IMG/VR virus record: IMGVR_UViG_3300027679_000006
Location: 1 to 57,058 of that record
Reading direction: 5' to 3' (one strand)
Source: a virus
Lineage: Duplodnaviria > Caudoviricetes
Length of the DNA: 57,058 nt
Below are positions 1-57,058 of this stretch, in pieces. A program made the translations under genes and the position numbers. Under the pieces are notes generated by a model. The model was given only the letters and a program-made list of their open reading frames with translations, was not told where the DNA came from and made no database searches. Every line of letters starts with the position of its first letter. Positions within the stretch are counted from its first letter, which is position 1.

Positions 1-44
1 GGTGGAGTCGGCTTTTACTTCACCTCAGCAACGAGGTATGCAGG

Positions 45-212
45 ATGACCGTTGAAGACTTGTTCAAGAAGATTGGCGCCCAGACCATGGAGATTGACGC
101 GCTTCGTCTAGAGATTGATAAGTTGACCAAGATTGTTGCGCAACTACAGGCAGAGTCGGTCAATGACGCGATTGATGCCTCAAAGGGAAACGGCGAAAAG
201 AAGACGAAGTAA
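45..212 (+). CDS. hypothetical coiled-coil protein (55 aa)
   Basis: Hand-translated MTVEDLFKKIGAQTMEIDALRLEIDKL...; GAGG upstream; stop abuts next ORF. Confidence 0.6.
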   Translation: MTVEDLFKKIGAQTMEIDALRLEIDKLTKIVAQLQAESVNDAIDASKGNGEKKTK

Positions 213-641
213 GTGATCCGGGATGTCGTTAGCGCCCACAGGGCGAAGAACCCGGCACCGTACAGGGAATTTAACGAGGTCTTAGTAAAGGTCTTAGAGA
301 AGTACGGGATGACGTTCAACACCTTTGCAAGAGTTGCCGCAAGCCTTGGCGTCGAGATGACGTTCAATCGCCTGCGGGACGTCTACTACGAGCGCGTTAT
401 TATTATGGACAACGACATCCTGACGCTTAAAAAGGTCTTGGCTGCGCCCGCGAAGGACGCAACCTCAACCAGGATTATCGCCATGTACCGAAATTCCGTG
501 GACGCAATGTGCCGTTCGTGCGCAAACAACGACAAGAATCCAAAATGCTGGGATGCAACCTGCCCACTCAGGCCGGTTTCCCCGCTCCCCCTTGCAGAGG
601 GCAACGACCTTGAGGAGGACGATGACAATGATTTACTCTGA
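213..641 (+). CDS. hypothetical protein, possible HTH plus C-terminal Cys cluster
   Basis: 142-aa ORF; CRSC...C...CPL motif; acidic tail. Confidence 0.6.
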   Translation: MIRDVVSAHRAKNPAPYREFNEVLVKVLEKYGMTFNTFARVAASLGVEMTFNRLRDVYYERVIIMDNDILTLKKVLAAPAKDATSTRIIAMYRNSVDAMCRSCANNDKNPKCWDATCPLRPVSPLPLAEGNDLEEDDDNDLL

Positions 642-918
642 TCAGATGAAGCACCCCACGGAAATTGTTATCCGTTACACGGGCAGTTCCGCACACGCCA
701 AGTGGCACGTGCTTTATGGTGGCGTCATCCAGGACACTGCAACCTCCCCTGAACGAGCCCTTGAGGCTGCCGCAAGATTCATTATCAGCACAATGACTGA
801 TGATGACGAGAGCGGGGAGATGCGCATTCGCTGGGTTGACGTTCCGGCGGGCTTTATCCCACCTAACGCCTCCGCCCTAGCCCCGATTATCGAGGACGAC
901 TCCGAGCCGATCCACTGA
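628..918 (+). CDS. hypothetical protein
   Basis: GAGGAGG at 612-618 before ATG 628; in frame with ORF 553..918. Confidence 0.55.
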   Translation: MIYSDQMKHPTEIVIRYTGSSAHAKWHVLYGGVIQDTATSPERALEAAARFIISTMTDDDESGEMRIRWVDVPAGFIPPNASALAPIIEDDSEPIH

Positions 919-1399
919 GCGACTTCCCGCAGTGCGGGCACTTCTTATCTATCTTCTCTGAGTCTAGCGGGCCAGTGTCCATTGATGAGGCAATAAGTGC
1001 GTCAACGTCCTCTTGGTCGTAGCCCGTTGCTAGAAGGTCCCCATCTGCCGCTGCTGCTGATAGAAGCGCAGCAAGAGAGTCTTCGTTGTAGTCAGCCTTG
1101 TCGGAGACCCTGTTGTCTGCAAGCATAATGTTGCGTGCCCTGCGGTCGTCTACATCAAGGAAGATGACAGGAACTTGCTTCCACCCGAGTTGACGAACTG
1201 CCATGAGTCGGTGATTCCCAACCAGCACAAAGTTGGTTGATTTCTGTGCAATAAGCACACCGTACCAGCCGTTCTGGCTGATAGAAGTAATAATCGCCCC
1301 AACGTCTCCATCCCGAGGGTTATCGGGATGATTGGTAACCTGGTCGATTTCTACCCAGGCCACCGAGACATCGGGGCGATCACTAGCGGCTTTCGCCAC
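887..1399 (-). CDS. ParB/Srx N-terminal domain protein
   Basis: HPDNPR, SI...GW, VLVGNHRL.A...LG, LADNR motifs; C-terminal CPHC. Confidence 0.85.
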   Translation of the reverse strand: MAKAASDRPDVSVAWVEIDQVTNHPDNPRDGDVGAIITSISQNGWYGVLIAQKSTNFVLVGNHRLMAVRQLGWKQVPVIFLDVDDRRARNIMLADNRVSDKADYNEDSLAALLSAAAADGDLLATGYDQEDVDALIASSMDTGPLDSEKIDKKCPHCGKSLSGSARSRPR

Positions 1400-1401
1400 G
1401 A

Positions 1402-1809
1402 TTACGCCTTTGGCTCCTCTTCGAGGTCATTGGTTCCGTCGCCGTCAACATCAAGCCAACCAGCCTCGCCAGCAAGGCTTCCAGCCAACTGATCCGCCAC
1501 GCCGTCGCCATTGGTATCAATAGCAGAGCCGGTAATGTGCGCGGTGCTTGCCTGCTCTTCGCGGCGAGCCTTTGCCTTGCCAACGCCGAACTTTGTGTCC
1601 TCTGGGTTGAGGGCACGAACGATTACCTGAAGGGTTGCCGCAATGGCACCCGAGGCAACTGTTCGGAAGTCCTGTGTCGACATGTCAAGAATTGGTGCGC
1701 CGGTGGCAAGCATTACTGCAATACCGGTGGCGAGTCCGACGCGGAACGCTTCAAGCAGCGCCTCGTCTATACCCGTGTTGTCAAAAATCCACTTAATCTT
1801 TGCAATCAT
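1402..1809 (-). CDS. holin-like membrane protein
   Basis: Two hydrophobic segments then RALNPED..FG; directly downstream of the putative endolysin. Confidence 0.6.
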   Translation of the reverse strand: MIAKIKWIFDNTGIDEALLEAFRVGLATGIAVMLATGAPILDMSTQDFRTVASGAIAATLQVIVRALNPEDTKFGVGKAKARREEQASTAHITGSAIDTNGDGVADQLAGSLAGEAGWLDVDGDGTNDLEEEPKA

Positions 1810-1821
1810 GATGTTCTCCTA

Positions 1822-2595
1822 CTAACTTTTTACGCCCGTGCCGCCACAGCGTGGGCACGGTACTGATGCTACCGGTGCCGCCGGCTGCGGTGCTGGAGCA
1901 ACTGGAGCCGCAGCAACGGGTGCTGGGGCAACTGGTGCTACTGCCTGAGCCACTGGTGCTGGCGCGACCCAACCCTTTGGCGCTGTGATAATGATGATGT
2001 GCTTAAACGCTGGGGCAACGTGCTTCTTAGACACGCGCTTTGAGTCGGCAAGAGCGAGGAGAATCTTCTCGTCAATCTTTACGCCGAACTGCTCAGCACC
2101 CTTGCCGGAGCGCGTTGGGCACGCCCACTGCCAGCCATCGATTGGGTCGTACACGGCTGAAGTCATATGTCCATACGTACGGGTAGGCTGCTTCTGCTTG
2201 ACCCACCACCAGCGCTGCCACTTTGCATGCCATGCGGAAACCTCAAGAGTCTTAGGATAGCCAGCAGGCTGCTCAACCCACACGCCCAAAGCCGCGCCGG
2301 CCTTGGCAGAGTTGATGACATCGTTCCAGTCCTTTGCCCAGCGGGCATCAGCACCAAGAACCTTTGCTGTCTTTATAAGGTCAGCAAGCGTTGAGCCGTT
2401 GTCGCTTACGCCCTGCTTCTCCACAAAACCAGTTGCCTTTGCCTTAGCGGCAATGCCGTCTGCGGCAGAGAAGTCCTTGCCTGGGGCGTACTTAAACGCC
2501 CAGGAAACTGCTGCAGCAACAGATGATGGCCCGCAGTCGTCAAGAATGCCGCCCTTCTCTTCGTGGTCCAACTGACTCTTAACCTTGTACTTCAT
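1822..2595 (-). CDS. putative endolysin, C39-like cysteine peptidase
   Basis: SQ..DDCGPSS catalytic Cys motif and YGHM His; lies between tail genes and holin; Pro/Ala linker. Confidence 0.65.
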   Translation of the reverse strand: MKYKVKSQLDHEEKGGILDDCGPSSVAAAVSWAFKYAPGKDFSAADGIAAKAKATGFVEKQGVSDNGSTLADLIKTAKVLGADARWAKDWNDVINSAKAGAALGVWVEQPAGYPKTLEVSAWHAKWQRWWWVKQKQPTRTYGHMTSAVYDPIDGWQWACPTRSGKGAEQFGVKIDEKILLALADSKRVSKKHVAPAFKHIIIITAPKGWVAPAPVAQAVAPVAPAPVAAAPVAPAPQPAAPVASVPCPRCGGTGVKS

Positions 2596-2669
2596 GGTTT
2601 CCTACCTTTCCGGGGAGTGCCCCGCTGATGTGGCATATCATACACGATGTAACAAAAGACCTCAAGCCT

Positions 2670-5600
2670 TTAGCGGCTTTCCAGTTCTGCAATTCTTGCT
2701 TCAAGGGCGCTGTTCTTCTGGGCCAACTCCTTAATTGCGCCAACAAGGAAGACTGGTAGTTGGGAATATTGAACACTTTCAATCTCCCCAGTCTCTTCGT
2801 TGTATCTGCAAATACGCTTCATGTTATCGCTAATCGCCTCAACCTCTTCAGCAATCAGTCCGGTCATTGAGCCAGTCTCCTCGCTCTTAGTTGTTTCTGG
2901 GTTCCATTTAAATGTTACTGGCCTCAACTGCAGAACATCACTTAGCGGAACAGTGAAATCTTCAATATCCTGCTTGTACCTTCTTGCGGAACTAAATCTC
3001 GAAATCGTTCCAGCCCCCGAAGTGGTACTAATGTAAAGATCAGATGAACTTGAAGTGACGGAAACGCTGACACGTAGATCCTCAGTCACATAAAATAGGC
3101 CTGAGGAATACCAAATTTGCCCATCCGTTGCACTGTCAAAAACAATACCGCTTGTGATAGTGTCACCTACGGTCAATTTCTCTGCTGAGATGTTTGCAAA
3201 GGTCGAAGTTCCGCTACCGCTGTAAAAATTGATTTCTCCCACAGCATCTGATTGAATTCCTGCGTTGTACGTCGCGTCTCCTCTTCGGAAAAGAACTCTT
3301 GGAGTTGTTCCTGATGTGCCGTGCCGAACGATGAGGTCTCCTCCGGCCGGCTGGATGCTGATATCTCCGGAACTTTCAATAAGGCTTGTTAGCACTCCGC
3401 TGCTTGCAGTAAGGTCACCATCAACAGTAAAGGCGCCACTAGTACGAATAACGTTTGTCGCGCTTTGATAAAGGTTGCCACCGCCCGTGTACTTGGGGGT
3501 TGCCGTACTGTTGAATACCAATTCGCCATCTGCCGGGATAACGAGGTTCGCTGTGCCAATATTATTAAGACCGGCATTGTTTCCAAGAATCAATGAGCCC
3601 GTTGCGACTGCTCCTGCGTCACCTGTTGTTTGCTGGAATCGAGTAAGTCCACCGCCAAGGAATTGCAGGCTCTTGTACGCCGTGAAACTTGTTATCGTGC
3701 CGCTCGCTGTTGTACCTGTAGGCATTTGATAAGTGAAACTTACCCCTGGTGTGACAGCAGTGACTTTTGCGTTAATAACATAAAAATTTGCAGGGGTAGT
3801 CGCTGTGGTAATAAACATTCCAACAAGAATGTCTGTTCCCGTGTATGTCACTACAACGTTTCCAGTTGTTGTATTTCTTGTTGCAGAATACCCGGCGCTT
3901 TTCGCTAGGGTTCCATCGGTAAGAATCAGGGATGCACCCTGGGAAAGGCTCGGTTGAAGAGTTAACTTTCCTGTGTTTGTACTGTTAACCTCTGTGTCTG
4001 TTCCTACAATCGTAACGTTAGTTGCTGTAAGGTCGCCTGTGGTTGCAACGCGGAACGGCGCAGAAGATGCAGTGCTGTTTCCAGCAAAGAATGGGAATGT
4101 ACCAGGAAGCAGTCCAACCGCTGATCCCTCAGTTCCCGCAGTAAGCGACGTTGAACTCAGGGTAAAGCCGCCAATGGTTCCAGAACTTGCCGTTAGTGCT
4201 CCGGCATTTGTTACCGAGTAGAGCGCCGATGCGCCACTGCTGCTTGTTGCGCCAGCAAAAAATGCCAAGTCTGTGTCTAGTGCGGTATCAATGATGCCTG
4301 CATACTTTGTTGCGCCTAAGTTTGTTATTCGGTCAGAACCAATTGCCCAGCCGCCAATCTGGCCGGCAGAGGCAGAGATTGTTCCAGTAAACGAGCCGCT
4401 CGTTGCAGTCACTGCGCCAGTAATGGTGGCGTTGGTAGCCGTAAGCGCCCCTGCGTTTGTCACCGTAAATGTTGCGCCAGTTCCAGTGCTTGTGGTTGCG
4501 CCAGCAAAAATTGCAACGTCCGCTGCGTTAGCGGCATCAACAAGGGCAACAAACTTTGATCCTCCGGAGTTGTAAATCTTGTCTGACCCAATAAGCCAGC
4601 CGCCAACAGTACCCCCAGTGGCAGTAATATTGCTAGTGGAGATTGTTCCAGTAAACGAACCAGACGAAGCGCTAATGGTTCCGGAGATGTCTACGCCCGT
4701 TGCAGTAAGTGCACCCGTGCTGGTCACCCTGAACGGAGCGGTCGAAGCGGTAGAGCCACCAAGCCACAATCGATATGCCGGATCACTAGACGAGAGCCTT
4801 GCGACATTGGAGCCCGTTCCGAGGGTAATGTCTCCAGCGCTTGCAATAGTGGTATTCCCGCCGGTGAATGAGGTGGAAGAGAGTGTCCAGCCGCCAACTG
4901 ATCCTGATGTCGCCGATATTGCGCCAGTGGATGTAACGCTAAATGGCGCAGCCGAACCGGTAGAGTGGCCGAGCCACAGCCTATAAACTGCATCTGTCGG
5001 AGATATAACTGCCACATTATTTCCAGATCCAGCAGTTACAACTCCGGCATTTGTAACAGAGAAGTTTGTTGCCGTTAGGGCGTTGCTGTCTAGGCTGCCA
5101 ATATTAATAGCCCCAGCATTAATAAAGTCAGCGTTAATAGTGACTGCTGCTGTGGTTGCCTCAATAACATTTTCATTTGGGTCTGCTGGGTTTTTTAGGG
5201 CAAACTTATTTCCCTCAACGGTCATCCATGCTGCCGTACTTCCGCCATCACCCCCAACCGCCATCTGGCTTCCCAGGTAAACAAAACCGGTAGCACTTGC
5301 ATCAGATAGTGGACCAGAGGCAAGATCTCCGCTTTCGTAAGTAAAAGTTGTGCTTGTTGGGGTTGAGGCAATGACAAAGTAGCCATTTGCCCATGCTGCA
5401 GATCCATATGTTCCTGAGGTGTCAACAAGAATACGTGCACCAACAGTGTACTTATCTGCGTTGTATGCCGATGTAGTTGTAACAGTGACAACTCCGGTTG
5501 TTGCTGCAAGTGCAATTACATCGATTGATGGTCCTAGTTCGCCAATTAAGACTTTTCCGCCAAATACCGTAATGTTTTTAGCGCTGACAGCGCCATTAGT

Positions 5601-8600
5601 GCTGACAGTGAATGGGGCCTCTGATGGATTTGACTGTCCAGCCCAGATTCCGCTAAATGCTGGCGAGGCATTGGTACCGACGCGGACCACATTCTCTCCG
5701 GCACCAACCGTTAGTTCGTCGGCGGTAATGCCGGAAACGTCAATAAAGTCGGCGTCAAGTGTTGCGGTAGAGCCGTTCACTTGAAGCACAATGTTACCCG
5801 CGTCGTCGCGGATCGTTATGCCGTCCTTGTCCACCTCAAACTGCGGGGCTGTAGCGGTTCCGTCAGAAACAATAGTCATTCCCGTTGATATGGTAATCGT
5901 GCCGGCGGTAATCTTGTCGGCATTAATAGAGTCAATGTTAGCGTCAGTAATCGTCGCATTGGCGATCTGCGCACCGCTGATTGAGGCGGTAGTGATGTCT
6001 ACCCCTCCATCGATCCTGCTTGGAACGCTGCTGGTGGTGTTGTAGGCTACGCCAGTTGCGCCTCCGCTTCCTGGAGTTCCGCTCTCATTGCCCGTTCGGT
6101 CTAGGGAGGTAACCGCATAGTTATAGCCAGAAGAGTAGTTTGCAAAATCAGTATCAACATATTGCGTGGCTGAGGTTTCGGCAATTGCCGCATACGCCCC
6201 AGTGTTGTGCACCCGTCGATATACCCTGAACCGAGCAAAGTCTGTGTTGATTGCATTGAGCAGCGGTGTCTCTGGGTTATAGAAATCAAACTGCCAGGTA
6301 ACGGTGTTGCTCTTGAGTCCGGGGGTAACAGTCGTGCTGTACGGCGCCTCGCATGGGGTCTCATCTTGCGGCAGGTCAATCTCGTCGGACGACCACGGGG
6401 ACTTGTTGTTCGTGTTGTCGATCGCGGCAACGCGATAGTAAAGAGTTCTTCCTGGCTCTGCCTGGAAGGTGTGCACAACGTTCGCCTTCACCCCTGTTGA
6501 TGCGCTCTGTGAGTCAGAGGTCTGGCTAACGTTTGCTCGCTGTACCTCTGTAAAGTTTTCGTCGTACCCATACTCAACGGTGTAGTGGGCAAAGTCGTCC
6601 TCTGGGCTTGGGGTCCACTGTGCGGTCACACTTGCCCTGGTAACCCCGTCTGGGGTCTGCAAAAGTGCCCCTACGGGGGCTGTGACGGCGAGGGACTGCG
6701 GCGCCTCTGGGGCAATGGTGTCATTAAGCCTTGCCGTTGCTGCCTGCATGTCGGCAAAGATTTGGGTGACTCCGCGCTTTGTTAGCAGCGGGTCATCGCC
6801 AACGGTAACGGTGTAGTAAACGCGATCGCCAAGGAGTTTTGCCTTAATGCCCTTGACCATAAGCGGCTCTGCCGTGTCATCCGCAGCCCATACAAATGGG
6901 ATAACCTCGCCAACCATTGGCACCTCTGTTTCAAATGTGTCGAACTCCCACGTTCGCTCTGCAATCCCCTTCTCTTCCCAGAAAGAAAGAGCCCGCGTAG
7001 ATGCCTTGTCGTCATTATCAACAAGGCTATCGTTGATTGCTGCCTCAATAATCTTTCCGCCTGCCTCCCAAATTCCTGGAGCAAAGTCAAAGACCTTGTA
7101 GTAATACACGCTGGGCTCAGGGGAGATGGCAGCCCCGCCAGCGGCTGGTGACTGAATGCTGAGTGTTGTTCCCCCCTGCGTTGCCTTAAGCCGCATGGCA
7201 AATCGCTTCGTCCCAACATAAATCTTGTAGGAAGACGCGCCAGTAACGGCAGACCACGAGGCGTATAGTTCCCTGTTGCCGTCAATGACATCCTGATCGG
7301 TAATGGTCTCTGTGGCGTATTTACAAATAATATCGGTGTCCCCAACGGTGGCAACAACTCGAACGTAATACTTTGCTGCAGCAAGAGTTCCTGCCAAGAC
7401 TTTTCTAAGAGTCAGGCTAATGTCCGTCTCAACAGACTCAAGTTCGCTCGGGTTATTTGCATCCTTGTAGACACCGTACACAAGAAGTCGGTTAGCAACC
7501 TTCGATGCGGATCGTGGCGCCTTTGGCGTTTCGAATGTCTTCATTGGCAGCGCGTAGGCGGTTTCTGATGGGCTGTCAGAGAAGCCCATGCTACCCGTAA
7601 CCTTCACAACCGAGAAGTCAGTCCAGGCAACCTCGTCTCCGCCGTTGCGCTTTTTCATAAAAACAATTCTTGCCGTTACTGCCGTCGCACCTGCCCGAGC
7701 CATTGCCCACGCCTTGCACCATCGCCCGTCGTCTGTTGAGTCAAAGGATATATTTCTTTCAAGGTTATACGATGACCCAACTTGAGTCGTTCCACCCGCG
7801 TCGCTGTAGAAGCGCAACTCCGCGTCCCAGTCCAAAGAAAAGTTTGTCTTCGCCCAGCCCTTTACCCTGGCAAAGTAGTACTGGTTTCCTGTTACTGGAA
7901 TTGCCGCAGTCTTGCTTTCTGCCGTGGTAGCGCCAGCGGTGGCAACAATTGCCCGTCCGTAACCGTACGGCCCGCGATCCTGCAGGACAGAATGCCCCCC
8001 GGCAACGGAATAACCCAAAGATGCTGGGCTAGACTCAAATCTTGGGTTATCTACGAGTTCCCGCGCCTGCTTGTTGGTGTAGTGCAGGTCCTTGTTGGCA
8101 TCAACCCAGAATACGCCGCCCGTCTTTTCAATAATAATGTTGAGCGCCTGCTTGAGCGTTTTGCCACCAAAGGGGCTGGTAAGAACGATGCCGGTCTCAA
8201 GCGTTGGGCTGAATCGGTATGACTTCTCTGGGTCGGGGGTGCCATCGTTAAGTTTCTTAGCAGTCTCAACGTAGGAAGTCTGATTGTCGATGCCAGGGTC
8301 AAGATCTGGGTCAAGCCCGTTGAAGATGCCTTTATAGTTATCGTTTTCCGAGTCAGATGATCCGCTGATAATGTCGACGTCAATGGAGCCCTTTTGAACC
8401 TTGTCCTCAGGGCTGAGATCGCCAGAAACAGCCGGTGCAGTGCTTAGGCTATACGTAGCCGTTGGGCTTGTAACGGTGGCCTTGTAGTACATGTCCTTAA
8501 CGCCAATGCCAGACTTTGCAAAGACCTTGTAATACGTTGCGCCAGCAACGGTGCTCCAGTTCAGCCGGATTGTCCGAAGTTCTGGATCAGAAACCCCTGG

Positions 8601-9293
8601 TGGATCAATGTCTGTTGCAGTAAGGTTCTGGCTAACATGTGTAAATATTTCTACAATCTCGTTGCCGGCGTTGTAGGCAACAACTCGGAAGGTGTATGGT
8701 CCGGCGGTAAGGGTTGCACCGCCGGCTATAACTTCTGTCGTAAGCCCGCTAATCGTTGGTCGCTCGCCAAGAACTGCGGAAACAGTCGGGGCGTTGTAGT
8801 CACGAATAATCAATTCGTCGAGCAGGGCGGTATAGTCCGCGCACTCTATCCTCTGGACAACAAACGCATCACCCTGTCGCTCGGTGTCGACGCTTGAAAC
8901 AACGCCGCCCCAGAGGGTGCGCACTACCTCATAGTGACCACTAACTAGCGCCCACTCCTGGACTTTTACTTCTGTCCTGTTGGCTATATCGATAAAAAAT
9001 GACGGATCATTTACTGCGTCCACCATGCCTAGAGAAACATCGGTGTAGGCGTCTAGACCATTACCGCTTGTGCCCCAGGAAGCGTAGTCATCGTATCGTG
9101 TGGTGGAAAGGTTGAGCATCGTGAATATATCGAAACGGAGGGCGGTGTTCTGCTCAGTCGCCTGCTGCTCCCACTGCAGGGACTGATAGTCAACGCGCTT
9201 GCTGACGTCGATCCAAATTTCCTCTTGGATGGCCGTAGAGGTCTGGGGGTACCCAGGCCTGTATTGCATTAAGACCCTAATCTGGTTAGGCAT
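2670..9293 (-). CDS. tail tip/fibre fusion protein with FN3-like, CBM-like and beta-repeat regions and C-terminal intramolecular chaperone (Peptidase S74-like)
   Basis: 2207 aa directly after TMP; C-terminal SSARRYKQDI..LRPVTFKW..GLIAEEV..Y..L..GAIKEL coiled coil; FN3 YYRVAAID...SPWS. Confidence 0.85.
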   Translation of the reverse strand: MPNQIRVLMQYRPGYPQTSTAIQEEIWIDVSKRVDYQSLQWEQQATEQNTALRFDIFTMLNLSTTRYDDYASWGTSGNGLDAYTDVSLGMVDAVNDPSFFIDIANRTEVKVQEWALVSGHYEVVRTLWGGVVSSVDTERQGDAFVVQRIECADYTALLDELIIRDYNAPTVSAVLGERPTISGLTTEVIAGGATLTAGPYTFRVVAYNAGNEIVEIFTHVSQNLTATDIDPPGVSDPELRTIRLNWSTVAGATYYKVFAKSGIGVKDMYYKATVTSPTATYSLSTAPAVSGDLSPEDKVQKGSIDVDIISGSSDSENDNYKGIFNGLDPDLDPGIDNQTSYVETAKKLNDGTPDPEKSYRFSPTLETGIVLTSPFGGKTLKQALNIIIEKTGGVFWVDANKDLHYTNKQARELVDNPRFESSPASLGYSVAGGHSVLQDRGPYGYGRAIVATAGATTAESKTAAIPVTGNQYYFARVKGWAKTNFSLDWDAELRFYSDAGGTTQVGSSYNLERNISFDSTDDGRWCKAWAMARAGATAVTARIVFMKKRNGGDEVAWTDFSVVKVTGSMGFSDSPSETAYALPMKTFETPKAPRSASKVANRLLVYGVYKDANNPSELESVETDISLTLRKVLAGTLAAAKYYVRVVATVGDTDIICKYATETITDQDVIDGNRELYASWSAVTGASSYKIYVGTKRFAMRLKATQGGTTLSIQSPAAGGAAISPEPSVYYYKVFDFAPGIWEAGGKIIEAAINDSLVDNDDKASTRALSFWEEKGIAERTWEFDTFETEVPMVGEVIPFVWAADDTAEPLMVKGIKAKLLGDRVYYTVTVGDDPLLTKRGVTQIFADMQAATARLNDTIAPEAPQSLAVTAPVGALLQTPDGVTRASVTAQWTPSPEDDFAHYTVEYGYDENFTEVQRANVSQTSDSQSASTGVKANVVHTFQAEPGRTLYYRVAAIDNTNNKSPWSSDEIDLPQDETPCEAPYSTTVTPGLKSNTVTWQFDFYNPETPLLNAINTDFARFRVYRRVHNTGAYAAIAETSATQYVDTDFANYSSGYNYAVTSLDRTGNESGTPGSGGATGVAYNTTSSVPSRIDGGVDITTASISGAQIANATITDANIDSINADKITAGTITISTGMTIVSDGTATAPQFEVDKDGITIRDDAGNIVLQVNGSTATLDADFIDVSGITADELTVGAGENVVRVGTNASPAFSGIWAGQSNPSEAPFTVSTNGAVSAKNITVFGGKVLIGELGPSIDVIALAATTGVVTVTTTSAYNADKYTVGARILVDTSGTYGSAAWANGYFVIASTPTSTTFTYESGDLASGPLSDASATGFVYLGSQMAVGGDGGSTAAWMTVEGNKFALKNPADPNENVIEATTAAVTINADFINAGAINIGSLDSNALTATNFSVTNAGVVTAGSGNNVAVISPTDAVYRLWLGHSTGSAAPFSVTSTGAISATSGSVGGWTLSSTSFTGGNTTIASAGDITLGTGSNVARLSSSDPAYRLWLGGSTASTAPFRVTSTGALTATGVDISGTISASSGSFTGTISTSNITATGGTVGGWLIGSDKIYNSGGSKFVALVDAANAADVAIFAGATTSTGTGATFTVTNAGALTATNATITGAVTATSGSFTGTISASAGQIGGWAIGSDRITNLGATKYAGIIDTALDTDLAFFAGATSSSGASALYSVTNAGALTASSGTIGGFTLSSTSLTAGTEGSAVGLLPGTFPFFAGNSTASSAPFRVATTGDLTATNVTIVGTDTEVNSTNTGKLTLQPSLSQGASLILTDGTLAKSAGYSATRNTTTGNVVVTYTGTDILVGMFITTATTPANFYVINAKVTAVTPGVSFTYQMPTGTTASGTITSFTAYKSLQFLGGGLTRFQQTTGDAGAVATGSLILGNNAGLNNIGTANLVIPADGELVFNSTATPKYTGGGNLYQSATNVIRTSGAFTVDGDLTASSGVLTSLIESSGDISIQPAGGDLIVRHGTSGTTPRVLFRRGDATYNAGIQSDAVGEINFYSGSGTSTFANISAEKLTVGDTITSGIVFDSATDGQIWYSSGLFYVTEDLRVSVSVTSSSSDLYISTTSGAGTISRFSSARRYKQDIEDFTVPLSDVLQLRPVTFKWNPETTKSEETGSMTGLIAEEVEAISDNMKRICRYNEETGEIESVQYSQLPVFLVGAIKELAQKNSALEARIAELESR

Positions 9294-9307
9294 CCGGACT
9301 CTCCATG

Positions 9308-12300
9308 TTACTTAACGCTGCTTCCTGCTTGAAGTGCAATCAGTCTAGCAAGTTCTGCTGCCAACTGTTGCGCATCCATACCGCTCGCGTTGCTGACGGT
9401 GATGTTGAAGGTGTTGTTTGCGCCAGCGGTTATGGTGGCGGATGTTGGCGTTGTACTGGTTGCCAGGCCCGTGGCAAGGGTTGCATTAACGCCGAGGCTC
9501 GCACGTGCGGCGGCTGCTGCGGCTAGGGCAGTAGCATACTCGTTAACTTTGCCTGTGGCAAGGGAGAATGAAGATGCGGTCTGCCCCATTGCTGCGGTCA
9601 AGGCATCTGCGCCCGTGACCGACTGCTGATTGAAGGAACCAAGAGGGCCGCTCAACTCTGCGGCGTATGACTTGATGCTGTTCATGCTGCTCTCAAAGGC
9701 ATCGCGCGTTGCGGCGACAGCCGTGGTTACGGCTTCAATTTGTGTCTTTCCAAACTTCAAGTTGCTGACTGCCCCAGTCCCAGAAAGGTCGTTCGGATCG
9801 AAGTCTGCACCAAACAGCAACTTATCGAGGCTGGTCATCTTGTTTGGGCTGGACATCACGTTATCAATCTGGTCCATGACATCCTTAAGGCTCTTTGCAA
9901 CGCCGCTCAATGTTCCAATTCGATCATCGCTTGAGTCGGCAAACTTTGCGTACTGCTCAACGTCGACAGAGAGCAGCGCCTGTCCGTAGGTGTCTCGGAG
10001 AACGTCGCGCATCTTCTTAATTGCTTCGTCGCGTTCGGCGTTGTCTTCAAAGGTCTTCCCAAGGGCATTGAAGTATTCGGTAAACTGCTTGTCGGTAACG
10101 TCTGCCTCTGCAAGGTTGGCGATGTTGATATCTACGCCCGTTGCCTGCTCAAAGTCGTTGAGGCCCTGCTCCAGGGTTCGCTGCGCAAGAATGGCAGTCT
10201 TCTGGGCGGTGGTGAACGTGTTCTTTGCAGACACAAGCGACATCAAGTACTGGTAGAGGGCGCCCTGCTCGGCATTCAGTTTAGAGATACCCAGTGACCC
10301 GCCACCCTGCTTGTTAACAACTTCTGTTAGGTACGAAAGAATGTTTCCAGCACCGGCGTATTCCTTCCCGGTCTGATCGTCTTTATATCTAAACCCAGCC
10401 ATTCTTGCCTCATTAAGGAACGTCGCCGCCAGGCCGCTTTCTTCAGTGTTTCCCTGATATATCTTCAAAACTTCTGCAACATTGGCGCCAGTTACCGCAG
10501 CGCCGCCGTAGGTCAGGTCTTTAATTCCCCCAGTAAACCCTCCACCCTTTGCTTCGAATGGGTCTTTGCCGTTGTATACGGTTCCCCTTCCGATTGAACC
10601 CAGCGCCTTGCTTAGCGCGTCACCCTGCGCGGCCTCGGCAAGCGCCTTCATTTCAGAAAGTTGCGCAAGCAGATCTTCTTGCTCAGTTGTAATGTTTTCA
10701 TTGGCAGCAAGAGCAGCAGCAATTGCGTCTCGATTCGACGACTCAAACGCCGCGAGTTCTTGCTCTGCGTTTGTTGCCATTGTGATGTCTTGCTCGCCAG
10801 TCAAGTTGCCGCTTACGGCGTCAACCATGGAGTTAATAGCGGTTTCTTTTCTTGCGGCAGCCAAAAGTCCGTTGTACTTAGAAATTAAATTTTTCTGAGC
10901 GGTTGTTCGTTTATTTGCTGCGATTGCTGTGTACTTCTTGTACAGTTGTCCAGTGGTTTGAACCTTGTATTGCTTCTGAAGGGCAATTGAGATTGCGCTG
11001 TTGCTGTAGTCCTTAAACGCAGTGTTTGCCCCCGTTGACCTTTCGCCACTTGCGTTCATCTCATCAAAGTTCTCACCAAGCATTGTCATTCGGAGCGCGT
11101 CGTTCATCTTTCCGGCCATCTTCTCGTCGCCGTTCAGGACTGACTGCGCAAAGTCAAAGCGGCTATTCAATCTGGTCAAAGCGGCGTCATAGATGGCCTG
11201 AGTCGCCTCAGAGGAAGCACTGTACTGCTTTTCGTATCGCTCCTTTTCGTCGGAGATCACCTTAAGTTCTGCGTCGCGTTGCTGGTCAATATAGAACTGC
11301 TCAAGGGCTTGCTTGGAGTCGTAGAAGGACTTGGCTGCCTCAAGCGGGTCTGCGCTGGCAGAGCGCATCTGTAGGCCAGAAATCTGCAACTGAGCCTGGA
11401 GATTCTCCTCTGTCTGGATGTCTGAACGCTGCTTGTAGCGCTCGTTGATGCGCTTCTCCTGCTCGTCCAGTTGCTTGACGTACTCATCGTGGGTGCGCTG
11501 TTGCTCCTTGCGCATGCGCTCATATGCTTTTCCGGCAACGCTGGAGATCTTGTTGAGAAGGTCAAGGCTCTTCTCAAGGGCCTTGTTTGCGGCCGACCCA
11601 CCGTCACCACCAAGAATAGATCCTGGGTCCTTGGCAATCAGTTTCTTAATCTCGTCGATTTCTTTCTTGGTCAACTTCATCGGGTTGGCCTTGGCGGCAT
11701 CCTCCTGGAACTTTGCAGCCTGCTTTGTGAGGGTGGCAATCTCTGCCTCAACTCTGCCGGCATCGGCGCCAAGACTCTGCATGCTCTTGCCTGCGTTGTT
11801 GAGGGCGGCCTCTGTGGCAATCACTTCGGCGGTCCTTCTCCCACCCGATTTGAGGATTGCATCGTCGTACTTTCCTCGGGCTACTGCAAAGTTGTTGGCT
11901 GCTTCCTGCTGTCTTAGTTGGATATCGCCAAGCACAACTTTCTTTGCGCCAATCTCTAGAATGATGCCTTCCGCCGCTGCCTCAGCAGCCTGTGACGCAA
12001 CCATCGAGAGCGCAGCGCCACCGTTTGCTTCAATGAGCCGCTGCTTGAGAAGCAGTATCTTCTGGAGTGCTACGTTGTTCACAAGTTCCTTGTCGCTAAT
12101 GGCGAGACCGGCAGCCTCGGCAGCCTGCAGCGCATCTCCGACTTGAAGGCTTACGGTTTGCGTCTTATATGCCTTGTCTCGCGTCTCCGTATCTTCCTTA
12201 AGAAGGGCAAGTTGTTCTGCTGTTGCTTTTGTGCCAGCCGCAACAGCAGCAGCAAGCGCTACCTGATTCGTTGTTCTAAAGTTTGCATACGCCTTTTCCG

Positions 12301-15300
12301 CCGCGACGCCTTCCGCAACTTCTGCGGCGGTCGCACCCATTGTGGCCAGTCGGATTTGTAGTGTTGCAGTAAGGTCCTTGTACCTAGCGTCTGTCCTGGC
12401 CTTCTGCGCAGCCGTAAGTTTCTTTAGTTCTTCCTCTTCGGAAACAGTAAGCAGGTTTTCTGGTCCATATCTAACTAGGGCTGAGTCGTCAGTTCCTCCC
12501 AACTGGTCCCTCCCAAGAGCAGTGGAGTCAATTCCTTGCTGGATGTATCTTGCAGGAAGGGCTTGCGCCTGGATCTCTTGCAGCAAGCCAATGCGTGCAT
12601 CGCCACCAAGTTTCTGATAATTGGCATCTGCGGCTCGATAGGCTGCCCGATCTCCCGCGTACTGATCGAACATCTTGTAGCCGGCCTCGCCGCCGTAGCG
12701 CTCCATCATCTCAAGACGGGTTAGCGTCATGTCAACCTTTGGCATCAACTCATCACCACGGGTCCTTGCCTGAACGCCGATGCGCAGCGTATCCTTGACG
12801 AGTTGCATGAATTCTGCGTCAGTGGTGTCCTTAGTGACCTTGCTGTAATCGAAGCCGAGTTCCCTGAGAGCGTCTGCTGGGTTAGAGAATCCAGAGGCCG
12901 CCGTCAAGGCTCTGATGTCTGCGGTCTTTAGCAGGGTTTCTAGTTTGGTAAAGCCGATTCTTGTCTGACCTTCCTCAACGGTTTTGCCGTCGGCCCCTGT
13001 TACCCCAGCCTTTACGTCTTCTGCAGAATACGTTGACCTGCCAAAGTCTGGGGTGTCAAACCGCTTAATAACCTGCGAACCGCTGTACAACTTTGGATCA
13101 ATAAGTGTTCCGAATAGGCCAAGTGGCGAATTTGCGGCGGCAATCTCAAGTTCTTCTATTGTTTTGGACAGTTCCTTTTCTGCGTCCGTTAGTTCTGCCC
13201 CTGCAGCGTTTTTACCGTCAATTAACTTAAGTGTATCTTCGTTTTCCATTCGTAGGAGTGCTAGTTTCTGCTTGGCAAGAAGGGTTTCCTCACCAGAGTA
13301 TCTAGCAAGGGTTTCATAGTCCATACCGGCATTCATGAACTCTGCTTGCTTTATGTCAAATGCGTTCGATCCGCTTCTGCTCCTTCTTTCGTTTTCAAGG
13401 TTTTTTCGCATTGCCGCAATTGCTTCGGGAGTTGTTTGAACATCTTCGTTTGTCTCTAGTTGATCAATGAAAGATTTCTTTTGCTGATATTCTTCGTCGC
13501 TCATGATGCCGGCCTTACGCAGGTCGCGCTCGTGATTTAACTTGTCTTCGGCTTCCGCTCGATCCTCCTCAGGAATCCCTGTGCTTCCGGTTCTAATCTC
13601 TTGAATCCTTCGTTGGTATTCTTCTTCGCTCATCACGCCCATGGAGGCAATGCTCTTCTTCTCGCCAACTGTGTATGCGCCAAAGATGGTGGAAAGGAGA
13701 TCCTCATCAGTTGGGTCTGTGGTAATTCCTGGGATTCCCCCGCCCTCTTGTATGAACCCTGCTCCGCCGCCAGCAAATTTCTCTCGGGCAATCTCCTTTG
13801 CTTGCTCTTCCGTAAAGCCAAGGATCTTGGCCTCTTCCATCAAGGCCTTCTTCTGCCTAATGGCCTCTTCAGATCCAGCAATAGCCTTATCAATGGCATT
13901 TCCAACCAACTCAGCAAGTGCTCCGCCAATCATTCCGCCGAGGGCAGCACCAACACCAGGAATTGGAATAAGCGCCTGACCAAGCATTGCCCCTGCAGTT
14001 GTTCCGATGCCTTGCGCCATCGCCTGGAATGGACCAGCCTTCTGCCTGAAGACATTAGTCATTTCCTTTGGCAGCATCTCCATAAGCGGCCCAATGATTG
14101 GCGCCGTCATAATTGGCGCCATTTCCCCAGCAAGTCTTCGTGCACCAGACGCAAGCCCTGCGGCCACACCGGCCATGCCTATTGCCTTAGACATCCCTCG
14201 CATCTTTTGCGCTATGCCGCCAAGGGGTCCCCTTAGCCGCTCGCGCTTCTTGAGTTCCTCTGCACTTACCTTATTTGGACCAAGCGCACCGGTCTCTTCG
14301 TCTACGTAATAATATTCCCCATCCCTGGTGTCAATCTCGGCAAGACCAGTCTTCCCGCCGCCGCGCTCAGTCCGCTTGAGCGCCTTCGGCATCTTGTCTT
14401 GCACTTTCTTGAACAAATTACCCGCCGCTTGCCCAACCTTCCCGAATATGCCAACCGTGCTCGCCTTAATCGCCGCATCCCCACGAGCGTCTCCAAGAAT
14501 GCCCTTAATGAACTGCTCTTCCTCTTGCTTGGTGGCAAAGACCTTGCCCTCTGCGTACCTCTTAAGCACCTGAGACATGACAATGTTTTGTACATTTTCT
14601 GGCAACTTCTTAATGCCAGCAGCAACACTTGATGGAATGTTGATTGCCCGATCTGCAAAGTCATCAACCTTTAGTTTCTTCGCCTGAGTTGGGTCTACAA
14701 CGTTTTCCGGCAAGGCGGCGATCTGCTTGTCCGCATCAGCCTGCGTAAGTTTCCCTGCGGCAACCTGACTCTGTATTGCGTCAGTTTTTGTTTTGTCTCT
14801 TGTCATTATTGGAACGCCGGCCTCGGCAAGACCACCAACAATCGACATATTGTCTGCCTGACTTCGGCGCGTATCGTCAATGCTTGCCTCTAGCGAAGCA
14901 ATCGCCTTTGCGCCCTGATCTTGGTCCATTTCCTTGGACTCCACTTTCTTCCTGATCTCTTCAATTCTTGCCTTGGCTGCAACAATCTTCTTCCCTGCTG
15001 CCTCAAGTTGCGCAAACGTCTCGTTAAGAATCGTAGAAGTTTCCCTCTGAACAAGAACGGCACTCATCATGTTGTCTAGCGAGTAGGCACCGGCATCGTC
15101 ATTGATCCCCTCTGTGTCTGTCTTGCCAAGGTCAAGACCAGCAAATCGGAACATTCCGGAAGCAGACCCTTGCTGTCGAAGCCTTGAGGCCTCTTGCAGG
15201 TTCTGATATTTAGCCTTCTGATCATCATCAAGGGTTCCGGCGGCAATGGCATCCTTGTTGTCTTTTTCAAACTGTGCCTTCTTCTCATCGGCAAGGTTGA

Positions 15301-18300
15301 GGTAGTCGTATGTTCCCTCGATGCCCTTGTTAGTAATAACCGGCGAAGTGTGTGGAGCCCCACCCTCGCCGTGTGGCATGTAGAACCCCTCACCAAAGTT
15401 TGGCTTAAGGGTATTCTGCATTTGATCCGTTGCTCGTTGGCGTGCGCGGTCGACAGAGAGAAGCCCGATATTTCTTCCAAATACTGTCGTGCCCTCAAGT
15501 GCGCGCTGGGCAGCCCTTCCCTTAAGGTCGGTCATGCCGTATGAATTAATCTTCTCGCCCTCGCCCCACCTTACTGCGGCCTTAGACTTATCTGTTGTAA
15601 CCATGTTGTCTTTATCAAGTAGTTGGCCACGATCGTTGGTCTTAAAGTCTTCCGCCTCAATCTTTGCTCGCTTAAGTTCGTCGTATGCGGCGGCAGTCTT
15701 CCTAACCTTGTCGATCTGTGAGTCAATTGCACCGTTAACGCTTCCCCATGCGTCATGAAGGCCATTCATTACCTTGCCAATGAGCGTTCCGGCAATGTTG
15801 TAGGCCATCATGGCGGTCTTAAATGCAATAAACAAACCAACGATAACCCCAAGCGGACCAGCAATTGGTGTAATAATCTTTAACAGAACGGACATCGTCA
15901 TAAGGAATATGGTCAGGAGCGGCATCAGGGCGTTGATCGCCACGGAGAGCCCGGCAATAAATCCAGTCATTGCCCCGCCGCTAAACGCTTCCAAGATAGT
16001 CCCAATGCCCTCACCAATAACCATGATCAACTGCTCAATCGCCGGCATAAATGATTTTACAAAATCACCAACAAACAGCGTATTGTTCTTAATCGCCTCT
16101 GCAATCCCAGAGATAGCAGCAACAAGCACAGTGACGGTTGCAATGAGCGGGTTTGACGTAATTAACTTGGAGAAGAGGCTAAACGCCAAAGAGGCAACAG
16201 CGAGTCCCCTGCCAACATCGTTTGCAAGAATGTCGCCAATTAACTTTAGTCCTGGTCCAAGTTTCCCAACAACTCCGATAACTGCCGCGCCGAATGAGTT
16301 TGCCGAATCGCCTGCAGAGGCAAGGCCCTTAACGAAGACGTTAATAAAGATTTGCCCAACGGCTTCAAGCGCTGGCCCGAATGAAGCAAGCGAAGAAATG
16401 AATGTCTGCATGCTGGTGCGCACGTCATCAACAAACTTGGTAATCTCGCGCGACTTGAGCATGAACTGACCAACCTCAACGATGGTGTCTCGAACGGAGT
16501 TGAACAGCGGCTGGAATGCCGTTGCCATGAAGTTCTGAGACAAGTCCGCAATCGTCGAAAGCGCACCGGTCATTGTCCTTGAGAGTCGATCGGCAGATCC
16601 CTGGTACTGCTTATCCATTCCCTCGGTGATTGCTCGCGCTGCCGTAGAACCAATCAAGAATCCGCGCTTTGCAAGGTTTCGGATCAGGCCTTCTGCTCGC
16701 TTTGGATCTTCAAGGGTTCTAATCATCTCGTCGATGCTGCCGAATGACTTCTTAAATGATGCGCTATTGAGCATTCCCTGGAGCCTGTCAAACTCTGCTG
16801 CCGTCTCTTCCGGGATATCCTTCATGGTCCCAAGTGCGCGCATCTTCATTGCCGTAAGGTCCATCAACAACTTCTCGGAAAGCATTCGGTAGCCAGCAAT
16901 ACCAGCGTTTGCCAACTGCATCATGTCGTTCTGATAGACGCGACCAGCAGAGTTCATTTGTCCAAGCGCGTAGGCAATTCGGTCAATCTTCTCGTCTTCA
17001 CCACCAAGGGCTGCCACGGCGTTGGAGATAGAGTTGATCATTCCAGGAATTTCGGTCGCCTCAAACCCGAACGCCTTCATCTTAAGTGCGGCCTCTACGA
17101 GTGGCTTAAACCTAAACGGCGTGACGTTTGCAATGTTCCTAATCTCCGCGACCATGCCCTCGGCGGCGCCCTTGGTGTAGTTGATGGCGTCAGAGAACTT
17201 AACCGCCTGCTCTCGCATGAAGCCAATTTGCACACCGGCCTCATTGAGTTTTGGAACCAGTGCATTGCCAACTGCTGCTCGCGCCTGAAGTGTGTTGGCA
17301 AAGAGCGTATTGAATCCAACGGTTGTGTTTTCAAGAACTTGGTTGAATTGGAATACACCGGACTGCAGGTGCTCAAAGATTCCGCCGATCTCTCGGCCCA
17401 TCTGCTGCAAGACAAGGAAGGTTGCTGCGCGACCAACCTGAGTCTTTACTGTCTTAAGAATACCGACGTTAGCGTCGGTTAGTCTCTGCAGGGTCTCGGT
17501 CGCAACCTGCGCCTTCTTGGCGGAATCTTCCAGTGACTTGCCGAATTGACTGTTAGAACCAGCGGCATGGACAATGGCTGGGCTAAGTTCTGCAAAACGA
17601 TTCTGCAGTGCTGCCAAATCGTTGACGCCCCTAGAAATTTTTTCAGTATCAGGGATAACGGCACGAATCTTGCGCCAGTCATTGCTTGGGTCGTCTGGCG
17701 GCATGCCTCCGCCAGTGGCGGTTGGTGGCTTACTTCCGCCTGCGCCGCCCGGCGCATTGCCGGCAGCAACAATTTTTTGCTGATCGGATGTTGTTGTTCT
17801 TGTTAAGAATGATGCTGTCTCCCGCGCTTCCGATGAAACGTTTTGCAATGACGCTGCAAGAGCCTCAAGGTCAACTTCTCCCGTTGCCGCCTGCGACTCA
17901 AGTCCTTGTAGCGCCGCTTGAATGCGCTGCAGAACACCAGAAACATCAGCGACTTCTTCTGGGGACATGCCAGTGAGTTTTGCCCCAGACTTAACTCGAG
18001 CGTCTGGAGTTGTGCCTCTTACATCAGATGGAAGCACTGCTCCCGGGTATCTCGTCCCTCCCTGCTTTAGCGCGTCGGTGCCACTTGCCATTTCTATTGC
18101 GTTTATTAAAAACTCTAGTTTTCTTCCGATACCGCTTGGATCACTCTCAAGAAATTGTGCCTTATCCTTTGCGGTCATCCCAGATGTATCTTGCCCTCTT
18201 TCTGCTATTTTTTTGTCTGCAATAGCAAGGGTCTCATTAAGAAGATCAATGATTGGGGCAAGTTGTTCTGGGATAATTTGTTTCTGTAGGATTACATCTT

Positions 18301-21300
18301 TATTATTACGTTCGGCTTCATCATTCGCTGACCCCCTCTTGACTGGCGTGAGATTCACTTGCTCTGCCCGGAGCGCCTCACGTGCCCCGGTAAGAGTTCT
18401 TAGTTCGGCGTGGAGCGAGTCAATTTCTTCCGTTACTGGGGCGATTGCCGCCTGGAACTCAACAAGAGCCTGCCTGGCGGCCTCAACATCTTCGGGAAGC
18501 GGCTCACCCACTCCGTAATCCGGCTCTTCAGCGGACCTTGCTTCTATATATCCACGAATGTCTTCTATGGTTTGCCGTGGCGCGTCTGCCCCCAAGACAT
18601 TGACTGGAGGGAGTCCAACCTTCGAAGCAAGATTCTTATTATTGCCATAGTTCTCAACTCCAAGGGCGTGCCTAAACCGTGCAGACTTCCCACTAAATAC
18701 CATGTCCCTTTCGGTAAAGGCGTTATCCTCGTCTGGCTTAAATCCTTCAGAAATTAACCTCTTGTATTCTTCTGATTCAGGTCCATAAACTTCAGGTACA
18801 TACTCGTTTGCGTATTCGCCAGTTTTTGTACGCTTTCTTCCTGGCTTCGTTCGCCTAAACCTTGCCTCGCGCTGCGCCATTTCCCTGTCTGTATCTAGTT
18901 CAATAGCAACCACTTCATCTGCTAGTTCTTCATTTTCCATCTGCATAAGGACGTCGAAAGCGGCCCGAAGTTTATCTTGTGCGGATACTGCGGCCCCCCT
19001 TCGAGCGGAAAACGCTGCACTAATCTTTTCCTGCAACTCTGCTCGCTTCGCGTCAATCGCAGCAATCTCGGCTTCAATCTCTTGGACCTTTGAGACCGAG
19101 TCAGTGGTCGCAGCAGTGGCCGCCTCTGTACCGGAGCCTGCAGATACGGGTTCTGGTGCCCCCTGAACGCTTGCCGCCTGCTCCTCTACGGCCGTGGCAA
19201 CTTCCTCAGTTGCGACAGCGATCTCTTCCTTTGCATCTGCAACTCGCTCGGTAGCGTCCTCGGTGCGCTGGTCTGCAGACTTAATCTCCTCAACAATCTC
19301 TGAGGTGTTTGACGTGTCGTCGTCTATGAAGCCATCTTCGGCGTATTCGTCTTCGTCAAAGTCTTCAAACAGGCCAAGTTCGTCTTCTGCTGCCTGAGCA
19401 ATTTTTTCTGTAGCCTCGGCCTTCCCTTCGGTGGCGTCTGCAGCGGCAGTGGTTGCCTGCACAACTCCAGATGCAGCAGCAACGCGTCGGGCAATCTCAT
19501 CGCTGGCAACGCCTGTAAGTTCCAAGAATTTGGCGTAGTTGTTCTTTGCCTGTTCGCTAGATGGGTCGTCTTGAATCTGCTGAATGAGCGTCTTTTCAAA
19601 TTCTGCATCGTCTACGCTGCCGCCGCTGTCGCCTGCCGCCATTGGCATTGTTTCCGTTTCTGGCCTTGGTGGCTCCTCGCTCCAGCCAATCTCGTCTCCC
19701 AAGTAGGTTCGTTGCGTGGACATTGCATCGGGATTCTTAATCCCGGTCTCTGGGAATGCAGTTGCCCCGTAACCAGCGCCAGTTCCACGACCCTGCGTGG
19801 CATCGGGGGTAATCTCCGCAAGCGACTGCTGCTTCCTTGTCTTGCCAATTTCCATGGCACGACCAAGCGCCGCCTTTCGACCCTTATCGTCACCTTCGAG
19901 ATAGGGGATTCTTTGCGTAATGTCGATTGCAACCTTGTCACCCTCAACCCAAGAGCCAAGATAAATTTCCTGACCCTCGGCAAGAAGTGTTTTAAGTTCA
20001 ATAGCGTTTTCTGCAATAATCTTCTGAACAGCGGCTTGGAATTTCTGCCTACGGCGATCATTTTCCTGTTTAATCTCTTCAATCTCTTCGTCTGAAGCAT
20101 TTCCTGGGACCGTAAGCGGCACTACCTCTGAGGCGGGAACGTTCAGGTTGTACCGCTGCATTCCGCCAACCATGAACCCTGTCTGCGGCGTGTTTTCAGT
20201 TACGGTTGGTGATCCATCTGCAGAGCCCTGAAGCCGGTAGGAGGCGCCCTTGTCCGGCATGACGTCGGAAAACATGGTCTTTGACGTTGCGGTTGATATT
20301 GATCCAGCGCCAGGAAGCCTGCTGGCAATTTCGGTCTCAGACTCTTCTGGCACTCCTCTGAATCCTACGGACGAGGCGTACTTACCAGCCTTGGTATTTG
20401 ACCTGGCAGTTGCTTGCTTAGCCATTTCGACCATTGAATATGCGGCTGCAATGATTCCCGATGAACCAAAACCATCATTTCCTAGACTTACTTCTTTCTC
20501 TTCCTTGTTGTTTACGTATCCGCCCATGATTCGATAAGCCTCTGCCATTGCCTCATATGGTGAGTTGTTTGCGTAATTGGTCAATACGCTTTGAATGTGC
20601 TCGGGCTCAATGCCCATCCGCTCCATTCTTGCCACAAGGGCGGCCCGCAAATCCGCATGGGCATTTGCATCGTACGGGCTGGTGAGAGTGTGCCCAACTT
20701 CGTGCGCGGCAGTTCCGCGAATATCTCTTGCGATTCTTGCTTCAGAAAGTTTTGTTTGACCCTTGCGAACAATCCTTCTCGGGACTTGGATTCCACGAAC
20801 AACGCCGCCGCCGGTATATCCAATTGGTCCAGCAAATCCAGCAACGTTTGAGATCAACCCGCCGGTGCCCCCCTGCGAAGATGGGGACTCTTCCGGGTCG
20901 CTAGATCCATACGATACGAATTGAGGCGTTGTAATTGCTGTTAATGCATTTCCAGCAATACCGTTTCTTTGAATCTCTTTTGCAACAACTCCCGCAACAG
21001 CCGTTGCATGGGCATCGTCTGTTAGTTTTTCTCCGAGGTGCGTTGTTGATACAAGTTGATCTCCGCCGTCTTCTGTTTGCACTTTTCCAATAGATATTCT
21101 TACCCCGGCTTTATCAAGCGCCGCAAGAACCGCTACTGCTGCCTCCCTGGAGACCATGAGAAGGCCCTGCTCTGGTCGCTGCGGACTCTTGTCGGTAAGT
21201 TTTGTAATTGGGTTGCTTCTTGTTTCATGTTTTTCCAACCCGCCCCTCCCGTAAAGCCCTTCGGGATTGTCTTGAATCAATTGAGCCACGAGGGTTGCCG

Positions 21301-24300
21301 GTAGGGCGTTAAACGCCAAGGCATTTATTGCCTGGGGGCCGAAGGAGTCCAAATCTTCTATTGTTCTAATCCTCTTAAATTGCTCCGCCATACCGACTTC
21401 GATATCCATTTCTTCTTCGTCTGCATAGCCCGCCTTTAGGCTTGCCTCGAGGTCTTCCACTACTGTTCTGTTTTGCGCATCAAGGTTAATGTCTGATGGG
21501 CGAATTGCCTCGGCCTCTCGGTTCATTTCCTTAGAGACGCCGCCCATTCCCTCTTCTTTGTAAGCCATTGGCTCCGGCCCGGAAAGCCCACCAGATGCTC
21601 TTGCCCTTCGCATCTCGGCAATGCGAAGGGTCGACTCAGCAACAGCCAACTTTGAGGAGGCGAGTGATGCGTCTGCCTCTTTTGCATCGGCAACGTCTGC
21701 CAATTCCGCGTCACCACGTGCGCTGGTGTCAATTTCCCCCTCTTCAAATAGGTTATTAATGTTTTCCGCAAGCCCAAGAATTACCTCTTCGAGCGCAAGT
21801 ACCTTTTCGACAAAGCCAACAATCTCCCTAGACTTCGTAAGGTCTTGTACCGTCCTGCCAGAACCCTGAATTACTTCACCCTTTTCGTCAGTCTTAAAGC
21901 CAACGACAAATGACTCCGTAGCCATTTGCTTCAGTTGTTCAAGTGAAATATCCTTTCCAATTGCCTGAGAAACTTTCTGGCGAATTTCTTCCTGGACGTC
22001 AGACTCAAGTTTCTTTGGGCCTTCGTATCCTGGCTCAAATTGTCGCTGATACCTTGAGGGAACTGCTGGGATTACCTCACCAGTCGCCTCATCAAAGCGC
22101 GCGGCCTCGCCGTACAACTCCCTGCTGATTACCCCCGCCCTCTTGGTTGGAATTCGCTCCATGCGGAGCGATGGGACGTTCTTGCTTGCCGCATCTGAAA
22201 TCTCCTTTGCAAGCGCTGGATCACCGATGAGGCCAATGAGATCTGCGGGAATCAAATCTCCACGAGCAATGAGTTCGGCAATAAGCGCTGTGAGTTCCTT
22301 CTTTGCGGCATCAGCATCTCGCCTGCCGGAAGTCATAATCTCCGTAGCAAGCCCGCTGATTGCCTGTGCAGATAGGGCAATGCTTTCCGGTGCGCCCCGA
22401 CCGCTTCGCGGAAGCCTTGCTGCCCCGCTTCCTGGCTCGTCGCCAGTTTGAACTTCGCCAAACCTTTCCATACCAGCAACAACAGCATCTCCACCAGATT
22501 CGAGGGCCTTGGTGATTGCAATCAGTTCTCGCGCCAAAGAAAGTTTTGCGTCCTCATCAAGTGAGTCTGTTTTTCTAATAACACCGGCCTCAGATGCGGC
22601 GAATCCCCCGCCCGCTGGGACCGCCCTGCCAATAAATTCTGGCGAGAACAGTCGCTGAACAGCAGGGTCTTTTGCCAGTCCGTCAAACTGTGCCGTCAAT
22701 GAGGCGATCGCTGCTGCTGCCGCAGGGTTGCTGCTCTTTAGTTCTGCGATCTGGTCGTACGCAACCTTCATCAGCCCAAGGTTTGAAGAAAGGTCATCAA
22801 TATCGCTTTGCTTTACCGACTTCCCCTCTGCAAGTAGGGACGCCATGTCCGCCGTCAATATCTTGGTGGACTCAAATAGTTCCTTCAAGAACTGGATTGC
22901 CGCCTCTGCCTCCGCAGGCTTGATGCTAGTCGTATTCATTGCCGCGCCGGCTTCTGTATTGCTTACAACCCTCTTTCGCCTAAACAGATCAAATACTGGG
23001 TTCTCTGGCAATCCCGCAACGCCAACGGTTCCCTCAACCTGCTCAGCGGCCCGATTGCCATCAGGGGAACTTGACCTTTCTTTATTTCGACCCGCAAGTG
23101 CTGATCCAGAAACTCCAGCAAAACCAAATGGAACTCTTGCTGAAAGGCTTCTTGCCCGGCGCCTCTGCCTAATTGTTGATTCACTTGTTCTACCGGCCAG
23201 CAAGTCCAGTGGGTCAGCGCCACCCATTCTCTTGTCGGTAATGCCAAGAATCTCAAAGAACCGTGAAGTCCCAGCCATAGGGTTATCAACCTGTGCCTGC
23301 AGTTCCCGTAGCGCTGCTTGCGCCGCAGCAAGTTCCTGCGCCGCTTCGGTAGCGCGCTGCTCGGCGTCGTCTAGCGTTGCCCGAATAATGTCTTCTTTGC
23401 TTCTTCCCGTTGCTGCTGATTCGGCATCAGCACGACCCAGTACGCCAGCCTTTTCAATTGCACGGTCCATATCTGATGATGTTTGTCGGCCGCCAGCGCC
23501 TCCCGGAAGGCTTCTGTTGTCGCCGCTTAGTTGCGCTCCAATACCTGTGCCGTTAAAAGTGTCCTCAACCTCTTTGAAAATTAGATTTGCTATCAGGGCG
23601 TCAGCGTCTTTTGGCTTAACATCATCGCCAAGAATCATTGCCTTAAGGGCTCTTCGGATTGCCCCCTTGAGCGTGTTTATTTCTGGTCCGGTTAGGCCCC
23701 TGCCCTCGTCCCGAAGGATTTTGTTTTTAGCCACGCCAGCAAGGCGCTTTGCGGCCTCGTCGATAAAGGCATCGTCAACCGCCGCAGATGACCCCTTTCC
23801 AGGGCCGACCATTGCCGCGATTTCGTTATAGGTTGCGTCAAACTCTTCGGCAATGATTTCAATAGCCTCTTCTCGGGTGAGGGTTTTCATAACGGGTTCT
23901 TGTGTTATTACTTCCTCACCGTCGACTATAGTTTTCTTTTCCTTAAAAACTTGGTTTCCCTGTTCGTCCATCACTGCTACCTGTTCCTTCATAAACAGGG
24001 CGATTTGCCGCTCGTAGAACTCGATTGTTTTTCTTTCCTCCGCGACCGTAAGCCTTGTTCGATCTGACTTAATCTCTTTTGCTACATCATCGCCCTCCTC
24101 GCCGGTGCCGACCGCAGATCGACCCGACCTATCCGCTTCACGAACTACCTCTGTCGCGTCGTAAGAGTCATCATCCCCCTCAGTACCCCCGCGCGGAGTG
24201 GCGCTACGGACCCCTCTTGACTCGTCTCGCATCTCCAACTCGTCTTCCCCAAGAACATCTTCGGCGGCGGCTCGTACGGCGCTGAGTCGGTCCTTTGCCT

Positions 24301-25945
24301 CTTGCGCCGCTCTTGTTAGTTCAAGCAGCCTCCTTGCGGCATCGTCCCTCTCTGCGCGCATGGTCTTGAGGTCTTTCTCTATATAGATGCCCTGAGCGTC
24401 AAGACCGCTTGGCGATGTCTTGCCGCTTGACGCACTCGCTGCTGATGAGCCTCTCTTAGATGCGCGCGCTCGCTGCGCTCGATCAAACAGTGGGCTTGAG
24501 GATTGGCGCTCAGTAATAAGTTCCTGTGCCAATTTTGCCGCAGCACCAGTTCCTTGCTGGGAGATAAAGGAACGGAACTCCTCGATAGTTCCCGCATCAG
24601 GAGCGGAGCCGGTCTCCCTGGTTATTCTGGCAATTTCTGTTTGCAGCATCCGATCGGCAATAATCTTCTTCAACTTTGCGGGGTCTACTGATTTTGGCAA
24701 CTTCAACCCATCAAGCGGATCAGCGCTTAGGAAGTCAGATAGTTCTCTTGTGTATGTAGATTGCCTTGCGCGCGCGGCGGTGAGAAGTCGGGAATTTTCT
24801 TCAAGTCGGCGCTCAACTTCCTTGATGTATTCTGGCCCGAGTCCGGGGATCTTGGTCCTGTATATCCTTGGGTTGTCATCTCCTGCGGCAAATCGACGCT
24901 CGACGTCCGCTTTTTGCTCCGCTGGGCTTAATGCGCTCTCGTTGTCTCTTGCAATTTCAAGATTTCTTTTAAGGATTGCTTGCTCTTCTATTAGGCGTTG
25001 TGCCTCTTCATTTGCCTTCCTGGTCGCCTCACCAACTTCTCGCAAGCGGGACTCACGATCTTTAGCAATTCTGATTGCCTGAGACTCATCGCTAGTCTGA
25101 GTACCGAAAACCCGCCTCTGGATTTCCGGGTCCCTTCTTGCGTCAGAGGCCGCATCGGAGGCTCGGCGCTCAAGGTCTGCAATTCTTTGCCTCTCGGCGG
25201 CAAGGCGACGTCTTGAACCTTCCCTGCTAATGCCCTCCCGCATTTGGCCTGGCTCCCTCTCAAGCCGAGATGATTTTGTACTTATGGTGTTGCGAACGCT
25301 ATTGATTTCTTGATCAATAGACTTTCGAATCTCACCGGATGCATTCCTTAGCGCGTCCCGGATGCCGGGACTGGAGGCAAGTCCCTTAATGTCGGCAATC
25401 AATGCCGCCTCAATCCCCTTCAGGGGGGAGCCAGAACCCCTCGATCCAAGAAGGGTGGAGATGAAGTCTTTTGCCCCGACGCCATCTCCGTCGGTCATTG
25501 TCTTTATTGCTCGGTCCCTAAATTCCCTCAGGACGGCTAGGCGGCGATCAACCTCTGCCTTGAGTTGCGCGTTGCCAGGGTCTGATGCGGTTACGCGCTT
25601 AAGTTCTTTTTCGAACTTTGCAAGCCCGAGAAGAATGTTATCAAGTTCTCCCGAGAAATCATCTGGCTTCAAACCGTCCTTTCCAAGGCCGGTTGCAAAT
25701 GATTCAAGCCCCGGGCCGACAGTTTTTCGAACTTCGTCCAAGGCCACAAAGGCAGCAGCGAGTCCTTGAAGGCTCTTTATTTGCCGTTCAGCAGAGCCCT
25801 CCGAAGGGCTTGAGGTAACAGAAACAGCGGCCTGCAATCGCTCAATGGAACTGGCAAGGGCATCAACCTGCGCGGCAGCAGAAACTAAGTCACTGGCATC
25901 AGCGCCAAGTTCTAGGATTTCTGGGTCTTGCTGGTTATCAACCAT
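9308..25945 (-). CDS. giant tape measure protein (5545 aa)
   Basis: TMP core motif TPF..PLVEAA..M.AFG...IAYALGQM.SAG.V...DMMQL..AGI near aa 2940-3010; follows tail chaperones; helical Ala/Glu-rich. Confidence 0.9.
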   Translation of the reverse strand: MVDNQQDPEILELGADASDLVSAAAQVDALASSIERLQAAVSVTSSPSEGSAERQIKSLQGLAAAFVALDEVRKTVGPGLESFATGLGKDGLKPDDFSGELDNILLGLAKFEKELKRVTASDPGNAQLKAEVDRRLAVLREFRDRAIKTMTDGDGVGAKDFISTLLGSRGSGSPLKGIEAALIADIKGLASSPGIRDALRNASGEIRKSIDQEINSVRNTISTKSSRLEREPGQMREGISREGSRRRLAAERQRIADLERRASDAASDARRDPEIQRRVFGTQTSDESQAIRIAKDRESRLREVGEATRKANEEAQRLIEEQAILKRNLEIARDNESALSPAEQKADVERRFAAGDDNPRIYRTKIPGLGPEYIKEVERRLEENSRLLTAARARQSTYTRELSDFLSADPLDGLKLPKSVDPAKLKKIIADRMLQTEIARITRETGSAPDAGTIEEFRSFISQQGTGAAAKLAQELITERQSSSPLFDRAQRARASKRGSSAASASSGKTSPSGLDAQGIYIEKDLKTMRAERDDAARRLLELTRAAQEAKDRLSAVRAAAEDVLGEDELEMRDESRGVRSATPRGGTEGDDDSYDATEVVREADRSGRSAVGTGEEGDDVAKEIKSDRTRLTVAEERKTIEFYERQIALFMKEQVAVMDEQGNQVFKEKKTIVDGEEVITQEPVMKTLTREEAIEIIAEEFDATYNEIAAMVGPGKGSSAAVDDAFIDEAAKRLAGVAKNKILRDEGRGLTGPEINTLKGAIRRALKAMILGDDVKPKDADALIANLIFKEVEDTFNGTGIGAQLSGDNRSLPGGAGGRQTSSDMDRAIEKAGVLGRADAESAATGRSKEDIIRATLDDAEQRATEAAQELAAAQAALRELQAQVDNPMAGTSRFFEILGITDKRMGGADPLDLLAGRTSESTIRQRRRARSLSARVPFGFAGVSGSALAGRNKERSSSPDGNRAAEQVEGTVGVAGLPENPVFDLFRRKRVVSNTEAGAAMNTTSIKPAEAEAAIQFLKELFESTKILTADMASLLAEGKSVKQSDIDDLSSNLGLMKVAYDQIAELKSSNPAAAAAIASLTAQFDGLAKDPAVQRLFSPEFIGRAVPAGGGFAASEAGVIRKTDSLDEDAKLSLARELIAITKALESGGDAVVAGMERFGEVQTGDEPGSGAARLPRSGRGAPESIALSAQAISGLATEIMTSGRRDADAAKKELTALIAELIARGDLIPADLIGLIGDPALAKEISDAASKNVPSLRMERIPTKRAGVISRELYGEAARFDEATGEVIPAVPSRYQRQFEPGYEGPKKLESDVQEEIRQKVSQAIGKDISLEQLKQMATESFVVGFKTDEKGEVIQGSGRTVQDLTKSREIVGFVEKVLALEEVILGLAENINNLFEEGEIDTSARGDAELADVADAKEADASLASSKLAVAESTLRIAEMRRARASGGLSGPEPMAYKEEGMGGVSKEMNREAEAIRPSDINLDAQNRTVVEDLEASLKAGYADEEEMDIEVGMAEQFKRIRTIEDLDSFGPQAINALAFNALPATLVAQLIQDNPEGLYGRGGLEKHETRSNPITKLTDKSPQRPEQGLLMVSREAAVAVLAALDKAGVRISIGKVQTEDGGDQLVSTTHLGEKLTDDAHATAVAGVVAKEIQRNGIAGNALTAITTPQFVSYGSSDPEESPSSQGGTGGLISNVAGFAGPIGYTGGGVVRGIQVPRRIVRKGQTKLSEARIARDIRGTAAHEVGHTLTSPYDANAHADLRAALVARMERMGIEPEHIQSVLTNYANNSPYEAMAEAYRIMGGYVNNKEEKEVSLGNDGFGSSGIIAAAYSMVEMAKQATARSNTKAGKYASSVGFRGVPEESETEIASRLPGAGSISTATSKTMFSDVMPDKGASYRLQGSADGSPTVTENTPQTGFMVGGMQRYNLNVPASEVVPLTVPGNASDEEIEEIKQENDRRRQKFQAAVQKIIAENAIELKTLLAEGQEIYLGSWVEGDKVAIDITQRIPYLEGDDKGRKAALGRAMEIGKTRKQQSLAEITPDATQGRGTGAGYGATAFPETGIKNPDAMSTQRTYLGDEIGWSEEPPRPETETMPMAAGDSGGSVDDAEFEKTLIQQIQDDPSSEQAKNNYAKFLELTGVASDEIARRVAAASGVVQATTAAADATEGKAEATEKIAQAAEDELGLFEDFDEDEYAEDGFIDDDTSNTSEIVEEIKSADQRTEDATERVADAKEEIAVATEEVATAVEEQAASVQGAPEPVSAGSGTEAATAATTDSVSKVQEIEAEIAAIDAKRAELQEKISAAFSARRGAAVSAQDKLRAAFDVLMQMENEELADEVVAIELDTDREMAQREARFRRTKPGRKRTKTGEYANEYVPEVYGPESEEYKRLISEGFKPDEDNAFTERDMVFSGKSARFRHALGVENYGNNKNLASKVGLPPVNVLGADAPRQTIEDIRGYIEARSAEEPDYGVGEPLPEDVEAARQALVEFQAAIAPVTEEIDSLHAELRTLTGAREALRAEQVNLTPVKRGSANDEAERNNKDVILQKQIIPEQLAPIIDLLNETLAIADKKIAERGQDTSGMTAKDKAQFLESDPSGIGRKLEFLINAIEMASGTDALKQGGTRYPGAVLPSDVRGTTPDARVKSGAKLTGMSPEEVADVSGVLQRIQAALQGLESQAATGEVDLEALAASLQNVSSEARETASFLTRTTTSDQQKIVAAGNAPGGAGGSKPPTATGGGMPPDDPSNDWRKIRAVIPDTEKISRGVNDLAALQNRFAELSPAIVHAAGSNSQFGKSLEDSAKKAQVATETLQRLTDANVGILKTVKTQVGRAATFLVLQQMGREIGGIFEHLQSGVFQFNQVLENTTVGFNTLFANTLQARAAVGNALVPKLNEAGVQIGFMREQAVKFSDAINYTKGAAEGMVAEIRNIANVTPFRFKPLVEAALKMKAFGFEATEIPGMINSISNAVAALGGEDEKIDRIAYALGQMNSAGRVYQNDMMQLANAGIAGYRMLSEKLLMDLTAMKMRALGTMKDIPEETAAEFDRLQGMLNSASFKKSFGSIDEMIRTLEDPKRAEGLIRNLAKRGFLIGSTAARAITEGMDKQYQGSADRLSRTMTGALSTIADLSQNFMATAFQPLFNSVRDTIVEVGQFMLKSREITKFVDDVRTSMQTFISSLASFGPALEAVGQIFINVFVKGLASAGDSANSFGAAVIGVVGKLGPGLKLIGDILANDVGRGLAVASLAFSLFSKLITSNPLIATVTVLVAAISGIAEAIKNNTLFVGDFVKSFMPAIEQLIMVIGEGIGTILEAFSGGAMTGFIAGLSVAINALMPLLTIFLMTMSVLLKIITPIAGPLGVIVGLFIAFKTAMMAYNIAGTLIGKVMNGLHDAWGSVNGAIDSQIDKVRKTAAAYDELKRAKIEAEDFKTNDRGQLLDKDNMVTTDKSKAAVRWGEGEKINSYGMTDLKGRAAQRALEGTTVFGRNIGLLSVDRARQRATDQMQNTLKPNFGEGFYMPHGEGGAPHTSPVITNKGIEGTYDYLNLADEKKAQFEKDNKDAIAAGTLDDDQKAKYQNLQEASRLRQQGSASGMFRFAGLDLGKTDTEGINDDAGAYSLDNMMSAVLVQRETSTILNETFAQLEAAGKKIVAAKARIEEIRKKVESKEMDQDQGAKAIASLEASIDDTRRSQADNMSIVGGLAEAGVPIMTRDKTKTDAIQSQVAAGKLTQADADKQIAALPENVVDPTQAKKLKVDDFADRAINIPSSVAAGIKKLPENVQNIVMSQVLKRYAEGKVFATKQEEEQFIKGILGDARGDAAIKASTVGIFGKVGQAAGNLFKKVQDKMPKALKRTERGGGKTGLAEIDTRDGEYYYVDEETGALGPNKVSAEELKKRERLRGPLGGIAQKMRGMSKAIGMAGVAAGLASGARRLAGEMAPIMTAPIIGPLMEMLPKEMTNVFRQKAGPFQAMAQGIGTTAGAMLGQALIPIPGVGAALGGMIGGALAELVGNAIDKAIAGSEEAIRQKKALMEEAKILGFTEEQAKEIAREKFAGGGAGFIQEGGGIPGITTDPTDEDLLSTIFGAYTVGEKKSIASMGVMSEEEYQRRIQEIRTGSTGIPEEDRAEAEDKLNHERDLRKAGIMSDEEYQQKKSFIDQLETNEDVQTTPEAIAAMRKNLENERRSRSGSNAFDIKQAEFMNAGMDYETLARYSGEETLLAKQKLALLRMENEDTLKLIDGKNAAGAELTDAEKELSKTIEELEIAAANSPLGLFGTLIDPKLYSGSQVIKRFDTPDFGRSTYSAEDVKAGVTGADGKTVEEGQTRIGFTKLETLLKTADIRALTAASGFSNPADALRELGFDYSKVTKDTTDAEFMQLVKDTLRIGVQARTRGDELMPKVDMTLTRLEMMERYGGEAGYKMFDQYAGDRAAYRAADANYQKLGGDARIGLLQEIQAQALPARYIQQGIDSTALGRDQLGGTDDSALVRYGPENLLTVSEEEELKKLTAAQKARTDARYKDLTATLQIRLATMGATAAEVAEGVAAEKAYANFRTTNQVALAAAVAAGTKATAEQLALLKEDTETRDKAYKTQTVSLQVGDALQAAEAAGLAISDKELVNNVALQKILLLKQRLIEANGGAALSMVASQAAEAAAEGIILEIGAKKVVLGDIQLRQQEAANNFAVARGKYDDAILKSGGRRTAEVIATEAALNNAGKSMQSLGADAGRVEAEIATLTKQAAKFQEDAAKANPMKLTKKEIDEIKKLIAKDPGSILGGDGGSAANKALEKSLDLLNKISSVAGKAYERMRKEQQRTHDEYVKQLDEQEKRINERYKQRSDIQTEENLQAQLQISGLQMRSASADPLEAAKSFYDSKQALEQFYIDQQRDAELKVISDEKERYEKQYSASSEATQAIYDAALTRLNSRFDFAQSVLNGDEKMAGKMNDALRMTMLGENFDEMNASGERSTGANTAFKDYSNSAISIALQKQYKVQTTGQLYKKYTAIAANKRTTAQKNLISKYNGLLAAARKETAINSMVDAVSGNLTGEQDITMATNAEQELAAFESSNRDAIAAALAANENITTEQEDLLAQLSEMKALAEAAQGDALSKALGSIGRGTVYNGKDPFEAKGGGFTGGIKDLTYGGAAVTGANVAEVLKIYQGNTEESGLAATFLNEARMAGFRYKDDQTGKEYAGAGNILSYLTEVVNKQGGGSLGISKLNAEQGALYQYLMSLVSAKNTFTTAQKTAILAQRTLEQGLNDFEQATGVDINIANLAEADVTDKQFTEYFNALGKTFEDNAERDEAIKKMRDVLRDTYGQALLSVDVEQYAKFADSSDDRIGTLSGVAKSLKDVMDQIDNVMSSPNKMTSLDKLLFGADFDPNDLSGTGAVSNLKFGKTQIEAVTTAVAATRDAFESSMNSIKSYAAELSGPLGSFNQQSVTGADALTAAMGQTASSFSLATGKVNEYATALAAAAAARASLGVNATLATGLATSTTPTSATITAGANNTFNITVSNASGMDAQQLAAELARLIALQAGSSVK

Positions 25946-25950
25946 CTACG

Positions 25951-26265
25951 CTACTTGTCCTTCTGGGATTCAATAATTGCGTTTTCTTTCTGAAGGGTCT
26001 CGTTCATGAGGACTGTCTTTGCTTCAGGGGAACCGTACATACCGATCAGGGACTCAATGGAGTGGGTACCGCCCCATTGACCATTATTATTAGCAGATTT
26101 TCGGGAAGAAAGCGAGGAGGAAGAGGTCTGCCCCTTGCCCTTGGACCTGTCCTCTGACGCTTCCGCTTGGCTGCGGGCATATTCCCCAAAGATTGCGATT
26201 TGTGGAAGCGTTAACGCCAAGAAATCTTCTGGGGTGTAACCATAAGCATCCGCATAGGAGGCCAT
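25951..26265 (-). CDS. tail assembly chaperone, frameshift-extended (gpT-like) part
   Basis: YGYTPEDFLALTLPQI motif; in the -1 frame of the upstream ORF and open from the slippery site. Confidence 0.75.
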   Translation of the reverse strand: MASYADAYGYTPEDFLALTLPQIAIFGEYARSQAEASEDRSKGKGQTSSSSLSSRKSANNNGQWGGTHSIESLIGMYGSPEAKTVLMNETLQKENAIIESQKDK

Positions 26266-26294
26266 GATTCCACCCCAGTCAACTTCGGACCAAC

Positions 26295-26615
26295 TTACTC
26301 CCCGAGCGCTTTTCCCTCAGCAAGTGCCTCGGCTGGGTCGGTAGGTCCACCCTCCGCCTCTTCTGGGAGAAGTCCACTGCGGCGAAGCACTGAAAGCGCC
26401 TCTACCTGCAGGCTCTGGAGGTCGAATCGCTCACCAACTGCGTGCTCGGTAACGCCTGGCTCTTCACGTCGAATGACTAGCCACATGATGAAGCGAAGTA
26501 CTGTGAAGCGAGTTGTGTCCAACTGGTCAAGTCGGGAATTAAACTTCTCCTCAAGATCCGCAAGATCATTGAGCGTTAGTGCACCCTTGTTCTGAAGGGC
26601 CTTAAGGTCTGCCAT
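26295..26615 (-). CDS. tail assembly chaperone (gpG-like)
   Basis: Between major tail and TMP genes; ends ...EGKALGE across GGGAAAA. Confidence 0.8.
   Translation of the reverse strand: MADLKALQNKGALTLNDLADLEEKFNSRLDQLDTTRFTVLRFIMWLVIRREEPGVTEHAVGERFDLQSLQVEALSVLRRSGLLPEEAEGGPTDPAEALAEGKALGE
26310..26316 (-). other. -1 programmed ribosomal frameshift slippery site G-GGA-AAA
   Basis: XXXYYYZ heptamer in correct phase; -1 frame reads SARGVSWSEVDWGGIMASY into ORF 25951..26265. Confidence 0.85.
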
Positions 26616-26711
26616 GGGTAATCTCCTCTATAACTTCCTGCCAAACGGCTTATTCATTGTACAACAAAGTAGGGGGTTAGTGGTAAGAGGCCTCACATAA
26701 GGGGAAAGTCC

Positions 26712-26739
26712 CCCCCCGACCGGCAAGCCGGTCGGGGGG
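26712..26739 (-). terminator. GC-rich hairpin after major tail gene
   Basis: CCCCCCGACCGGC-AA-GCCGGTCGGGGGG inverted repeat followed by ACTTT on the minus strand. Confidence 0.65.
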
Positions 26740-26768
26740 TCCTGAATGCGGCTTACGCCGCAGTCAGA

Positions 26769-27332
26769 TTAGGCCGTAGCCTCGACAAGAAGAATCTTGT
26801 CGTTGGCACCCTGCACGTCGCGGTCCGTCACACCCATGAACCCGATGTCCATGGTGGTGATGTCTTCACGCGTGAATGGGAAGGTCAACTTTGGGCTGAA
26901 CGCCTTGAAAAGGTGAACAGTCACCGTCTTCGTCGGATCGTCCGAACGGGTGTGAACAAACTTGACGTAGATTGGGCGTGGGAGGCCAGAGGCCGTCACG
27001 TCGTGGTCATAAGACGTCAAGGTGTCGCGGGCGATAACGCTCGAACGCGTCCAGAAGTTCTGGAGGTTCGCAAGGTTCAACTCGACCTTCTTGGCGTTAA
27101 GTTCGCACTTACCACCGTAGTAGGCCTTCTGAATTGCGAAGTTCGACTGACCGTAGAACTCCTTCTCCTGGAACTCAAGAGTAAAATCGACGTCGCCGGC
27201 GATTTCGCCGATCTCGTACAACTTCTCCTGGGTCGAAGTTGGCGTGCCGGTTACGTAAGTCGCGCTTGGAACCGTCGAGGCTCCCTCGTACCAATCGGCC
27301 ACATAAATGCGACCAGATCCTAGTGTAAGCAT
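26769..27332 (-). CDS. major tail (tube) protein
   Basis: 187 aa; N-terminal LGSGRIY; beta-rich; directly upstream of chaperones and TMP. Confidence 0.8.
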   Translation of the reverse strand: MLTLGSGRIYVADWYEGASTVPSATYVTGTPTSTQEKLYEIGEIAGDVDFTLEFQEKEFYGQSNFAIQKAYYGGKCELNAKKVELNLANLQNFWTRSSVIARDTLTSYDHDVTASGLPRPIYVKFVHTRSDDPTKTVTVHLFKAFSPKLTFPFTREDITTMDIGFMGVTDRDVQGANDKILLVEATA

Positions 27333-27347
27333 AGTATTTCTCCTACT

Positions 27348-27743
27348 CTATTTCATTATTACGCCATATCGGATTATTCTCCGATATTCTAAAGACTTTG
27401 CGTCATAGGCATCGCGCTCAAGCATCTTGATGCACAAGTGCACTACTACATCTTGGCCAGACAACCGTTGTCGGTTAACCAGTTCGTCGATCCGCTTCGA
27501 GATACTGTTGAGTTCGGTTGTGCCGCTCGCCGACGCAATAAGCACATCCACTACAACTCTCTCGACCGACCTGCCGACTTCACTGTTACCATTTAGGACG
27601 GCAATCCTGACCGCCGGGGGTCTACTAGCCCCGACATGGTGAATTGGATAGACCTTCTTGTCGACCGAAGTCCCAGACAACAGGCTTTGCAGCGAGTTAT
27701 CTGCGCTCAGAACCGAAAAGAACGTCTCATACAATCCCTTCAT
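27348..27743 (-). CDS. tail terminator / tail completion protein
   Basis: L.AD..L..LL...KVYP motif; TATAAT at 27758-27753 suggests start at ATG 27743 rather than 27764. Confidence 0.7.
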   Translation of the reverse strand: MKGLYETFFSVLSADNSLQSLLSGTSVDKKVYPIHHVGASRPPAVRIAVLNGNSEVGRSVERVVVDVLIASASGTTELNSISKRIDELVNRQRLSGQDVVVHLCIKMLERDAYDAKSLEYRRIIRYGVIMK

Positions 27744-27846
27744 ACAAGAGATATTATACGACATCTCAAAGGGGGTCTAGGCCTACGCCCCCTGCGCAGC
27801 AAGTATTTAACTTTATTCTTATTGTGTAATGAGAGAGAATACCCAC

Positions 27847-28119
27847 ATGGCAGAAATTGACTACCTTACCGAATGGGCCCACTGGAGGGGTGAAATGACG
27901 ACTAAACTTAGCGACGTATCTCGCCGCATTGACCACCTTGAAGAGAGCATGGACAAAATCCATACAACCCTGACGGAGATGCGGGAGGAGCAAATTCGCC
28001 GAGAGGCAAAGGAGACCCAGCAGAGGTCCATTTTTAAGTGGGCATTCCCTGAGGGGGGTTCTGTTCTGGCCTTGTTGCTGGCCCTATATGCTGTTATCAT
28101 GCAGGTGTTCGGCAAGTAG
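27847..28119 (+). CDS. small coiled-coil protein with C-terminal TM helix
   Basis: MAEIDY... coiled coil then GSVLALLLALYAVIMQVF. Confidence 0.6.
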   Translation: MAEIDYLTEWAHWRGEMTTKLSDVSRRIDHLEESMDKIHTTLTEMREEQIRREAKETQQRSIFKWAFPEGGSVLALLLALYAVIMQVFGK

Positions 28120-28144
28120 CCCGAACCTAGTATGGAGTGTGTAT

Positions 28145-28324
28145 ATGTCAATCTTGAGTAAGATCTTTGGTAACAAGAAGACCGCTAAGAAGGCTGCTAA
28201 GCCAGCCGTATGGAAGGCACCAAAGGCCAAGGCTGTTAAGCCCGTTGCCAAGGTTGCCAAGCCTGCTGCAAAGGCTTCCAAGCCTGCTGCAAAGGCAGTC
28301 GCCAAGAAGTCTAAGAAGGCGTAA
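28145..28324 (+). CDS. Lys/Ala/Pro-rich basic protein (histone H1-like composition, 59 aa)
   Basis: GGAG SD; MSILSKIFGNKKTAKKAAKPA...KPVAKVAKPAAKASKPAAKAVAKKSKKA. Confidence 0.7.
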   Translation: MSILSKIFGNKKTAKKAAKPAVWKAPKAKAVKPVAKVAKPAAKASKPAAKAVAKKSKKA

Positions 28325-28360
28325 TCCGCCCTTAGTCCCCCAACCGTACGGGAGGTTTCT

Positions 28361-29482
28361 ATGGCTACGCGCTACTGGACCAACACTGAGCGTAAAGATG
28401 CTTTGCATCTTGAGTGGAAGGAATTCCACAAGAAATACCCGGAACGAGAATTCGATTCCTACCGAGTCAAGCGTGACCGTCTTCGCCGGGGCGAAACGGA
28501 CATAGTGGATGGCCGAAGACTTAATGGGGGGAACAATAAAATGCCAACTCCGTCGTCGATGAAAGAATTAGAACAGATGTCCGATGTTGGGATGGTGAAG
28601 TTTAGGAAGATTGACTACGTCTCCCGCATTGGCGCCGTGGCAAAAGATCGTGGCGAACTCATTGTTGCCGCAGGTGACTTCCAGTTTCCATTTGAGGATG
28701 GCGATGTGTTTGCATCATTCCTCACCTTCCTTTCCTCGGAGCGACCAGATCAGGTTGTCCTTACCGGAGACATTCTCGACCTCACTGCGGCAAGCGCGTT
28801 TGACCGAGACCCCAGGCTGGGCATGTCCATCCAGGACGAACTGCAGCATTGTCACAATCGCCTTGCGGAAATCCGCGCCGCAGCGGGCAAGAACGCAAAG
28901 ATCATATTCATCTATGGAAATCACGAAGCCAGAATGAGCAAGTGGCTTGCCAGGAAGGCCCCAGAACTTGTTGGCATTACCGATGTCAACGGCGTCGAAA
29001 TGCTTTCGCTCTCCTCCCTGCTCAGGCTCGAACTGCTCAACATTGAGCCAGCCGTGTACCAGGGAACTGCGTTTGCTGGGCCAGAGAATCTGCGTTCCTA
29101 TTACCAGATTGCCCCAGATCTTATTGCCACCCACGGAACGTACTCCAGGGCAACTGGCGGTGGCGCCAGCATTATCCCCATTGTGGATGCCGCTGGTGTT
29201 TCCGTAGTCGGCGGTCATGACCATTCTCAGGGTCTTGCCTTTAAGACGGTTGGCGGATTTGCTGGCGTTGATGAGCGCAGGCTTGCTGCAATCTCCACAG
29301 GCATGATGTGCCGCAGAACCGAACTTGGCTATCTTGCGCAACATCAGGTTAGCCGCTGGGCTGCTGGCTTTGCTGTTATCGAGCGCTTTGGTCAGGGTGC
29401 TGGTGAGTGGCAGCCAGACTTTGCCTCGTGGACCGGAAATGAGTTGGTATGGCGCGGCAAGAGGTACAAGGGGAAGCCCTAG
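28361..29482 (+). CDS. calcineurin-like metallophosphoesterase
   Basis: GDFQ, GDILD, GNHE, THG, GHDH motifs in order; GGAGG SD. Confidence 0.85.
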   Translation: MATRYWTNTERKDALHLEWKEFHKKYPEREFDSYRVKRDRLRRGETDIVDGRRLNGGNNKMPTPSSMKELEQMSDVGMVKFRKIDYVSRIGAVAKDRGELIVAAGDFQFPFEDGDVFASFLTFLSSERPDQVVLTGDILDLTAASAFDRDPRLGMSIQDELQHCHNRLAEIRAAAGKNAKIIFIYGNHEARMSKWLARKAPELVGITDVNGVEMLSLSSLLRLELLNIEPAVYQGTAFAGPENLRSYYQIAPDLIATHGTYSRATGGGASIIPIVDAAGVSVVGGHDHSQGLAFKTVGGFAGVDERRLAAISTGMMCRRTELGYLAQHQVSRWAAGFAVIERFGQGAGEWQPDFASWTGNELVWRGKRYKGKP

Positions 29483-30174
29483 CGACCCCTTCTCTCAGCG
29501 ATGTAGGTTGCTGCCTCGCGCCTAAGGATTCCTGCAACTTGGCTGCGGAAATCTTTAAGCCGAGCGCTCCGGCCCATCTCCTCAATCCCGATTTCAAAAA
29601 ATCCCTCTCCGCCCTCTGAATAGAATGCATTAATCTCATCAATGTACGTATCGTCTGAATCCTCAACCGGCACCTTTGCGTAGGAAAAACCGTTTCCGTA
29701 CATTCCTGGCCCCTGCTCGTATTCATACTGCCTCTTCGGCGCTGCCCCATACCTAAAAGACAATCTGCCGTTCCTGCTAATTGAAACTTCGTGGATTGAC
29801 CCCTCTGCGTCTTCGTACGTTAAGGAGTCCTGTAGTGACCCGGTATCTACGGGGACACCAAGATTTGCCCCGCCGGGTATTCCCTTCATCTGAAGAGGCC
29901 TAGAATTCTGGAACCAGGAAGTAAGCGCTCCGGGTCCGTAAAGCGCGGCCACCCAGGCATCAAATAGTTCCTGCATTACTTCTGGCTTATTCTTAATGTA
30001 AATCAGTAAAAATGACCGATTTAGTCCAATGTCCCTCATGGCCTGAGCCGTTGCGCGCAGGTCTTTTGCAATTGCGTCTAACTTCTTTCCGCCGCCCGCA
30101 GCGGCCATGATGCCGCCAAGGTATATCTGCTTTCTTCCAGCCCTTAGGCTCGGCGGATTTCCCCTGCCCGCCAT
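29479..30174 (-). CDS. neck / tail completion protein (HK97 gp10-like)
   Basis: VPVDTGSLQDSL motif; position in head-tail module. Confidence 0.55.
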   Translation of the reverse strand: MAGRGNPPSLRAGRKQIYLGGIMAAAGGGKKLDAIAKDLRATAQAMRDIGLNRSFLLIYIKNKPEVMQELFDAWVAALYGPGALTSWFQNSRPLQMKGIPGGANLGVPVDTGSLQDSLTYEDAEGSIHEVSISRNGRLSFRYGAAPKRQYEYEQGPGMYGNGFSYAKVPVEDSDDTYIDEINAFYSEGGEGFFEIGIEEMGRSARLKDFRSQVAGILRREAATYIAERRGR

Positions 30175-30512
30175 CAGCGATCTACCCTCTTTGCCCCCAG
30201 AATAAGGTGATGACGAAGTCCCTCCCTAATTACTTCGTCAACCTGAAACTGGAGGTTGTCCGCCTCAACTAGGTCTGCAATCGTTGGTTGATTTGTTCCG
30301 GTCAAATAGGGGATAAAGAAAAGATACCTTGCCTCTGCTGCCTGGCCTGTGGAAGTATAGAGTTGCGATACTGATTCTTTGCTTTCTGGCTGGTAGTGGC
30401 ACTTTCCTGACCAGACAGTTGTCAACTCAACTGTAGGCGTTCCGTCTGCCGCGTGGCCTGTTTGCCCAACGCGCTTGATTGTGACCGAGGTGGTGAAGCC
30501 CGGTAGGCTCAT
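30174..30512 (-). CDS. head closure protein
   Basis: 112-aa beta-rich ORF after the adaptor gene; overlapping start and stop codons. Confidence 0.65.
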   Translation of the reverse strand: MSLPGFTTSVTIKRVGQTGHAADGTPTVELTTVWSGKCHYQPESKESVSQLYTSTGQAAEARYLFFIPYLTGTNQPTIADLVEADNLQFQVDEVIREGLRHHLILGAKRVDR

Positions 30513-31423
30513 CGGACATTTACCACGACATAGTCGTCCAGTATGGCGGCCGCAGTCCCTGGGATACCACCAAATCGCACCCCAGGCTCCGGCATGTGAC
30601 GCTTCATGCTCATTGATCCGACGGTTAGTTCGCTTAGCGCCCCAAGGCCCTGCTTGTCCAGTGAATCCTCAGCAATCAAATGCGCAGTGATAATCGCCGT
30701 TGCGTCCTTGACGTCCTCTGGAACCTCCGAGTAGCCGCTGACGTAGGTCAAAACTGCTACCGGCTCAATAAGCCCAAGGTTCACCAGCACGGGGAATAGG
30801 GAGTACGTAACGGTCGCAAGGCTAGTAACCTCAAAGTAGTTCCTGTCCTTATTTACAAAGATGTCGTTGACGGTGAATGCCGCACTCTGCTGCGCGCTAA
30901 CATTTACGTTCAGCGACACAATTGAAACGATAGGTCGACGATACGGGTAGACCCTTCTCGTTGCTTGACTCCACTTGTGCTTCTCTGTGTCTTGTCGCAA
31001 CTGAAAAGATTGCTGGGTGTAAGAGTCGACGAGACTGCTGGCAACCTTTAGGAAGCGCTCCAACTTTCGGTCGCCCATGTCTGAGCCATCAGCGTTAGTT
31101 AGGACGCCCATCTCGTATTCCCGGAACTGATCAACGGTGATGTAGCCCTGCTCTTGGCCCCTGAATGGCGTTGACCACGAGCCTCCGCTGCTCCCCGTGG
31201 AGTTGGATGGTCGCCAGGTGTGCCATTGCCCCACGGCAGCGGCGCTGTCGAAATAGTCATAGGCGGAAACAAGTGCCGTCAGGGTAATTACAGCACCAAG
31301 GTCAACAAAGGAGCCGGTTCGGCTTGTCGCCTCGGCTGAGGTTGCCGCTCGTCCCAACTGAATGTGGGTATACGAAGCGATAGTCGCTGTGATGCTTGGA
31401 ACGGGTACTGTTACTTTAATCAT
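30509..31423 (-). CDS. head-tail adaptor/connector with N-terminal extension
   Basis: YITVDQFR...ASSLVDSYT...TYVSGY..VPEDVKDA motifs. Confidence 0.75.
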   Translation of the reverse strand: MIKVTVPVPSITATIASYTHIQLGRAATSAEATSRTGSFVDLGAVITLTALVSAYDYFDSAAAVGQWHTWRPSNSTGSSGGSWSTPFRGQEQGYITVDQFREYEMGVLTNADGSDMGDRKLERFLKVASSLVDSYTQQSFQLRQDTEKHKWSQATRRVYPYRRPIVSIVSLNVNVSAQQSAAFTVNDIFVNKDRNYFEVTSLATVTYSLFPVLVNLGLIEPVAVLTYVSGYSEVPEDVKDATAIITAHLIAEDSLDKQGLGALSELTVGSMSMKRHMPEPGVRFGGIPGTAAAILDDYVVVNVR

Positions 31424-31431
31424 GGGTAAAT

Positions 31432-31440
31432 ACTATGCCA
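31432..31440 (-). promoter_or_regulatory. extended -10 promoter TGGCATAGT, probably leaderless for the adaptor gene
   Basis: Same -10 as the cassette motif; ATG 8 nt downstream; no SD. Confidence 0.5.
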
Positions 31441-31506
31441 AATAGGACACCACGTCCATCCGGCTAGTGCCTGCGATGAACGTGGTGTGACTAGTTTTGA
31501 GGCTGT

Positions 31507-31842
31507 TTAGCGGTTCTCGTCCGAGAACACGCGGTCGACATCTCCACGGTCCTGCTTGATCTCACGAGCGCCCATGTCAATAAGTTCCTGGAGGTGCTTA
31601 CCGAGAACATTGCACTCGTCATTAACAAACTGGTACGTTCGGCCGTCCGAAAGCGCAACTGATGCGTCGCCGATCGGCATGTGAATTCGGTAGATCTTCT
31701 TTGGGAGAATCTGCTCCTTTGCAGCCTTTGCAATCACGCGGGAAGCAAGTGCGGCACCGGCCTCTTCAGGCTGCTGCTCCGGCCTTCGTGTCGGGTCAAT
31801 GTACCGACCATTTTCGTCAATCAACTTGTCACTCATAAACAC
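31507..31842 (-). CDS. hypothetical protein (head module)
   Basis: ORF after capsid gene with AAGGAG SD. Confidence 0.6.
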   Translation of the reverse strand: MFMSDKLIDENGRYIDPTRRPEQQPEEAGAALASRVIAKAAKEQILPKKIYRIHMPIGDASVALSDGRTYQFVNDECNVLGKHLQELIDMGAREIKQDRGDVDRVFSDENR

Positions 31843-31854
31843 TCCTTACAAATT

Positions 31855-31887
31855 AAAAGGGGCCGGGCCTAAGCCCGGCCCCTTTTA
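31855..31887 (-). terminator. intrinsic terminator after major capsid gene
   Basis: AAAAGGGGCCGGGC-CTAA-GCCCGGCCCCTTTT hairpin with T tracts on both sides. Confidence 0.8.
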
Positions 31888-31909
31888 CTAGAACTGCGCT
31901 AAAACGCTA

Positions 31910-33148
31910 TTACGCGAGTGTGACGCGGATCTTGCCGTTGAACTGTGGTCCCTTGTTGGCCAAGCCGTACATGCAGAACTGAATGTACAAGCGGGTCAAG
32001 GCACCAGCAACACCGACTGGAATCTCAAGGGTGGTAATCGCGTCGTTCCCAAGGAACGGCATCGACCAAACATCCTCGTCGATTACGTACATGTCGCGGT
32101 AGTTTACCGAAGACACGGTGTACGAACCGATTCCGTCGCCAGGGATTGCAAGGAGCGGCAACGAGCCGGCTGGCGTGGCAACATTGCCAAGACCAAGACC
32201 TGCGTCAACGCTTCCAGCGCCTGGGTAACGGACCTGTGTGAGCAACTCGTTCGTGTAGGCAGCGTAATCCGTTGGGCTCAAAACGATGGCCGAAGGATTA
32301 CCGCCGTTGTTCAGGATGCCAGCAACGGTCTCGTTGATAGCAGCCGTATACGACGAGGAGCCCTTGCCGGTGATCACGTTGCCTGCGGAGGCAGCGGATC
32401 CCAACAACTTGCGCAGACCGTCGAAGCCGTTCACGTCCCACGCGCCCAACTCCGTTGCGGCACCGGCGCTTGCGGAAGTCGAGGCATTTCCCTGAAGGAT
32501 CTGCTTCTGCAACTTCTTGGCAATTGCCGTTACTCCGCCTGACAACTCGGTTGCGAGGCCGTGATTACCGGCCGCGCCACCCTGCTGAATGGCGAACTGT
32601 GACTTGAGAGAAATACCACGGCGGGTAGCAAGTACCGCGACGTTGGTGGTCTGGCGAGCGTAGACGTTTACGTCATCCGTCACCGTTCCCAACTCCGTCT
32701 GGAACACTGCGTCACCGAACGAGGTCTGCTGATTGTAGGCGTGCACCAAGCCGTTTGCAGGCTCCTTGCGCAGGCGCTCAAACAGCGGGAATCGCTTTAC
32801 GAACAGGGCGTAGAGCATTGGCTCCAAGTCCTGGCGAATAAGTGCAGCACCGCCGCTCGCATCAAGCAACTTAGCGATCTGTGGGTTGGCAACTGCCAAG
32901 GTGTTAAGCACCTCGGACGAAGCCTGCTTACCATTCTCGCGGGAAGCCTGAATGTCGAGCATCTCGGTGATCTCGGCGGTGCCCATCTGCTTGAATCGCT
33001 TGCGCAACTCGCGCTGAAGAGCAGCACCCTCTGCTGCGTCATATGTCTTTGCAGTCGAATCGGTATCCTTACCGATTACCGCAGGGGTGTGGGAAAGAGC
33101 CTCAAGGCCCTTCTCCAGATCCTGCAACTTTTCGTTAATCTCACTCAT
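31910..33148 (-). CDS. major capsid protein
   Basis: 412 aa; downstream of protease/scaffold; ALIRQDLE and GFDGL motifs; AAGGA SD; followed by terminator. Confidence 0.85.
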   Translation of the reverse strand: MSEINEKLQDLEKGLEALSHTPAVIGKDTDSTAKTYDAAEGAALQRELRKRFKQMGTAEITEMLDIQASRENGKQASSEVLNTLAVANPQIAKLLDASGGAALIRQDLEPMLYALFVKRFPLFERLRKEPANGLVHAYNQQTSFGDAVFQTELGTVTDDVNVYARQTTNVAVLATRRGISLKSQFAIQQGGAAGNHGLATELSGGVTAIAKKLQKQILQGNASTSASAGAATELGAWDVNGFDGLRKLLGSAASAGNVITGKGSSSYTAAINETVAGILNNGGNPSAIVLSPTDYAAYTNELLTQVRYPGAGSVDAGLGLGNVATPAGSLPLLAIPGDGIGSYTVSSVNYRDMYVIDEDVWSMPFLGNDAITTLEIPVGVAGALTRLYIQFCMYGLANKGPQFNGKIRVTLA

Positions 33149-33164
33149 GATTTATTTCCTTCTT

Positions 33165-34799
33165 TCAGTCCTGCGCTTCGAGAACGCGCTGGATATATGG
33201 ATGCAGCCATGTAGCGTCGCTATGTCGCTGCTCCGTAGCCTTGCTAATCAATTTGCGCCCAACCGGTTCGGCCGACAAGCGGTCGATAACCTTCATGGCG
33301 CTCTCCAAATCCTTCTCAACCTTGGCCTTCGCGGCAGCGAGTTCGGTGATCTCCTTGCGGAGAGTCTCCACCTCCTGCTGAGCCGTCTTGGCTGCATCGA
33401 GTGCTGACTTGGCGACCTCAACGATCTTACCGATATCGTCCGCGTCGGAAGACTTCTCGGCATCGTTCAGGTCTACAATGGGCTCAACGCCCTGGTCTTC
33501 GGGGGCCGGTTCGGCGACTGGCTCCTCGATAACCGCATCAATAGGCGCAGCCTCTGCAGGGGCAGCCTCAACGGCAACCTCTTCTGCAACTGGCTCCGCA
33601 GCAACTGGCTCTGCAACTGGATCCTCGGTCACACCCTGGAGGGGCGCACCAGTCTCTAGCGCAAGGCGGTTGCTAGTTGCCGAAGCAAGAACCTCTGCAA
33701 GAACCTCGGCAACATCAGCCTCTGAGACCTCTCGGTACTCATCAACTGCCGCGTGGGCTTCTGCGTGGATCTCTTCGGCTACTGGCTCAACGGCTGGCTC
33801 AACAGCCACCGCTGGCTCGGCCTCAGGGGCGACCTCTGGGGTCTCCTCTGCAACCTGTGGGGCAATCTCTTCAGTCATGTTTTTCTCCAATTCAGCAGAG
33901 GTTGAATCCTCTGTCTTATTCTCTTCGTCGGCCTGCTGGCCTTCGACTTCATCAACCTTTGCGACTACATCGTCAAAAGACTTTGTTGCGCGCAATGTCG
34001 ACATCTTGTGACCAACGATTCGGTCGGTTGGCTTTTCCCCATCATAAATCCTGATCAATACTGCTGGGTCATTTTCCTCAGCATTGATAGAGATTGAAGA
34101 ATCTGGAACATTGACGCTTCCCTCGCGGACGATCTTCGTGATCTTTCCACGGGCTGCGCCGCCACTAGAACCCCAGGTGACCATATCGCCAACATGGAAT
34201 TCGCCGTGCGCCTTTACTGCGTCGTCAAGGTCGTGGATTATGGCGTGCTCTACTTCGCTCTCTCCTGGCTTTGAGCGCAGGCTCTTGACTGCGTTGTGCA
34301 GGTACGAGCGCTGGTTTGCCGGGATACCGACAACACTCGCCTCAAGAAGGCGAACCTTGTTGATGACGTAGGTGTCGATGCCGCTCTTCTCGTCGCGCTT
34401 CTTGTCAGCGTTCTCGACGCGGGCACCAATAGAGAGGCCCAACTTGACGCCGCGCTTAATGGCGCGATAGGCCTGCATTGCCTGGGGATTCTCATCCTCT
34501 GGGCAAACCTTTACGTCGATATCAAGGTCATAGACCTCTTCGCCGGTCTCTTCATCCATGCGCTTAACGATGCGGGCATCGGTCGCAGAGCCGAAAAGGT
34601 CTTCAGGAACGTTGTAGTTGTGGTTAAGGAAGACGGTCATATTCTGCTTGGCAGTGTCCTCCATGCTCTTCAACGCGGACATTGCCATGGCGTCGCCATG
34701 AAGGTCGCGGATAGTCGAGGAGGTAGTTCCGGATACGTAGCGGTCGCCGCTCTCTGTCTCATAAGCCTTAAGAGTTCCGGTAAAAAGTTTAAAGTCCAC
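33165..34799 (-). CDS. HK97-type prohead protease fused to Tudor-like (DUF2945-like) domain and acidic scaffold
   Basis: RDLHGD, FLNH, GLSIG, LLEASVVGIPAN protease motifs; FHVGDMVTW...GKI; E/A/P-rich C-terminus; GTG 34799 has SD (ORF open to 34841). Confidence 0.85.
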   Translation of the reverse strand: MDFKLFTGTLKAYETESGDRYVSGTTSSTIRDLHGDAMAMSALKSMEDTAKQNMTVFLNHNYNVPEDLFGSATDARIVKRMDEETGEEVYDLDIDVKVCPEDENPQAMQAYRAIKRGVKLGLSIGARVENADKKRDEKSGIDTYVINKVRLLEASVVGIPANQRSYLHNAVKSLRSKPGESEVEHAIIHDLDDAVKAHGEFHVGDMVTWGSSGGAARGKITKIVREGSVNVPDSSISINAEENDPAVLIRIYDGEKPTDRIVGHKMSTLRATKSFDDVVAKVDEVEGQQADEENKTEDSTSAELEKNMTEEIAPQVAEETPEVAPEAEPAVAVEPAVEPVAEEIHAEAHAAVDEYREVSEADVAEVLAEVLASATSNRLALETGAPLQGVTEDPVAEPVAAEPVAEEVAVEAAPAEAAPIDAVIEEPVAEPAPEDQGVEPIVDLNDAEKSSDADDIGKIVEVAKSALDAAKTAQQEVETLRKEITELAAAKAKVEKDLESAMKVIDRLSAEPVGRKLISKATEQRHSDATWLHPYIQRVLEAQD

Positions 34800-35026
34800 A
34801 GTAATCCCCCCGGGCTGCTTCGGCGACTCTAAGGGTCGCATCTACGTAAGTATCATCATCCCGTCAACCCGTAGTTGACTTGGCGGTTCGCCAACAAGGC
34901 GTCCCTGCGAAGATCATACACTCATATTGGGGCATATTACAACATCTTTCAAATATGCGGGGCTGCGTTCCACGTGAAACATCTCCAGAATATCCCATAA
35001 TCTTGCAATACTGCTACAATATGCCC

Positions 35027-35422
35027 ATGAACGAACCTATATGCCCACTGTGCACAGAGATTAACCATACGGAAAACGAACTGCGTGAGATTACGCTGGC
35101 CATTAAGCGACTCCAGAAACAGGCTGCCCCCATCTTCAAGGAGTACATGGCGAACCGCTCCGCCCACCCCAAGTGTGCAAATTGCACGATTTTGACCGGC
35201 AAGCATCACCTGGAAAAGAACATCGTCCCAGAGCCCATGGTGCCCCGGGCAAAAGGGCAACGGCGCTATTTAGTCTGCGACGCCTGCTATATTGACCTGC
35301 ACAAGGCAAAAATGAGCGTTCCCCAGCGGAAGAAGTACAGCCTTGAAGTCAGCGCAATGATCGACCAGGAGATTGCCGACGAGGAGAGCGAATCAATCGA
35401 GGGGTCGACAGAAGAGGAGTAG
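35027..35422 (+). CDS. Cys-rich hypothetical protein
   Basis: CPLC, CANC, CDAC; TGcTACAAT extended -10 at 35012-35020 implies leaderless start. Confidence 0.6.
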   Translation: MNEPICPLCTEINHTENELREITLAIKRLQKQAAPIFKEYMANRSAHPKCANCTILTGKHHLEKNIVPEPMVPRAKGQRRYLVCDACYIDLHKAKMSVPQRKKYSLEVSAMIDQEIADEESESIEGSTEEE

Positions 35423-35424
35423 CC

Positions 35425-35649
35425 ATGGGCTACGATATTCAGGGGACGGTTGAGGTAAAGTTCACAGACGGAAACTTTGTTGTGCCACAGTGGTGGACAA
35501 GGTACCCTTGCATGCGTGCGGTAACATACGAAGATGGCAAACCAGTCGTTATGCGAACGCTTGCCGAAACAAGAGATTTGATTAATCAGGACATGCTGAA
35601 TGGTGTCTGGCAAGACGCTTTACGGCGACACCGAAGGGGAACTAGATAG
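35425..35649 (+). CDS. hypothetical protein
   Basis: GAGGAG SD; tightly packed before portal. Confidence 0.6.
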   Translation: MGYDIQGTVEVKFTDGNFVVPQWWTRYPCMRAVTYEDGKPVVMRTLAETRDLINQDMLNGVWQDALRRHRRGTR

Positions 35650-37854
35650 ATGGCAGACGAACGCCCCAGCCTTCTGGATCGACTACTTGGTCGAACCGAG
35701 CAGGTGGTTACTGCGCCCAAATCCGAAATCGGAATAATCCCGGACTGGGAGAACAGCCCCTACGCCCGTGCCGCAGTCGGGCAGGGCGGCGTAATGAAGC
35801 GCAGCGTTGCACAGTTGCGACGCTGGTCCAGAAACAACCCATGGCTTCGCGCGGCGATTAACCTTCGCCGCCAGCAGGTAAGCCGTGCCCGTTGGGACAT
35901 TGTGGATCTTGACGGTAACTCAACGCCAAACCAGAAGATTGTTGACGAGTTGCGGTACATGTTCCGCCACCCAAACTCACGCGGTGATTCATTCCGTTCG
36001 TTTATTGAGCCGGTAGTTGAAGACCTGCTCGTCCTCGATCAGGGGTGCATTGAAGTCGAGTTGACGCGCGGCTCGCGCGCGGGGTCAACCGGCTCCAAGA
36101 AGATTGCCAACCTGTGGCCAAAAGACGCAGGCTTTATTGCGTTCGACCAGGACTGGGACGGCACAAAGAAGAATGACCCTCGCTATTTCGAACTGGATGC
36201 GACTGGCAAGATTGTTGCCGAGTACCGCAATGATGAAATGGTTGTCTTGATTCACAACCCGGTAACGTATTCCCCACTTGGCCTCTCGCCACTAGAGGTT
36301 CTTGCTGAAACCATTGAGGCTGACCTTGCTGCGGCTGCCTATAACTCAAAGTCCGTCATGCAGGCAGCGCCTCCGGGGATCATTGACCTCGGTGAAGGCA
36401 TTCGCCCCGACCAGGTTGACCAGTTCAAAGCATATTGGGAAGCAGAAATCGGCGGCAAGAGCATGGTTGCAATTGTTGGCGGCGGCAAGGGCGTTAAGTG
36501 GACACCGCTTGGCGCGTCAAACCGCGACATGCAGTTTATGGAGTGGCAGATTTATCTGGCGCGGAAGATTTGTGCGGTGTTTGGCGTTCAGCCACAAGAC
36601 ATCGGCATCTCGTTTGACGTAAACCGATCAAGCGCAGAGGTTGGCGCAGCATTTACCGCCGACAACGGCATTGCACCATTGCTCGACCTTATTGCTGAGT
36701 ACCTGACCCGAGAAATCATTTGGCGCTTTGATGAGACCCTTCGATTTGCCTACACCGATGTTGGCCGAGCAAGCCAGGCCGTTATCGCCGAGTACTACAA
36801 GGCTGCACTTGGCGGCCTTCCGTGGCTCCGGATCAATGACGCGCTTAAGGAGCGCGGTCAGGACGGCATCGGCGAGTACGGTGACGAGATTTGGGTAATG
36901 TCGCCAAAGGGCTACATGCCAATGTCCCTTTATATTGAATATCTTGAGCAAACATTGCTTGGCGAGAAGCCAGACGAAGAGCCCGAGGGCGAGGGTCCAG
37001 ACGAAGACGGGCCAGATGAAGATGGCGGCGGCGAAGAAGAGCCGTCCCCAGAGGACGCAACGGACCCAGAGACGATGCGCCCAGAAAATCCACAGATGGG
37101 ACCGAACCAACAGCCAGCAGACCAGAAGGCCGCTGGTAAGCCTGTAATCACGTGCGACATTGATGGGACGCTAACAACGCCAAGCGGTCCAATCGAAAAC
37201 ACTGTTGATTTCTTGCTTGACCAGGCGGATGAGTTTGCAATCTACATTCTTACCGCACGAAGCGAGAGTAAGCGCGGTGAGACAGAGGCAATGCTGAGCA
37301 AGTTTGATGTTCCATACGAGCGACTCATTATGAACGACACAGACGAGTCGCAGCCCGTGTTTAAGAAGCGCGTAATGAAAGAGTTGATGGCAAATAACGA
37401 CATTGCTTTTGCGATTGAGAACGACGAGGCAGTTCTTGCCGAGTATCGAAAACTTGGCGTGAAGACAATGACTCCGGCCCAGGTTCCCGATGACGAAGAG
37501 GAGACTGAAAAGGGTTTGCTTAAGTCAGTTAACCTGACTGTCCCCAATAGCGTCAAGGTTGAGGCCGCTCGCGGGCTTGTCTGGCGCAAGCAGTATGGTC
37601 GCGGCGGCATTGGTCCGGGCCAGCGAACTGCGCGAATGCTTATCGGCAATAGGATGACAATTGCTCGCGTCAAGAAGATGGGCGCCTATCTTGCTCGCCA
37701 TGAAGTGGACAAGAAGGGTGAAGGATTTAGCCCTGGGGAGCCAGGCTATCCATCAGCGGGTCGAATTGCCTGGGCCCTATGGGGCGGTGATGCAGGCAAG
37801 TCCTGGACTGCTAAGGTAATGCGGTCGGTAGAGGCAGAAGAGCGCAAGGACTGA
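35650..37854 (+). CDS. portal protein (HK97 family) fused to HAD phosphatase and a C-terminal domain
   Basis: GLSPLE, DMQFME...ICAVFGV.P..IG, INDA.KERG portal motifs; then CDIDGTL...LTAR...K...IEND. Confidence 0.85.
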   Translation: MADERPSLLDRLLGRTEQVVTAPKSEIGIIPDWENSPYARAAVGQGGVMKRSVAQLRRWSRNNPWLRAAINLRRQQVSRARWDIVDLDGNSTPNQKIVDELRYMFRHPNSRGDSFRSFIEPVVEDLLVLDQGCIEVELTRGSRAGSTGSKKIANLWPKDAGFIAFDQDWDGTKKNDPRYFELDATGKIVAEYRNDEMVVLIHNPVTYSPLGLSPLEVLAETIEADLAAAAYNSKSVMQAAPPGIIDLGEGIRPDQVDQFKAYWEAEIGGKSMVAIVGGGKGVKWTPLGASNRDMQFMEWQIYLARKICAVFGVQPQDIGISFDVNRSSAEVGAAFTADNGIAPLLDLIAEYLTREIIWRFDETLRFAYTDVGRASQAVIAEYYKAALGGLPWLRINDALKERGQDGIGEYGDEIWVMSPKGYMPMSLYIEYLEQTLLGEKPDEEPEGEGPDEDGPDEDGGGEEEPSPEDATDPETMRPENPQMGPNQQPADQKAAGKPVITCDIDGTLTTPSGPIENTVDFLLDQADEFAIYILTARSESKRGETEAMLSKFDVPYERLIMNDTDESQPVFKKRVMKELMANNDIAFAIENDEAVLAEYRKLGVKTMTPAQVPDDEEETEKGLLKSVNLTVPNSVKVEAARGLVWRKQYGRGGIGPGQRTARMLIGNRMTIARVKKMGAYLARHEVDKKGEGFSPGEPGYPSAGRIAWALWGGDAGKSWTAKVMRSVEAEERKD

Positions 37855-37895
37855 CCCAAAGCCTGCACTGGCTATGAGGTTAAAGAGGAGAAGAC

Positions 37896-38240
37896 ATGAC
37901 GCAGGAATCCGAAGAGGAAAAGATTAAGAAGGTTCTTGTTAGCCTTGGGTACAGCCCCGATGGCATGACAGAAGCGGAGATGGAAGAGTTCTTTCAGCCG
38001 CGCGTCACAATCGCTCGCAACCCAGGCGATTGGCCGAGCGCACTAGAGGAAGAGATTTATGTTCGTGCTGGGCTTGGCTTCTACGAAAAGGACAGCCGCT
38101 TTAGTTTTACCTACGCACAGTCACCGGAACTAAAAGATTCCTCGGCATATAGCGAACTGCAAAACCGGGGACTAATCAGCGATCGTGGCCTGCCAAGAAA
38201 CCCTAGAACTGGCCTTGAGTTAGACGGAAAAACCCGTTGA
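37896..38240 (+). CDS. hypothetical protein
   Basis: GAGGAG SD; 114 aa. Confidence 0.6.
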   Translation: MTQESEEEKIKKVLVSLGYSPDGMTEAEMEEFFQPRVTIARNPGDWPSALEEEIYVRAGLGFYEKDSRFSFTYAQSPELKDSSAYSELQNRGLISDRGLPRNPRTGLELDGKTR

Positions 38241-38342
38241 GCAAGCAGGAGATGTACCACAAGCAGCCTTGCTTTTGCCTTCCGTGTAAAATGATTCGTG
38301 TCGATGAGGCACCAATTAGTAAGACCGAAAAGAAGGTAAAGC

Positions 38343-38633
38343 GTGTTAAGAAATCCGTTTCGAAGAAACAAGCCGGAAGTTGATGCTCCCGCCGAAGAGG
38401 CGGTTGAGGCAGGCTCCGAAGAAACAGCAAAATTAACGGTTGATGTGCTTTTGATGCAAACTTCTGGAGAACTAAACAAACTGGGCGTAATGTATGCCGT
38501 TGCCAGCATTGCAACGGGCGACCAGCAGGCAGTCCTTGCACTGCGCTCCGCATCGCTCCGCCTAGAGAAACTTTCTCGTCAGTTTGAAATGAGCGCCCGT
38601 CTACTTTCCAGCGGGCAGATTGACGAAGATTAA
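38343..38633 (+). CDS. hypothetical protein
   Basis: 96-aa ORF in plus-strand operon. Confidence 0.55.
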   Translation: MLRNPFRRNKPEVDAPAEEAVEAGSEETAKLTVDVLLMQTSGELNKLGVMYAVASIATGDQQAVLALRSASLRLEKLSRQFEMSARLLSSGQIDED

Positions 38634-38638
38634 GTAAT

Positions 38639-38932
38639 ATGTCTCACAAAGACCCAGTCACCCCTGAACTGCGCTACGCCGTACTCCGTCGGGATAATGG
38701 CTGCGTTGGGCCCAGGGTTGGCATGCCGGAGGAGTGCGGGAGCCAGTTCGGCACTGGCGGACGTATCATTTTGGAGATAGATCATGTAAACTCTGCTGGG
38801 TTTGGGAAGCGTGGCCCTAGCACCGAGCAGAATTGCCTTGTGCTGTGCGGTTGGCACCATCGAATGAAGACGGAATCCTCAAAGCGCTGGCGTCCGTTAT
38901 TGAATGATTATTTGGAGAACTACAATGGCTAG
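38639..38932 (+). CDS. HNH endonuclease
   Basis: VLRRD..C...LEIDHV...N...LC.WHH..KT. Confidence 0.85.
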   Translation: MSHKDPVTPELRYAVLRRDNGCVGPRVGMPEECGSQFGTGGRIILEIDHVNSAGFGKRGPSTEQNCLVLCGWHHRMKTESSKRWRPLLNDYLENYNG

Positions 38933-39119
38933 ATTTGCAGAAGAGTTGTCGAGACTAAACGCTATATGCCAGTGGGCTCAGTGCCCTAACCGCGTGCGTA
39001 TCAACGACAAGACGGCAGCCATCAAGAACCTTGGCCCAGTCCTCCAGTTGGGCGCCATGCAACTGCATGTTTCGTGCGCAGAAGCCCGAAATCGCACGGG
39101 CGAACCATATCGCTCTTGA
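38925..39119 (+). CDS. small Cys/His-containing protein
   Basis: GGAG SD; CQWAQC...H.SC. Confidence 0.5.
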   Translation: MARFAEELSRLNAICQWAQCPNRVRINDKTAAIKNLGPVLQLGAMQLHVSCAEARNRTGEPYRS

Positions 39120-39152
39120 CGATACGGTCGTGGTACCTCATACTCACCGCCT

Positions 39153-39464
39153 ATGGAGAACAGTGAGGTCAAACAGTCGGGTTTTCGGTGCCGCGACTGC
39201 GGCGGCCCAACATCAACCGAAACCACTATTCGATGCTGGGATTGCGCATTGAAAAGCAAGAAGTCGAACTGGCACAGTGCGGCCTTGATTCGCGCAAAAG
39301 ACATCATGGCTAAGCGAGATGCTGGGATGACTATGGTAGAAATTGCAGCAACGCTAGGCGTATCTCGACAGCGCGTATATCAAATGGTTGAAATTGCTGG
39401 TTTGAAGGCGCGCCGAGACACTCGTGGCGGCTGGAGAGGGGGAAAGAAAAATGACAATGGTTGA
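39153..39464 (+). CDS. zinc-ribbon plus HTH DNA-binding protein
   Basis: CRDC, CWDC; MTMVEIAATLGVSRQRVYQ (sigma-70 region 4-like HTH). Confidence 0.75.
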   Translation: MENSEVKQSGFRCRDCGGPTSTETTIRCWDCALKSKKSNWHSAALIRAKDIMAKRDAGMTMVEIAATLGVSRQRVYQMVEIAGLKARRDTRGGWRGGKKNDNG

Positions 39465-39747
39465 TGACATTTCTCAGGACGAGGAGATTGCTTGGCTTCT
39501 GCGCGGACGATTCCTTGCAGATGCGATCCTTGAAAGGATTAAGTCCCCAAGGTCGCATCTTGAAACAGAAACGCTGCAGTCGGCTAGATCTTTGGTTGAA
39601 AGCGCCGTGGACGCAGAAATTCACGGAGACCAACTTGCCGGTGCAGATCCAAGGTGCCGGCAACTGATTAGCGAGGGGGCGTTCCTTGCTTACAATGAAT
39701 GGGCAACAAAAGACATGGTATTTAGTGAGGAAACACAAAGTGAGTAA
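39451..39747 (+). CDS. hypothetical protein
   Basis: ORF overlapping neighbours in operon. Confidence 0.5.
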   Translation: MTMVDDISQDEEIAWLLRGRFLADAILERIKSPRSHLETETLQSARSLVESAVDAEIHGDQLAGADPRCRQLISEGAFLAYNEWATKDMVFSEETQSE

Positions 39748-40000
39748 GCAGAGCGGTTTAGACAACGTCAAGAAGCGCCAGGTTCAGCGAGAAACTACCC
39801 AAAAGGTGTGGGCTATCATTGCCGCTTCTGGCGTAAAGCGCAGATGGGTTGCGAAGCATCTGGGTATTTCATACGGGTATTTGAATCAGGTTCAGTACGG
39901 GCAGAGCCCAATGACTGATTCGCTTCGCAAGAAGTTGAGTACCTACTTGGGGCGACCCGAGTCGGAATTGTTTGTAGAGATTGAAGAGGAGGCAGAGTAA
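39740..40000 (+). CDS. XRE/Cro-like HTH protein
   Basis: VAKHLGISYGYLNQVQYG...LS.YLG....ELF. Confidence 0.75.
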   Translation: MSKQSGLDNVKKRQVQRETTQKVWAIIAASGVKRRWVAKHLGISYGYLNQVQYGQSPMTDSLRKKLSTYLGRPESELFVEIEEEAE

Positions 40001-40617
40001 TGGCATTCGATAAGAGCGCACTAAAGGATTACGTTGATGTCGCGGAGCGCATTCGCGCATGGTATGACGCATACCCAAACGGTCGCATTGAGACCCGCAT
40101 CGTCGAGCACAACGAGAAGCGCGTGGTCATTGAGGCTCGCGCTTACCGTGGCGTGAAGGGCGACAACGCCCCAGACGATGAACTTGGTTTTATGGACGAC
40201 CGACCCGCTGGTGTTGGCCACAGCGCCATGCAGATTCCAGGGGCAACGCCATACACCCGTGGTTCGGAGATTGAGAACTGCGAGACGTCAGCAGTTGGTC
40301 GAGCGCTCGTGATGGCAGGACTTCCGTCTAAGCGTGTCGCGTCAGACGACGAGATTCGCGCGAAGCGAGAGGACTCCCCACGAGAGACCGACTCTGATGG
40401 CGTGATCAAGGAAACGAAGACCAAGAAGGTTGCAGCAAAGCCAACTGAGCAGGAGCAGGTTGCCGCTGACGAGTGGTCGTCAACGATTGCAAGCGCGACT
40501 TCGGTTGATGAACTGAGCAAGATTGGTCTCGACATTAGCAAGACGTCGCTTGGCGTTGATGCGCGCAAGTATCTTGCGGATGTCTACAAAGCAAAGCGTG
40601 AGGCGCTTACCCAGTGA
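40000..40617 (+). CDS. single-strand annealing recombinase (Rad52/Sak-like)
   Basis: YVDVAERI..W...YPNGRI and ENCETSAVGRAL motifs; adjacent to exonuclease. Confidence 0.7.
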   Translation: MAFDKSALKDYVDVAERIRAWYDAYPNGRIETRIVEHNEKRVVIEARAYRGVKGDNAPDDELGFMDDRPAGVGHSAMQIPGATPYTRGSEIENCETSAVGRALVMAGLPSKRVASDDEIRAKREDSPRETDSDGVIKETKTKKVAAKPTEQEQVAADEWSSTIASATSVDELSKIGLDISKTSLGVDARKYLADVYKAKREALTQ

Positions 40618-41549
40618 GTAGCGCGCCGTTTCCAGACCTTGGCGGTCACGGAATCATTGAGCGCAACCCTACCTATATCAGCGTAAGTGAGTTGCGAGAG
40701 TATCTCTCGTGCCCACTGCGCTGGTGGTACAAGTACAGGATGGGCCTGTGGACCGAGCGAACGACACCGTTCTTTGCCCTGGGCACCGCAGTGCATTCTG
40801 GCCTAGCGCTTTGGTATGGCAATAAGTCCAACAAGTTGTCCGGCGGCAAGGCAAAGGAATTTGCGCTGCGAGGATTCTCCGATACCTATCAGAAAGAGGC
40901 GGAGAAAGTGGACTGGTCGCTAGAGACCACGCGCAACATCTTGACGGACAGCGCGACGGGTCAGGAGATGCTGGAGGCAGCAATTACTGCAGGTGATAAC
41001 TGGACCCCGCACCAGGATGGCGGCATTGAGAAAACGTTTATGGCCGATATCAAGCACAGCAAGTTGGGCACGCTCCCCATTCAACTAAAGGCAACCGTCG
41101 ACATGTTGCTTGATAACAAAAATGTTGTTGAGCACAAGACGGCAGAGCGCAAGTGGGAGCAGGGTCGAGAGCACGGAGACATCCAGGCAACAGCCTACGC
41201 TTTGGCAGTGCGCGATAACTTTGGGCACGACCCAGAGGTCACGTTCAACATCATCAGCAAGTCCGCGAAGGGCCCAAACGTTGACCGGCGCGTCACACGA
41301 AGGAGCCAAGACCAGATCGATCGCCTGTACATTCAGGTTCGATCGTTCCTTGATGCGCGCGAGAAGGGTGCGGTCTACCCGAACCCAACAGCGTTCATCC
41401 ATGAGAAGTGCGAGTTCCGTGCGCTATGCGACAAGTGGGAGAGCCACCCGCAGCAGTTGCCAGACTCGCGTCGCGCGCTGAAGGTTCTTCTCCCGACCCT
41501 TGCCGACAATGCAGTGAAGACACTGCAAGACCCACCAAGGATTCGATAA
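40614..41549 (+). CDS. PD-(D/E)XK RecB-like exonuclease
   Basis: S.S....Y..CP..W; G.AVH; VD...VVEHKT; Q..AY; C-terminal CEF..LC. Confidence 0.85.
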   Translation: MSSAPFPDLGGHGIIERNPTYISVSELREYLSCPLRWWYKYRMGLWTERTTPFFALGTAVHSGLALWYGNKSNKLSGGKAKEFALRGFSDTYQKEAEKVDWSLETTRNILTDSATGQEMLEAAITAGDNWTPHQDGGIEKTFMADIKHSKLGTLPIQLKATVDMLLDNKNVVEHKTAERKWEQGREHGDIQATAYALAVRDNFGHDPEVTFNIISKSAKGPNVDRRVTRRSQDQIDRLYIQVRSFLDAREKGAVYPNPTAFIHEKCEFRALCDKWESHPQQLPDSRRALKVLLPTLADNAVKTLQDPPRIR

Positions 41550-41845
41550 TGTCGTCGGCGGCGTATGTTGACTTCTACGACATCCTTCCGCCAAAGTGCG
41601 AGCACGATCCGTATCAGAAAGACTGCGTCGCCTGTGCGGTACGCGTGTTGAATATGTATCTTCCAGCGACAATGATGCTTTCAGTTGAATCAAAACCTGG
41701 CTCCTATCAGGCGCAGGCTTCTGACCGTGAGGGATTCTTCCGAGTGATTGCCAGCGGTTTGACACCAGCAGAAGCACTCGTTAATCTTCGCAGCCCACTG
41801 GCAATGATTACCTTCCTGGACACATCGGATAAGGGGAAAGAATAA
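41549..41845 (+). CDS. hypothetical protein
   Basis: ATG overlaps upstream stop; CEH...CVAC. Confidence 0.5.
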   Translation: MSSAAYVDFYDILPPKCEHDPYQKDCVACAVRVLNMYLPATMMLSVESKPGSYQAQASDREGFFRVIASGLTPAEALVNLRSPLAMITFLDTSDKGKE

Positions 41846-42006
41846 TGATGCCAGATGAGTACGGATATCAGCCGTGCGAAGACTGCGGCGACGAGACAAG
41901 CGAGACGCTAAAGTCGGGCACAGGGCTCGGTGTGTGGAGATGCGAGAAGTGCCACAACATTGCAACATGCGGATGTGAACTCTGCATCGCGGAGGGAGGC
42001 CACTAA
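41845..42006 (+). CDS. small zinc-finger protein (53 aa)
   Basis: Hand-translated; CEDC, CEKC, CGCELC; AAGGGG SD. Confidence 0.55.
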   Translation: MMPDEYGYQPCEDCGDETSETLKSGTGLGVWRCEKCHNIATCGCELCIAEGGH

Positions 42007-42007
42007 A

Positions 42008-42733
42008 TTGACCGACTACAAGGACATTCCGTTCTTTCCTGAAGATCTCGTTGCAAACGAGGTTGTCCGACGCGTGTGGTGGCGCTGCTATAGCGACCTG
42101 CCAAAGCACAAGAAGTTGTGGCGACTCCCAGATAACAACGCACGCTGGGCGTGGGTCGTCATGCTGTGCGCAGCATCGGAGACGCACGGTGTATTTGAAT
42201 CTGATCAGCACATCGAAGCCGTCATCGGCACGCAGAACGCCAAGTGGCTCGCCGTATTCCGACGGGTTGGACTGCTTGATGGGCTGGTCATTCACGATTG
42301 GGACGAGTGGCAGGAGACCCCACAGGATGCGTCACGCGCGGAGCGACTGAAGAAGTCTGCCCAAGCACGAGAGCGATACGAGCGACTAGAACTTAATCAC
42401 GTCGAAGACAGCCCCGTCCCAGTCCGCACCATGAAGGAGTGGCTGGAGTACGTGGTCGGTGGGCCAAATCCGCAGGGCAGGCTGACCGAATTCATCGCAG
42501 CGCAGTTCGGCATCATTCCCGACAAGAATGATTACGGTCGCGTGGCACGACTTATCAAGTCCTATCCGGGCGGAATCCCCGCGCTCATGTCTGCGGTATG
42601 CGAGGCTGCACTACGTGATGTGAAGGGGGACTACATTGCGTACATCACCAAACTCGGTCAGGGTCGAGCCAAGTTCGGCGCCACGGTCCCTGCCACCACG
42701 CGAAACGAAAGCCGGGATTCTTTCGTCGAATAA
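42008..42733 (+). CDS. putative replication initiator
   Basis: GGAGG SD before TTG; H.K...L...ARWAW and IHDWDEWQ motif; precedes DnaC-like gene. Confidence 0.6.
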   Translation: MTDYKDIPFFPEDLVANEVVRRVWWRCYSDLPKHKKLWRLPDNNARWAWVVMLCAASETHGVFESDQHIEAVIGTQNAKWLAVFRRVGLLDGLVIHDWDEWQETPQDASRAERLKKSAQARERYERLELNHVEDSPVPVRTMKEWLEYVVGGPNPQGRLTEFIAAQFGIIPDKNDYGRVARLIKSYPGGIPALMSAVCEAALRDVKGDYIAYITKLGQGRAKFGATVPATTRNESRDSFVE

Positions 42734-42790
42734 CAAACACATGCAAACAATCTTCCGTCGCGGACGGAAGATTGAGAATGGAGGTGAGGC

Positions 42791-43477
42791 ATGCATGCCG
42801 AAACGACCCCGCCGCAGGCGGGAAGACTCGGAAAAATTTTAGAAAAATTAGGGATTCCGCAGCGTCACGCTGCCTCATCCCTTTCTACCTGGATTGATCG
42901 TCCTGGCACGGAGAAAGGGCTCAATGCTGCACAGGAATGGATTACCAGCCCGCTGTCAGATCAGGGCTTCATGCTCTTGGGTACCCCAGGCACAGGCAAG
43001 ACACACCTCGCAGTCGCAGCACTACGGGGTAAGACAGAGGCATGGCTGGCAGAGCAGGATGCGGATGCGAAACGCGACATCTACTACCAGCCCTCAGCAC
43101 AGCCAGTCCATAAGATGCGCTTCCTCAACGTCCCGCTGTTCCTGGAGCGTCTGCGCTCGCAAATGCGCTACTCGGATGGTGAGGCATCGCAACTCTTCGA
43201 ATACTGCCTCGACAAGGCATCTGTGGTCGTCCTCGACGACTTGGGCAAAGAGCGAGCGACCGATTGGGCCTCCGAAAAACTGTACGTGCTGATTGAGAGC
43301 AGGTATAGTGCCTGCAAGCCCACGATTGCTACCAGTAATCGCACGCTTGATGAATTGGATGATCTTGGCTATGGCCCAGCAATCTCTCGGCTCCAACAGA
43401 CATGCAGAGTCGTCCGTATGGACGCCCCCGACTATCGCCCTCGTGCGCGAGCCGCTGAGGATACGGCTGCTCGGTAG
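42791..43477 (+). CDS. DnaC/IstB-like AAA+ helicase loader
   Basis: Walker A GTPGTGKTHLA, Walker B VVLDDLG, RY....TI.TSN, SRL. Confidence 0.9.
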   Translation: MHAETTPPQAGRLGKILEKLGIPQRHAASSLSTWIDRPGTEKGLNAAQEWITSPLSDQGFMLLGTPGTGKTHLAVAALRGKTEAWLAEQDADAKRDIYYQPSAQPVHKMRFLNVPLFLERLRSQMRYSDGEASQLFEYCLDKASVVVLDDLGKERATDWASEKLYVLIESRYSACKPTIATSNRTLDELDDLGYGPAISRLQQTCRVVRMDAPDYRPRARAAEDTAAR

Positions 43478-43814
43478 GCCCCCCTCCTGGAATGCGGCAT
43501 ACCGTGCGCATGGCAGCATCGTCTACAAAACACGGATTGCAAAAGACTGGAAAACCCTGATAGAATCGTTGGTGCGGGCCAGGGCGCTCGAGACACTCTG
43601 GTCCGCAAAAGAAGAGAGGACAATCGTCGACATTAGTATCAGCCTGAAGAGGCCGATGGATGCCGACAATATCCTGAAACTCACGCTTGATGCCGTTGCA
43701 TCAGGTTTGGGTATGAATGATCGGTGGTTCTTGCCAAGGGTCTGGTCTCTCCAGACACAGCAAGACACCGAATATGTAGACCTGTCGATATGGCAGGAAG
43801 GAGACATCGGATGA
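43443..43814 (+). CDS. rusA: RusA-like Holliday junction resolvase
   Basis: PPSWN..YR; DADNILKLTLDA...ND; start uncertain. Confidence 0.75.
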   Translation: MREPLRIRLLGRPPSWNAAYRAHGSIVYKTRIAKDWKTLIESLVRARALETLWSAKEERTIVDISISLKRPMDADNILKLTLDAVASGLGMNDRWFLPRVWSLQTQQDTEYVDLSIWQEGDIG

Positions 43815-44194
43815 TTAAGGTCACACTTCTCGGGCGCGTCGGGAGCGACCCAGTACTCCGCACCACGAAGACCGGCAAGACCGTTGCCAACTTCAGTGTT
43901 GCAGACAACCAGAAAGAGGCAGGAGAGCAGAAGACCACGTGGTACAGCGTCTCATGCTGGGATGCAAAGGCAGAAATTGCCGAGAAAATCGTCCGTAAGG
44001 GCGACTTGGTCTATGTCGAGGGCGTCCCTACGGTCTCATCGTGGACCGACAAGCAGGGCGCAGCACGCAACGAAATTTCGATTTCGTGCCGCTTCCTCCA
44101 GGTCGAGAAGCAGAAGAAGGACGGCCCTTCGCAGGAAACTGTCGGGTCGACCCAGTCTGCTAATATCAACGACGACATCGACATTCCGTTCTAG
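43811..44194 (+). CDS. ssb: single-stranded DNA-binding protein
   Basis: VTLLGRVG.DP.LR.T..G..VANFSVA; KGDLVYVEG; C-terminal DDIDIPF. Confidence 0.95.
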   Translation: MIKVTLLGRVGSDPVLRTTKTGKTVANFSVADNQKEAGEQKTTWYSVSCWDAKAEIAEKIVRKGDLVYVEGVPTVSSWTDKQGAARNEISISCRFLQVEKQKKDGPSQETVGSTQSANINDDIDIPF

Positions 44195-44312
44195 GGTCAT
44201 CACGCCCCAGATGCGCCTCTGAAGTCATCACAACTTCGGAGGGAGATGTACTCAACCCCCAGGGGAAACCTTGGGGGTTGTTTTTCCCCCAAAACAGCCT
44301 AAGGAGCCCACC

Positions 44313-44615
44313 ATGCACCAAGACAGCCCCTCCACCCAAATCGCCGCTCTCCGTGGCTCTAAGGACCTTCTCCTGGAGTTCTGGGCCCCTTGGTGCGAGC
44401 CGTGTAAGCGCACGATGCCAGAAGTAGACCGTTTCGCAGCCCACAACCCTGACATCACCGTCATCAAAGTAAACGTGGATGCCGAGCGAGCCCTCACTAC
44501 GGAGTGGGAAGTACGCACTATCCCGATGATGGTCTACGTACCGGTAGACGGAGCCCCACGCGCGATCCTTGGCTTTACCCGTGCCGAAGATATCGAAAAA
44601 AAAATTAGGGGATAG
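44313..44615 (+). CDS. thioredoxin
   Basis: FWAPWCEPCK active site; KVNVD; IP; AAGGAG SD. Confidence 0.9.
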   Translation: MHQDSPSTQIAALRGSKDLLLEFWAPWCEPCKRTMPEVDRFAAHNPDITVIKVNVDAERALTTEWEVRTIPMMVYVPVDGAPRAILGFTRAEDIEKKIRG

Positions 44616-44712
44616 GGGTATCAGGGGGGTTCTTTCCCAGCGGGAAGTAGGGGGTTGACACTCGATCCTTGCGTTTGGGAGAAAAAATCTAGGTGCAGCC
44701 TTTACACGCCGC

Positions 44713-44742
44713 AACCCCCCGCCCTGAACGGGCGAGGGGGTT
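44713..44742 (-). terminator. hairpin at the convergent junction of replication module and cassette array
   Basis: AACCCCCTCGCCC-GTTCA-GGGCGGGGGGTT on minus strand. Confidence 0.5.
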
Positions 44743-44759
44743 GGGCACTATGAGCGCGC

Positions 44760-44837
44760 CTATAACGCGCCACCTAATAGATCGCCGATAACGCCGCCGA
44801 CAAAAACGACGACGATGATGATGATGAGCACTTCCAC
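44760..44837 (-). CDS. 25-aa hydrophobic micropeptide (cassette A)
   Basis: GGAG-5nt-GTG; MEVLIIIIVVVFVGGVIGDLLGGAL. Confidence 0.5.
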   Translation of the reverse strand: MEVLIIIIVVVFVGGVIGDLLGGAL

Positions 44838-44894
44838 GATTTCTCCATTTCTGGCGGCGACGCGCCGCCCCGAAGGGCGACGCGCCGCGCGCCG

Positions 44895-45152
44895 CTAGAA
44901 CTTGTTTAGCATCTCCACGCGAGCCGCTGCGAGGGCTGCGTGAGCATCGCACGCGGCATCCTGCCGCGTGAATCGCGTGATCGCCGAGCCGTCAAGCGAC
45001 GCTGTGCGCTTCGCTGCGTGCCAAGCGGTTTCCACGATCCACGACGCCGCCGCGCCGCAAGTTCGTGGCGTCTTGCCGAAGGCTTCGTGCCGCACCATTA
45101 CGACTGCGCCGCAAACGCGCGGCTGCTGCTCTGGCAGTTTCGTGATCCTCAT
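44895..45152 (-). CDS. hypothetical Cys/His protein (cassette A)
   Basis: AAGGGGG SD; MRITKLP...CDAHAA. Confidence 0.7.
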   Translation of the reverse strand: MRITKLPEQQPRVCGAVVMVRHEAFGKTPRTCGAAASWIVETAWHAAKRTASLDGSAITRFTRQDAACDAHAALAAARVEMLNKF

Positions 45153-45199
45153 TGTGAACCCCCTTCGTATTGTTGCGCGGGGCATCTCCCCGACTCCTA

Positions 45200-45232
45200 T
45201 ACAATGCCAGACGCCGAAACCTACTATGGAGC
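45200..45232 (-). promoter_or_regulatory. cassette motif copy A
   Basis: GCTCCATAGTAGGTTT-CGGCGTC-TGGCATTGTA. Confidence 0.85.
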
Positions 45233-45313
45233 AGGGGCGCGGCGCGGCGTGCTGCGGCGTGCTGCGGCGTGCGGCATCGCTGCGGTGTCTGGCGCGGTGT
45301 CTGGGGTGTCGCG

Positions 45314-45390
45314 CATTACGCATTACACATAACGGATAACACATAACGGATAACACCTAACGCATAACGGATAACGCATAGGGCATAACG
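45314..45390. repeat. 7-bp tandem array (CATAACN)x11
   Basis: cattacg cattaca cataacg gataaca cataacg gataaca cctaacg cataacg gataacg cataggg cataacg. Confidence 0.9.
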
Positions 45391-45395
45391 AAGAA

Positions 45396-45427
45396 GCGGC
45401 GACGACCCCCGAAGGGATCGCCGCCGC
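45396..45427 (-). terminator. C(UUCG)G hairpin ending cassette B
   Basis: GCGGCGGCGATCCC-TTCG-GGGGTCGTCGCCGC then TTCTT; G-U pairs only on minus strand. Confidence 0.75.
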
Positions 45428-45433
45428 TCTTCT

Positions 45434-45586
45434 TCATCGCACGATGGCGACGACGAGGTGCGCCAAGAAATACGCCGCCGCCGCGCTGATGGCGTACCAC
45501 GCCATACGCCCGACGAAGGCGCGATTCTTGCGCTCCTGCTCAATCTCCGCATAGGTGCGAAGGCTGATGATTGTTTTCCGATTCAT
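45434..45586 (-). CDS. 50-aa membrane-anchored protein (cassette B)
   Basis: GAGGG SD; MNRKTIISLRTY...AWYAISAAAAYFLAHLVVAIVR. Confidence 0.6.
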   Translation of the reverse strand: MNRKTIISLRTYAEIEQERKNRAFVGRMAWYAISAAAAYFLAHLVVAIVR

Positions 45587-45644
45587 ACTTTCCCTCTCTC
45601 TCTGCGACGACGCGCCGCCCCGAAGGGCGACGCGCCGCCGCGCT

Positions 45645-46097
45645 CTACTTTACAAACTCCTCGCCGTTCACAACGACCGACGAGATGCGCTCTAAACCAT
45701 AGGCGCGGTGTGAGTGCCGCTCGCCCTTGCCGTAGCACGACGATCCTTCGCGGGAAGCGTAGGGGCAAGCCGTTGCCTCGCCGTACTCGTTCATCGCGTA
45801 GACGAGGAAGCCGAGCGACTGCGTGCCCTTCTTGGATAGGCGTACTGGATCGCCGCCGCCCCACGCGGGATCGGGGCGACCGCTGACGCGCACGACCGAG
45901 ATCGTGCCGCCGTCTACCTCGTGCGTGCTGATTGTCTGCTGCGCGGCGAAGGTGTGCCCTTCTACGCTCTTGCCCTTTGCGTCAATGGCGCGCTTTACGA
46001 GCACCTTCTCGCTCGTTGGAAGCGTGCTCGCCACGAGGGTGAACACGCGCCCCTTCGCCGCTGCGATTGCGGCGCGGATCTGCTCTGCTGTTGCCAT
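45645..46097 (-). CDS. hypothetical protein, paralog of 52040..52492 (cassette B)
   Basis: AAGGAG SD; 150 aa; shares AKGR, TISVV, EYG.ATACPY...SC....RH.HR. Confidence 0.8.
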   Translation of the reverse strand: MATAEQIRAAIAAAKGRVFTLVASTLPTSEKVLVKRAIDAKGKSVEGHTFAAQQTISTHEVDGGTISVVRVSGRPDPAWGGGDPVRLSKKGTQSLGFLVYAMNEYGEATACPYASREGSSCYGKGERHSHRAYGLERISSVVVNGEEFVK

Positions 46098-46141
46098 AGT
46101 GCGCTCTCCTTCCATACTGCGGGGAAGCCCCCCGACTCCTA

Positions 46142-46174
46142 TACAATGCCACGCCGCCAAACCTACTATGGAGC
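46142..46174 (-). promoter_or_regulatory. cassette motif copy B
   Basis: GCTCCATAGTAGGTTT-GGCGGCG-TGGCATTGTA. Confidence 0.85.
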
Positions 46175-46258
46175 AGGGCGACGAGGGGCGGCGCGGCATC
46201 GCTCGCTGCGTTGTGTCGCCCCTGCTGCGGTGCTGCGCCTCGCCTGTATGAGGTAAGG

Positions 46259-46328
46259 CATAACCCATAACGCATAAGCCATAACGCGTAAGGCATAAGC
46301 CATAACACATAAGACATAAGCCATAAAC
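46259..46328. repeat. 7-bp tandem array (CATAASN)x10
   Basis: cataacc cataacg cataagc cataacg cgtaagg cataagc cataaca cataaga cataagc cataaac. Confidence 0.9.
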
Positions 46329-46370
46329 GAAACGGCGGCGACACCCCCGAAGGGATGCCGCCGCCGCCTC

Positions 46371-46757
46371 TTAGATCGTGCGCCCGTCGTACATCGGGAA
46401 GCCGCCATCGTTGAGCACGCGCTCAATCTTGGCGATTTCCGAATCCGTGAAGCCGCGCAACTCGTCATCGTGTACGAGCGCACAATCTCCCGCGATTGTG
46501 TAATACGGAGCCGCCGATTCTGCAACCGCGCGAACATCCGCCGCCGTCATATTGCGGCGCGGATTCTGTACGAGAAGCCCCTCTTCATCGCACAGGAGCA
46601 CGACAGGCACGCCGCCAATCTTGCCCCGTGATGCAACCTCAACGAGATTGCAACCGATTGCGTTGTAGACATCCTGCAAGCCCTTGCCGTGTTCCGTCTT
46701 CGTGATGCGATGCGTGCCATCTTCTAGCGCGCGAATCACGAACATCAAACCTGCCAT
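46371..46757 (-). CDS. DUF3846-like protein (cassette C)
   Basis: LQ.VY.AIG...VE, CDEEGLL...N..A, IAGD..L motifs; AAGGAGG SD. Confidence 0.7.
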   Translation of the reverse strand: MAGLMFVIRALEDGTHRITKTEHGKGLQDVYNAIGCNLVEVASRGKIGGVPVVLLCDEEGLLVQNPRRNMTAADVRAVAESAAPYYTIAGDCALVHDDELRGFTDSEIAKIERVLNDGGFPMYDGRTI

Positions 46758-46851
46758 AGTGTGCCTCCTTGTTTGTGTGTTTGTGCTCCCCCTATTGGTT
46801 CACCCGCCAGACGCGGGGGGAGCGATCGCGTACTAGCGGAAGCGTCGGCGT

Positions 46852-47070
46852 TTAGCCGATACGAAGCCGCGACCCGACGACCGCCGCGTGCGCCTCGCAG
46901 ATACCGATCTGCGCGCGCCCTGCGATCGTGTAGGTTGCGGGCTTCTCGCATACGCCGCTGTAATCACAGCGACGAGCGCCGATCGTCTTCATCGGCACGA
47001 AGCCGAAGTAGACGGCGCGCTCCGAGCGGATAGCGCGTGCCGCCACCTGCTCGTTGTGCTTGTTGCCCAT
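46852..47070 (-). CDS. small Cys/His protein (cassette C)
   Basis: GGAGG SD; CDYSGVCEKPA...CEAHAA. Confidence 0.7.
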   Translation of the reverse strand: MGNKHNEQVAARAIRSERAVYFGFVPMKTIGARRCDYSGVCEKPATYTIAGRAQIGICEAHAAVVGSRLRIG

Positions 47071-47111
47071 AGTGCCTCCACTAGGTGCTGCGGAATCTCC
47101 GCCGCTATTCA

Positions 47112-47144
47112 TACAATGCCAGACCTCCAAACCTACTATGGAGC
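47112..47144 (-). promoter_or_regulatory. cassette motif copy C
   Basis: GCTCCATAGTAGGTTT-GGAGGTC-TGGCATTGTA. Confidence 0.85.
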
Positions 47145-47214
47145 GGCGTGCGCCGCTGTGCGCGCGTTGCGGCGCGCCGCTTGTCGCTGTTGTTGTGAAT
47201 CTCTCGCGCATACA

Positions 47215-47270
47215 CATAGGGCATAACACATAACGCCTAACACATAAGCCATAACACATAAGCCATAACA
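47215..47270. repeat. 7-bp tandem array x8
   Basis: cataggg cataaca cataacg cctaaca cataagc cataaca cataagc cataaca. Confidence 0.9.
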
Positions 47271-47324
47271 AAGAAGCGGCGACACCCCCGAAGGGATGCC
47301 GCCGCTTGTTGTTGCCGCCTGTTG

Positions 47325-47573
47325 TTAGCGCGCCAGTTCTACCGCTTCTGCGAGGCGTGCCATCGCCGCGCCTTCATCGTAGAACTCCTCGCGCCCAAAG
47401 ATTTCCGCGCCGCCCTGCGGTGTCGTTGTGTCTACCGATAGTTTCTCAAACACTCCAACCTCAACGAGAATCTCAACATCGCCCTTCTCCTGCGCGGTTT
47501 CCTGCCGCGTGTATCGTGCGAAGGTTGTCGTGCCGCCGTTTGTGTGAATCTGATACCAAGTGTTTCGCTTCAT
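47325..47573 (-). CDS. hypothetical protein, paralog of 52940..53170 (cassette D)
   Basis: AAAGGAG SD; NTWYQIHTNG..TTFAR. Confidence 0.75.
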   Translation of the reverse strand: MKRNTWYQIHTNGGTTTFARYTRQETAQEKGDVEILVEVGVFEKLSVDTTTPQGGAEIFGREEFYDEGAAMARLAEAVELAR

Positions 47574-47629
47574 CGTGTTGCTCCTTTCGCTATGGGGTCG
47601 CGGGGCGACAACGCCGCCCCGCTCCCCGA

Positions 47630-47836
47630 CTACCTGCTCTGTGGCTCGTAGGTGTCCATCCACTCGCCGCAAAGTTTCGTGCGCTCTACCGCCTCTGCGC
47701 CCTTCGCAGTCCTGCTGCTCGTTTCTGGGTCGTTAGTCCACGCGCGAACCTGCGCGATGGTTAGTCCATCGGCGATGGTTTCGCTTGGATACCGCCCCGA
47801 CGCAAACACGCGAACGATTCGGAATAGCGTTTCCAT
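47630..47836 (-). CDS. hypothetical protein (cassette D)
   Basis: AAAGGGG SD; 68 aa. Confidence 0.7.
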   Translation of the reverse strand: METLFRIVRVFASGRYPSETIADGLTIAQVRAWTNDPETSSRTAKGAEAVERTKLCGEWMDTYEPQSR

Positions 47837-47892
47837 CCTGTACCCCTTTCGCTATGGGATCGGGGGGCGGCAACGCCGCCCCCCTTCCCGTG

Positions 47893-48090
47893 TTATCGCC
47901 CCGCTAGGGAAGCGATTGCCGCCGCGCCTTCGGCGCAATCCTCGCAGACTGGAATCTTTACGCCTTCTGGCGAGCCATCGTGGATTCGGATGAAAGTTTC
48001 CGCATCCTCTTCGCATCCGTTTAGGAAGTACTCATCGGCGAGGCAACCAGTACCATCCTCAATGTGTCCCTGTCCCTTGATGTAGGGCAT
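47893..48090 (-). CDS. small zinc-finger protein (cassette D)
   Basis: AAGGAG SD; C..C...CEDC. Confidence 0.7.
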   Translation of the reverse strand: MPYIKGQGHIEDGTGCLADEYFLNGCEEDAETFIRIHDGSPEGVKIPVCEDCAEGAAAIASLAGR

Positions 48091-48133
48091 CTTGTTTCTC
48101 CTTCTTTGTGAGAAGCGTCTGCCTCTCTATCTC

Positions 48134-48166
48134 TACAATGCCAGACTCTCAAACCTACTATGGAGC
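48134..48166 (-). promoter_or_regulatory. cassette motif copy D
   Basis: GCTCCATAGTAGGTTT-GAGAGTC-TGGCATTGTA. Confidence 0.85.
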
Positions 48167-48195
48167 GGCGGAGCCGAAGCCCCGCCGCCGATCCC

Positions 48196-48354
48196 TTACT
48201 TTGCGTATCGCCTACGCTTCATCTCCTCGCGGAAGCGTGCCATCGCCTCGCGCTTTGTGAATCCGTAATAAGTAATGGATTCCGTATAACCTTGATGAAT
48301 AGCAGACACAACCCACGCGCCGTTGTGCCATACGCGCGATGCCGTAATCGTCAT
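48196..48354 (-). CDS. 52-aa hypothetical protein (cassette E)
   Basis: AGGAGG SD; MTITASRVWHNGAWVVSAIHQGYTESITYYGFTKREAMARFREEMKRRRYAK. Confidence 0.7.
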   Translation of the reverse strand: MTITASRVWHNGAWVVSAIHQGYTESITYYGFTKREAMARFREEMKRRRYAK

Positions 48355-48418
48355 AACAACCTCCTAGTGTTGGCGGCGGAGCCGAAGCCCCGCCGCCGTT
48401 GTTGGGCGGATGCGCCGC

Positions 48419-48655
48419 CTACGCGTTGTTGCGTTGGCGAACTTCTTCCGCCGCGATAGCGATGAGAGAGTCTACGAGGTACAAGCGAATCTGCTCAACC
48501 GCGAGCAGCCGCTTCTCCACGCAACCCTTCACATCGCACGATGCGATTTCGGCGCACGAGCCTTCTGGCTCGTTGTACACAATCGCCTTGGCGATGCCGA
48601 TGATCGCCGCCTCAATCTGGTGAGGCTCCAACGGGTGATTCTTGCCGTATTGCAT
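48419..48655 (-). CDS. hypothetical protein (cassette E)
   Basis: GAGGAGG SD; 78 aa. Confidence 0.7.
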   Translation of the reverse strand: MQYGKNHPLEPHQIEAAIIGIAKAIVYNEPEGSCAEIASCDVKGCVEKRLLAVEQIRLYLVDSLIAIAAEEVRQRNNA

Positions 48656-48700
48656 ACGACCTCCTCAATGTGCGAGCGGTATCGCCGCTCCCGATGAATA

Positions 48701-48733
48701 CACTATGCCAGACACTCAAACCTACTATGGAGC
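48701..48733 (-). promoter_or_regulatory. cassette motif copy E
   Basis: GCTCCATAGTAGGTTT-GAGTGTC-TGGCATAGTG. Confidence 0.85.
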
Positions 48734-48813
48734 AGGCAACGCAACGAGATACGCAACGCAACGGCGCGCAAACAACAACGAAGAATCTGCGCGCGAGCGC
48801 ATATGCCTATATG

Positions 48814-48855
48814 CGTAAGTCATAACCCATAACGCGTAAGGCATAACAAATAACA
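48814..48855. repeat. 7-bp tandem array x6
   Basis: cgtaagt cataacc cataacg cgtaagg cataaca aataaca. Confidence 0.85.
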
Positions 48856-48893
48856 AAGGGGGGCAACCGCCGAAGCGGTCGCCCCCCTTTTAT

Positions 48894-48953
48894 CTATTCG
48901 CTCAACGAAGCCAAGACCACAAGGATCAGCATCGTTGCGATGATTACTTCCAC
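48894..48953 (-). CDS. 19-aa hydrophobic micropeptide (cassette F)
   Basis: GTG start overlapping upstream ORF end; MEVIIATMLILVVLASLSE. Confidence 0.4.
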   Translation of the reverse strand: MEVIIATMLILVVLASLSE

Positions 48954-49108
48954 TTATCTCGCCGCGCCTCGGCGATCTCACGCTTGCGGTCATCAGCGCG
49001 CTTCTCACGGCGATGCTTCTCGCAGCAATCACCATCAGCAGCAGGTCGCTTCGTCCAACGGACGGAGTGCTCTGGGATGGCGATCTTCTCAACATTTCTC
49101 CGATTCAT
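48944..49108 (-). CDS. 54-aa basic protein (cassette F)
   Basis: AGGAGG SD; MNRRNVEKIAIPEHSVRW...CCEKH. Confidence 0.6.
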   Translation of the reverse strand: MNRRNVEKIAIPEHSVRWTKRPAADGDCCEKHRREKRADDRKREIAEARRDKWK

Positions 49109-49168
49109 ACACCCTCCTATGTGGCTCGCGGCGGCGGAGCCGAAGCCCCGCCGCCGTCCGCCGATTGT

Positions 49169-49498
49169 TTAGGCGACGACTTCTGTCGCCGACTCCGCTA
49201 GTTCCAGAACATCGCTCTGGTCTGCGTTGTCCTCCAACGCGCTGCGAATCTTGGCGATGATTGCCGTCAGTCGCTCGTTCTCGGCGACCACCTCGGCGAC
49301 CATCTCCTCAACCGAGTCCAGAACTTCCTGAACCTCATCGGCGTAGGATTCAGCAGAACCCGCCGAATCACTTGCCGAGTCAGCGTAGGACTGCGCGTCC
49401 TGTGCCTCGGATGCGGCATCCTGCGCCGCTGACGATGCGCGCTCCGCGCTGCGGCGTGCCTCCGCTAGGATGTCCGTGAGTTTCTGTGTGTCGGTCAT
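49169..49498 (-). CDS. acidic Ala/Ser-rich coiled-coil protein (cassette F)
   Basis: GAGGAGG SD; 109 aa. Confidence 0.75.
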   Translation of the reverse strand: MTDTQKLTDILAEARRSAERASSAAQDAASEAQDAQSYADSASDSAGSAESYADEVQEVLDSVEEMVAEVVAENERLTAIIAKIRSALEDNADQSDVLELAESATEVVA

Positions 49499-49544
49499 AA
49501 GACCTCCTCACTTGGGAAGTGATCACAGCACCTCCTCTACTTCA

Positions 49545-49577
49545 TACAATGCCAGACCCTGAAACCTACTATGGAGC
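49545..49577 (-). promoter_or_regulatory. cassette motif copy F
   Basis: GCTCCATAGTAGGTTT-CAGGGTC-TGGCATTGTA. Confidence 0.85.
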
Positions 49578-49661
49578 AGCCTCGCCCACGGATCGCTGCG
49601 ACTCTAACAACGACGAGCCACGGCAATGCGACGCGTGTTGATAAGTTTGTATGCGTATATG

Positions 49662-49703
49662 GATAACTCATAACCCATAACACATAACGCATAGCCCATA
49701 AAC
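49662..49703. repeat. 7-bp tandem array x6
   Basis: gataact cataacc cataaca cataacg catagcc cataaac. Confidence 0.85.
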
Positions 49704-49756
49704 GCAATGAGGGGGAGCAAGAGCCGAAGCCCTCACTCCCCCTCATCACTCCGCGA

Positions 49757-50302
49757 CTAGCGCGAGGTCGCCCCCGCGTACGCCGCGTCGCCCTTCACCC
49801 ACACGGCGAAGGTCATCGCGTCAGCATCGCGCACCCAGAAACTAATCCCCTGCGCGAAGAGGTTAGAGGTCGGGTCAGCGATGACCGTCACCTCACACGG
49901 TAGCGTGCCATCTTCGCACGCTGCCTGAATCTTCACGCCGAGGTCTTGCCCCTCAGTTCGCTCGCCCCAGAGTAGAAGATCCTCTTCTACCTCAGTCCAC
50001 CCGTTCACGAAGACCGTATCGTAATGACCGCGCCACGCTGACGATGCGCGCCACTCACGCTTCCAGTTGGAAGCGTCAACAGGCTCGCCGTACTCAGGAT
50101 CAAGTGCCACGAGATCGCCCAAGATGATTTTGCTCACCTCGCCAATCGGCGTGAACAGCGTGATCATTGAGGCGTGCTCAGTATCGGACTGCCAACACGC
50201 GGAGCAAATCTGATCTTCCAAGATGTTGGAATACTCAGCGTAGTCCGACTCAATCTCTTCGCCACAGCGCGGTGCTGCGCAGATCACTTTATCGCTCTTC
50301 AT
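49757..50302 (-). CDS. hypothetical protein with N-terminal zinc finger (cassette G)
   Basis: GAGGAGG SD; CAAPRC...CSAC; 181 aa, acidic. Confidence 0.75.
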   Translation of the reverse strand: MKSDKVICAAPRCGEEIESDYAEYSNILEDQICSACWQSDTEHASMITLFTPIGEVSKIILGDLVALDPEYGEPVDASNWKREWRASSAWRGHYDTVFVNGWTEVEEDLLLWGERTEGQDLGVKIQAACEDGTLPCEVTVIADPTSNLFAQGISFWVRDADAMTFAVWVKGDAAYAGATSR

Positions 50303-50340
50303 TAGACCTCCTCTGCTGCGGGGAACTTCCCCGATGTATG

Positions 50341-50373
50341 TACTATGCCACGCCGCCAAACCTACTATGGAGC
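50341..50373 (-). promoter_or_regulatory. cassette motif copy G
   Basis: GCTCCATAGTAGGTTT-GGCGGCG-TGGCATAGTA. Confidence 0.85.
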
Positions 50374-50450
50374 AATCTTCCGCAGCAGCCGATTCGCCCC
50401 GCAGACCTGAATCCAACAGCAAGTTGGTAGCGCGCGTATACACATATAGG

Positions 50451-50485
50451 CATAACCCATAACACATAACGCATAACAAATAACA
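50451..50485. repeat. 7-bp tandem array x5
   Basis: cataacc cataaca cataacg cataaca aataaca. Confidence 0.85.
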
Positions 50486-50527
50486 AGAGGGCGACAGAGC
50501 CGAAGCCCTGCCGCCCTCTTGTTGTGC

Positions 50528-50938
50528 CTACGCCGCTCCGACGAGGCTTGGCTCCTTGACGAGAATCTTCGTGTGCTCGTCTGGCGGCAACACTACTTCT
50601 AGTCCGTGCTTGCGGAAGAAGTGCTGCGCGATGCTTGGCATATCCTTACCCGACCAACCGATATAAACATCGGTCGCACCCCTAATGTGATCTTGGTCGT
50701 GGTAGAAGATGAACATCGGATCGTCGTAGAACGCCTCGTCGTAGTCGTTGCCCGACTCGTCAGCAATCGCCTTCTGATCCGCCTTGTACTCTTCCCAGAG
50801 TTCGTAGCCTTGTGCCGCCGAGCAGGTGGTACAGCACCACCGACTCGCCTGCGTATGACCAAGCACGAACGCGACGGAAGATGAATCAATCTCCTTCATC
50901 GCTGCGTTCACCTTTGCCCAGAATCCTTTGCCGCTCAT
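50528..50938 (-). CDS. DUF6891-like protein (cassette H)
   Basis: WCCTTC, FIFYHDQD, YIGW, HGLEV motifs; GAGGAGG SD. Confidence 0.55.
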   Translation of the reverse strand: MSGKGFWAKVNAAMKEIDSSSVAFVLGHTQASRWCCTTCSAAQGYELWEEYKADQKAIADESGNDYDEAFYDDPMFIFYHDQDHIRGATDVYIGWSGKDMPSIAQHFFRKHGLEVVLPPDEHTKILVKEPSLVGAA

Positions 50939-51081
50939 AGAGCCACCTCCTCGGCTACTCGCCACGAATCTGCTTGCGCGGCATCTGCCGCAGTCCAAGC
51001 CTCCTCCTTACACGCCTCGCACACCATTGCGACATCCTCGCCGTTCACCACCACATCGTCAGAACCACAGATTCGGCACAT
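50935..51081 (-). CDS. 48-aa zinc-finger protein (cassette H)
   Basis: AAGGAGG SD; CRIC...CEAC. Confidence 0.65.
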   Translation of the reverse strand: MCRICGSDDVVVNGEDVAMVCEACKEEAWTAADAAQADSWRVAEEVAL

Positions 51082-51122
51082 CTCGCACCTCCTTGCTATG
51101 CGGAACATCTCCGCTACTTCTA

Positions 51123-51155
51123 CATAATGCCACCCCGCCAAACCTACTATGGAAC
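51123..51155 (-). promoter_or_regulatory. cassette motif copy H
   Basis: GTTCCATAGTAGGTTT-GGCGGGG-TGGCATTATG. Confidence 0.85.
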
Positions 51156-51233
51156 AGACAACGCAAACACCCGCCGCTGACCGAAGCCAACGACGGGTGA
51201 TCGTTTCGCGTGTATCCGTTATATGTATATACA

Positions 51234-51261
51234 CATAACGCATAACCCATAACCACTAACT
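51234..51261. repeat. 7-bp tandem array x3-4
   Basis: cataacg cataacc cataacc actaact. Confidence 0.7.
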
Positions 51262-51390
51262 CTCCTGCGGGTGCTCGCAGTTCTCTGACTGCTCCAACTC
51301 GTAGCACGCGTTATCCCGAACGGGATTGTCTACACACTCGCAGACAATCTCCGTTCGTTCGCACTCATCGCACCAAACCTTCGTGCTCAT
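51256..51390 (-). CDS. 44-aa Cys-rich protein (cassette I)
   Basis: GGGAG SD; CDEC...CEC...C...CEH. Confidence 0.55.
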   Translation of the reverse strand: MSTKVWCDECERTEIVCECVDNPVRDNACYELEQSENCEHPQES

Positions 51391-51599
51391 AGGACTCCCG
51401 TTCCGCCGCAGCCGCAGATGCCATCTTCGCAACTCGCGCCTTCCGAAAGAAGTAAGGCGCACCCGTGCTTCTCAGCGCGGTGCTCCTCGCACGATTCGCA
51501 GTAGGCGTATGGAATACCAGAAGCATTGTTGTCTGCGATGAACGCTGCCTGACCATCAACGCAGAAGTCGCACATCATTGACTCCGTTGGCTTGCTCAT
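51387..51599 (-). CDS. Cys-rich protein (cassette I)
   Basis: AGGAGGAG SD; CDFC, CESC, C..GICGC. Confidence 0.65.
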   Translation of the reverse strand: MSKPTESMMCDFCVDGQAAFIADNNASGIPYAYCESCEEHRAEKHGCALLLSEGASCEDGICGCGGTGVL

Positions 51600-51647
51600 T
51601 GCTCCTCCTTCCGCGTCGGGGAGAGGCTCGCGCCTCTCCCCTTCGCA

Positions 51648-51929
51648 CTAATCCTCGTCTGGCTCGCCGCCGACGAACGCCGCCAAGTAGAGGGACTGAA
51701 TCACCACCCAAGCAGGAACTTGCGAACCATACTTGCGGTGCTCCGCGCCCTCTGGCATCTCCACCATCTCGTCTGACTCACCCGCTTCCGCAAGTGCGAG
51801 TGCCGCCTTCGCAGGGGCAATCATCATCAGCGGGACTGGCGGGTAGCAGTTCGTCGTGAAGTGCCAATGAAGTTTCGTGTCCAAGTCCAACTCCGTATCC
51901 GCGATACCGAGTGCCGTTGCGTATCCCAT
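51648..51929 (-). CDS. hypothetical protein (cassette I)
   Basis: AAGGAGG SD; L.WH...N.YPPVP. Confidence 0.75.
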   Translation of the reverse strand: MGYATALGIADTELDLDTKLHWHFTTNCYPPVPLMMIAPAKAALALAEAGESDEMVEMPEGAEHRKYGSQVPAWVVIQSLYLAAFVGGEPDED

Positions 51930-51973
51930 ACGAACCTCCTTCGCTACTCGTCAGGGAATCTCCCTGACTACTT

Positions 51974-52006
51974 CATAATGCCAGAGTCTAAAACCTACTA
52001 TGGAGC
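51974..52006 (-). promoter_or_regulatory. cassette motif copy I
   Basis: GCTCCATAGTAGGTTT-TAGACTC-TGGCATTATG. Confidence 0.85.
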
Positions 52007-52039
52007 AGCGGGGGGAGGCGCAACCCTCCCCCCTCATCA

Positions 52040-52492
52040 TCAGGCGAACGACTCGCCTGCGATGATGATCTCCTGAACGCGCCCTGCGTTCACCGAGCGA
52101 TGCGCGTGTCGCTTGCCGCGCAACTCGCACGACGCACCCTCTTTGCCAGAGTACGGACACGCCGTAGCGAAGCCGTATTCCTCTGGCGCACCACCGACGA
52201 TGCTGAACGACAACCCACCATCTTTGCCAATGTGGAAGCCGTCTACGCCGTAGTGCTTGTCCAACTGACCGACAATCTGAACGACGCTGATTGTCCACCC
52301 GCGCTCATCGGTGCGAGTGCTCAATGTCTTGACCATCGGGATCGCCGCCTTCGCGTCAGGTGCGACGCTTGCCGCCGCCTTTGCGATGCGCCGCGCCATC
52401 TCGGCGGGACTGACTGGTGCGGTTTCCGTGATGACCTTGACGAAGCGACCCTTCGCCGAGCGCATCACCTTGACCACTTGTTCGTGCTCCAT
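52040..52492 (-). CDS. hypothetical protein, paralog of 45645..46097 (cassette J)
   Basis: AAGGAGG SD; 150 aa. Confidence 0.8.
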   Translation of the reverse strand: MEHEQVVKVMRSAKGRFVKVITETAPVSPAEMARRIAKAAASVAPDAKAAIPMVKTLSTRTDERGWTISVVQIVGQLDKHYGVDGFHIGKDGGLSFSIVGGAPEEYGFATACPYSGKEGASCELRGKRHAHRSVNAGRVQEIIIAGESFA

Positions 52493-52532
52493 CTGAACCT
52501 CCTTGCTACGCAGGGAACCTCCCTGACTTCTC

Positions 52533-52565
52533 TACAATGCCAGAGTCGCAAACCTACTATGGAGC
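52533..52565 (-). promoter_or_regulatory. cassette motif copy J
   Basis: GCTCCATAGTAGGTTT-GCGACTC-TGGCATTGTA. Confidence 0.85.
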
Positions 52566-52575
52566 GAGAAGCCGA

Positions 52576-52634
52576 TGCCATCTGTATGGCACGAGGATTG
52601 CCATCTGTATGGCACGAGTGCCAAGTGTGTGGCA
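52576..52634. repeat. three tandem TGCCA-N6-TGGCA palindromes
   Basis: 52576-52591, 52599-52614, 52619-52634. Confidence 0.85.
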
Positions 52635-52648
52635 CAACTCTCGCGCGC

Positions 52649-52725
52649 TATTACGCATTAGGCATAACCCATAACACATAACACATAAGTCATAACGCAT
52701 AAGGCATAACCAATAACAAATAAAA
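52649..52725. repeat. 7-bp tandem array x11
   Basis: tattacg cattagg cataacc cataaca cataaca cataagt cataacg cataagg cataacc aataaca aataaaa. Confidence 0.9.
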
Positions 52726-52765
52726 AGGGGAGCCGCACCAGACACCACATCTGGTACGACTCCCC
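52722..52765 (-). terminator. intrinsic terminator of cassette K
   Basis: GGGGAGTCGTACCAGAT-loop-GTCTGGTGCGGCTCCCC then TTTTTA. Confidence 0.75.
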
Positions 52766-52769
52766 AAGC

Positions 52770-52935
52770 CTATCGCGGCTGTGACGCTTATCCCATTTCT
52801 GAGGCGGTCATTGGGCTTTCGCTTGTCCGCTGCTGACTGAGCCCCCTCTGGTTAGGAGTCCGACCAATCAGTCCTTATCGTCGCGGGTAGTTCTTCGTCT
52901 ACCAACTAGCCGCCCTGCACGCGGCACGGATACAC
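52770..52935 (-). ncRNA. candidate structured non-coding RNA
   Basis: About 165 nt with no credible ORF between last gene and terminator; nested helices and a GAAA tetraloop. Confidence 0.45.
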
Positions 52936-52939
52936 AGGA

Positions 52940-53170
52940 TTACTCAGCGAGAGTTCGTGCAATCTTCACGCGGTTGATTGCCGCCGTGAGTTCATCATAC
53001 TCCTCTTCGCCGAAGACCTCAATCAACTTGTTCACGCTGTCCGCTTGCATCTTCTCAAAGACAAAGATCGCTGCACCTGCATCGCTCTTGCCTTCGTAGA
53101 AGCGAGCGAAGGTTGTGACCGCTCCGTTCGTGTGAATCTGATACCAAGTGTTCGCTTGTTCTCCGTACAT
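52940..53170 (-). CDS. hypothetical protein, paralog of 47325..47573 (cassette K)
   Basis: AAAGGAG SD; NTWYQIHTNGAVTTFAR. Confidence 0.75.
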   Translation of the reverse strand: MYGEQANTWYQIHTNGAVTTFARFYEGKSDAGAAIFVFEKMQADSVNKLIEVFGEEEYDELTAAINRVKIARTLAE

Positions 53171-53221
53171 CTTGTTCTCCTTTCTTGCGAGGGGAGCGGC
53201 GAGTGCCGCCCCCCTCGTAGT

Positions 53222-53665
53222 TTACTTCGCCGCTGTGAGGTCAGCGAGTTGCTGACTCAGGTCGCGGTAATCGTACTTGCCATCTTCGTTGAACAACTTG
53301 TCCACGAAGGGGCGAATCTCGTCTGAGATGTCCTTGAACTTCGTCGGCTCACCGATGTCGCTCAACGCCTCAGCCCAACCCGCTGGCAGGTCGCTCTCCT
53401 CGTAGTAGTCGCCGATGACTGCTACGCGGTCGCCGTGCCAACGCCCCTTGAACACGCCGTTCGTGAACTCAGGGAAGTCCGAGTTGTCGTTTGCCCAGTC
53501 GCCGCCGCCGCGCGCCTCCTTGTAGGCACAGAGCACATACAGGATGTCGGCAAGCGAACCGCCGCCGTACCCTGAGTGCTCACGCTGCTTCGCGCCGAAG
53601 CCGAGGTCGTGCGGATTCACAACCTCCAACTTGTCTAGATTGAAGAGTGAGTGATACTGACCCAT
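53222..53665 (-). CDS. hypothetical protein (cassette K)
   Basis: AAGGAGG SD; MGQY...NLDK.E...GRW.GDRV..IGDY. Confidence 0.75.
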   Translation of the reverse strand: MGQYHSLFNLDKLEVVNPHDLGFGAKQREHSGYGGGSLADILYVLCAYKEARGGGDWANDNSDFPEFTNGVFKGRWHGDRVAVIGDYYEESDLPAGWAEALSDIGEPTKFKDISDEIRPFVDKLFNEDGKYDYRDLSQQLADLTAAK

Positions 53666-53676
53666 CGTCTACCTCC

Positions 53677-54063
53677 TTACGCTGTGGCTACGAGTTGCGA
53701 GTCAAACGACCCGCTTCGTGCCGAGAACATTGCCCAAAGGTCGCGCGCTTCCTGCTCGCTCAATGGGCGAGCCGCAAGACCTTCCGTGTTGGCGAACAGA
53801 ACGACATCACCTTTGACATCGTGGCTGCTGCCGTTTGAGAACATCCGAAGCAGCGTTGCCCACTCGTTCACAACGCACCACGGCTTGAACTCCCGAACGG
53901 AGTCCGCAACCATCACCCACTTCACACCGCGCATTGAGCCAACCCCAATGATGTCGGTGTAGTCCGCGCCGATGGTCTTGTTGATTGCCTCGTACGAACC
54001 TTCGCTAAACGGCACTAGTTCGGCACGAGTGTGCTCTGCCCGAATCACGATTGCGAACCCCAT
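53677..54063 (-). CDS. DUF3846-like protein (cassette K)
   Basis: I..TIG, VNEWAT, VKGDVVL; same length as 46371..46757; AGGAGG SD. Confidence 0.6.
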   Translation of the reverse strand: MGFAIVIRAEHTRAELVPFSEGSYEAINKTIGADYTDIIGVGSMRGVKWVMVADSVREFKPWCVVNEWATLLRMFSNGSSHDVKGDVVLFANTEGLAARPLSEQEARDLWAMFSARSGSFDSQLVATA

Positions 54064-54072
54064 ACGAACCTC

Positions 54073-54141
54073 CTATCTCTCAACCCGAAGCAGCCAACCA
54101 AACAGCAGCATCAGGAGGATTGCTAAGGTCGTGTCGTTCAT
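54073..54141 (-). CDS. 22-aa hydrophobic micropeptide (cassette K)
   Basis: GAGGAGG SD directly after cassette leader; MNDTTLAILLMLLFGWLLRVER. Confidence 0.65.
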   Translation of the reverse strand: MNDTTLAILLMLLFGWLLRVER

Positions 54142-54174
54142 AGACACCTCCTCTGTCGGAACTTCCGACTCACT

Positions 54175-54207
54175 TACAATGCCAGACTTCTAAACCTACT
54201 ATGGAGC
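54175..54207 (-). promoter_or_regulatory. cassette motif copy K
   Basis: GCTCCATAGTAGGTTT-AGAAGTC-TGGCATTGTA. Confidence 0.85.
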
Positions 54208-54278
54208 AGGCTCAGGGGCAGCGGCAAGGAGGGGTCAGCCGAGACCAACCCAACCCTGCCGTGCCCTTGCGTATATGT

Positions 54279-54320
54279 CATTAGGCATAACCCATAACGC
54301 ATAACGCATAACCAATAACT
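54279..54320. repeat. 7-bp tandem array x6
   Basis: cattagg cataacc cataacg cataacg cataacc aataact. Confidence 0.85.
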
Positions 54321-54618
54321 AGTTCGCTTTGCGCTTCCAATAACCCACAGCAGCGCGAACCGCCGTGCCGCTCTGCGCGCCAATCTTCACGGCAACATCG
54401 TCGTAGGACATCCCACCACTCAACATCAACACAATCTTCTCGTGTTCGTATCGGGATGGTCGCCCTGCTTTCGGTTGACCGAGACCGTTGCGCTTTGCGA
54501 ATTGCGAGACCCATTGGCGAGACACGCCGAACTCGTCGGCAATGTCTCGCTGTCTGGTTCCACTCTTTAACTTGCCGATGACGACTGACTCGTCAAGGAC
54601 AACCTTCTTGCCCATCAC
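54319..54618 (-). CDS. tandem HTH DNA-binding protein (cassette L)
   Basis: RQRDIADEFGVSRQWVSQF, GRPS linker, MSYDDVAVKIG. Confidence 0.75.
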   Translation of the reverse strand: MMGKKVVLDESVVIGKLKSGTRQRDIADEFGVSRQWVSQFAKRNGLGQPKAGRPSRYEHEKIVLMLSGGMSYDDVAVKIGAQSGTAVRAAVGYWKRKAN

Positions 54619-54998
54619 AGAGCACCGACAGTCTTCTGTGCCACCGTGTGCGTCTCGTAGTCTGGTTCCCTGTCGAGGTTGTACACATAGACCGAAGCCT
54701 CTGCCTCTGGGTCTGCTGCGTACACCGCCTCGACGATCTTCTCGCCGAAGCGATCAGACAGAACATCCCACGCGACTGACAACGACTTCGTGTAGACATC
54801 GAACGAGTAGGTTGGATAGTCATCCCACGCGCTCGTGTCTGCGAAGGTGTAATCAGAACCGAACATCGCGTTCTTATCTGATGTTGCGTCTGGAAGCCCA
54901 GTCCCGAGAAGCGCAAGGTGTACGGCAGAGACCACCGCATCCTTCTTCTCGTGACTGACTCCCTTGACCGTAATGTTCACTTCTACTGATGCGCTCAC
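54615..54998 (-). CDS. hypothetical protein (cassette L)
   Basis: GAGGAGG SD, GTG start; 127 aa. Confidence 0.7.
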   Translation of the reverse strand: MSASVEVNITVKGVSHEKKDAVVSAVHLALLGTGLPDATSDKNAMFGSDYTFADTSAWDDYPTYSFDVYTKSLSVAWDVLSDRFGEKIVEAVYAADPEAEASVYVYNLDREPDYETHTVAQKTVGAL

Positions 54999-55360
54999 TT
55001 GCTCACCTCCTCTTCGCTACACGCGCAGTCAAACTTCGGATTGAAGCAATGACTACACGGATGTTCGTCTGTTTTGTGTACGGAGAGAATCCCTCCACAC
55101 ATCGACGACATTGGATTGAAGCACCACCCCTGTTGCGCTGCTGCCCTGTCGGACATAAACGGCGGATGGAACTCGCACTCACACGGAGCGCAGTCCAAGC
55201 AGTACAAGGAGTAGCCCTCTGGAACTCCATCCTTGTACTGATTGAAATCAAGCAGGTCGAACCGCGTATTCGGTTCGCCGTTCCAAGTACCGACGACCTT
55301 CTCGTCGTCGTAGAACACCATCGTGCCGCAGTCGCAGCACTTGTCCATCTGTCCGCTCAT
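54995..55360 (-). CDS. Cys-rich protein (cassette L)
   Basis: GAGGAGG SD; CCDC, CLDC, CEC, CSHC, CAC. Confidence 0.65.
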   Translation of the reverse strand: MSGQMDKCCDCGTMVFYDDEKVVGTWNGEPNTRFDLLDFNQYKDGVPEGYSLYCLDCAPCECEFHPPFMSDRAAAQQGWCFNPMSSMCGGILSVHKTDEHPCSHCFNPKFDCACSEEEVSK

Positions 55361-55878
55361 ACAACCTCCTCTTCCTTCTCCTCTGGCAAGCAACCATCGC
55401 AGTACGGATTGCCGTTCATCGTCAGCACGCCGTCTGCTGTTGCCCAAATCACATCGTCTTCGGTGAGGTCGGTGTCGCACTCGTGGCACGAGTACTCCTT
55501 CTCCTCATCCTCTTCGACATCCTCTTCCTCTTCGTCGGGAACGAAGACCACTTCGAGACGCTCAATGCGACCCTCGTGGTTGTAGTGCGCGTAAACTGGA
55601 TACTGACCATCGCCGTAGCCGCTGCTCACCGCTACCGCGCTGCCGTTGCCCAACTCACCCGCGCTGTTATCCGAGAGCGTCGCAGCGCAAGCACCGCTGT
55701 ACGAGTACTCAAACTCGTTCGCGGTCTTCTGTGCCTCGACCTCTCCCTCTACCCACTCGAAGCCGTCAGACGACTTCTTGCCGTAGTCGCTGAGATAGCA
55801 AGGGTCGCCGACCATCACCATCCCCGCATCAACACCGACTCGCCCGACGAGCCACTTGCCGTTCTTGCGATCTGCCAT
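55357..55878 (-). CDS. DUF4241-like protein with C-terminal zinc ribbon (cassette L)
   Basis: VGVDAG...DPCY, SSGYGDG.YPVY motifs; CHEC...CDGC; AAGGAGG SD. Confidence 0.65.
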   Translation of the reverse strand: MADRKNGKWLVGRVGVDAGMVMVGDPCYLSDYGKKSSDGFEWVEGEVEAQKTANEFEYSYSGACAATLSDNSAGELGNGSAVAVSSGYGDGQYPVYAHYNHEGRIERLEVVFVPDEEEEDVEEDEEKEYSCHECDTDLTEDDVIWATADGVLTMNGNPYCDGCLPEEKEEEVV

Positions 55879-55922
55879 TTGTGTGCCTCCTTCCAACTAC
55901 GAGGGAACGCCCCTCACTCAAC

Positions 55923-55955
55923 TACAATGCCACACCCTGAAACCTACTATGGAGC
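55923..55955 (-). promoter_or_regulatory. cassette motif copy L
   Basis: GCTCCATAGTAGGTTT-CAGGGTG-TGGCATTGTA. Confidence 0.85.
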
Positions 55956-56027
55956 AAGAAGAAAGGGGGGAGCCAAGCCGAAGCCTGACTCCCCCCTTGT
56001 TCTTATGTGATCTTCTAGCGCGTTATG

Positions 56028-56062
56028 GATTAGGCATAACCCATAACCCATAACCGATAACT
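56028..56062. repeat. 7-bp tandem array x5
   Basis: gattagg cataacc cataacc cataacc gataact. Confidence 0.85.
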
Positions 56063-56877
56063 CAACCCCCGACGATGCCGCCGAAGTGCTCATCGCAGAA
56101 CGCTTCCATCGCGTTCGCGGGAACCTTGTCGTAGTCGCGCTCATAACCACGCGACCCATCTGCCTCTGCGATGTACGCCTCGTCTGGCAACGAATCGCCA
56201 AACTCGTAGTCATCACGCGAGACCTCTTCGCCGTTGAGGTAGACCACCTGACCTGCGTACCCCATACCGCCTTCGCAATAGCGATGCGTAATGGAGAGCG
56301 TTGGAAACTGCTTTGCGAGAGCAGCGACCACAGGCTCGGCAGGCGACCACGCCGTGTCGAAGTTGTACGAGGTATCACCCTCGATTGTCTGATCGTTGTC
56401 TACTCGGTCGTGCCACACTTCCGCCGCGTTCCACTTGGCTCCCCAGTTCTTCACATTCCAGTTGTACCACCAGTCTGGGTGTGAAGAAATCTTCGGAGCG
56501 TCGCACTTTGGGCAGACTTCCGAGCCGCCAAACATCTTCTCCACTACAACTTCGATTGTGCCGTTGTCGAGATTCTTCTTCACGACTGGGAGACCATCGA
56601 CAGCCCAGTAGCCTTCCTGTGGCTCAAAGCCGTGTTCCTTCTCGTACTCGTGTCCCTCGGCTCCCTTCACCATTTCTTTGGTGATGACAAACTCTGGGTG
56701 GCAACCGCAAAGGAAATCATTCTGACTCTCGTTGGCTGCGTAGAACTTGTTCTCTGGGACTGGGACAATCTTGGAGAAGTCGAACCCATCGTCTTCACCC
56801 TTGACTGCCTCGATTAGCCTGACGATCTCTGCCTCGTTGCCTGTAATGTCTAGTTGATTCGCGCACCAGTTAGGCAT
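56062..56877 (-). CDS. DUF1281/YubB-like ferredoxin-fold protein (cassette M)
   Basis: MPNWC.N.L.I.G, WY.WN..NWG.KW, FDTAWSP, FP.L.....Y.E.GM motifs. Confidence 0.8.
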   Translation of the reverse strand: MPNWCANQLDITGNEAEIVRLIEAVKGEDDGFDFSKIVPVPENKFYAANESQNDFLCGCHPEFVITKEMVKGAEGHEYEKEHGFEPQEGYWAVDGLPVVKKNLDNGTIEVVVEKMFGGSEVCPKCDAPKISSHPDWWYNWNVKNWGAKWNAAEVWHDRVDNDQTIEGDTSYNFDTAWSPAEPVVAALAKQFPTLSITHRYCEGGMGYAGQVVYLNGEEVSRDDYEFGDSLPDEAYIAEADGSRGYERDYDKVPANAMEAFCDEHFGGIVGG

Positions 56878-56920
56878 TTGCTTCCTCCTTCCAAACTGCG
56901 GGACATCCCCGCTACTTCTC

Positions 56921-56953
56921 TACAATGCCATAGCCTCAAACCTACTATGGAGC
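56921..56953 (-). promoter_or_regulatory. cassette motif copy M
   Basis: GCTCCATAGTAGGTTT-GAGGCTA-TGGCATTGTA. Confidence 0.85.
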
Positions 56954-57031
56954 ACTCTATACATTATGTAATGTTCGCCAAAGAGCAATGCGCCGAGAAG
57001 CCCGTAGGCAACCCGACGCATACTCTTTATG

Positions 57032-57058
57032 CATGATGCATAACGCATAACACATTAG
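57032..57058. repeat. 7-bp tandem array, truncated by window end
   Basis: catgatg cataacg cataaca cattag. Confidence 0.7.

Follow-up and report, generated by a model that had tools for sequence, protein, structure and literature searches.

The window analysed here is the whole 57 058-nt stretch of DNA, a linear contig from an uncultured freshwater phage that is estimated to be 66% complete. It contains an array of 13 promoter–terminator cassettes, all read in a single direction on the minus strand, and this entire array, spacers included, forms a block of ~12.4 kb (~44.70–57.03 kb) that is purged of short palindromic words. The window outside the block retains hundreds of such sites. All 13 promoter cores lie within the block on the minus strand, and the sole other match in the window, at 28123, carries two mismatches. 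The repeat families comprise short elements only, all at the junctions of the 13 cassettes, and the last 7-nt array runs into the window end. The array genes have strong ribosome-binding sites. Canonical sigma-70 sites were not enriched in the window promoters (four matches to the consensus, where shuffles predict 5.3), which instead combine an extended -10-like block with a lineage-specific upstream box. Given this box, the window promoters could need a phage factor, so that they may not be the very first to be expressed. The cassettes of the complete relative G005 carry host-type promoters, CTTGAC-N17-TAcAAT.

Table 1. Features of the cassette array and its surroundings in the window
Feature	Position	Strand	Details
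HNH endonuclease-like ORF	38639–38932		Outside the array
Thioredoxin gene	44313..44615	+	Pfam Thioredoxin, E 7.5e-17; last gene of the replication module and of the DNA of ordinary site density
Purged block	44700..57025		Entire cassette array
G+C-rich hairpin (terminator) between convergent units	44705..44745	.	Read from the sequence; array and purge both have their downstream edge here
Promoter-like element GCTCCATAGTAGGTTT-N7-TGGCAT(T/A)nT, 13 copies	45200..56954	-	A short hairpin, GGAGG RBS and 1–4 small genes follow each copy; cores at 45217, 46159, 47129, 48151, 48718, 49562, 50358, 51140, 51991, 52550, 54192, 55940, 56938
Tandem 7-nt repeat arrays GTTATGN (minus strand), 3–10 units	45303..57058	-	Between terminator and next promoter; 45303–45396, 46248–46334, 47211–47276, 48796–48861, 49658–49709, 50433–50484, 51230–51267, 52652–52731, 54275–54326, 56024–56061, 57021–57058
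DUF3846 gene	46371..46757	-	Pfam E 8.3e-9
Small basic helix-turn-helix protein	54319..54618	-	Pfam HTH_23, E 2.8e-6; PHROG transcriptional repressor, E 3.2e-5; pI 10.2
DUF4241 gene, 173 aa	55357..55878	-	Second cassette gene; Pfam E 3.3e-9
DUF1281_C (Api92/YubB-like) gene, 271 aa	56062..56877	-	First of the array in the window; Pfam E 5.8e-14
Upstream purge edge	57021..57058	.	Ordinary sites return: TGCA 57030, CATG 57032, TGCA 57037

At the lower edge of the block, a plus-strand replication module, which includes SSB and thioredoxin, meets the minus-strand array at a bidirectional terminator, in agreement with the functional boundary that the initial annotation had placed at 44.6–44.75 kb. 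The final ordinary sites before the terminator are TCGA 44662, CTAG 44689 and TGCA 44694, and the 3′ end of the thioredoxin gene holds the last ACGT (44536) and the last CCGG (44541). Homology to the close relatives G001 and G002 stops at 44593–44595, and comparison of these two genomes with the window revealed no conserved element at the downstream junction. On the upstream side the purge ends ~70 nt beyond the first promoter, and in G002 the DNA past this edge has ordinary palindrome density. The edges of the purge coincide with those of the cassette array.

The initial annotation had reported that GGCC, CCWGG and CCGG disappear near the lower edge of the array, and its coordinates for the last sites were exact (44384, 44372 and 44541, respectively), with no further site as far as 57058. 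All three words are common upstream of 44546, with 165, 108 and 158 sites, and GCGC (142), CGCG (152) and GATC (44) are indeed abundant in 44546–57058. Site counts across the window showed that the purge is broader and stronger than was described. GGCC, CCGG, CCWGG, GGWCC, CCSGG, ACGT, CATG and AGCT are all absent from the block, although GGWCC, CCSGG and ACGT occur 60, 49 and 113 times upstream of it; TTAA and AATT are found once and twice, the sole CATG lies at the upstream edge, and there is no TCGA between 44662 and 54673. TGCA was observed 13 times against 56 expected. Interrupted palindromes were similarly affected (observed/expected in the array: CASTG 0/20, GTWAC 0/17, ACWGT 1/16), as were 6-bp palindromes (GGCGCC 0/9, AGCGCT 0/5, TGCGCA 1/8.5), which summed over the array to 58 observed and 244 expected. 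Nine or ten of the sixteen 4-mer palindromes are almost gone from the array, and the distinct purged words number >20. With GCGC and CGCG set aside, the remaining 14 palindromic 4-mers occur at 4–19 per kb in the block, compared to 26–50 per kb elsewhere. Three words are missing across the whole window and not from the array alone: TCGCGA, CCGCGG and AGCT, the last with ~143 + 32 sites expected.

We compared the counts with two null models. Maximal-order Markov expectations for the array (44616–57020) over 136 strand-symmetrised 4-mers were 61 for GGCC, 46 for CCGG, 45 for ACGT, 53.5 for CATG and 32 for AGCT, each with zero observed, and the ten lowest observed/expected ratios all belonged to palindromes. 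Synonymous codons were also shuffled across the 26 genes called in the array (8628 nt; n=500), and no shuffle reached the observed lows for GGCC, CCGG, CCWGG, GGWCC, ACGT, CATG, AGCT, TCGA, TGCA, AATT or TTAA. Control words fell within this null distribution (GCGC 487/500, CGCG 422/500, GTAC 232/500, CTAG 80/500), and GATC was mildly low (2/500). The regional depletion proposed from the initial reading therefore holds in observed/expected counts and is palindrome-specific: recognition-type palindromes are avoided relative to composition-aware expectation, and other words are not. Genes and spacers are both depleted, which points to the DNA itself, rather than proteins or codons, as the target of selection.

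Near-identical sequence was present in 14 independent DNA runs, and a purged block of 10–17 kb was found in all ten related genomes examined. The arrays are read in one direction. The purged site sets are lineage-specific. G003, G006 and G009 retain CCGG, GGCC and AGCT; in G004 and G005, AGCT is purged only within the array, and in G001, G002 and the window it is missing genome-wide. Differing host enzyme repertoires would produce such variation between lineages. Among relatives whose portals are 97% and 80% identical, cassettes have changed order, been lost or been replaced, and in metagenome contigs the joints between cassettes fall at the conserved promoter and at heptad repeats, where graph ambiguity is possible.

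DUF3846 was the sole cargo family present in all six arrays scanned (window, G001, G002, G003, G004 and G005). Homologues of the DUF1281_C protein are the first or second called gene at the upstream array end in G002, G004 and G005, and its atlas neighbours are DUF1281_C clusters. The first two array proteins are both very acidic, the DUF1281_C protein with a pI of 4.37 and a net charge of -30, and the DUF4241 protein with 24% Asp+Glu, a pI of 4.05 and a net charge of -31; this acidity is just a hint toward anti-restriction. Pfam and PHROG searches of the array cargo gave no match to a known anti-restriction family (Ocr or similar). The basic helix-turn-helix protein is a candidate regulator of the array, judging by its sequence matches.

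Selection by restriction enzymes on one segment only was almost certainly the cause of the purge, the enzymes being the agent that we infer. The block would represent the early accessory-gene array of the phage, made up of 13 self-contained cassettes, from which selection has most probably removed nearly all short palindromic type II targets. A purge limited to one segment pays only if that segment alone meets host enzymes, and the likeliest ground for such differential exposure is that the array is present in the cell, and has to be expressed, before the remaining genome is at risk. Such an order could arise if the DNA entered in stages, beginning at a fixed end, as it does in T5 or T7. Since the remaining genome keeps hundreds of sites, something must protect it, and products of the array might then protect this site-rich DNA. 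We assign a probability of roughly 0.7 to the reading that this is an early accessory array, purged through selective exposure ahead of the remaining genome.

The enzymes of the host could also have selected the purge without staged entry, if the remainder of the genome were shielded, for instance by DNA-binding proteins injected along with it or by a modification sparing the array. The sequence does not fix the order of entry, some of the giant virion proteins (5545 and 2207 aa) could be ejected with the DNA, and G005 encodes two glycosyltransferases. However, neither a DNA methyltransferase nor a known DNA-modification family was matched in the window or in G005 (75 ORFs of at least 100 aa), and a shield that halts exactly at a transcription-unit boundary in ten of ten genomes is a less simple explanation than order in time; we consider this scenario unlikely. 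Quite improbable, in our view, is avoidance of early nucleases of the phage itself, one or several, that destroy host DNA, in which case only the DNA present while they act must lack sites. Davison proposed such own-nuclease avoidance for protein A1 and the first-step-transfer (FST) DNA of T5, according to the available text (bioRxiv 10.1101/866236). The window-wide loss of AGCT, TCGCGA and CCGCGG looks as if one agent hits the entire genome, and an HNH endonuclease-like ORF is encoded outside the array. But Pfam and PHROG searches detected no nuclease family inside the array, and >20 purged words, in sets that vary among close relatives, represent too many specificities for a few nucleases.

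The exchange of cassettes between relatives and their joints at promoters and heptad repeats would also suit a mobile pool shared by phages of many hosts, in which each cassette avoids the union of the enzymes encountered, whatever its place or timing, and the unusual breadth of the purge would follow. Yet partial avoidance is useless if the remainder can be cut, so that differential exposure is still required, and the purge extends to spacers and conserved regulatory repeats, with site sets that track phage lineages; we regard a mobile pool as very improbable. An origin without nuclease selection, through base composition, foreign origin, repeats or assembly, is close to negligible. The G+C content of the array is 57.8% against 53.2%, and repeat families are present, but the Markov and codon-shuffle nulls exclude composition, palindromes alone are affected, the repeats are just short elements at 13 junctions, and the sequence and pattern recur across the independent runs and all ten genomes.

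Within the preferred reading of selective exposure, we tentatively consider, at less than even odds, that an unrelated lineage of uncultured freshwater tailed phages arrived on its own at two-step entry of the T5 kind. The first DNA to enter would be a ~12-kb terminal segment, which may be a long terminal repeat; proofed against essentially all short type II targets, it would express novel broad-spectrum inhibitors that protect the remainder. The prime inhibitor candidates would then be the very acidic DUF1281_C and DUF4241 proteins, encoded at the upstream end of the array. Contig depth over the array was ~2.0-fold (X2) and ~1.8-fold (X5) that of the flanking 2.5 kb, a weak hint at a terminal repeat, as this depth is uneven (39–70 in X2) and is not copy number. 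The assemblies of the complete relatives are circular and collapsed, starting at arbitrary points, and the 'terminal repeats' of these genomes are assembly overlaps of 22–123 nt. The large terminase is at best 22–27% identical to that of any cultured phage, too divergent for a packaging type to be deduced from it, and RNA-library contigs span the array and the flanking replication genes alike and carry no timing.

Where phages avoid restriction sites genome-wide, palindromic type II targets have been selectively lost. AGCT, TCGCGA and CCGCGG are likewise avoided window-wide here, whereas most of the avoidance that we observed is sub-genomic and sharply bounded. The array also resembles the FST region (pre-early DNA) of T5, BF23 and other Tequintaviruses, a block of small early genes in the ~10-kb terminal repeat; the available text of PMC10644984 describes these phages as resistant to type I and type II R-M unless the FST region or the terminal repeat contains sites, so that freedom from sites there sets sensitivity and sites elsewhere are tolerated. 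The window array is similarly free of sites tolerated elsewhere in the genome. The initial annotation had invoked this precedent, and the exposure logic is consistent with that text, but its statement that the first-transferred DNA of T5 is depleted of restriction sites was too broad: in T5 positions 1–9200 the sixteen 4-mer palindromes total 630 against 754 expected, with none singly purged, and FST 6-mer palindromes number 130 against 207. As T5 lacks a comparable purge, the two cases are analogous in logic but not in extent. The T5 FST region (annotated in NC_005859) is similar in size to the array, at 10.2 kb compared to 12.4 kb, but consists of two divergent operons, unlike the 13 cassettes in one direction. 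No homologue of dmp, A1 or A2 was matched by PHROG or Pfam among the 26 array proteins; the array thus falls outside the Tequintavirus FST module, and the resemblance is functional. No portal or terminase relation between the window phage and T5 was found.

Like a T7-type leading region, the array is read in one direction, and it ends at a terminator. In Autographiviridae, the available text of PMC12455610 indicates that R-M sites count only in the leading region, an effect argued to need fixed ends, and that this early region is variable, read inward one way and expected to hold anti-defence genes. That work concerned single type I motifs, whereas >20 type II-like palindromes have been cleared here, and profile searches matched neither an Ocr-like family (Pfam and PHROG) nor an RNA polymerase family in the ~85-kb genome (window and G005). 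In conjugative plasmids, the leading region is the first DNA in and is rich in anti-defence genes, and in some plasmid groups it has fewer 6-bp palindromes, a depletion given in the available text as modest and absent for 4-mers (bioRxiv 10.1101/2025.04.03.647016). Plasmid DNA also differs in entering single-stranded. In a further parallel, one of the atlas clusters of the cargo family DUF1281_C is auto-named YubB-like. In layout, the cassettes recall the promoter-early stem-loop (PeSL) modules of T4-type phages, which flank small non-essential genes and are shuffled by recombination (PMC2839356, available text). The window cassettes likewise pair a promoter with a stem-loop, are reordered in G001 and G002 and have their joints at repeats, but they also have a lineage-specific promoter box and tandem 7-nt repeats; a palindrome purge is not mentioned for PeSL in the available text of that paper. 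Our literature search found no published early block purged in a similar way.

Until now, sub-genomic avoidance had been demonstrated by way of individual sites in T5-like and T7-like phages. Here it takes the form of a near-total, sharply bounded purge of 4–6-bp palindromes that is conserved across a clade and tuned to each lineage. One sub-lineage avoids AGCT throughout the genome and others in the array only, which suggests that some host enzymes evade whatever protects the late-arriving DNA. For uncultured phages, such a purge may offer a handle on the DNA that is exposed first, and hence on fixed ends and entry direction, on the restriction specificities carried by hosts, and on the location of new broad anti-restriction proteins. 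If the two-step reading is true, the purge map would be a sequence-only read-out of both the first-injected segment and the host restriction repertoire.

The initial annotation had placed the last GGCC at 44384, the last CCGG at 44541 and the last CCWGG at 44372. These positions are exact: no copy of the three sites follows 44546, whilst 165 GGCC, 158 CCGG and 108 CCWGG precede it in the window. GCGC, CGCG and GATC, described there as plentiful in the last 12.5 kb, number 142, 152 and 44. The purged block is a minus-strand row of 13 promoter-terminator cassettes carrying small genes, and GGWCC, CCSGG and ACGT are absent from it too, so the purge is much wider than the three sites originally noticed. 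CATG and TTAA have one copy each (CATG at 57032) and AATT has two, TCGA shows a gap from 44662 to 54673, and TGCA was found 13 times in the purged region against 56 expected. The purge extends from the last terminator (final ordinary site 44694) to ~70 nt upstream of the first promoter, with ordinary sites returning at 57030. A functional boundary had been predicted near 44.6-44.75 kb, and this is where a hairpin parts two convergent transcription units.

To place these counts against composition, 136 strand-symmetrised 4-mers were ranked by their ratio of observed count to maximal-order Markov expectation in 44616-57020. This k-mer check, which the initial annotation had proposed, revealed regional depletion, and the ten lowest 4-mers were all palindromes.

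Observed counts and Markov expectations of depleted 4-mer palindromes
4-mer	Positions	Observed	Expected
ACGT	44616-57020	0	45
AGCT	44616-57020	0	32
CATG	44616-57020	0	53.5
CCGG	44616-57020	0	46
GGCC	44616-57020	0	61
AATT	44616-57020	1	15.6
TTAA	44616-57020	1	12.6
TGCA	44616-57020	11	56
TCGA	44616-57020	17	78
ATAT	44616-57020	10	29

GTAC, GCGC, CGCG, TATA and CTAG lay close to expectation in the same interval. Depletion extended to interrupted palindromes (observed/expected: CASTG 0/20, CCWGG 0/21, GGWCC 0/17, GTWAC 0/17, ACWGT 1/16) and to 6-mers with tolerated 4-mer cores (GGCGCC 0/9, AGCGCT 0/5, TGCGCA 1/8.5). When synonymous codons were shuffled 500 times among the 26 called array genes, preserving proteins and codon usage, no shuffle came down to the real count for any of 11 site types (GGCC: 0 observed, mean of the shuffles 34), and the control sites GCGC, CGCG, GTAC and CTAG fell within this null. 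The array spacers (3.66 kb) are as clean as the genes, with no ACGT, AGCT, CATG, CCGG, GGCC, AATT, TTAA or TCGA, and the constraint therefore acts on the entire stretch of DNA. The purged block is a real and strongly supported feature.

A megablast search for close DNA relatives among cultured phages found none. For the portal and the terminase, identity to any cultured phage's protein does not exceed 27%, and therefore neither termini nor packaging type can be transferred from cultured phages. A portal search identified 135 viral contigs as relatives; the best 80 of these were retained, and nine long ones (G001-G009) were compared with the window. All ten genomes contain a block of low palindrome density, 10-17 kb long; in the window and in all five relatives with ORFs called (G001-G005), its small genes form an array read in one direction. 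G002, with a portal 80% identical, carries the window's whole array and 2.4 kb past its upstream edge; this flank, where a RadC-like gene lies along with a small gene on the same strand, has ordinary palindrome density, so the purge has a limit at either end. In G001 (portal 97% identical), homology to the window stops at 44593, beyond which lie partly different cassettes in another order. No conserved junction or 'stop' element was found at the downstream edge of the array among the window, G001 and G002.

The purged sets vary by lineage. AATT, ACGT, TGCA, TCGA, TTAA, GGWCC, GTWAC and ACWGT are depleted in all six tabulated arrays, and CGCG, GCGC, GTAC, CTAG, TATA, GANTC and GCNGC are never purged; array bounds for the relatives are approximate, that of G001 taking in ~1 kb of backbone. 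The G003 array retains CCGG (98 observed, 88 expected), GGCC (86, 78) and AGCT (35, 48), as do G006 and G009 judging from genome-wide counts. AGCT loss is confined to the array in G004 (4 of 54 expected, vs 221 of 278 outside) and G005 (8 of 51, vs 228 of 253). Such palindrome-specific loss with lineage-variable sets is the mark that type II restriction pressure leaves. Avoidance also has a second tier, which extends over the genome in the window, G001 and G002 and is not present in G003-G009, which are more distant relatives: the window has no AGCT (~175 expected over 57 kb), nor do G001 and G002, and TCGCGA, CCGCGG, CCTAGG and GCTAGC each lack a copy anywhere in the window.

A purge limited to one segment would pay only where that segment alone is exposed. 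Passages of PMC10644984 describe tequintaviruses as resistant to type I/II systems unless sites fall in the first-step-transfer (FST) terminal repeat, and PMC12455610 shows the same site-location rule for the leading region of Autographiviridae, a rule that, according to its Discussion, presupposes fixed ends and not headful packaging. Since a one-segment purge is useful only under selective exposure, this T5 logic leads us to read the array as DNA that would be required to act before the phage is protected. The array would most likely enter the cell first, transcribed inward from the 57-kb side, and its products would then make the remaining genome safe. An early role finds support in the CTTGAC-N17-TAcAAT promoters of the G005 cassettes and in the one-directional arrays, together with the lack of any match to methyltransferase families in the window or in G005, a complete relative. 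Davison proposed that T5 FST DNA is without sites for a phage nuclease (passages of 10.1101/866236); as a rival reading, avoidance of the phage's own nuclease could bear on the genome-wide absences, but hardly accounts for more than 20 purged words.

Early exposure to host restriction is our preferred reading. T5 itself is a less extreme case than the initial annotation supposed. Its first-transferred DNA (positions 1-9200) is depleted of 6-mer palindromes (130 vs 207 expected), but no 4-mer palindrome is purged, the sixteen totalling 630 against 754 expected, unlike in the window's array. There, 6-mer palindromes number 58 against 244 expected, or 25 against 190 when CGCGCG and GCGCGC are set aside.

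The window spans an entire viral contig, which is linear with an estimated completeness of 66%, and encodes a ParB-like protein, an adaptor, an SU10-type capsid protein, a prohead protease and a portal.

Coordinates of features in the window
Feature	Positions	Strand	Remarks
2207-aa fibre ORF	2670-9293	-	C-terminal Peptidase_S74 chaperone domain, typical of tail fibres
5545-aa giant ORF	9308-25945	-	
Prohead protease	33165-34841	-	fused to Hva1_TUDOR domain
Portal	35650-37854	+	C-terminal extension, residues 490-620, matches polynucleotide-kinase PHROGs
Replication module (exonuclease, initiator, DnaC-like loader, SSB, thioredoxin)	40.0-44.6 kb	+	
Hairpin	44705-44745		between plus-strand replication module and convergent minus-strand array

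G005 encodes a 3474-aa ORF with a tape-measure (TMP_3) domain; if the giant ORF of the window is its counterpart, an extremely long tail would be implied. In G005 the prohead protease is additionally fused to a ferritin-like domain. The short stretch from the thioredoxin stop codon to the terminator (44616-44700) carries G-rich heptad-like repeats (GGGGATAGGGGTATCAGGGGGG) plus TTGACA; it is not found in G001 or G002, which have extra backbone sequence there instead.

All 13 array units follow one order in the minus-strand sense: terminator hairpin, GTTATGN heptad array, 36-nt element, short hairpin, GGAGG ribosome-binding site and one to four small genes. The 36-nt promoter-like element, GCTCCATAGTAGGTTT-N7-TGGCAT(T/A)nT, occurs on one strand within the purged block in all 13 cases (45200-56954), and its TGGCAT(T/A)nT part resembles an extended -10. 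Canonical sigma-70 promoters are not in excess in the window's array, and no match to the element was found in other viral contigs (the window's own record may be outside that search). The downstream block is common to the window and G002 elements (L107:5098-13727 in G002), whilst the upstream 16-17-nt box is wholly unlike, GCTCCATAGTAGGTTT in the window and CCTTAKCGGTGGGATCG in G002, though the cassette genes are 80-96% identical. As the element is not canonical sigma-70 and its upstream box differs from that of G002, a phage-specific factor may be involved, and the divergence suggests that it co-evolves with the element it recognizes.

Tandem 7-nt repeats lie between terminator and next promoter in the window (45303-57058, 11 arrays), G002 (L107:2307-13621) and G003 (L089:5912-11521), and the window breaks off within the first unit's heptads. 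The unit is GTTATGN in the window and G002, and GGGGTNT and ATGAATG in G003, so the design is conserved and the unit sequence is not; the arrays look as if they were binding sites for a lineage-specific factor. Just upstream (minus-strand sense) of promoter 52550, three tandem copies of a 20-nt unit with the inverted repeat TGCCAT-N4-ATGGCA (52576-52638) form a putative operator-like element.

Few of the 26 window array proteins match known families: DUF1281_C (Api92/YubB-like), DUF4241, DUF3846, helix-turn-helix and a weak zinc ribbon. Across the six scanned arrays, DUF3846 is present in all, DUF1281_C in four, always as the first or second called gene at the upstream end, and DUF932, RadC-JAB, DUF4241 and DUF7249 recur; the ArdA, Ocr and KlcA families were found in none. 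DUF3846 and DUF932 may sit in anti-restriction islands; among the papers listed in a literature search on a tie to anti-restriction or leading regions, none names either DUF. A pI below 4.6 is shared by 12 of 26 array proteins against 2 of 23 backbone proteins, and the first two array proteins have net charges of -30 and -31. This acidity fits DNA-mimic inhibitors but is no proof of them. In the atlas, the first protein has viral DUF1281_C clusters as neighbours, of which one bears the automatic name YubB-like and another is fused to a polyvalent-protein domain; a sequence search of solved structures with the first two proteins gave nothing informative.

The 24 public runs listed are all available as contigs, not raw reads, and no molecule ends were found in these contigs. 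The 22-123-nt 'terminal repeats' of G003-G005 were rejected as true ends; the G005 overlap sits inside a gene. In same-strain contigs of two DNA runs, array depth was 39-70 against 23-27 over the flanking replication genes in X2 (binned means 58 vs 29) and 8-13 against 6-9 in X5 (10.9 vs 6.2). The depths, ~2.0x and ~1.8x higher over the array (42000-57058), are uneven and do not give copy number. One X2 contig ends at 44622. The raised depth hints weakly at a collapsed long terminal repeat, for which 2x is expected, and could also reflect a mixture of strains.

Between the window (44593-57058), G001 and G002, cassettes have been gained, lost and reordered, and metagenome contigs link distant cassettes exactly at promoter or heptad repeats (e.g. 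46152 to 51228, 48143 to 52663). This looks like the shuffling of PeSL modules in T4-type phages, whose cassette design (abstract of PMC2839356) is also alike; the contig joints may reflect assembly-graph ambiguity at repeats. Near-identical array sequence (50000-57058; 0.91-0.97 of sampled words) occurs in 14 freshwater metagenome runs from 11 studies (2017-2023), and the phage persists in lakes and is widely distributed among them. Lake metatranscriptome runs contain parts of the array sequence; RNA-library contigs span parts of array and flank, and neither timing nor strand can be read from such contigs.

A full-text literature search showed that the concept is known and found no published regional purge of such breadth. 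Extracts of 10.1101/2025.04.03.647016 report, for plasmid leading regions, modest 6-mer depletion in some groups only and none at 4-mers. First entry and a protective cargo are putative; the purged block itself gives a known principle a striking form in what is a new lineage.

Follow-up and report, generated by a model that had tools for sequence, protein, structure and literature searches.

A phage gene array of tandem autonomous cassettes, each headed by a putative promoter with a lineage-private box

How does a phage address many small genes that stand behind copies of one and the same motif? The question is raised by the minus strand of an uncultivated, freshwater, long-tailed phage, on which at least 13 small gene units, each complete in itself, form an array. 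The window analysed is the whole record of 57,058 bp, which has a CheckV completeness of 66%, with about one-third of the genome missing. The motif YGYTCCATAGTAGGTTT-N7-TGGCATNNN is present in 13 copies on the minus strand, whereas the chance expectation is 0. A 27-nt degenerate pattern with three mismatches allowed has 13 matches, each with 0 mismatches and in a single orientation (13 copies forward and 0 reverse in the whole record, 0 expected from 100 shuffles). Repeat families and the pattern search agree with the 13 starts from 45200 to 56921 in the original prediction, and reproduce its spacing of 559–1748 bp. Its layout of motif, leader hairpin, strong Shine–Dalgarno sequence, and one to four genes is also found: the hairpin is present in 13 of 13 units, a GGAGG-like sequence lies within 16 nt upstream of 27 of the 28 listed genes, and the cargo totals 29 small genes, one to four per unit, where about 30 had been claimed. 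The array is best described as a series of tandem units, each transcribed autonomously, of the PeSL or host-takeover kind. The array ends at a hairpin near 44694–44740, which faces the plus-strand thioredoxin gene (44271–44615); relatives show two further units beyond the point where the record ends. Genes for an exonuclease, SSB, and RusA adjoin the array.

Of the protein families proposed for the cargo, DUF1281_C, DUF4241, and DUF3846 score above the Pfam cut-offs, but the scan of 27 array proteins gave no DUF6891 match at E ≤ 0.01, and 21 of these proteins have no Pfam match at all at this threshold. The array also encodes an HTH_23 protein, and its zinc ribbon is sub-threshold. The units may be expressed early, and their cargo may function in host takeover or anti-defence.

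Table 1 Features of the array and of the candidate reader locus. Promoters, terminators, and transcript starts (+1) are predicted.
Feature	Position	Strand	+1	Details
Candidate box reader	39153..39464	+		103 aa; Zn-ribbon + HTH (HTH_23, weak Sigma70_r4); outside the array
Acidic neighbour	39451..39747	+		98 aa; co-varies with candidate reader
U1 heptad array	57038..57058	-		upstream of U1; cut by record end
U1 promoter	56922..56954	-	56915	box 56938-56954, N7, extended -10 56922-56930; hairpin 56898-56912
U1 cargo	56062..56877	-		271 aa; DUF1281_C (Api92-like), 52.2 bits vs cut-off 22.8
U2 heptad array	56034..56061	-		upstream of U2; ~4 units
U2 terminator	55963..55998	-		16 bp, intrinsic-terminator-like, CTTCGG loop; abuts U2 box
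U2 promoter	55924..55956	-	55917	hairpin 55901-55915
U2 cargo region	54319..55878	-		4 genes
U2 gene	55878-55357	-		173 aa; DUF4241
U2 gene	55360-54995	-		121 aa; Cys-rich
U2 gene	54998-54615	-		127 aa
U2 gene	54615-54319	-		98 aa; two HTH motifs, HTH_23; start overlaps upstream stop, without SD
U3 heptad array	54285..54319	-		upstream of U3; ~5 units
U3 promoter	54176..54208	-	54169	hairpin 54155-54169
U3 cargo region	52940..54141	-		4 genes
U3 gene	54141-54073	-		22-aa hydrophobic peptide
U3 gene	54063-53677	-		128 aa
U3 gene	53665-53222	-		147 aa
U3 gene	53170-52940	-		76 aa
U3 terminator	52727..52765	-		18 bp, with T-run; end of U3
U4 heptad array	52662..52724	-		upstream of U4; ~9 units
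U4 promoter	52534..52566	-	52527	hairpin CAGGGAggtTCCCTG begins at +3
U4 cargo	52040..52492	-		150 aa; paralogue of U12 protein
U5 promoter	51975..52007	-	51968	without heptads; terminator hairpin abuts box
U5 cargo region	51256..51929	-		3 genes
U5 gene	51929-51648	-		93 aa
U5 gene	51599-51387	-		70 aa; Cys-rich
U5 gene	51390-51256	-		44 aa; Cys-rich
U6 heptad array	51233..51260	-		upstream of U6; 3-4 units
U5/U6 terminator	51168..51199	-		14 bp; U5/U6 joint
U6 promoter	51124..51156	-	51117
U6 cargo region	50528..51081	-		2 genes
U6 gene	51081-50935	-		48 aa; Zn-ribbon-like, below Pfam cut-off
U6 gene	50938-50528	-		136 aa
U6 terminator	50482..50523	-		19 bp; end of U6
U7 heptad array	50450..50485	-		upstream of U7; 5 units
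U7 promoter	50342..50374	-	50335
U7 cargo	49757..50302	-		181 aa
U8 heptad array	49661..49701	-		upstream of U8; ~5.6 units
U8 promoter	49546..49578	-	49539	hairpin sequesters decoy GGAGG
U8 cargo region	48944..49498	-		2 genes
U8 gene	49498-49169	-		109 aa; alanine-zipper-like
U8 gene	49108-48944	-		54 aa
U8 terminator	48855..48890	-		16 bp; end of U8
U9 heptad array	48813..48857	-		upstream of U9; ~6 units
U9 promoter	48702..48734	-	48695
U9 cargo region	48196..48655	-		2 genes
U9 gene	48655-48419	-		78 aa
U9 gene	48354-48196	-		52 aa
U10 promoter	48135..48167	-	48128	without heptads; terminator hairpin abuts box
U10 cargo region	47325..48090	-		3 genes; internal hairpin + CCATAGCGAAAGG joints between genes
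U10 gene	48090-47893	-		65 aa
U10 gene	47836-47630	-		68 aa
U10 gene	47573-47325	-		82 aa
U10 terminator	47274..47307	-		15 bp; end of U10
U11 heptad array	47221..47270	-		upstream of U11; 7 units
U11 promoter	47113..47145	-	47106
U11 cargo region	46371..47070	-		2 genes
U11 gene	47070-46852	-		72 aa
U11 gene	46757-46371	-		128 aa; DUF3846
U12 heptad array	46251..46327	-		upstream of U12; 10-11 units
U12 promoter	46143..46175	-	46136
U12 cargo region	45434..46097	-		2 genes
U12 gene	46097-45645	-		150 aa
U12 gene	45586-45434	-		50 aa; hydrophobic C-terminus
U12 terminator	45394..45429	-		16 bp; end of U12
U13 heptad array	45312..45390	-		upstream of U13; ~11 units
U13 promoter	45201..45233	-	45194
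U13 cargo region	44760..45152	-		2 genes
U13 gene	45152-44895	-		85 aa
U13 gene	44837-44760	-		25-aa hydrophobic peptide

The 33-bp motif of the original prediction stands in all 13 copies, but its bipartite build from a constant TGGCATNNT and a lineage-private box had been missed. TGGCATNNT reads as an extended -10 element (TGn + CATNNT), which would serve the host sigma-70-type polymerase, with the box at about -39 to -23 in the place of the -35 hexamer. The core matches TATAAT at three of six positions and is without a -35 hexamer; by Escherichia coli standards, CATNNT makes a poor -10 hexamer because of its C at -12. Canonical sigma-70 sites in the region number 4 versus 5.3 expected, with none at any joint. 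The complete genomes of the relatives G003 and G004 have TTGAC-N17-TAnAAT promoters at the equivalent joints, and their spacing to the shared leader hairpin is unchanged. The hairpin begins at +1 or +2 of the hexamer-predicted start in 20 of 20 leaders of these two genomes and, with CATNNT taken as the hexamer, at +1 to +7 in 41 of 41 leaders of the present record (G000), G001, G002, and G005, which makes 61 of 61 over all six genomes. In the record itself, a hairpin with a minimum free energy ≤ -8 kcal/mol starts at most 7 nt from the predicted transcript start in 13 of 13 units; such hairpins also occur in 660 of 2000 random 34-nt windows of the same strand. We infer that the motif acts as a promoter. 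The transcript would start about 7 nt past the hexamer and fold immediately into a 5'-terminal stem-loop, which probably shields the 5' end; a strong AAGGAGG would follow, and one to four small genes, mostly of unknown function, and a GC-rich intrinsic terminator would close each unit. The expression data are metatranscriptome contigs, which cannot reveal transcript starts; RNA-library contigs stop at two of the predicted starts, 50336 and 55917; as 55917 is the end of a DNA contig too, both may be assembly breaks.

Terminator-like sites number 19 versus 9.6 ± 3.2 expected. The seven best have 14–19-bp GC-rich stems and CTTCGG loops and are positioned on the minus strand at joints. Long terminators directly precede boxes. 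The proposed likeness to PeSL cassettes is apt, as the same joints of G003 and G004 carry a terminator, a consensus sigma-70 promoter, and a leader hairpin.

The heptad GTTATGNGTTATG, with at most one mismatch, has 43 matches, all on the minus strand and all inside 45321–57051, where 0.08 are expected. Tandem Repeats Finder reports period-7 arrays of 3–11 copies, and those of G001 and G002 are likewise on one strand only. As predicted, (GTTATGN)n arrays, a hairpin, or both precede the motifs: heptads are located before 11 of 13, and U5 and U10 have only the terminator hairpin. The original prediction missed their fixed position: across six genomes, each of the 43 joints with heptads has 102–124 bp between array end and -10 hexamer, although the spacer sequence is not conserved. 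The heptad arrays thus belong to the downstream promoter, of which they would be DNA-level upstream elements, and do not form the tail of the upstream cassette. They probably bind a protein, for which the array-encoded double-HTH protein (54615–54319) is a candidate.

Near-identical phages carry unrelated boxes at every joint, and the 17-bp box in the -35 region is a private address that differs by lineage. The exact motif was not found among 2.9 million viral contigs because in close relatives a different box stands before the shared TGGCAT, at which homology to the record starts: TCGGTGGATT in G001, G005, and L060, CGGTGGGATCG in G002, and TCATAGSSAGCG in L010. A further box type was seen at loose contig ends in field samples. 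When the record is aligned with G005, near-identity sets in at TGGCAT, and the sequence before it cannot be aligned. The replaced stretch at the U5 joint is no longer than about 25–30 bp and lies between a conserved terminator and TGGCAT. Hairpin and leader stay identical between relatives while the box upstream is swapped.

The predicted reader of the box lies about 5 kb from the array and varies strongly even where backbones are nearly identical. The replication module between 39686 and 44194 comprises seven genes, which share 90–100% protein identity with G001, G005, and L060, and 80–92% with L010. The candidate reader reverses this pattern, with 84% identity to L010 and 60–67% to G001, G005, and L060; for its acidic neighbour, L010 gives 51% identity, and the other three give 28% or no match. 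In the six genomes compared, which represent three box families, the type of box goes with this gene pair, with the CATAG type in the record and L010, and does not follow backbone or cargo. The replication modules of L060 and G001, which have one box type in common, are 97–100% identical to that of the record, whose box differs; the U12 cargo of the record is 93% identical to that of G001 and G005, and 75% to that of L010. The candidate reader gene was not found in G003 and G004, and the pair is missing where promoters are canonical. Some source annotations name the HTH protein sigma-like. Its recognition helix, GVSRQRVYQ, is invariant over all three box families; therefore, this helix does not account for box specificity, and the protein might instead read the constant TGGCAT. 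Its fold model is moderate (pLDDT 65), and none of its fold matches reaches E ≤ 0.001.

We consider it probable that the locus combines autonomous units, a private box with a phage-encoded reader pair, heptads as upstream elements, and recombining joints. The pair would steer or gate the host polymerase at the box, with activation more plausible than repression, and would resemble T4 MotA/AsiA sigma appropriation in working, without homology. If a phage factor is needed, the array would not be immediate-early.

A doubtful but substantial alternative is that host polymerase alone reads the extended -10 promoters as immediate-early, and that the box is an operator at which the HTH protein later represses the whole array, as in Aca control of anti-CRISPR promoters, the dispersed asymmetric operators of P1 C1, or the stoperators of cluster A mycobacteriophages. 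The homologous arrays of G003 and G004 have consensus host promoters without such a factor and look ready for host polymerase, which argues for an operator and for a host-read ancestral state. A protein bound to the box would block polymerase, since the box overlaps the -35 region, and a host-type TTGACG-17-CATACT is located just upstream of the candidate gene. Among the top local matches to the fold of the HTH protein are a cluster A immunity repressor (probability 0.90 over 37 residues, E = 1.6, not significant) and ArdK bound to direct repeats (E = 0.51, not significant). However, repression leaves the loss of the -35 hexamer in every unit unexplained, and the core promoter looks weak although the units otherwise bear every mark of high expression. 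An immunity repressor is unlikely because no integrase or serine recombinase was found in the five records searched, two of them complete genomes.

It is improbable that the whole motif is the promoter of a phage polymerase or sigma factor encoded in the unsequenced third of the genome, with a box co-evolving with the enzyme as T7-group promoters do with their polymerases. The missing third could encode such an enzyme, every box-type contig is broken off within the array or shortly upstream of it, and phage-specific promoters typically show the kind of perfect conservation seen here, with 17 + 6 bases unchanged in 13 copies. By contrast, the bipartite layout, in which TGn + CATNNT is constant and keeps the canonical distance to the transcript hairpin, is that expected of a sigma-70-family -10 element, and the box co-varies with a gene present in the record. 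Neither Sigma70_r2 nor T7-type RNA_pol matched in any of the five records, the latter being a weak negative, as RNA_pol controls matched nowhere. An ORF of 5,545 aa was rejected as a virion polymerase; it encodes the tape-measure protein.

Reading of the box by a host factor, an alternative sigma or an activator that differs with the host, with the phage HTH gene as a bystander, is similarly unlikely. The record and G001 have tail fibres with 56% and tape measures with 42% identity, which suggest different hosts or strains. However, with at least four box types and a constant -10 element, every type would require a host factor of its own, and the box follows the phage gene pair against backbone and cargo ancestry. 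The near-identity of the replication modules of L060 and G001 to that of the record, despite its different box, also weighs against a host factor. It is very unlikely that a single long early transcript is processed at the motif-plus-hairpin units, as T7 early RNA is at RNase III sites between its genes: a stable hairpin follows each motif, all units point in the same direction, and RNA-library contigs of run X15 cover 29 of 30 bins, but the motifs have strong terminators before them, the exact same position is occupied by consensus promoters in relatives, and replacement of the box upstream of an identical hairpin and leader would be odd for an RNA site.

The preferred reading, of autonomous units with a phage-read private box, includes joints that recombine. 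The original prediction of a modular array shuffled between repeated joints is borne out: the order and content of cassettes vary among relatives, and breakpoints fall at the joints. U8 precedes U7 and U11 precedes U10 in G002; in G005, U11 precedes U10, and U10 is split. G003 and G004 have 15 cargo families in common, in very different orders. Array cargo of the record is 80–96% identical to that of G002, whereas the backbones are 66–77% identical. In metagenome contigs of other samples, U11 is left out between two heptad arrays, or arrays that belong to different units are joined. The repeated joints would thereby double as recombination sites, at which cassettes would be permuted, lost, and exchanged between phage lineages.

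The window is an entire IMG/VR record, linear, 57,058 bp long, and estimated to be 66% complete. Thirteen copies of a 33-bp motif are present in it in a single orientation, exactly where the original prediction had placed them, with none elsewhere in the record and none in shuffled sequences. Read on the minus strand, the motif consists of YGYTCCATAGTAGGTTT, seven variable bases, and TGGCAT(T/A)(G/A)T. The layout predicted for the units also holds, as a stem-loop, an AAGGAGG-type ribosome-binding site, and one to four genes come after every copy of the motif. The array contains 29 genes, which are 22–271 codons long. A GGAGG-like sequence is positioned at most 16 nucleotides before the start codon in 27 of the 28 genes listed; the sole exception is the helix-turn-helix (HTH) gene at 54615, the start of which overlaps the stop of the preceding gene. 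Terminator-like hairpins are enriched (19 vs 9.6 ± 3.2 expected), and the seven best, with 14–19-bp GC-rich stems, CTTCGG loops, and T-rich tails, are located at the joints between cassettes. Eleven of the 13 motifs are preceded by arrays of period-7 GTTATGN repeats with 3–11 units, whereas in cassettes U5 and U10, which are free of heptads, the hairpin directly adjoins the box, the 17-bp upstream half of the motif. There are no consensus sigma-70 sites at the 13 joints, and the whole region contains four, compared with 5.3 expected. No known RNA families or tRNAs were found in the window.

Three internal joints without promoters are located within cassettes, each formed by a GC-rich hairpin and then CCATAGCGAAAGG(A/G)G immediately ahead of the next start codon. 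A 16-bp palindrome of the TGCCATCTGTATGGCA type is repeated three times in tandem directly upstream of the box of U4, and of no other unit; G005, one of the relatives, has one related palindrome at the U4 position. The palindromes look like a unit-specific operator. The end of U3 contains a non-coding stretch of about 210 nucleotides that is conserved in the relatives G002 and G003, with 79% identity in the latter. The deepest contig from an RNA library (X16, depth 25.6) extends over this stretch, which lacks an Rfam match above threshold and could represent a small RNA or a structured 3′ untranslated region.

Features of the record with their coordinates
Feature	Position	Strand	Description
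Tail fibre	2670-9293	-	2,207 aa; adjoins tape measure; C-terminal Peptidase_S74 chaperone
Tape-measure family ORF	9308-25945	-	5,545 aa
Embedded ORFs	27829-29482	+	One of 373 aa; within minus-strand structural module
Portal ORF	35650-37854	+	734 aa
TTGACG-17-CATACT site	39116-39155	+	Ends 8 nt before ATG of factor gene
Candidate box reader (factor)	39153-39464	+	103 aa; CxxC...CxxC knuckle, long helix, helix-turn-helix
Acidic neighbour	39451-39747	+	98 aa; no family
Internal joint	47583-47628		Promoter-less
Internal joint	47845-47890		Promoter-less
Tandem palindromes, U4	52576-52638		Directly upstream of box
Non-coding stretch, end of U3	52727-52940	-	About 210 nt
Internal joint	53675-53720		Promoter-less
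Array-encoded double-HTH protein	54615-54319		98 aa

Relatives of the phage (G000) were recruited by protein-anchored searches. They are G001 (58 kb), G002 (70 kb), G005 (a 37-kb contig corresponding to L048 and L011), the loci L010 and L060, and the complete genomes G003 (83 kb) and G004 (85 kb). All the relatives recruited contain an array of the same design with homologous cargo. The joints of G003 and G004 are composed of a terminator, a hairpin with a variable stem, TAGAAC, TTGAC-N17-TAnAAT, a leader hairpin, and AAGGAGG, and their promoters are consensus host promoters. With +1 defined as the seventh base past the −10 hexamer, all 20 leaders of G003 and G004 have a hairpin that begins at +1 or +2. 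In G000, G001, G002, and G005, with CATNNT read as the hexamer, the leader hairpin begins at +1 to +7 in all 41 leaders. All 13 leaders of G000 have a minimum free energy of −8 kcal/mol or lower and the first pair by +7, compared with 660 of 2000 random windows from the same strand. Judging by the position of the hairpin, TGGCATNNT lies where a −10 hexamer with a TGn extension would be expected. The transcript would open with a stem-loop 0–6 nucleotides from its 5′ end; 5′-terminal stem-loops stabilize bacterial mRNAs. Two contigs from RNA libraries end at predicted starts, one at 50336 and one at 55917, but a DNA contig also ends at 55917, and these ends are not taken as evidence of transcript starts. 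Metatranscriptome coverage extends to 29 of 30 bins for X15 and 16 of 30 for X16, which reports presence in RNA libraries only, with DNA carry-over possible.

A perfect hairpin with a varying stem sequence is present at every joint of G003 (L031–L035, 35.8–45.4 kb) and G004 (L036, 1.3–11.6 kb). Its loop is of the GCTCCGGC or GCCGCGGC type, and the TAGAAC that comes next is positioned 0–6 nucleotides ahead of the −35 hexamer. The hairpin and TAGAAC form a different upstream element, which is equally stereotyped.

The sequence upstream of the constant core differs among the relatives. A motif scan of viral contigs, suggested with the original prediction, was fruitless: the exact motif of G000 is absent from 2.9 million contigs because the relatives put other boxes before the same TGGCAT. 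The box is TTCGGTGGATT in G001 and G005 (13 copies, and two more on upstream units), GGTCGGTGGATT in L060, CCTTAKCGGTGGGATCG in G002, and TCATAGSSAGCG in L010. Loose contig ends from another sample carry a fourth box type, which belongs to the CATAG type and had 0 matches in an exact-motif scan of viral contigs. Relative to the hexamer, the box of G000 extends from about −39 to −23, and those of the others from about −39 to −27. The box occupies the place of the −35 element; there is no recognizable −35 hexamer, and TGn and CATNNT are conserved. From TGGCAT onward, through the leader and into the cargo, the orthologous joints of G000 and G005 hardly differ, whereas the sequences upstream of TGGCAT cannot be aligned. 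At the U5 joint, where the terminator adjoins the promoter, only about 25–30 bp between the conserved terminator and TGGCAT have been replaced. The copies of the box inside each genome are identical or nearly so. Boxes that are nearly identical within a genome and different between genomes indicate concerted evolution within genomes and switching between them.

A lineage-private box needs a private reader. Most backbone proteins of G000 and G001 are 91–100% identical, and the outliers are the tail fibre, the tape measure, two small structural genes, and a two-gene island at 39.15–39.75 kb, which encodes the candidate reader and its acidic neighbour. The candidate reader has a Pfam match to HTH_23 and a weak one to Sigma70_r4. 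Its AlphaFold model has a pLDDT of 65, and a fold search with the model retrieved generic HTH proteins only, with no significant match. Thirty-six homologues were gathered, several of them on contigs of 83–91 kb, and some are called “sigma subunit” by their sources. The recognition helix GVSRQRVYQ is invariant across the alleles compared. Prediction of a complex of the HTH protein with the acidic neighbour gave a score of 0.00, which is counted neither way.

The seven genes at 39686–44194 of G000 are 90–100% identical to those of G001, G005, and L060, and 80–92% identical to those of L010. The HTH protein reverses this pattern, as that of G000 is 84% identical to that of L010 but only 60–67% identical to those of G001, G005, and L060. 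The acidic neighbour of G000 is 51% identical to that of L010 and 28% identical to, or unmatched with, the others. Boxes of the CATAG type are found in G000 and L010, TCGGTGGATT boxes in G001, G005, and L060, and CGGTGGGATCG boxes in G002, which has a third allele of the factor. Thus grouped, the three box families of the six genomes appear from sequence comparison to follow the gene pair. By contrast, they do not track the cargo: that of U12 in G000 is 93% identical to those in G001 and G005, and about 75% identical to that in L010. G003 and G004, both of which have canonical promoters, lack the gene pair. Further loci with the factor gene are too short to reach the array, L060 excepted. The promoter-like site ahead of the factor gene is located where such sites are not enriched, and no Shine–Dalgarno sequence accompanies it. 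As judged from its sequence, the site would suit an early message of the factor, and this message may be leaderless. The double-HTH protein encoded in the array was also considered as the reader of the box and rejected, since it is 91% identical in G005, the box of which differs.

We propose tentatively, and with clearly less than even confidence, that the array is written in a private transcription dialect, in which the gene pair re-addresses the host polymerase and is exchanged together with the boxes, and the heptads are the dock of a second regulator. The Zn-ribbon/HTH binder and its acidic partner would direct the host RNA polymerase to the 17-bp box that replaces the −35 element. The two-gene module and the boxes would be swapped together between near-identical phages, and gene conversion across the repeated joints would keep the 13–15 boxes of a genome in step. 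The heptads, about 10–11 helical turns upstream, would dock the second regulator, which would be encoded in the array. If true, orthogonal sets of promoters and factors exist in nature.

The candidate protein at the −35 position could equally be a shut-off repressor, and in G003 and G004 the homologous arrays look ready for the host polymerase. The −10 element of G000 is weak, with a C at −12 and three of six matches to TATAAT. Since the −35 hexamer has been lost in every unit and the −10 is weak, a positive role is favored, and within the reader hypothesis we consider activation somewhat more probable than repression. Activation would imply that the array is delayed-early and not immediate-early. 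Recognition by a sigma factor or polymerase of the phage fares less well: neither Sigma70_r2 nor a T7-type polymerase was matched in the five records, in a search in which the polymerase control matched nothing anywhere. The candidate for a virion RNA polymerase of the N4 or crAss type, the 5,545-aa ORF, has neither a Pfam or PHROG polymerase match nor a PDB sequence match, and it is rejected because its homologues are tape-measure proteins with PF20155. A Bacteroidota −7 element (TAnnTTTG) can be read in the box of G000, but the other box types lack it, and the strong use of Shine–Dalgarno sequences and the GC content of 54% speak against it; this reading is rejected. A sigma-54 reading of TGGCAT fails on inspection, as the spacing from GG to GC misfits both −24/−12 placements.

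The heptads are oriented and positioned with respect to the promoters. The 43 matches of a two-heptad pattern (0.08 expected) are all confined to the array and to its transcribed strand. In most joints the heptads come after the terminator that ends the preceding unit, and therefore little of the heptad array should be transcribed. Between the promoter-proximal end of the heptads and the −10 hexamer there are 102–122 bp in G000 (11 joints with heptads) and 102–124 bp across all 43 such joints from six genomes; in seven of 50 joints, no heptads lie within 200 bp. The sequence of the spacer is not conserved between G000 and G005. The conservation of the length of the spacer but not of its sequence points to a DNA-level element that acts at a set distance on the downstream promoter. 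The heptads have super-periods of 14 and 21 bp, and the arrays terminate in a few units that are degenerate or inverted. The heptad sequence is common to G000, G001, G002, G005, L010, and L060 despite their differing boxes; there are no heptads in G003 and G004. The double-HTH protein has a phyletic distribution like that of the heptads, being encoded in G000, G002 (56% identity), and G005, and absent from G003 and G004. As a lead from the sequence, a pair of adjacent direct heptads could be read by its two HTH motifs in tandem.

Arrays of (R)TTATGA occupy many intergenic sites in unrelated viral contigs of low GC content (34–41%; L080, L081/L129, and L085/L130). These heptads are often positioned right after stop codons, on the strand that the flanking genes seem to use. 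Among the matches listed for a three-heptad pattern in genome contigs (L139–L218), simple (GTTATGA)n repeats of Bacteroidota and Nostocales predominate. An assignment of the host from the heptads was rejected, as these matches do not name one.

The order of the cassettes varies among relatives, with breakpoints at the joints, as expected from the proposal that the array is shuffled by recombination; a fixed order is not observed. Compared with G000, G002 has U8 before U7, U11 before U10, and an extra first unit. In G005, U11 precedes U10, and the three genes of U10 are divided over two units. G003 and G004 have 15 cargo families in common, in very different orders and groupings, and several families are also found in G000. 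The blocks of homology extend from TGGCAT to the terminator or the heptads. The array cargo of G002 is 80–96% identical to that of G000, whereas the structural and replication genes are 66–77% identical; in G001 the pattern is the reverse for several units. The contrast in identity between cargo and backbone indicates that cassettes move between lineages. Some contigs from other samples lack precisely the U11 cassette, passing from one heptad array to another (46298 to 47274), and others join the heptad arrays of distant units. Gene-level insertions and deletions in relatives and field contigs map to the internal joints, and in one case a single gene is dropped at an internal hairpin joint (47316 to 47630). 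Joints that go back along the array are seen in assembled contigs, in which the arrangements of other strains would look alike. The skipped and joined contigs may be such arrangements of other strains and are not proof of excision. The machinery for recombination could come from the adjoining exonuclease, SSB, and RusA genes.

Five of the 27 array proteins scanned reach the Pfam cut-off (DUF1281_C, DUF4241, HTH_23, Alanine_zipper, and DUF3846). One further protein has a sub-threshold Zn ribbon, and 21 of the 27 have no match at E ≤ 0.01. Of the families that the original prediction had named, DUF3846, DUF1281, and DUF4241 were thus recovered, whereas DUF6891 was not reproduced among these 27 proteins in Pfam. 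The cargo includes several Cys-rich proteins and three short hydrophobic peptides. A literature search combining the cargo DUFs with anti-defence terms returned no paper linking them. By analogy with the hyperplastic regions of T4 and the host-takeover module of SPO1, a function of the cargo in host takeover or counter-defence is a reasonable guess.

Outside the minus-strand array, the window encodes the major capsid protein, protease, portal, adaptor, and tail fibre. A plus-strand block for replication and recombination, with genes for an exonuclease, a replication initiator, a DnaC-like loader, RusA, SSB, and thioredoxin, runs toward the array and meets its end at about 44.7 kb. Homologues of the tape measure have 3,100–5,500 residues, contain PF20155, and are encoded on 83–91-kb contigs. 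If tail length scales with the length of the tape measure, the sequence implies an exceptionally long tail. The tape measure and tail fibre of G000 and G001 are 42% and 56% identical, respectively, and are far more diverged than the rest of the backbone. Residues 490–620, in the C-terminal part of the portal ORF, match PHROG polynucleotide-kinase families. The plus-strand ORFs embedded in the structural module are conserved in G001 and G002 (82–91%) and absent from G003 and G004. The phage has no nucleotide match in 50,697 phage records, and the best match of its portal among isolates has 26% identity. Array sequences are present in freshwater metagenome runs of 18 studies.

The array of promoter-terminator cassettes is of a known kind. 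PeSL regions of T4-type phages are described as terminator and promoter joints between small, mostly orphan genes, and close relatives are distinguished at these joints by insertions, deletions, replacements, and changes of order (PMC2839356; PMC4122927). The array likewise repeats joints of terminator and promoter among small genes and is plastic between relatives. Stem-loop terminators are joined to promoters, and insertions, deletions, replacements, and reordering map to the repeats, with contig joints located in heptad arrays. The strong sigma-70-like early promoter of the PeSL repeat is missing from G000 and present in G003 and G004, which closely resemble PeSL in their stem-loop, consensus sigma-70 promoter, and leader hairpin. 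However, the array has a 17-bp lineage-private box in place of the −35 half, heptads at a set upstream distance, transcripts that are all predicted to start with a stem-loop, and an uninterrupted one-way extent of about 12 kb, in a phage without kinship to T4.

The MotA box of T4 takes the place of the −35 hexamer. The array promoters similarly combine a host −10 with a phage box for the −35, and the proposed reader would, by analogy, be a small DNA-binding protein paired with a small acidic partner. The middle promoters of T4 are described as a case of sigma appropriation by MotA and AsiA (PMC6755090, PMC2988021). MotA_activ and AsiA (PF09114, PF09010) were found in none of the five records at E ≤ 1, a search in which the control genomes also fell below the cut-off. 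The array box differs from that of MotA in being longer and in varying between near-identical phages, and there is no homology. The SPO1 host-takeover module has host sigma-A promoters and strong ribosome-binding sites. It is described as a dense cluster of about two dozen small early-type genes in a terminal redundancy (PMC6873191, PMC10531801). The array also has dense small genes, several dedicated promoters, and strong ribosome-binding sites; however, its promoters are non-canonical, and the likeness is one of layout, not of timing or genome ends.

Contiguous heptads that bind a protein have their closest precedent in omega (ParB) of plasmid pSM19035, which is reported to bind contiguous 7-bp repeats of its operator or centromere, with at least four heptads needed (PMC9499535). 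The heptads of the array are likewise contiguous, direct with few inverted, and near promoters. By contrast, they have another sequence, are positioned about 100 bp upstream of the core promoter without overlapping it, and form at least 11 arrays per genome. Omega_Repress (PF07764) was found in none of the five records, and there was no RHH match in the 27 cargo proteins scanned. Intergenic TAACTGA repeats of Beggiatoaceae, Cyanobacteria, and Bacteroidetes are described as being of unresolved function (PMC4679880), and heptamer repeats of Nostoc as occurring near promoters (bioRxiv 10.1101/2022.06.06.494920). As far as these descriptions extend, the bacterial heptamers resemble those of the array in being tandem, exclusively intergenic, oriented with the genes, and of unresolved function; however, they are mostly a few nucleotides from start codons and are discussed as RNA-level sites. 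The heptads of the array lie past terminators in most joints and at a set distance from the −10, and therefore a DNA-level role is indicated. Stoperators and other dispersed asymmetric operators, as in cluster A mycobacteriophages and for C1 of P1, are many sites in one orientation that serve the immunity repressor of a temperate phage. The single orientation of all 13 motif copies is similar, but there is no match to an integration module (Phage_integrase or Resolvase) in any of the five records, two of which are complete.

The new elements are the constant core with lineage-private −35 boxes, the co-varying pair of small genes with an HTH protein, and the distance-locked heptads. If the heptads are a dock for a regulator, the intergenic heptamer repeats of bacteria, hitherto unexplained, would gain their first functional context. 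The set distance of the heptads from the promoters, the small genome, and the short list of possible binders make this function testable. The sets of boxes and factors would supply compact parts for synthetic biology. The array extends the T4-type design of accessory-gene cassettes to an unrelated and widespread group of freshwater phages, and its 29-gene cargo is, by analogy, a reasonable place to seek proteins for host takeover and counter-defence. In these phages, a constant core is combined with a naturally occurring series of orthogonal boxes, each apparently matched to an allele of the 103-aa protein, which bears on how a new promoter specificity may be gained without breaking at least 13 promoters at once.
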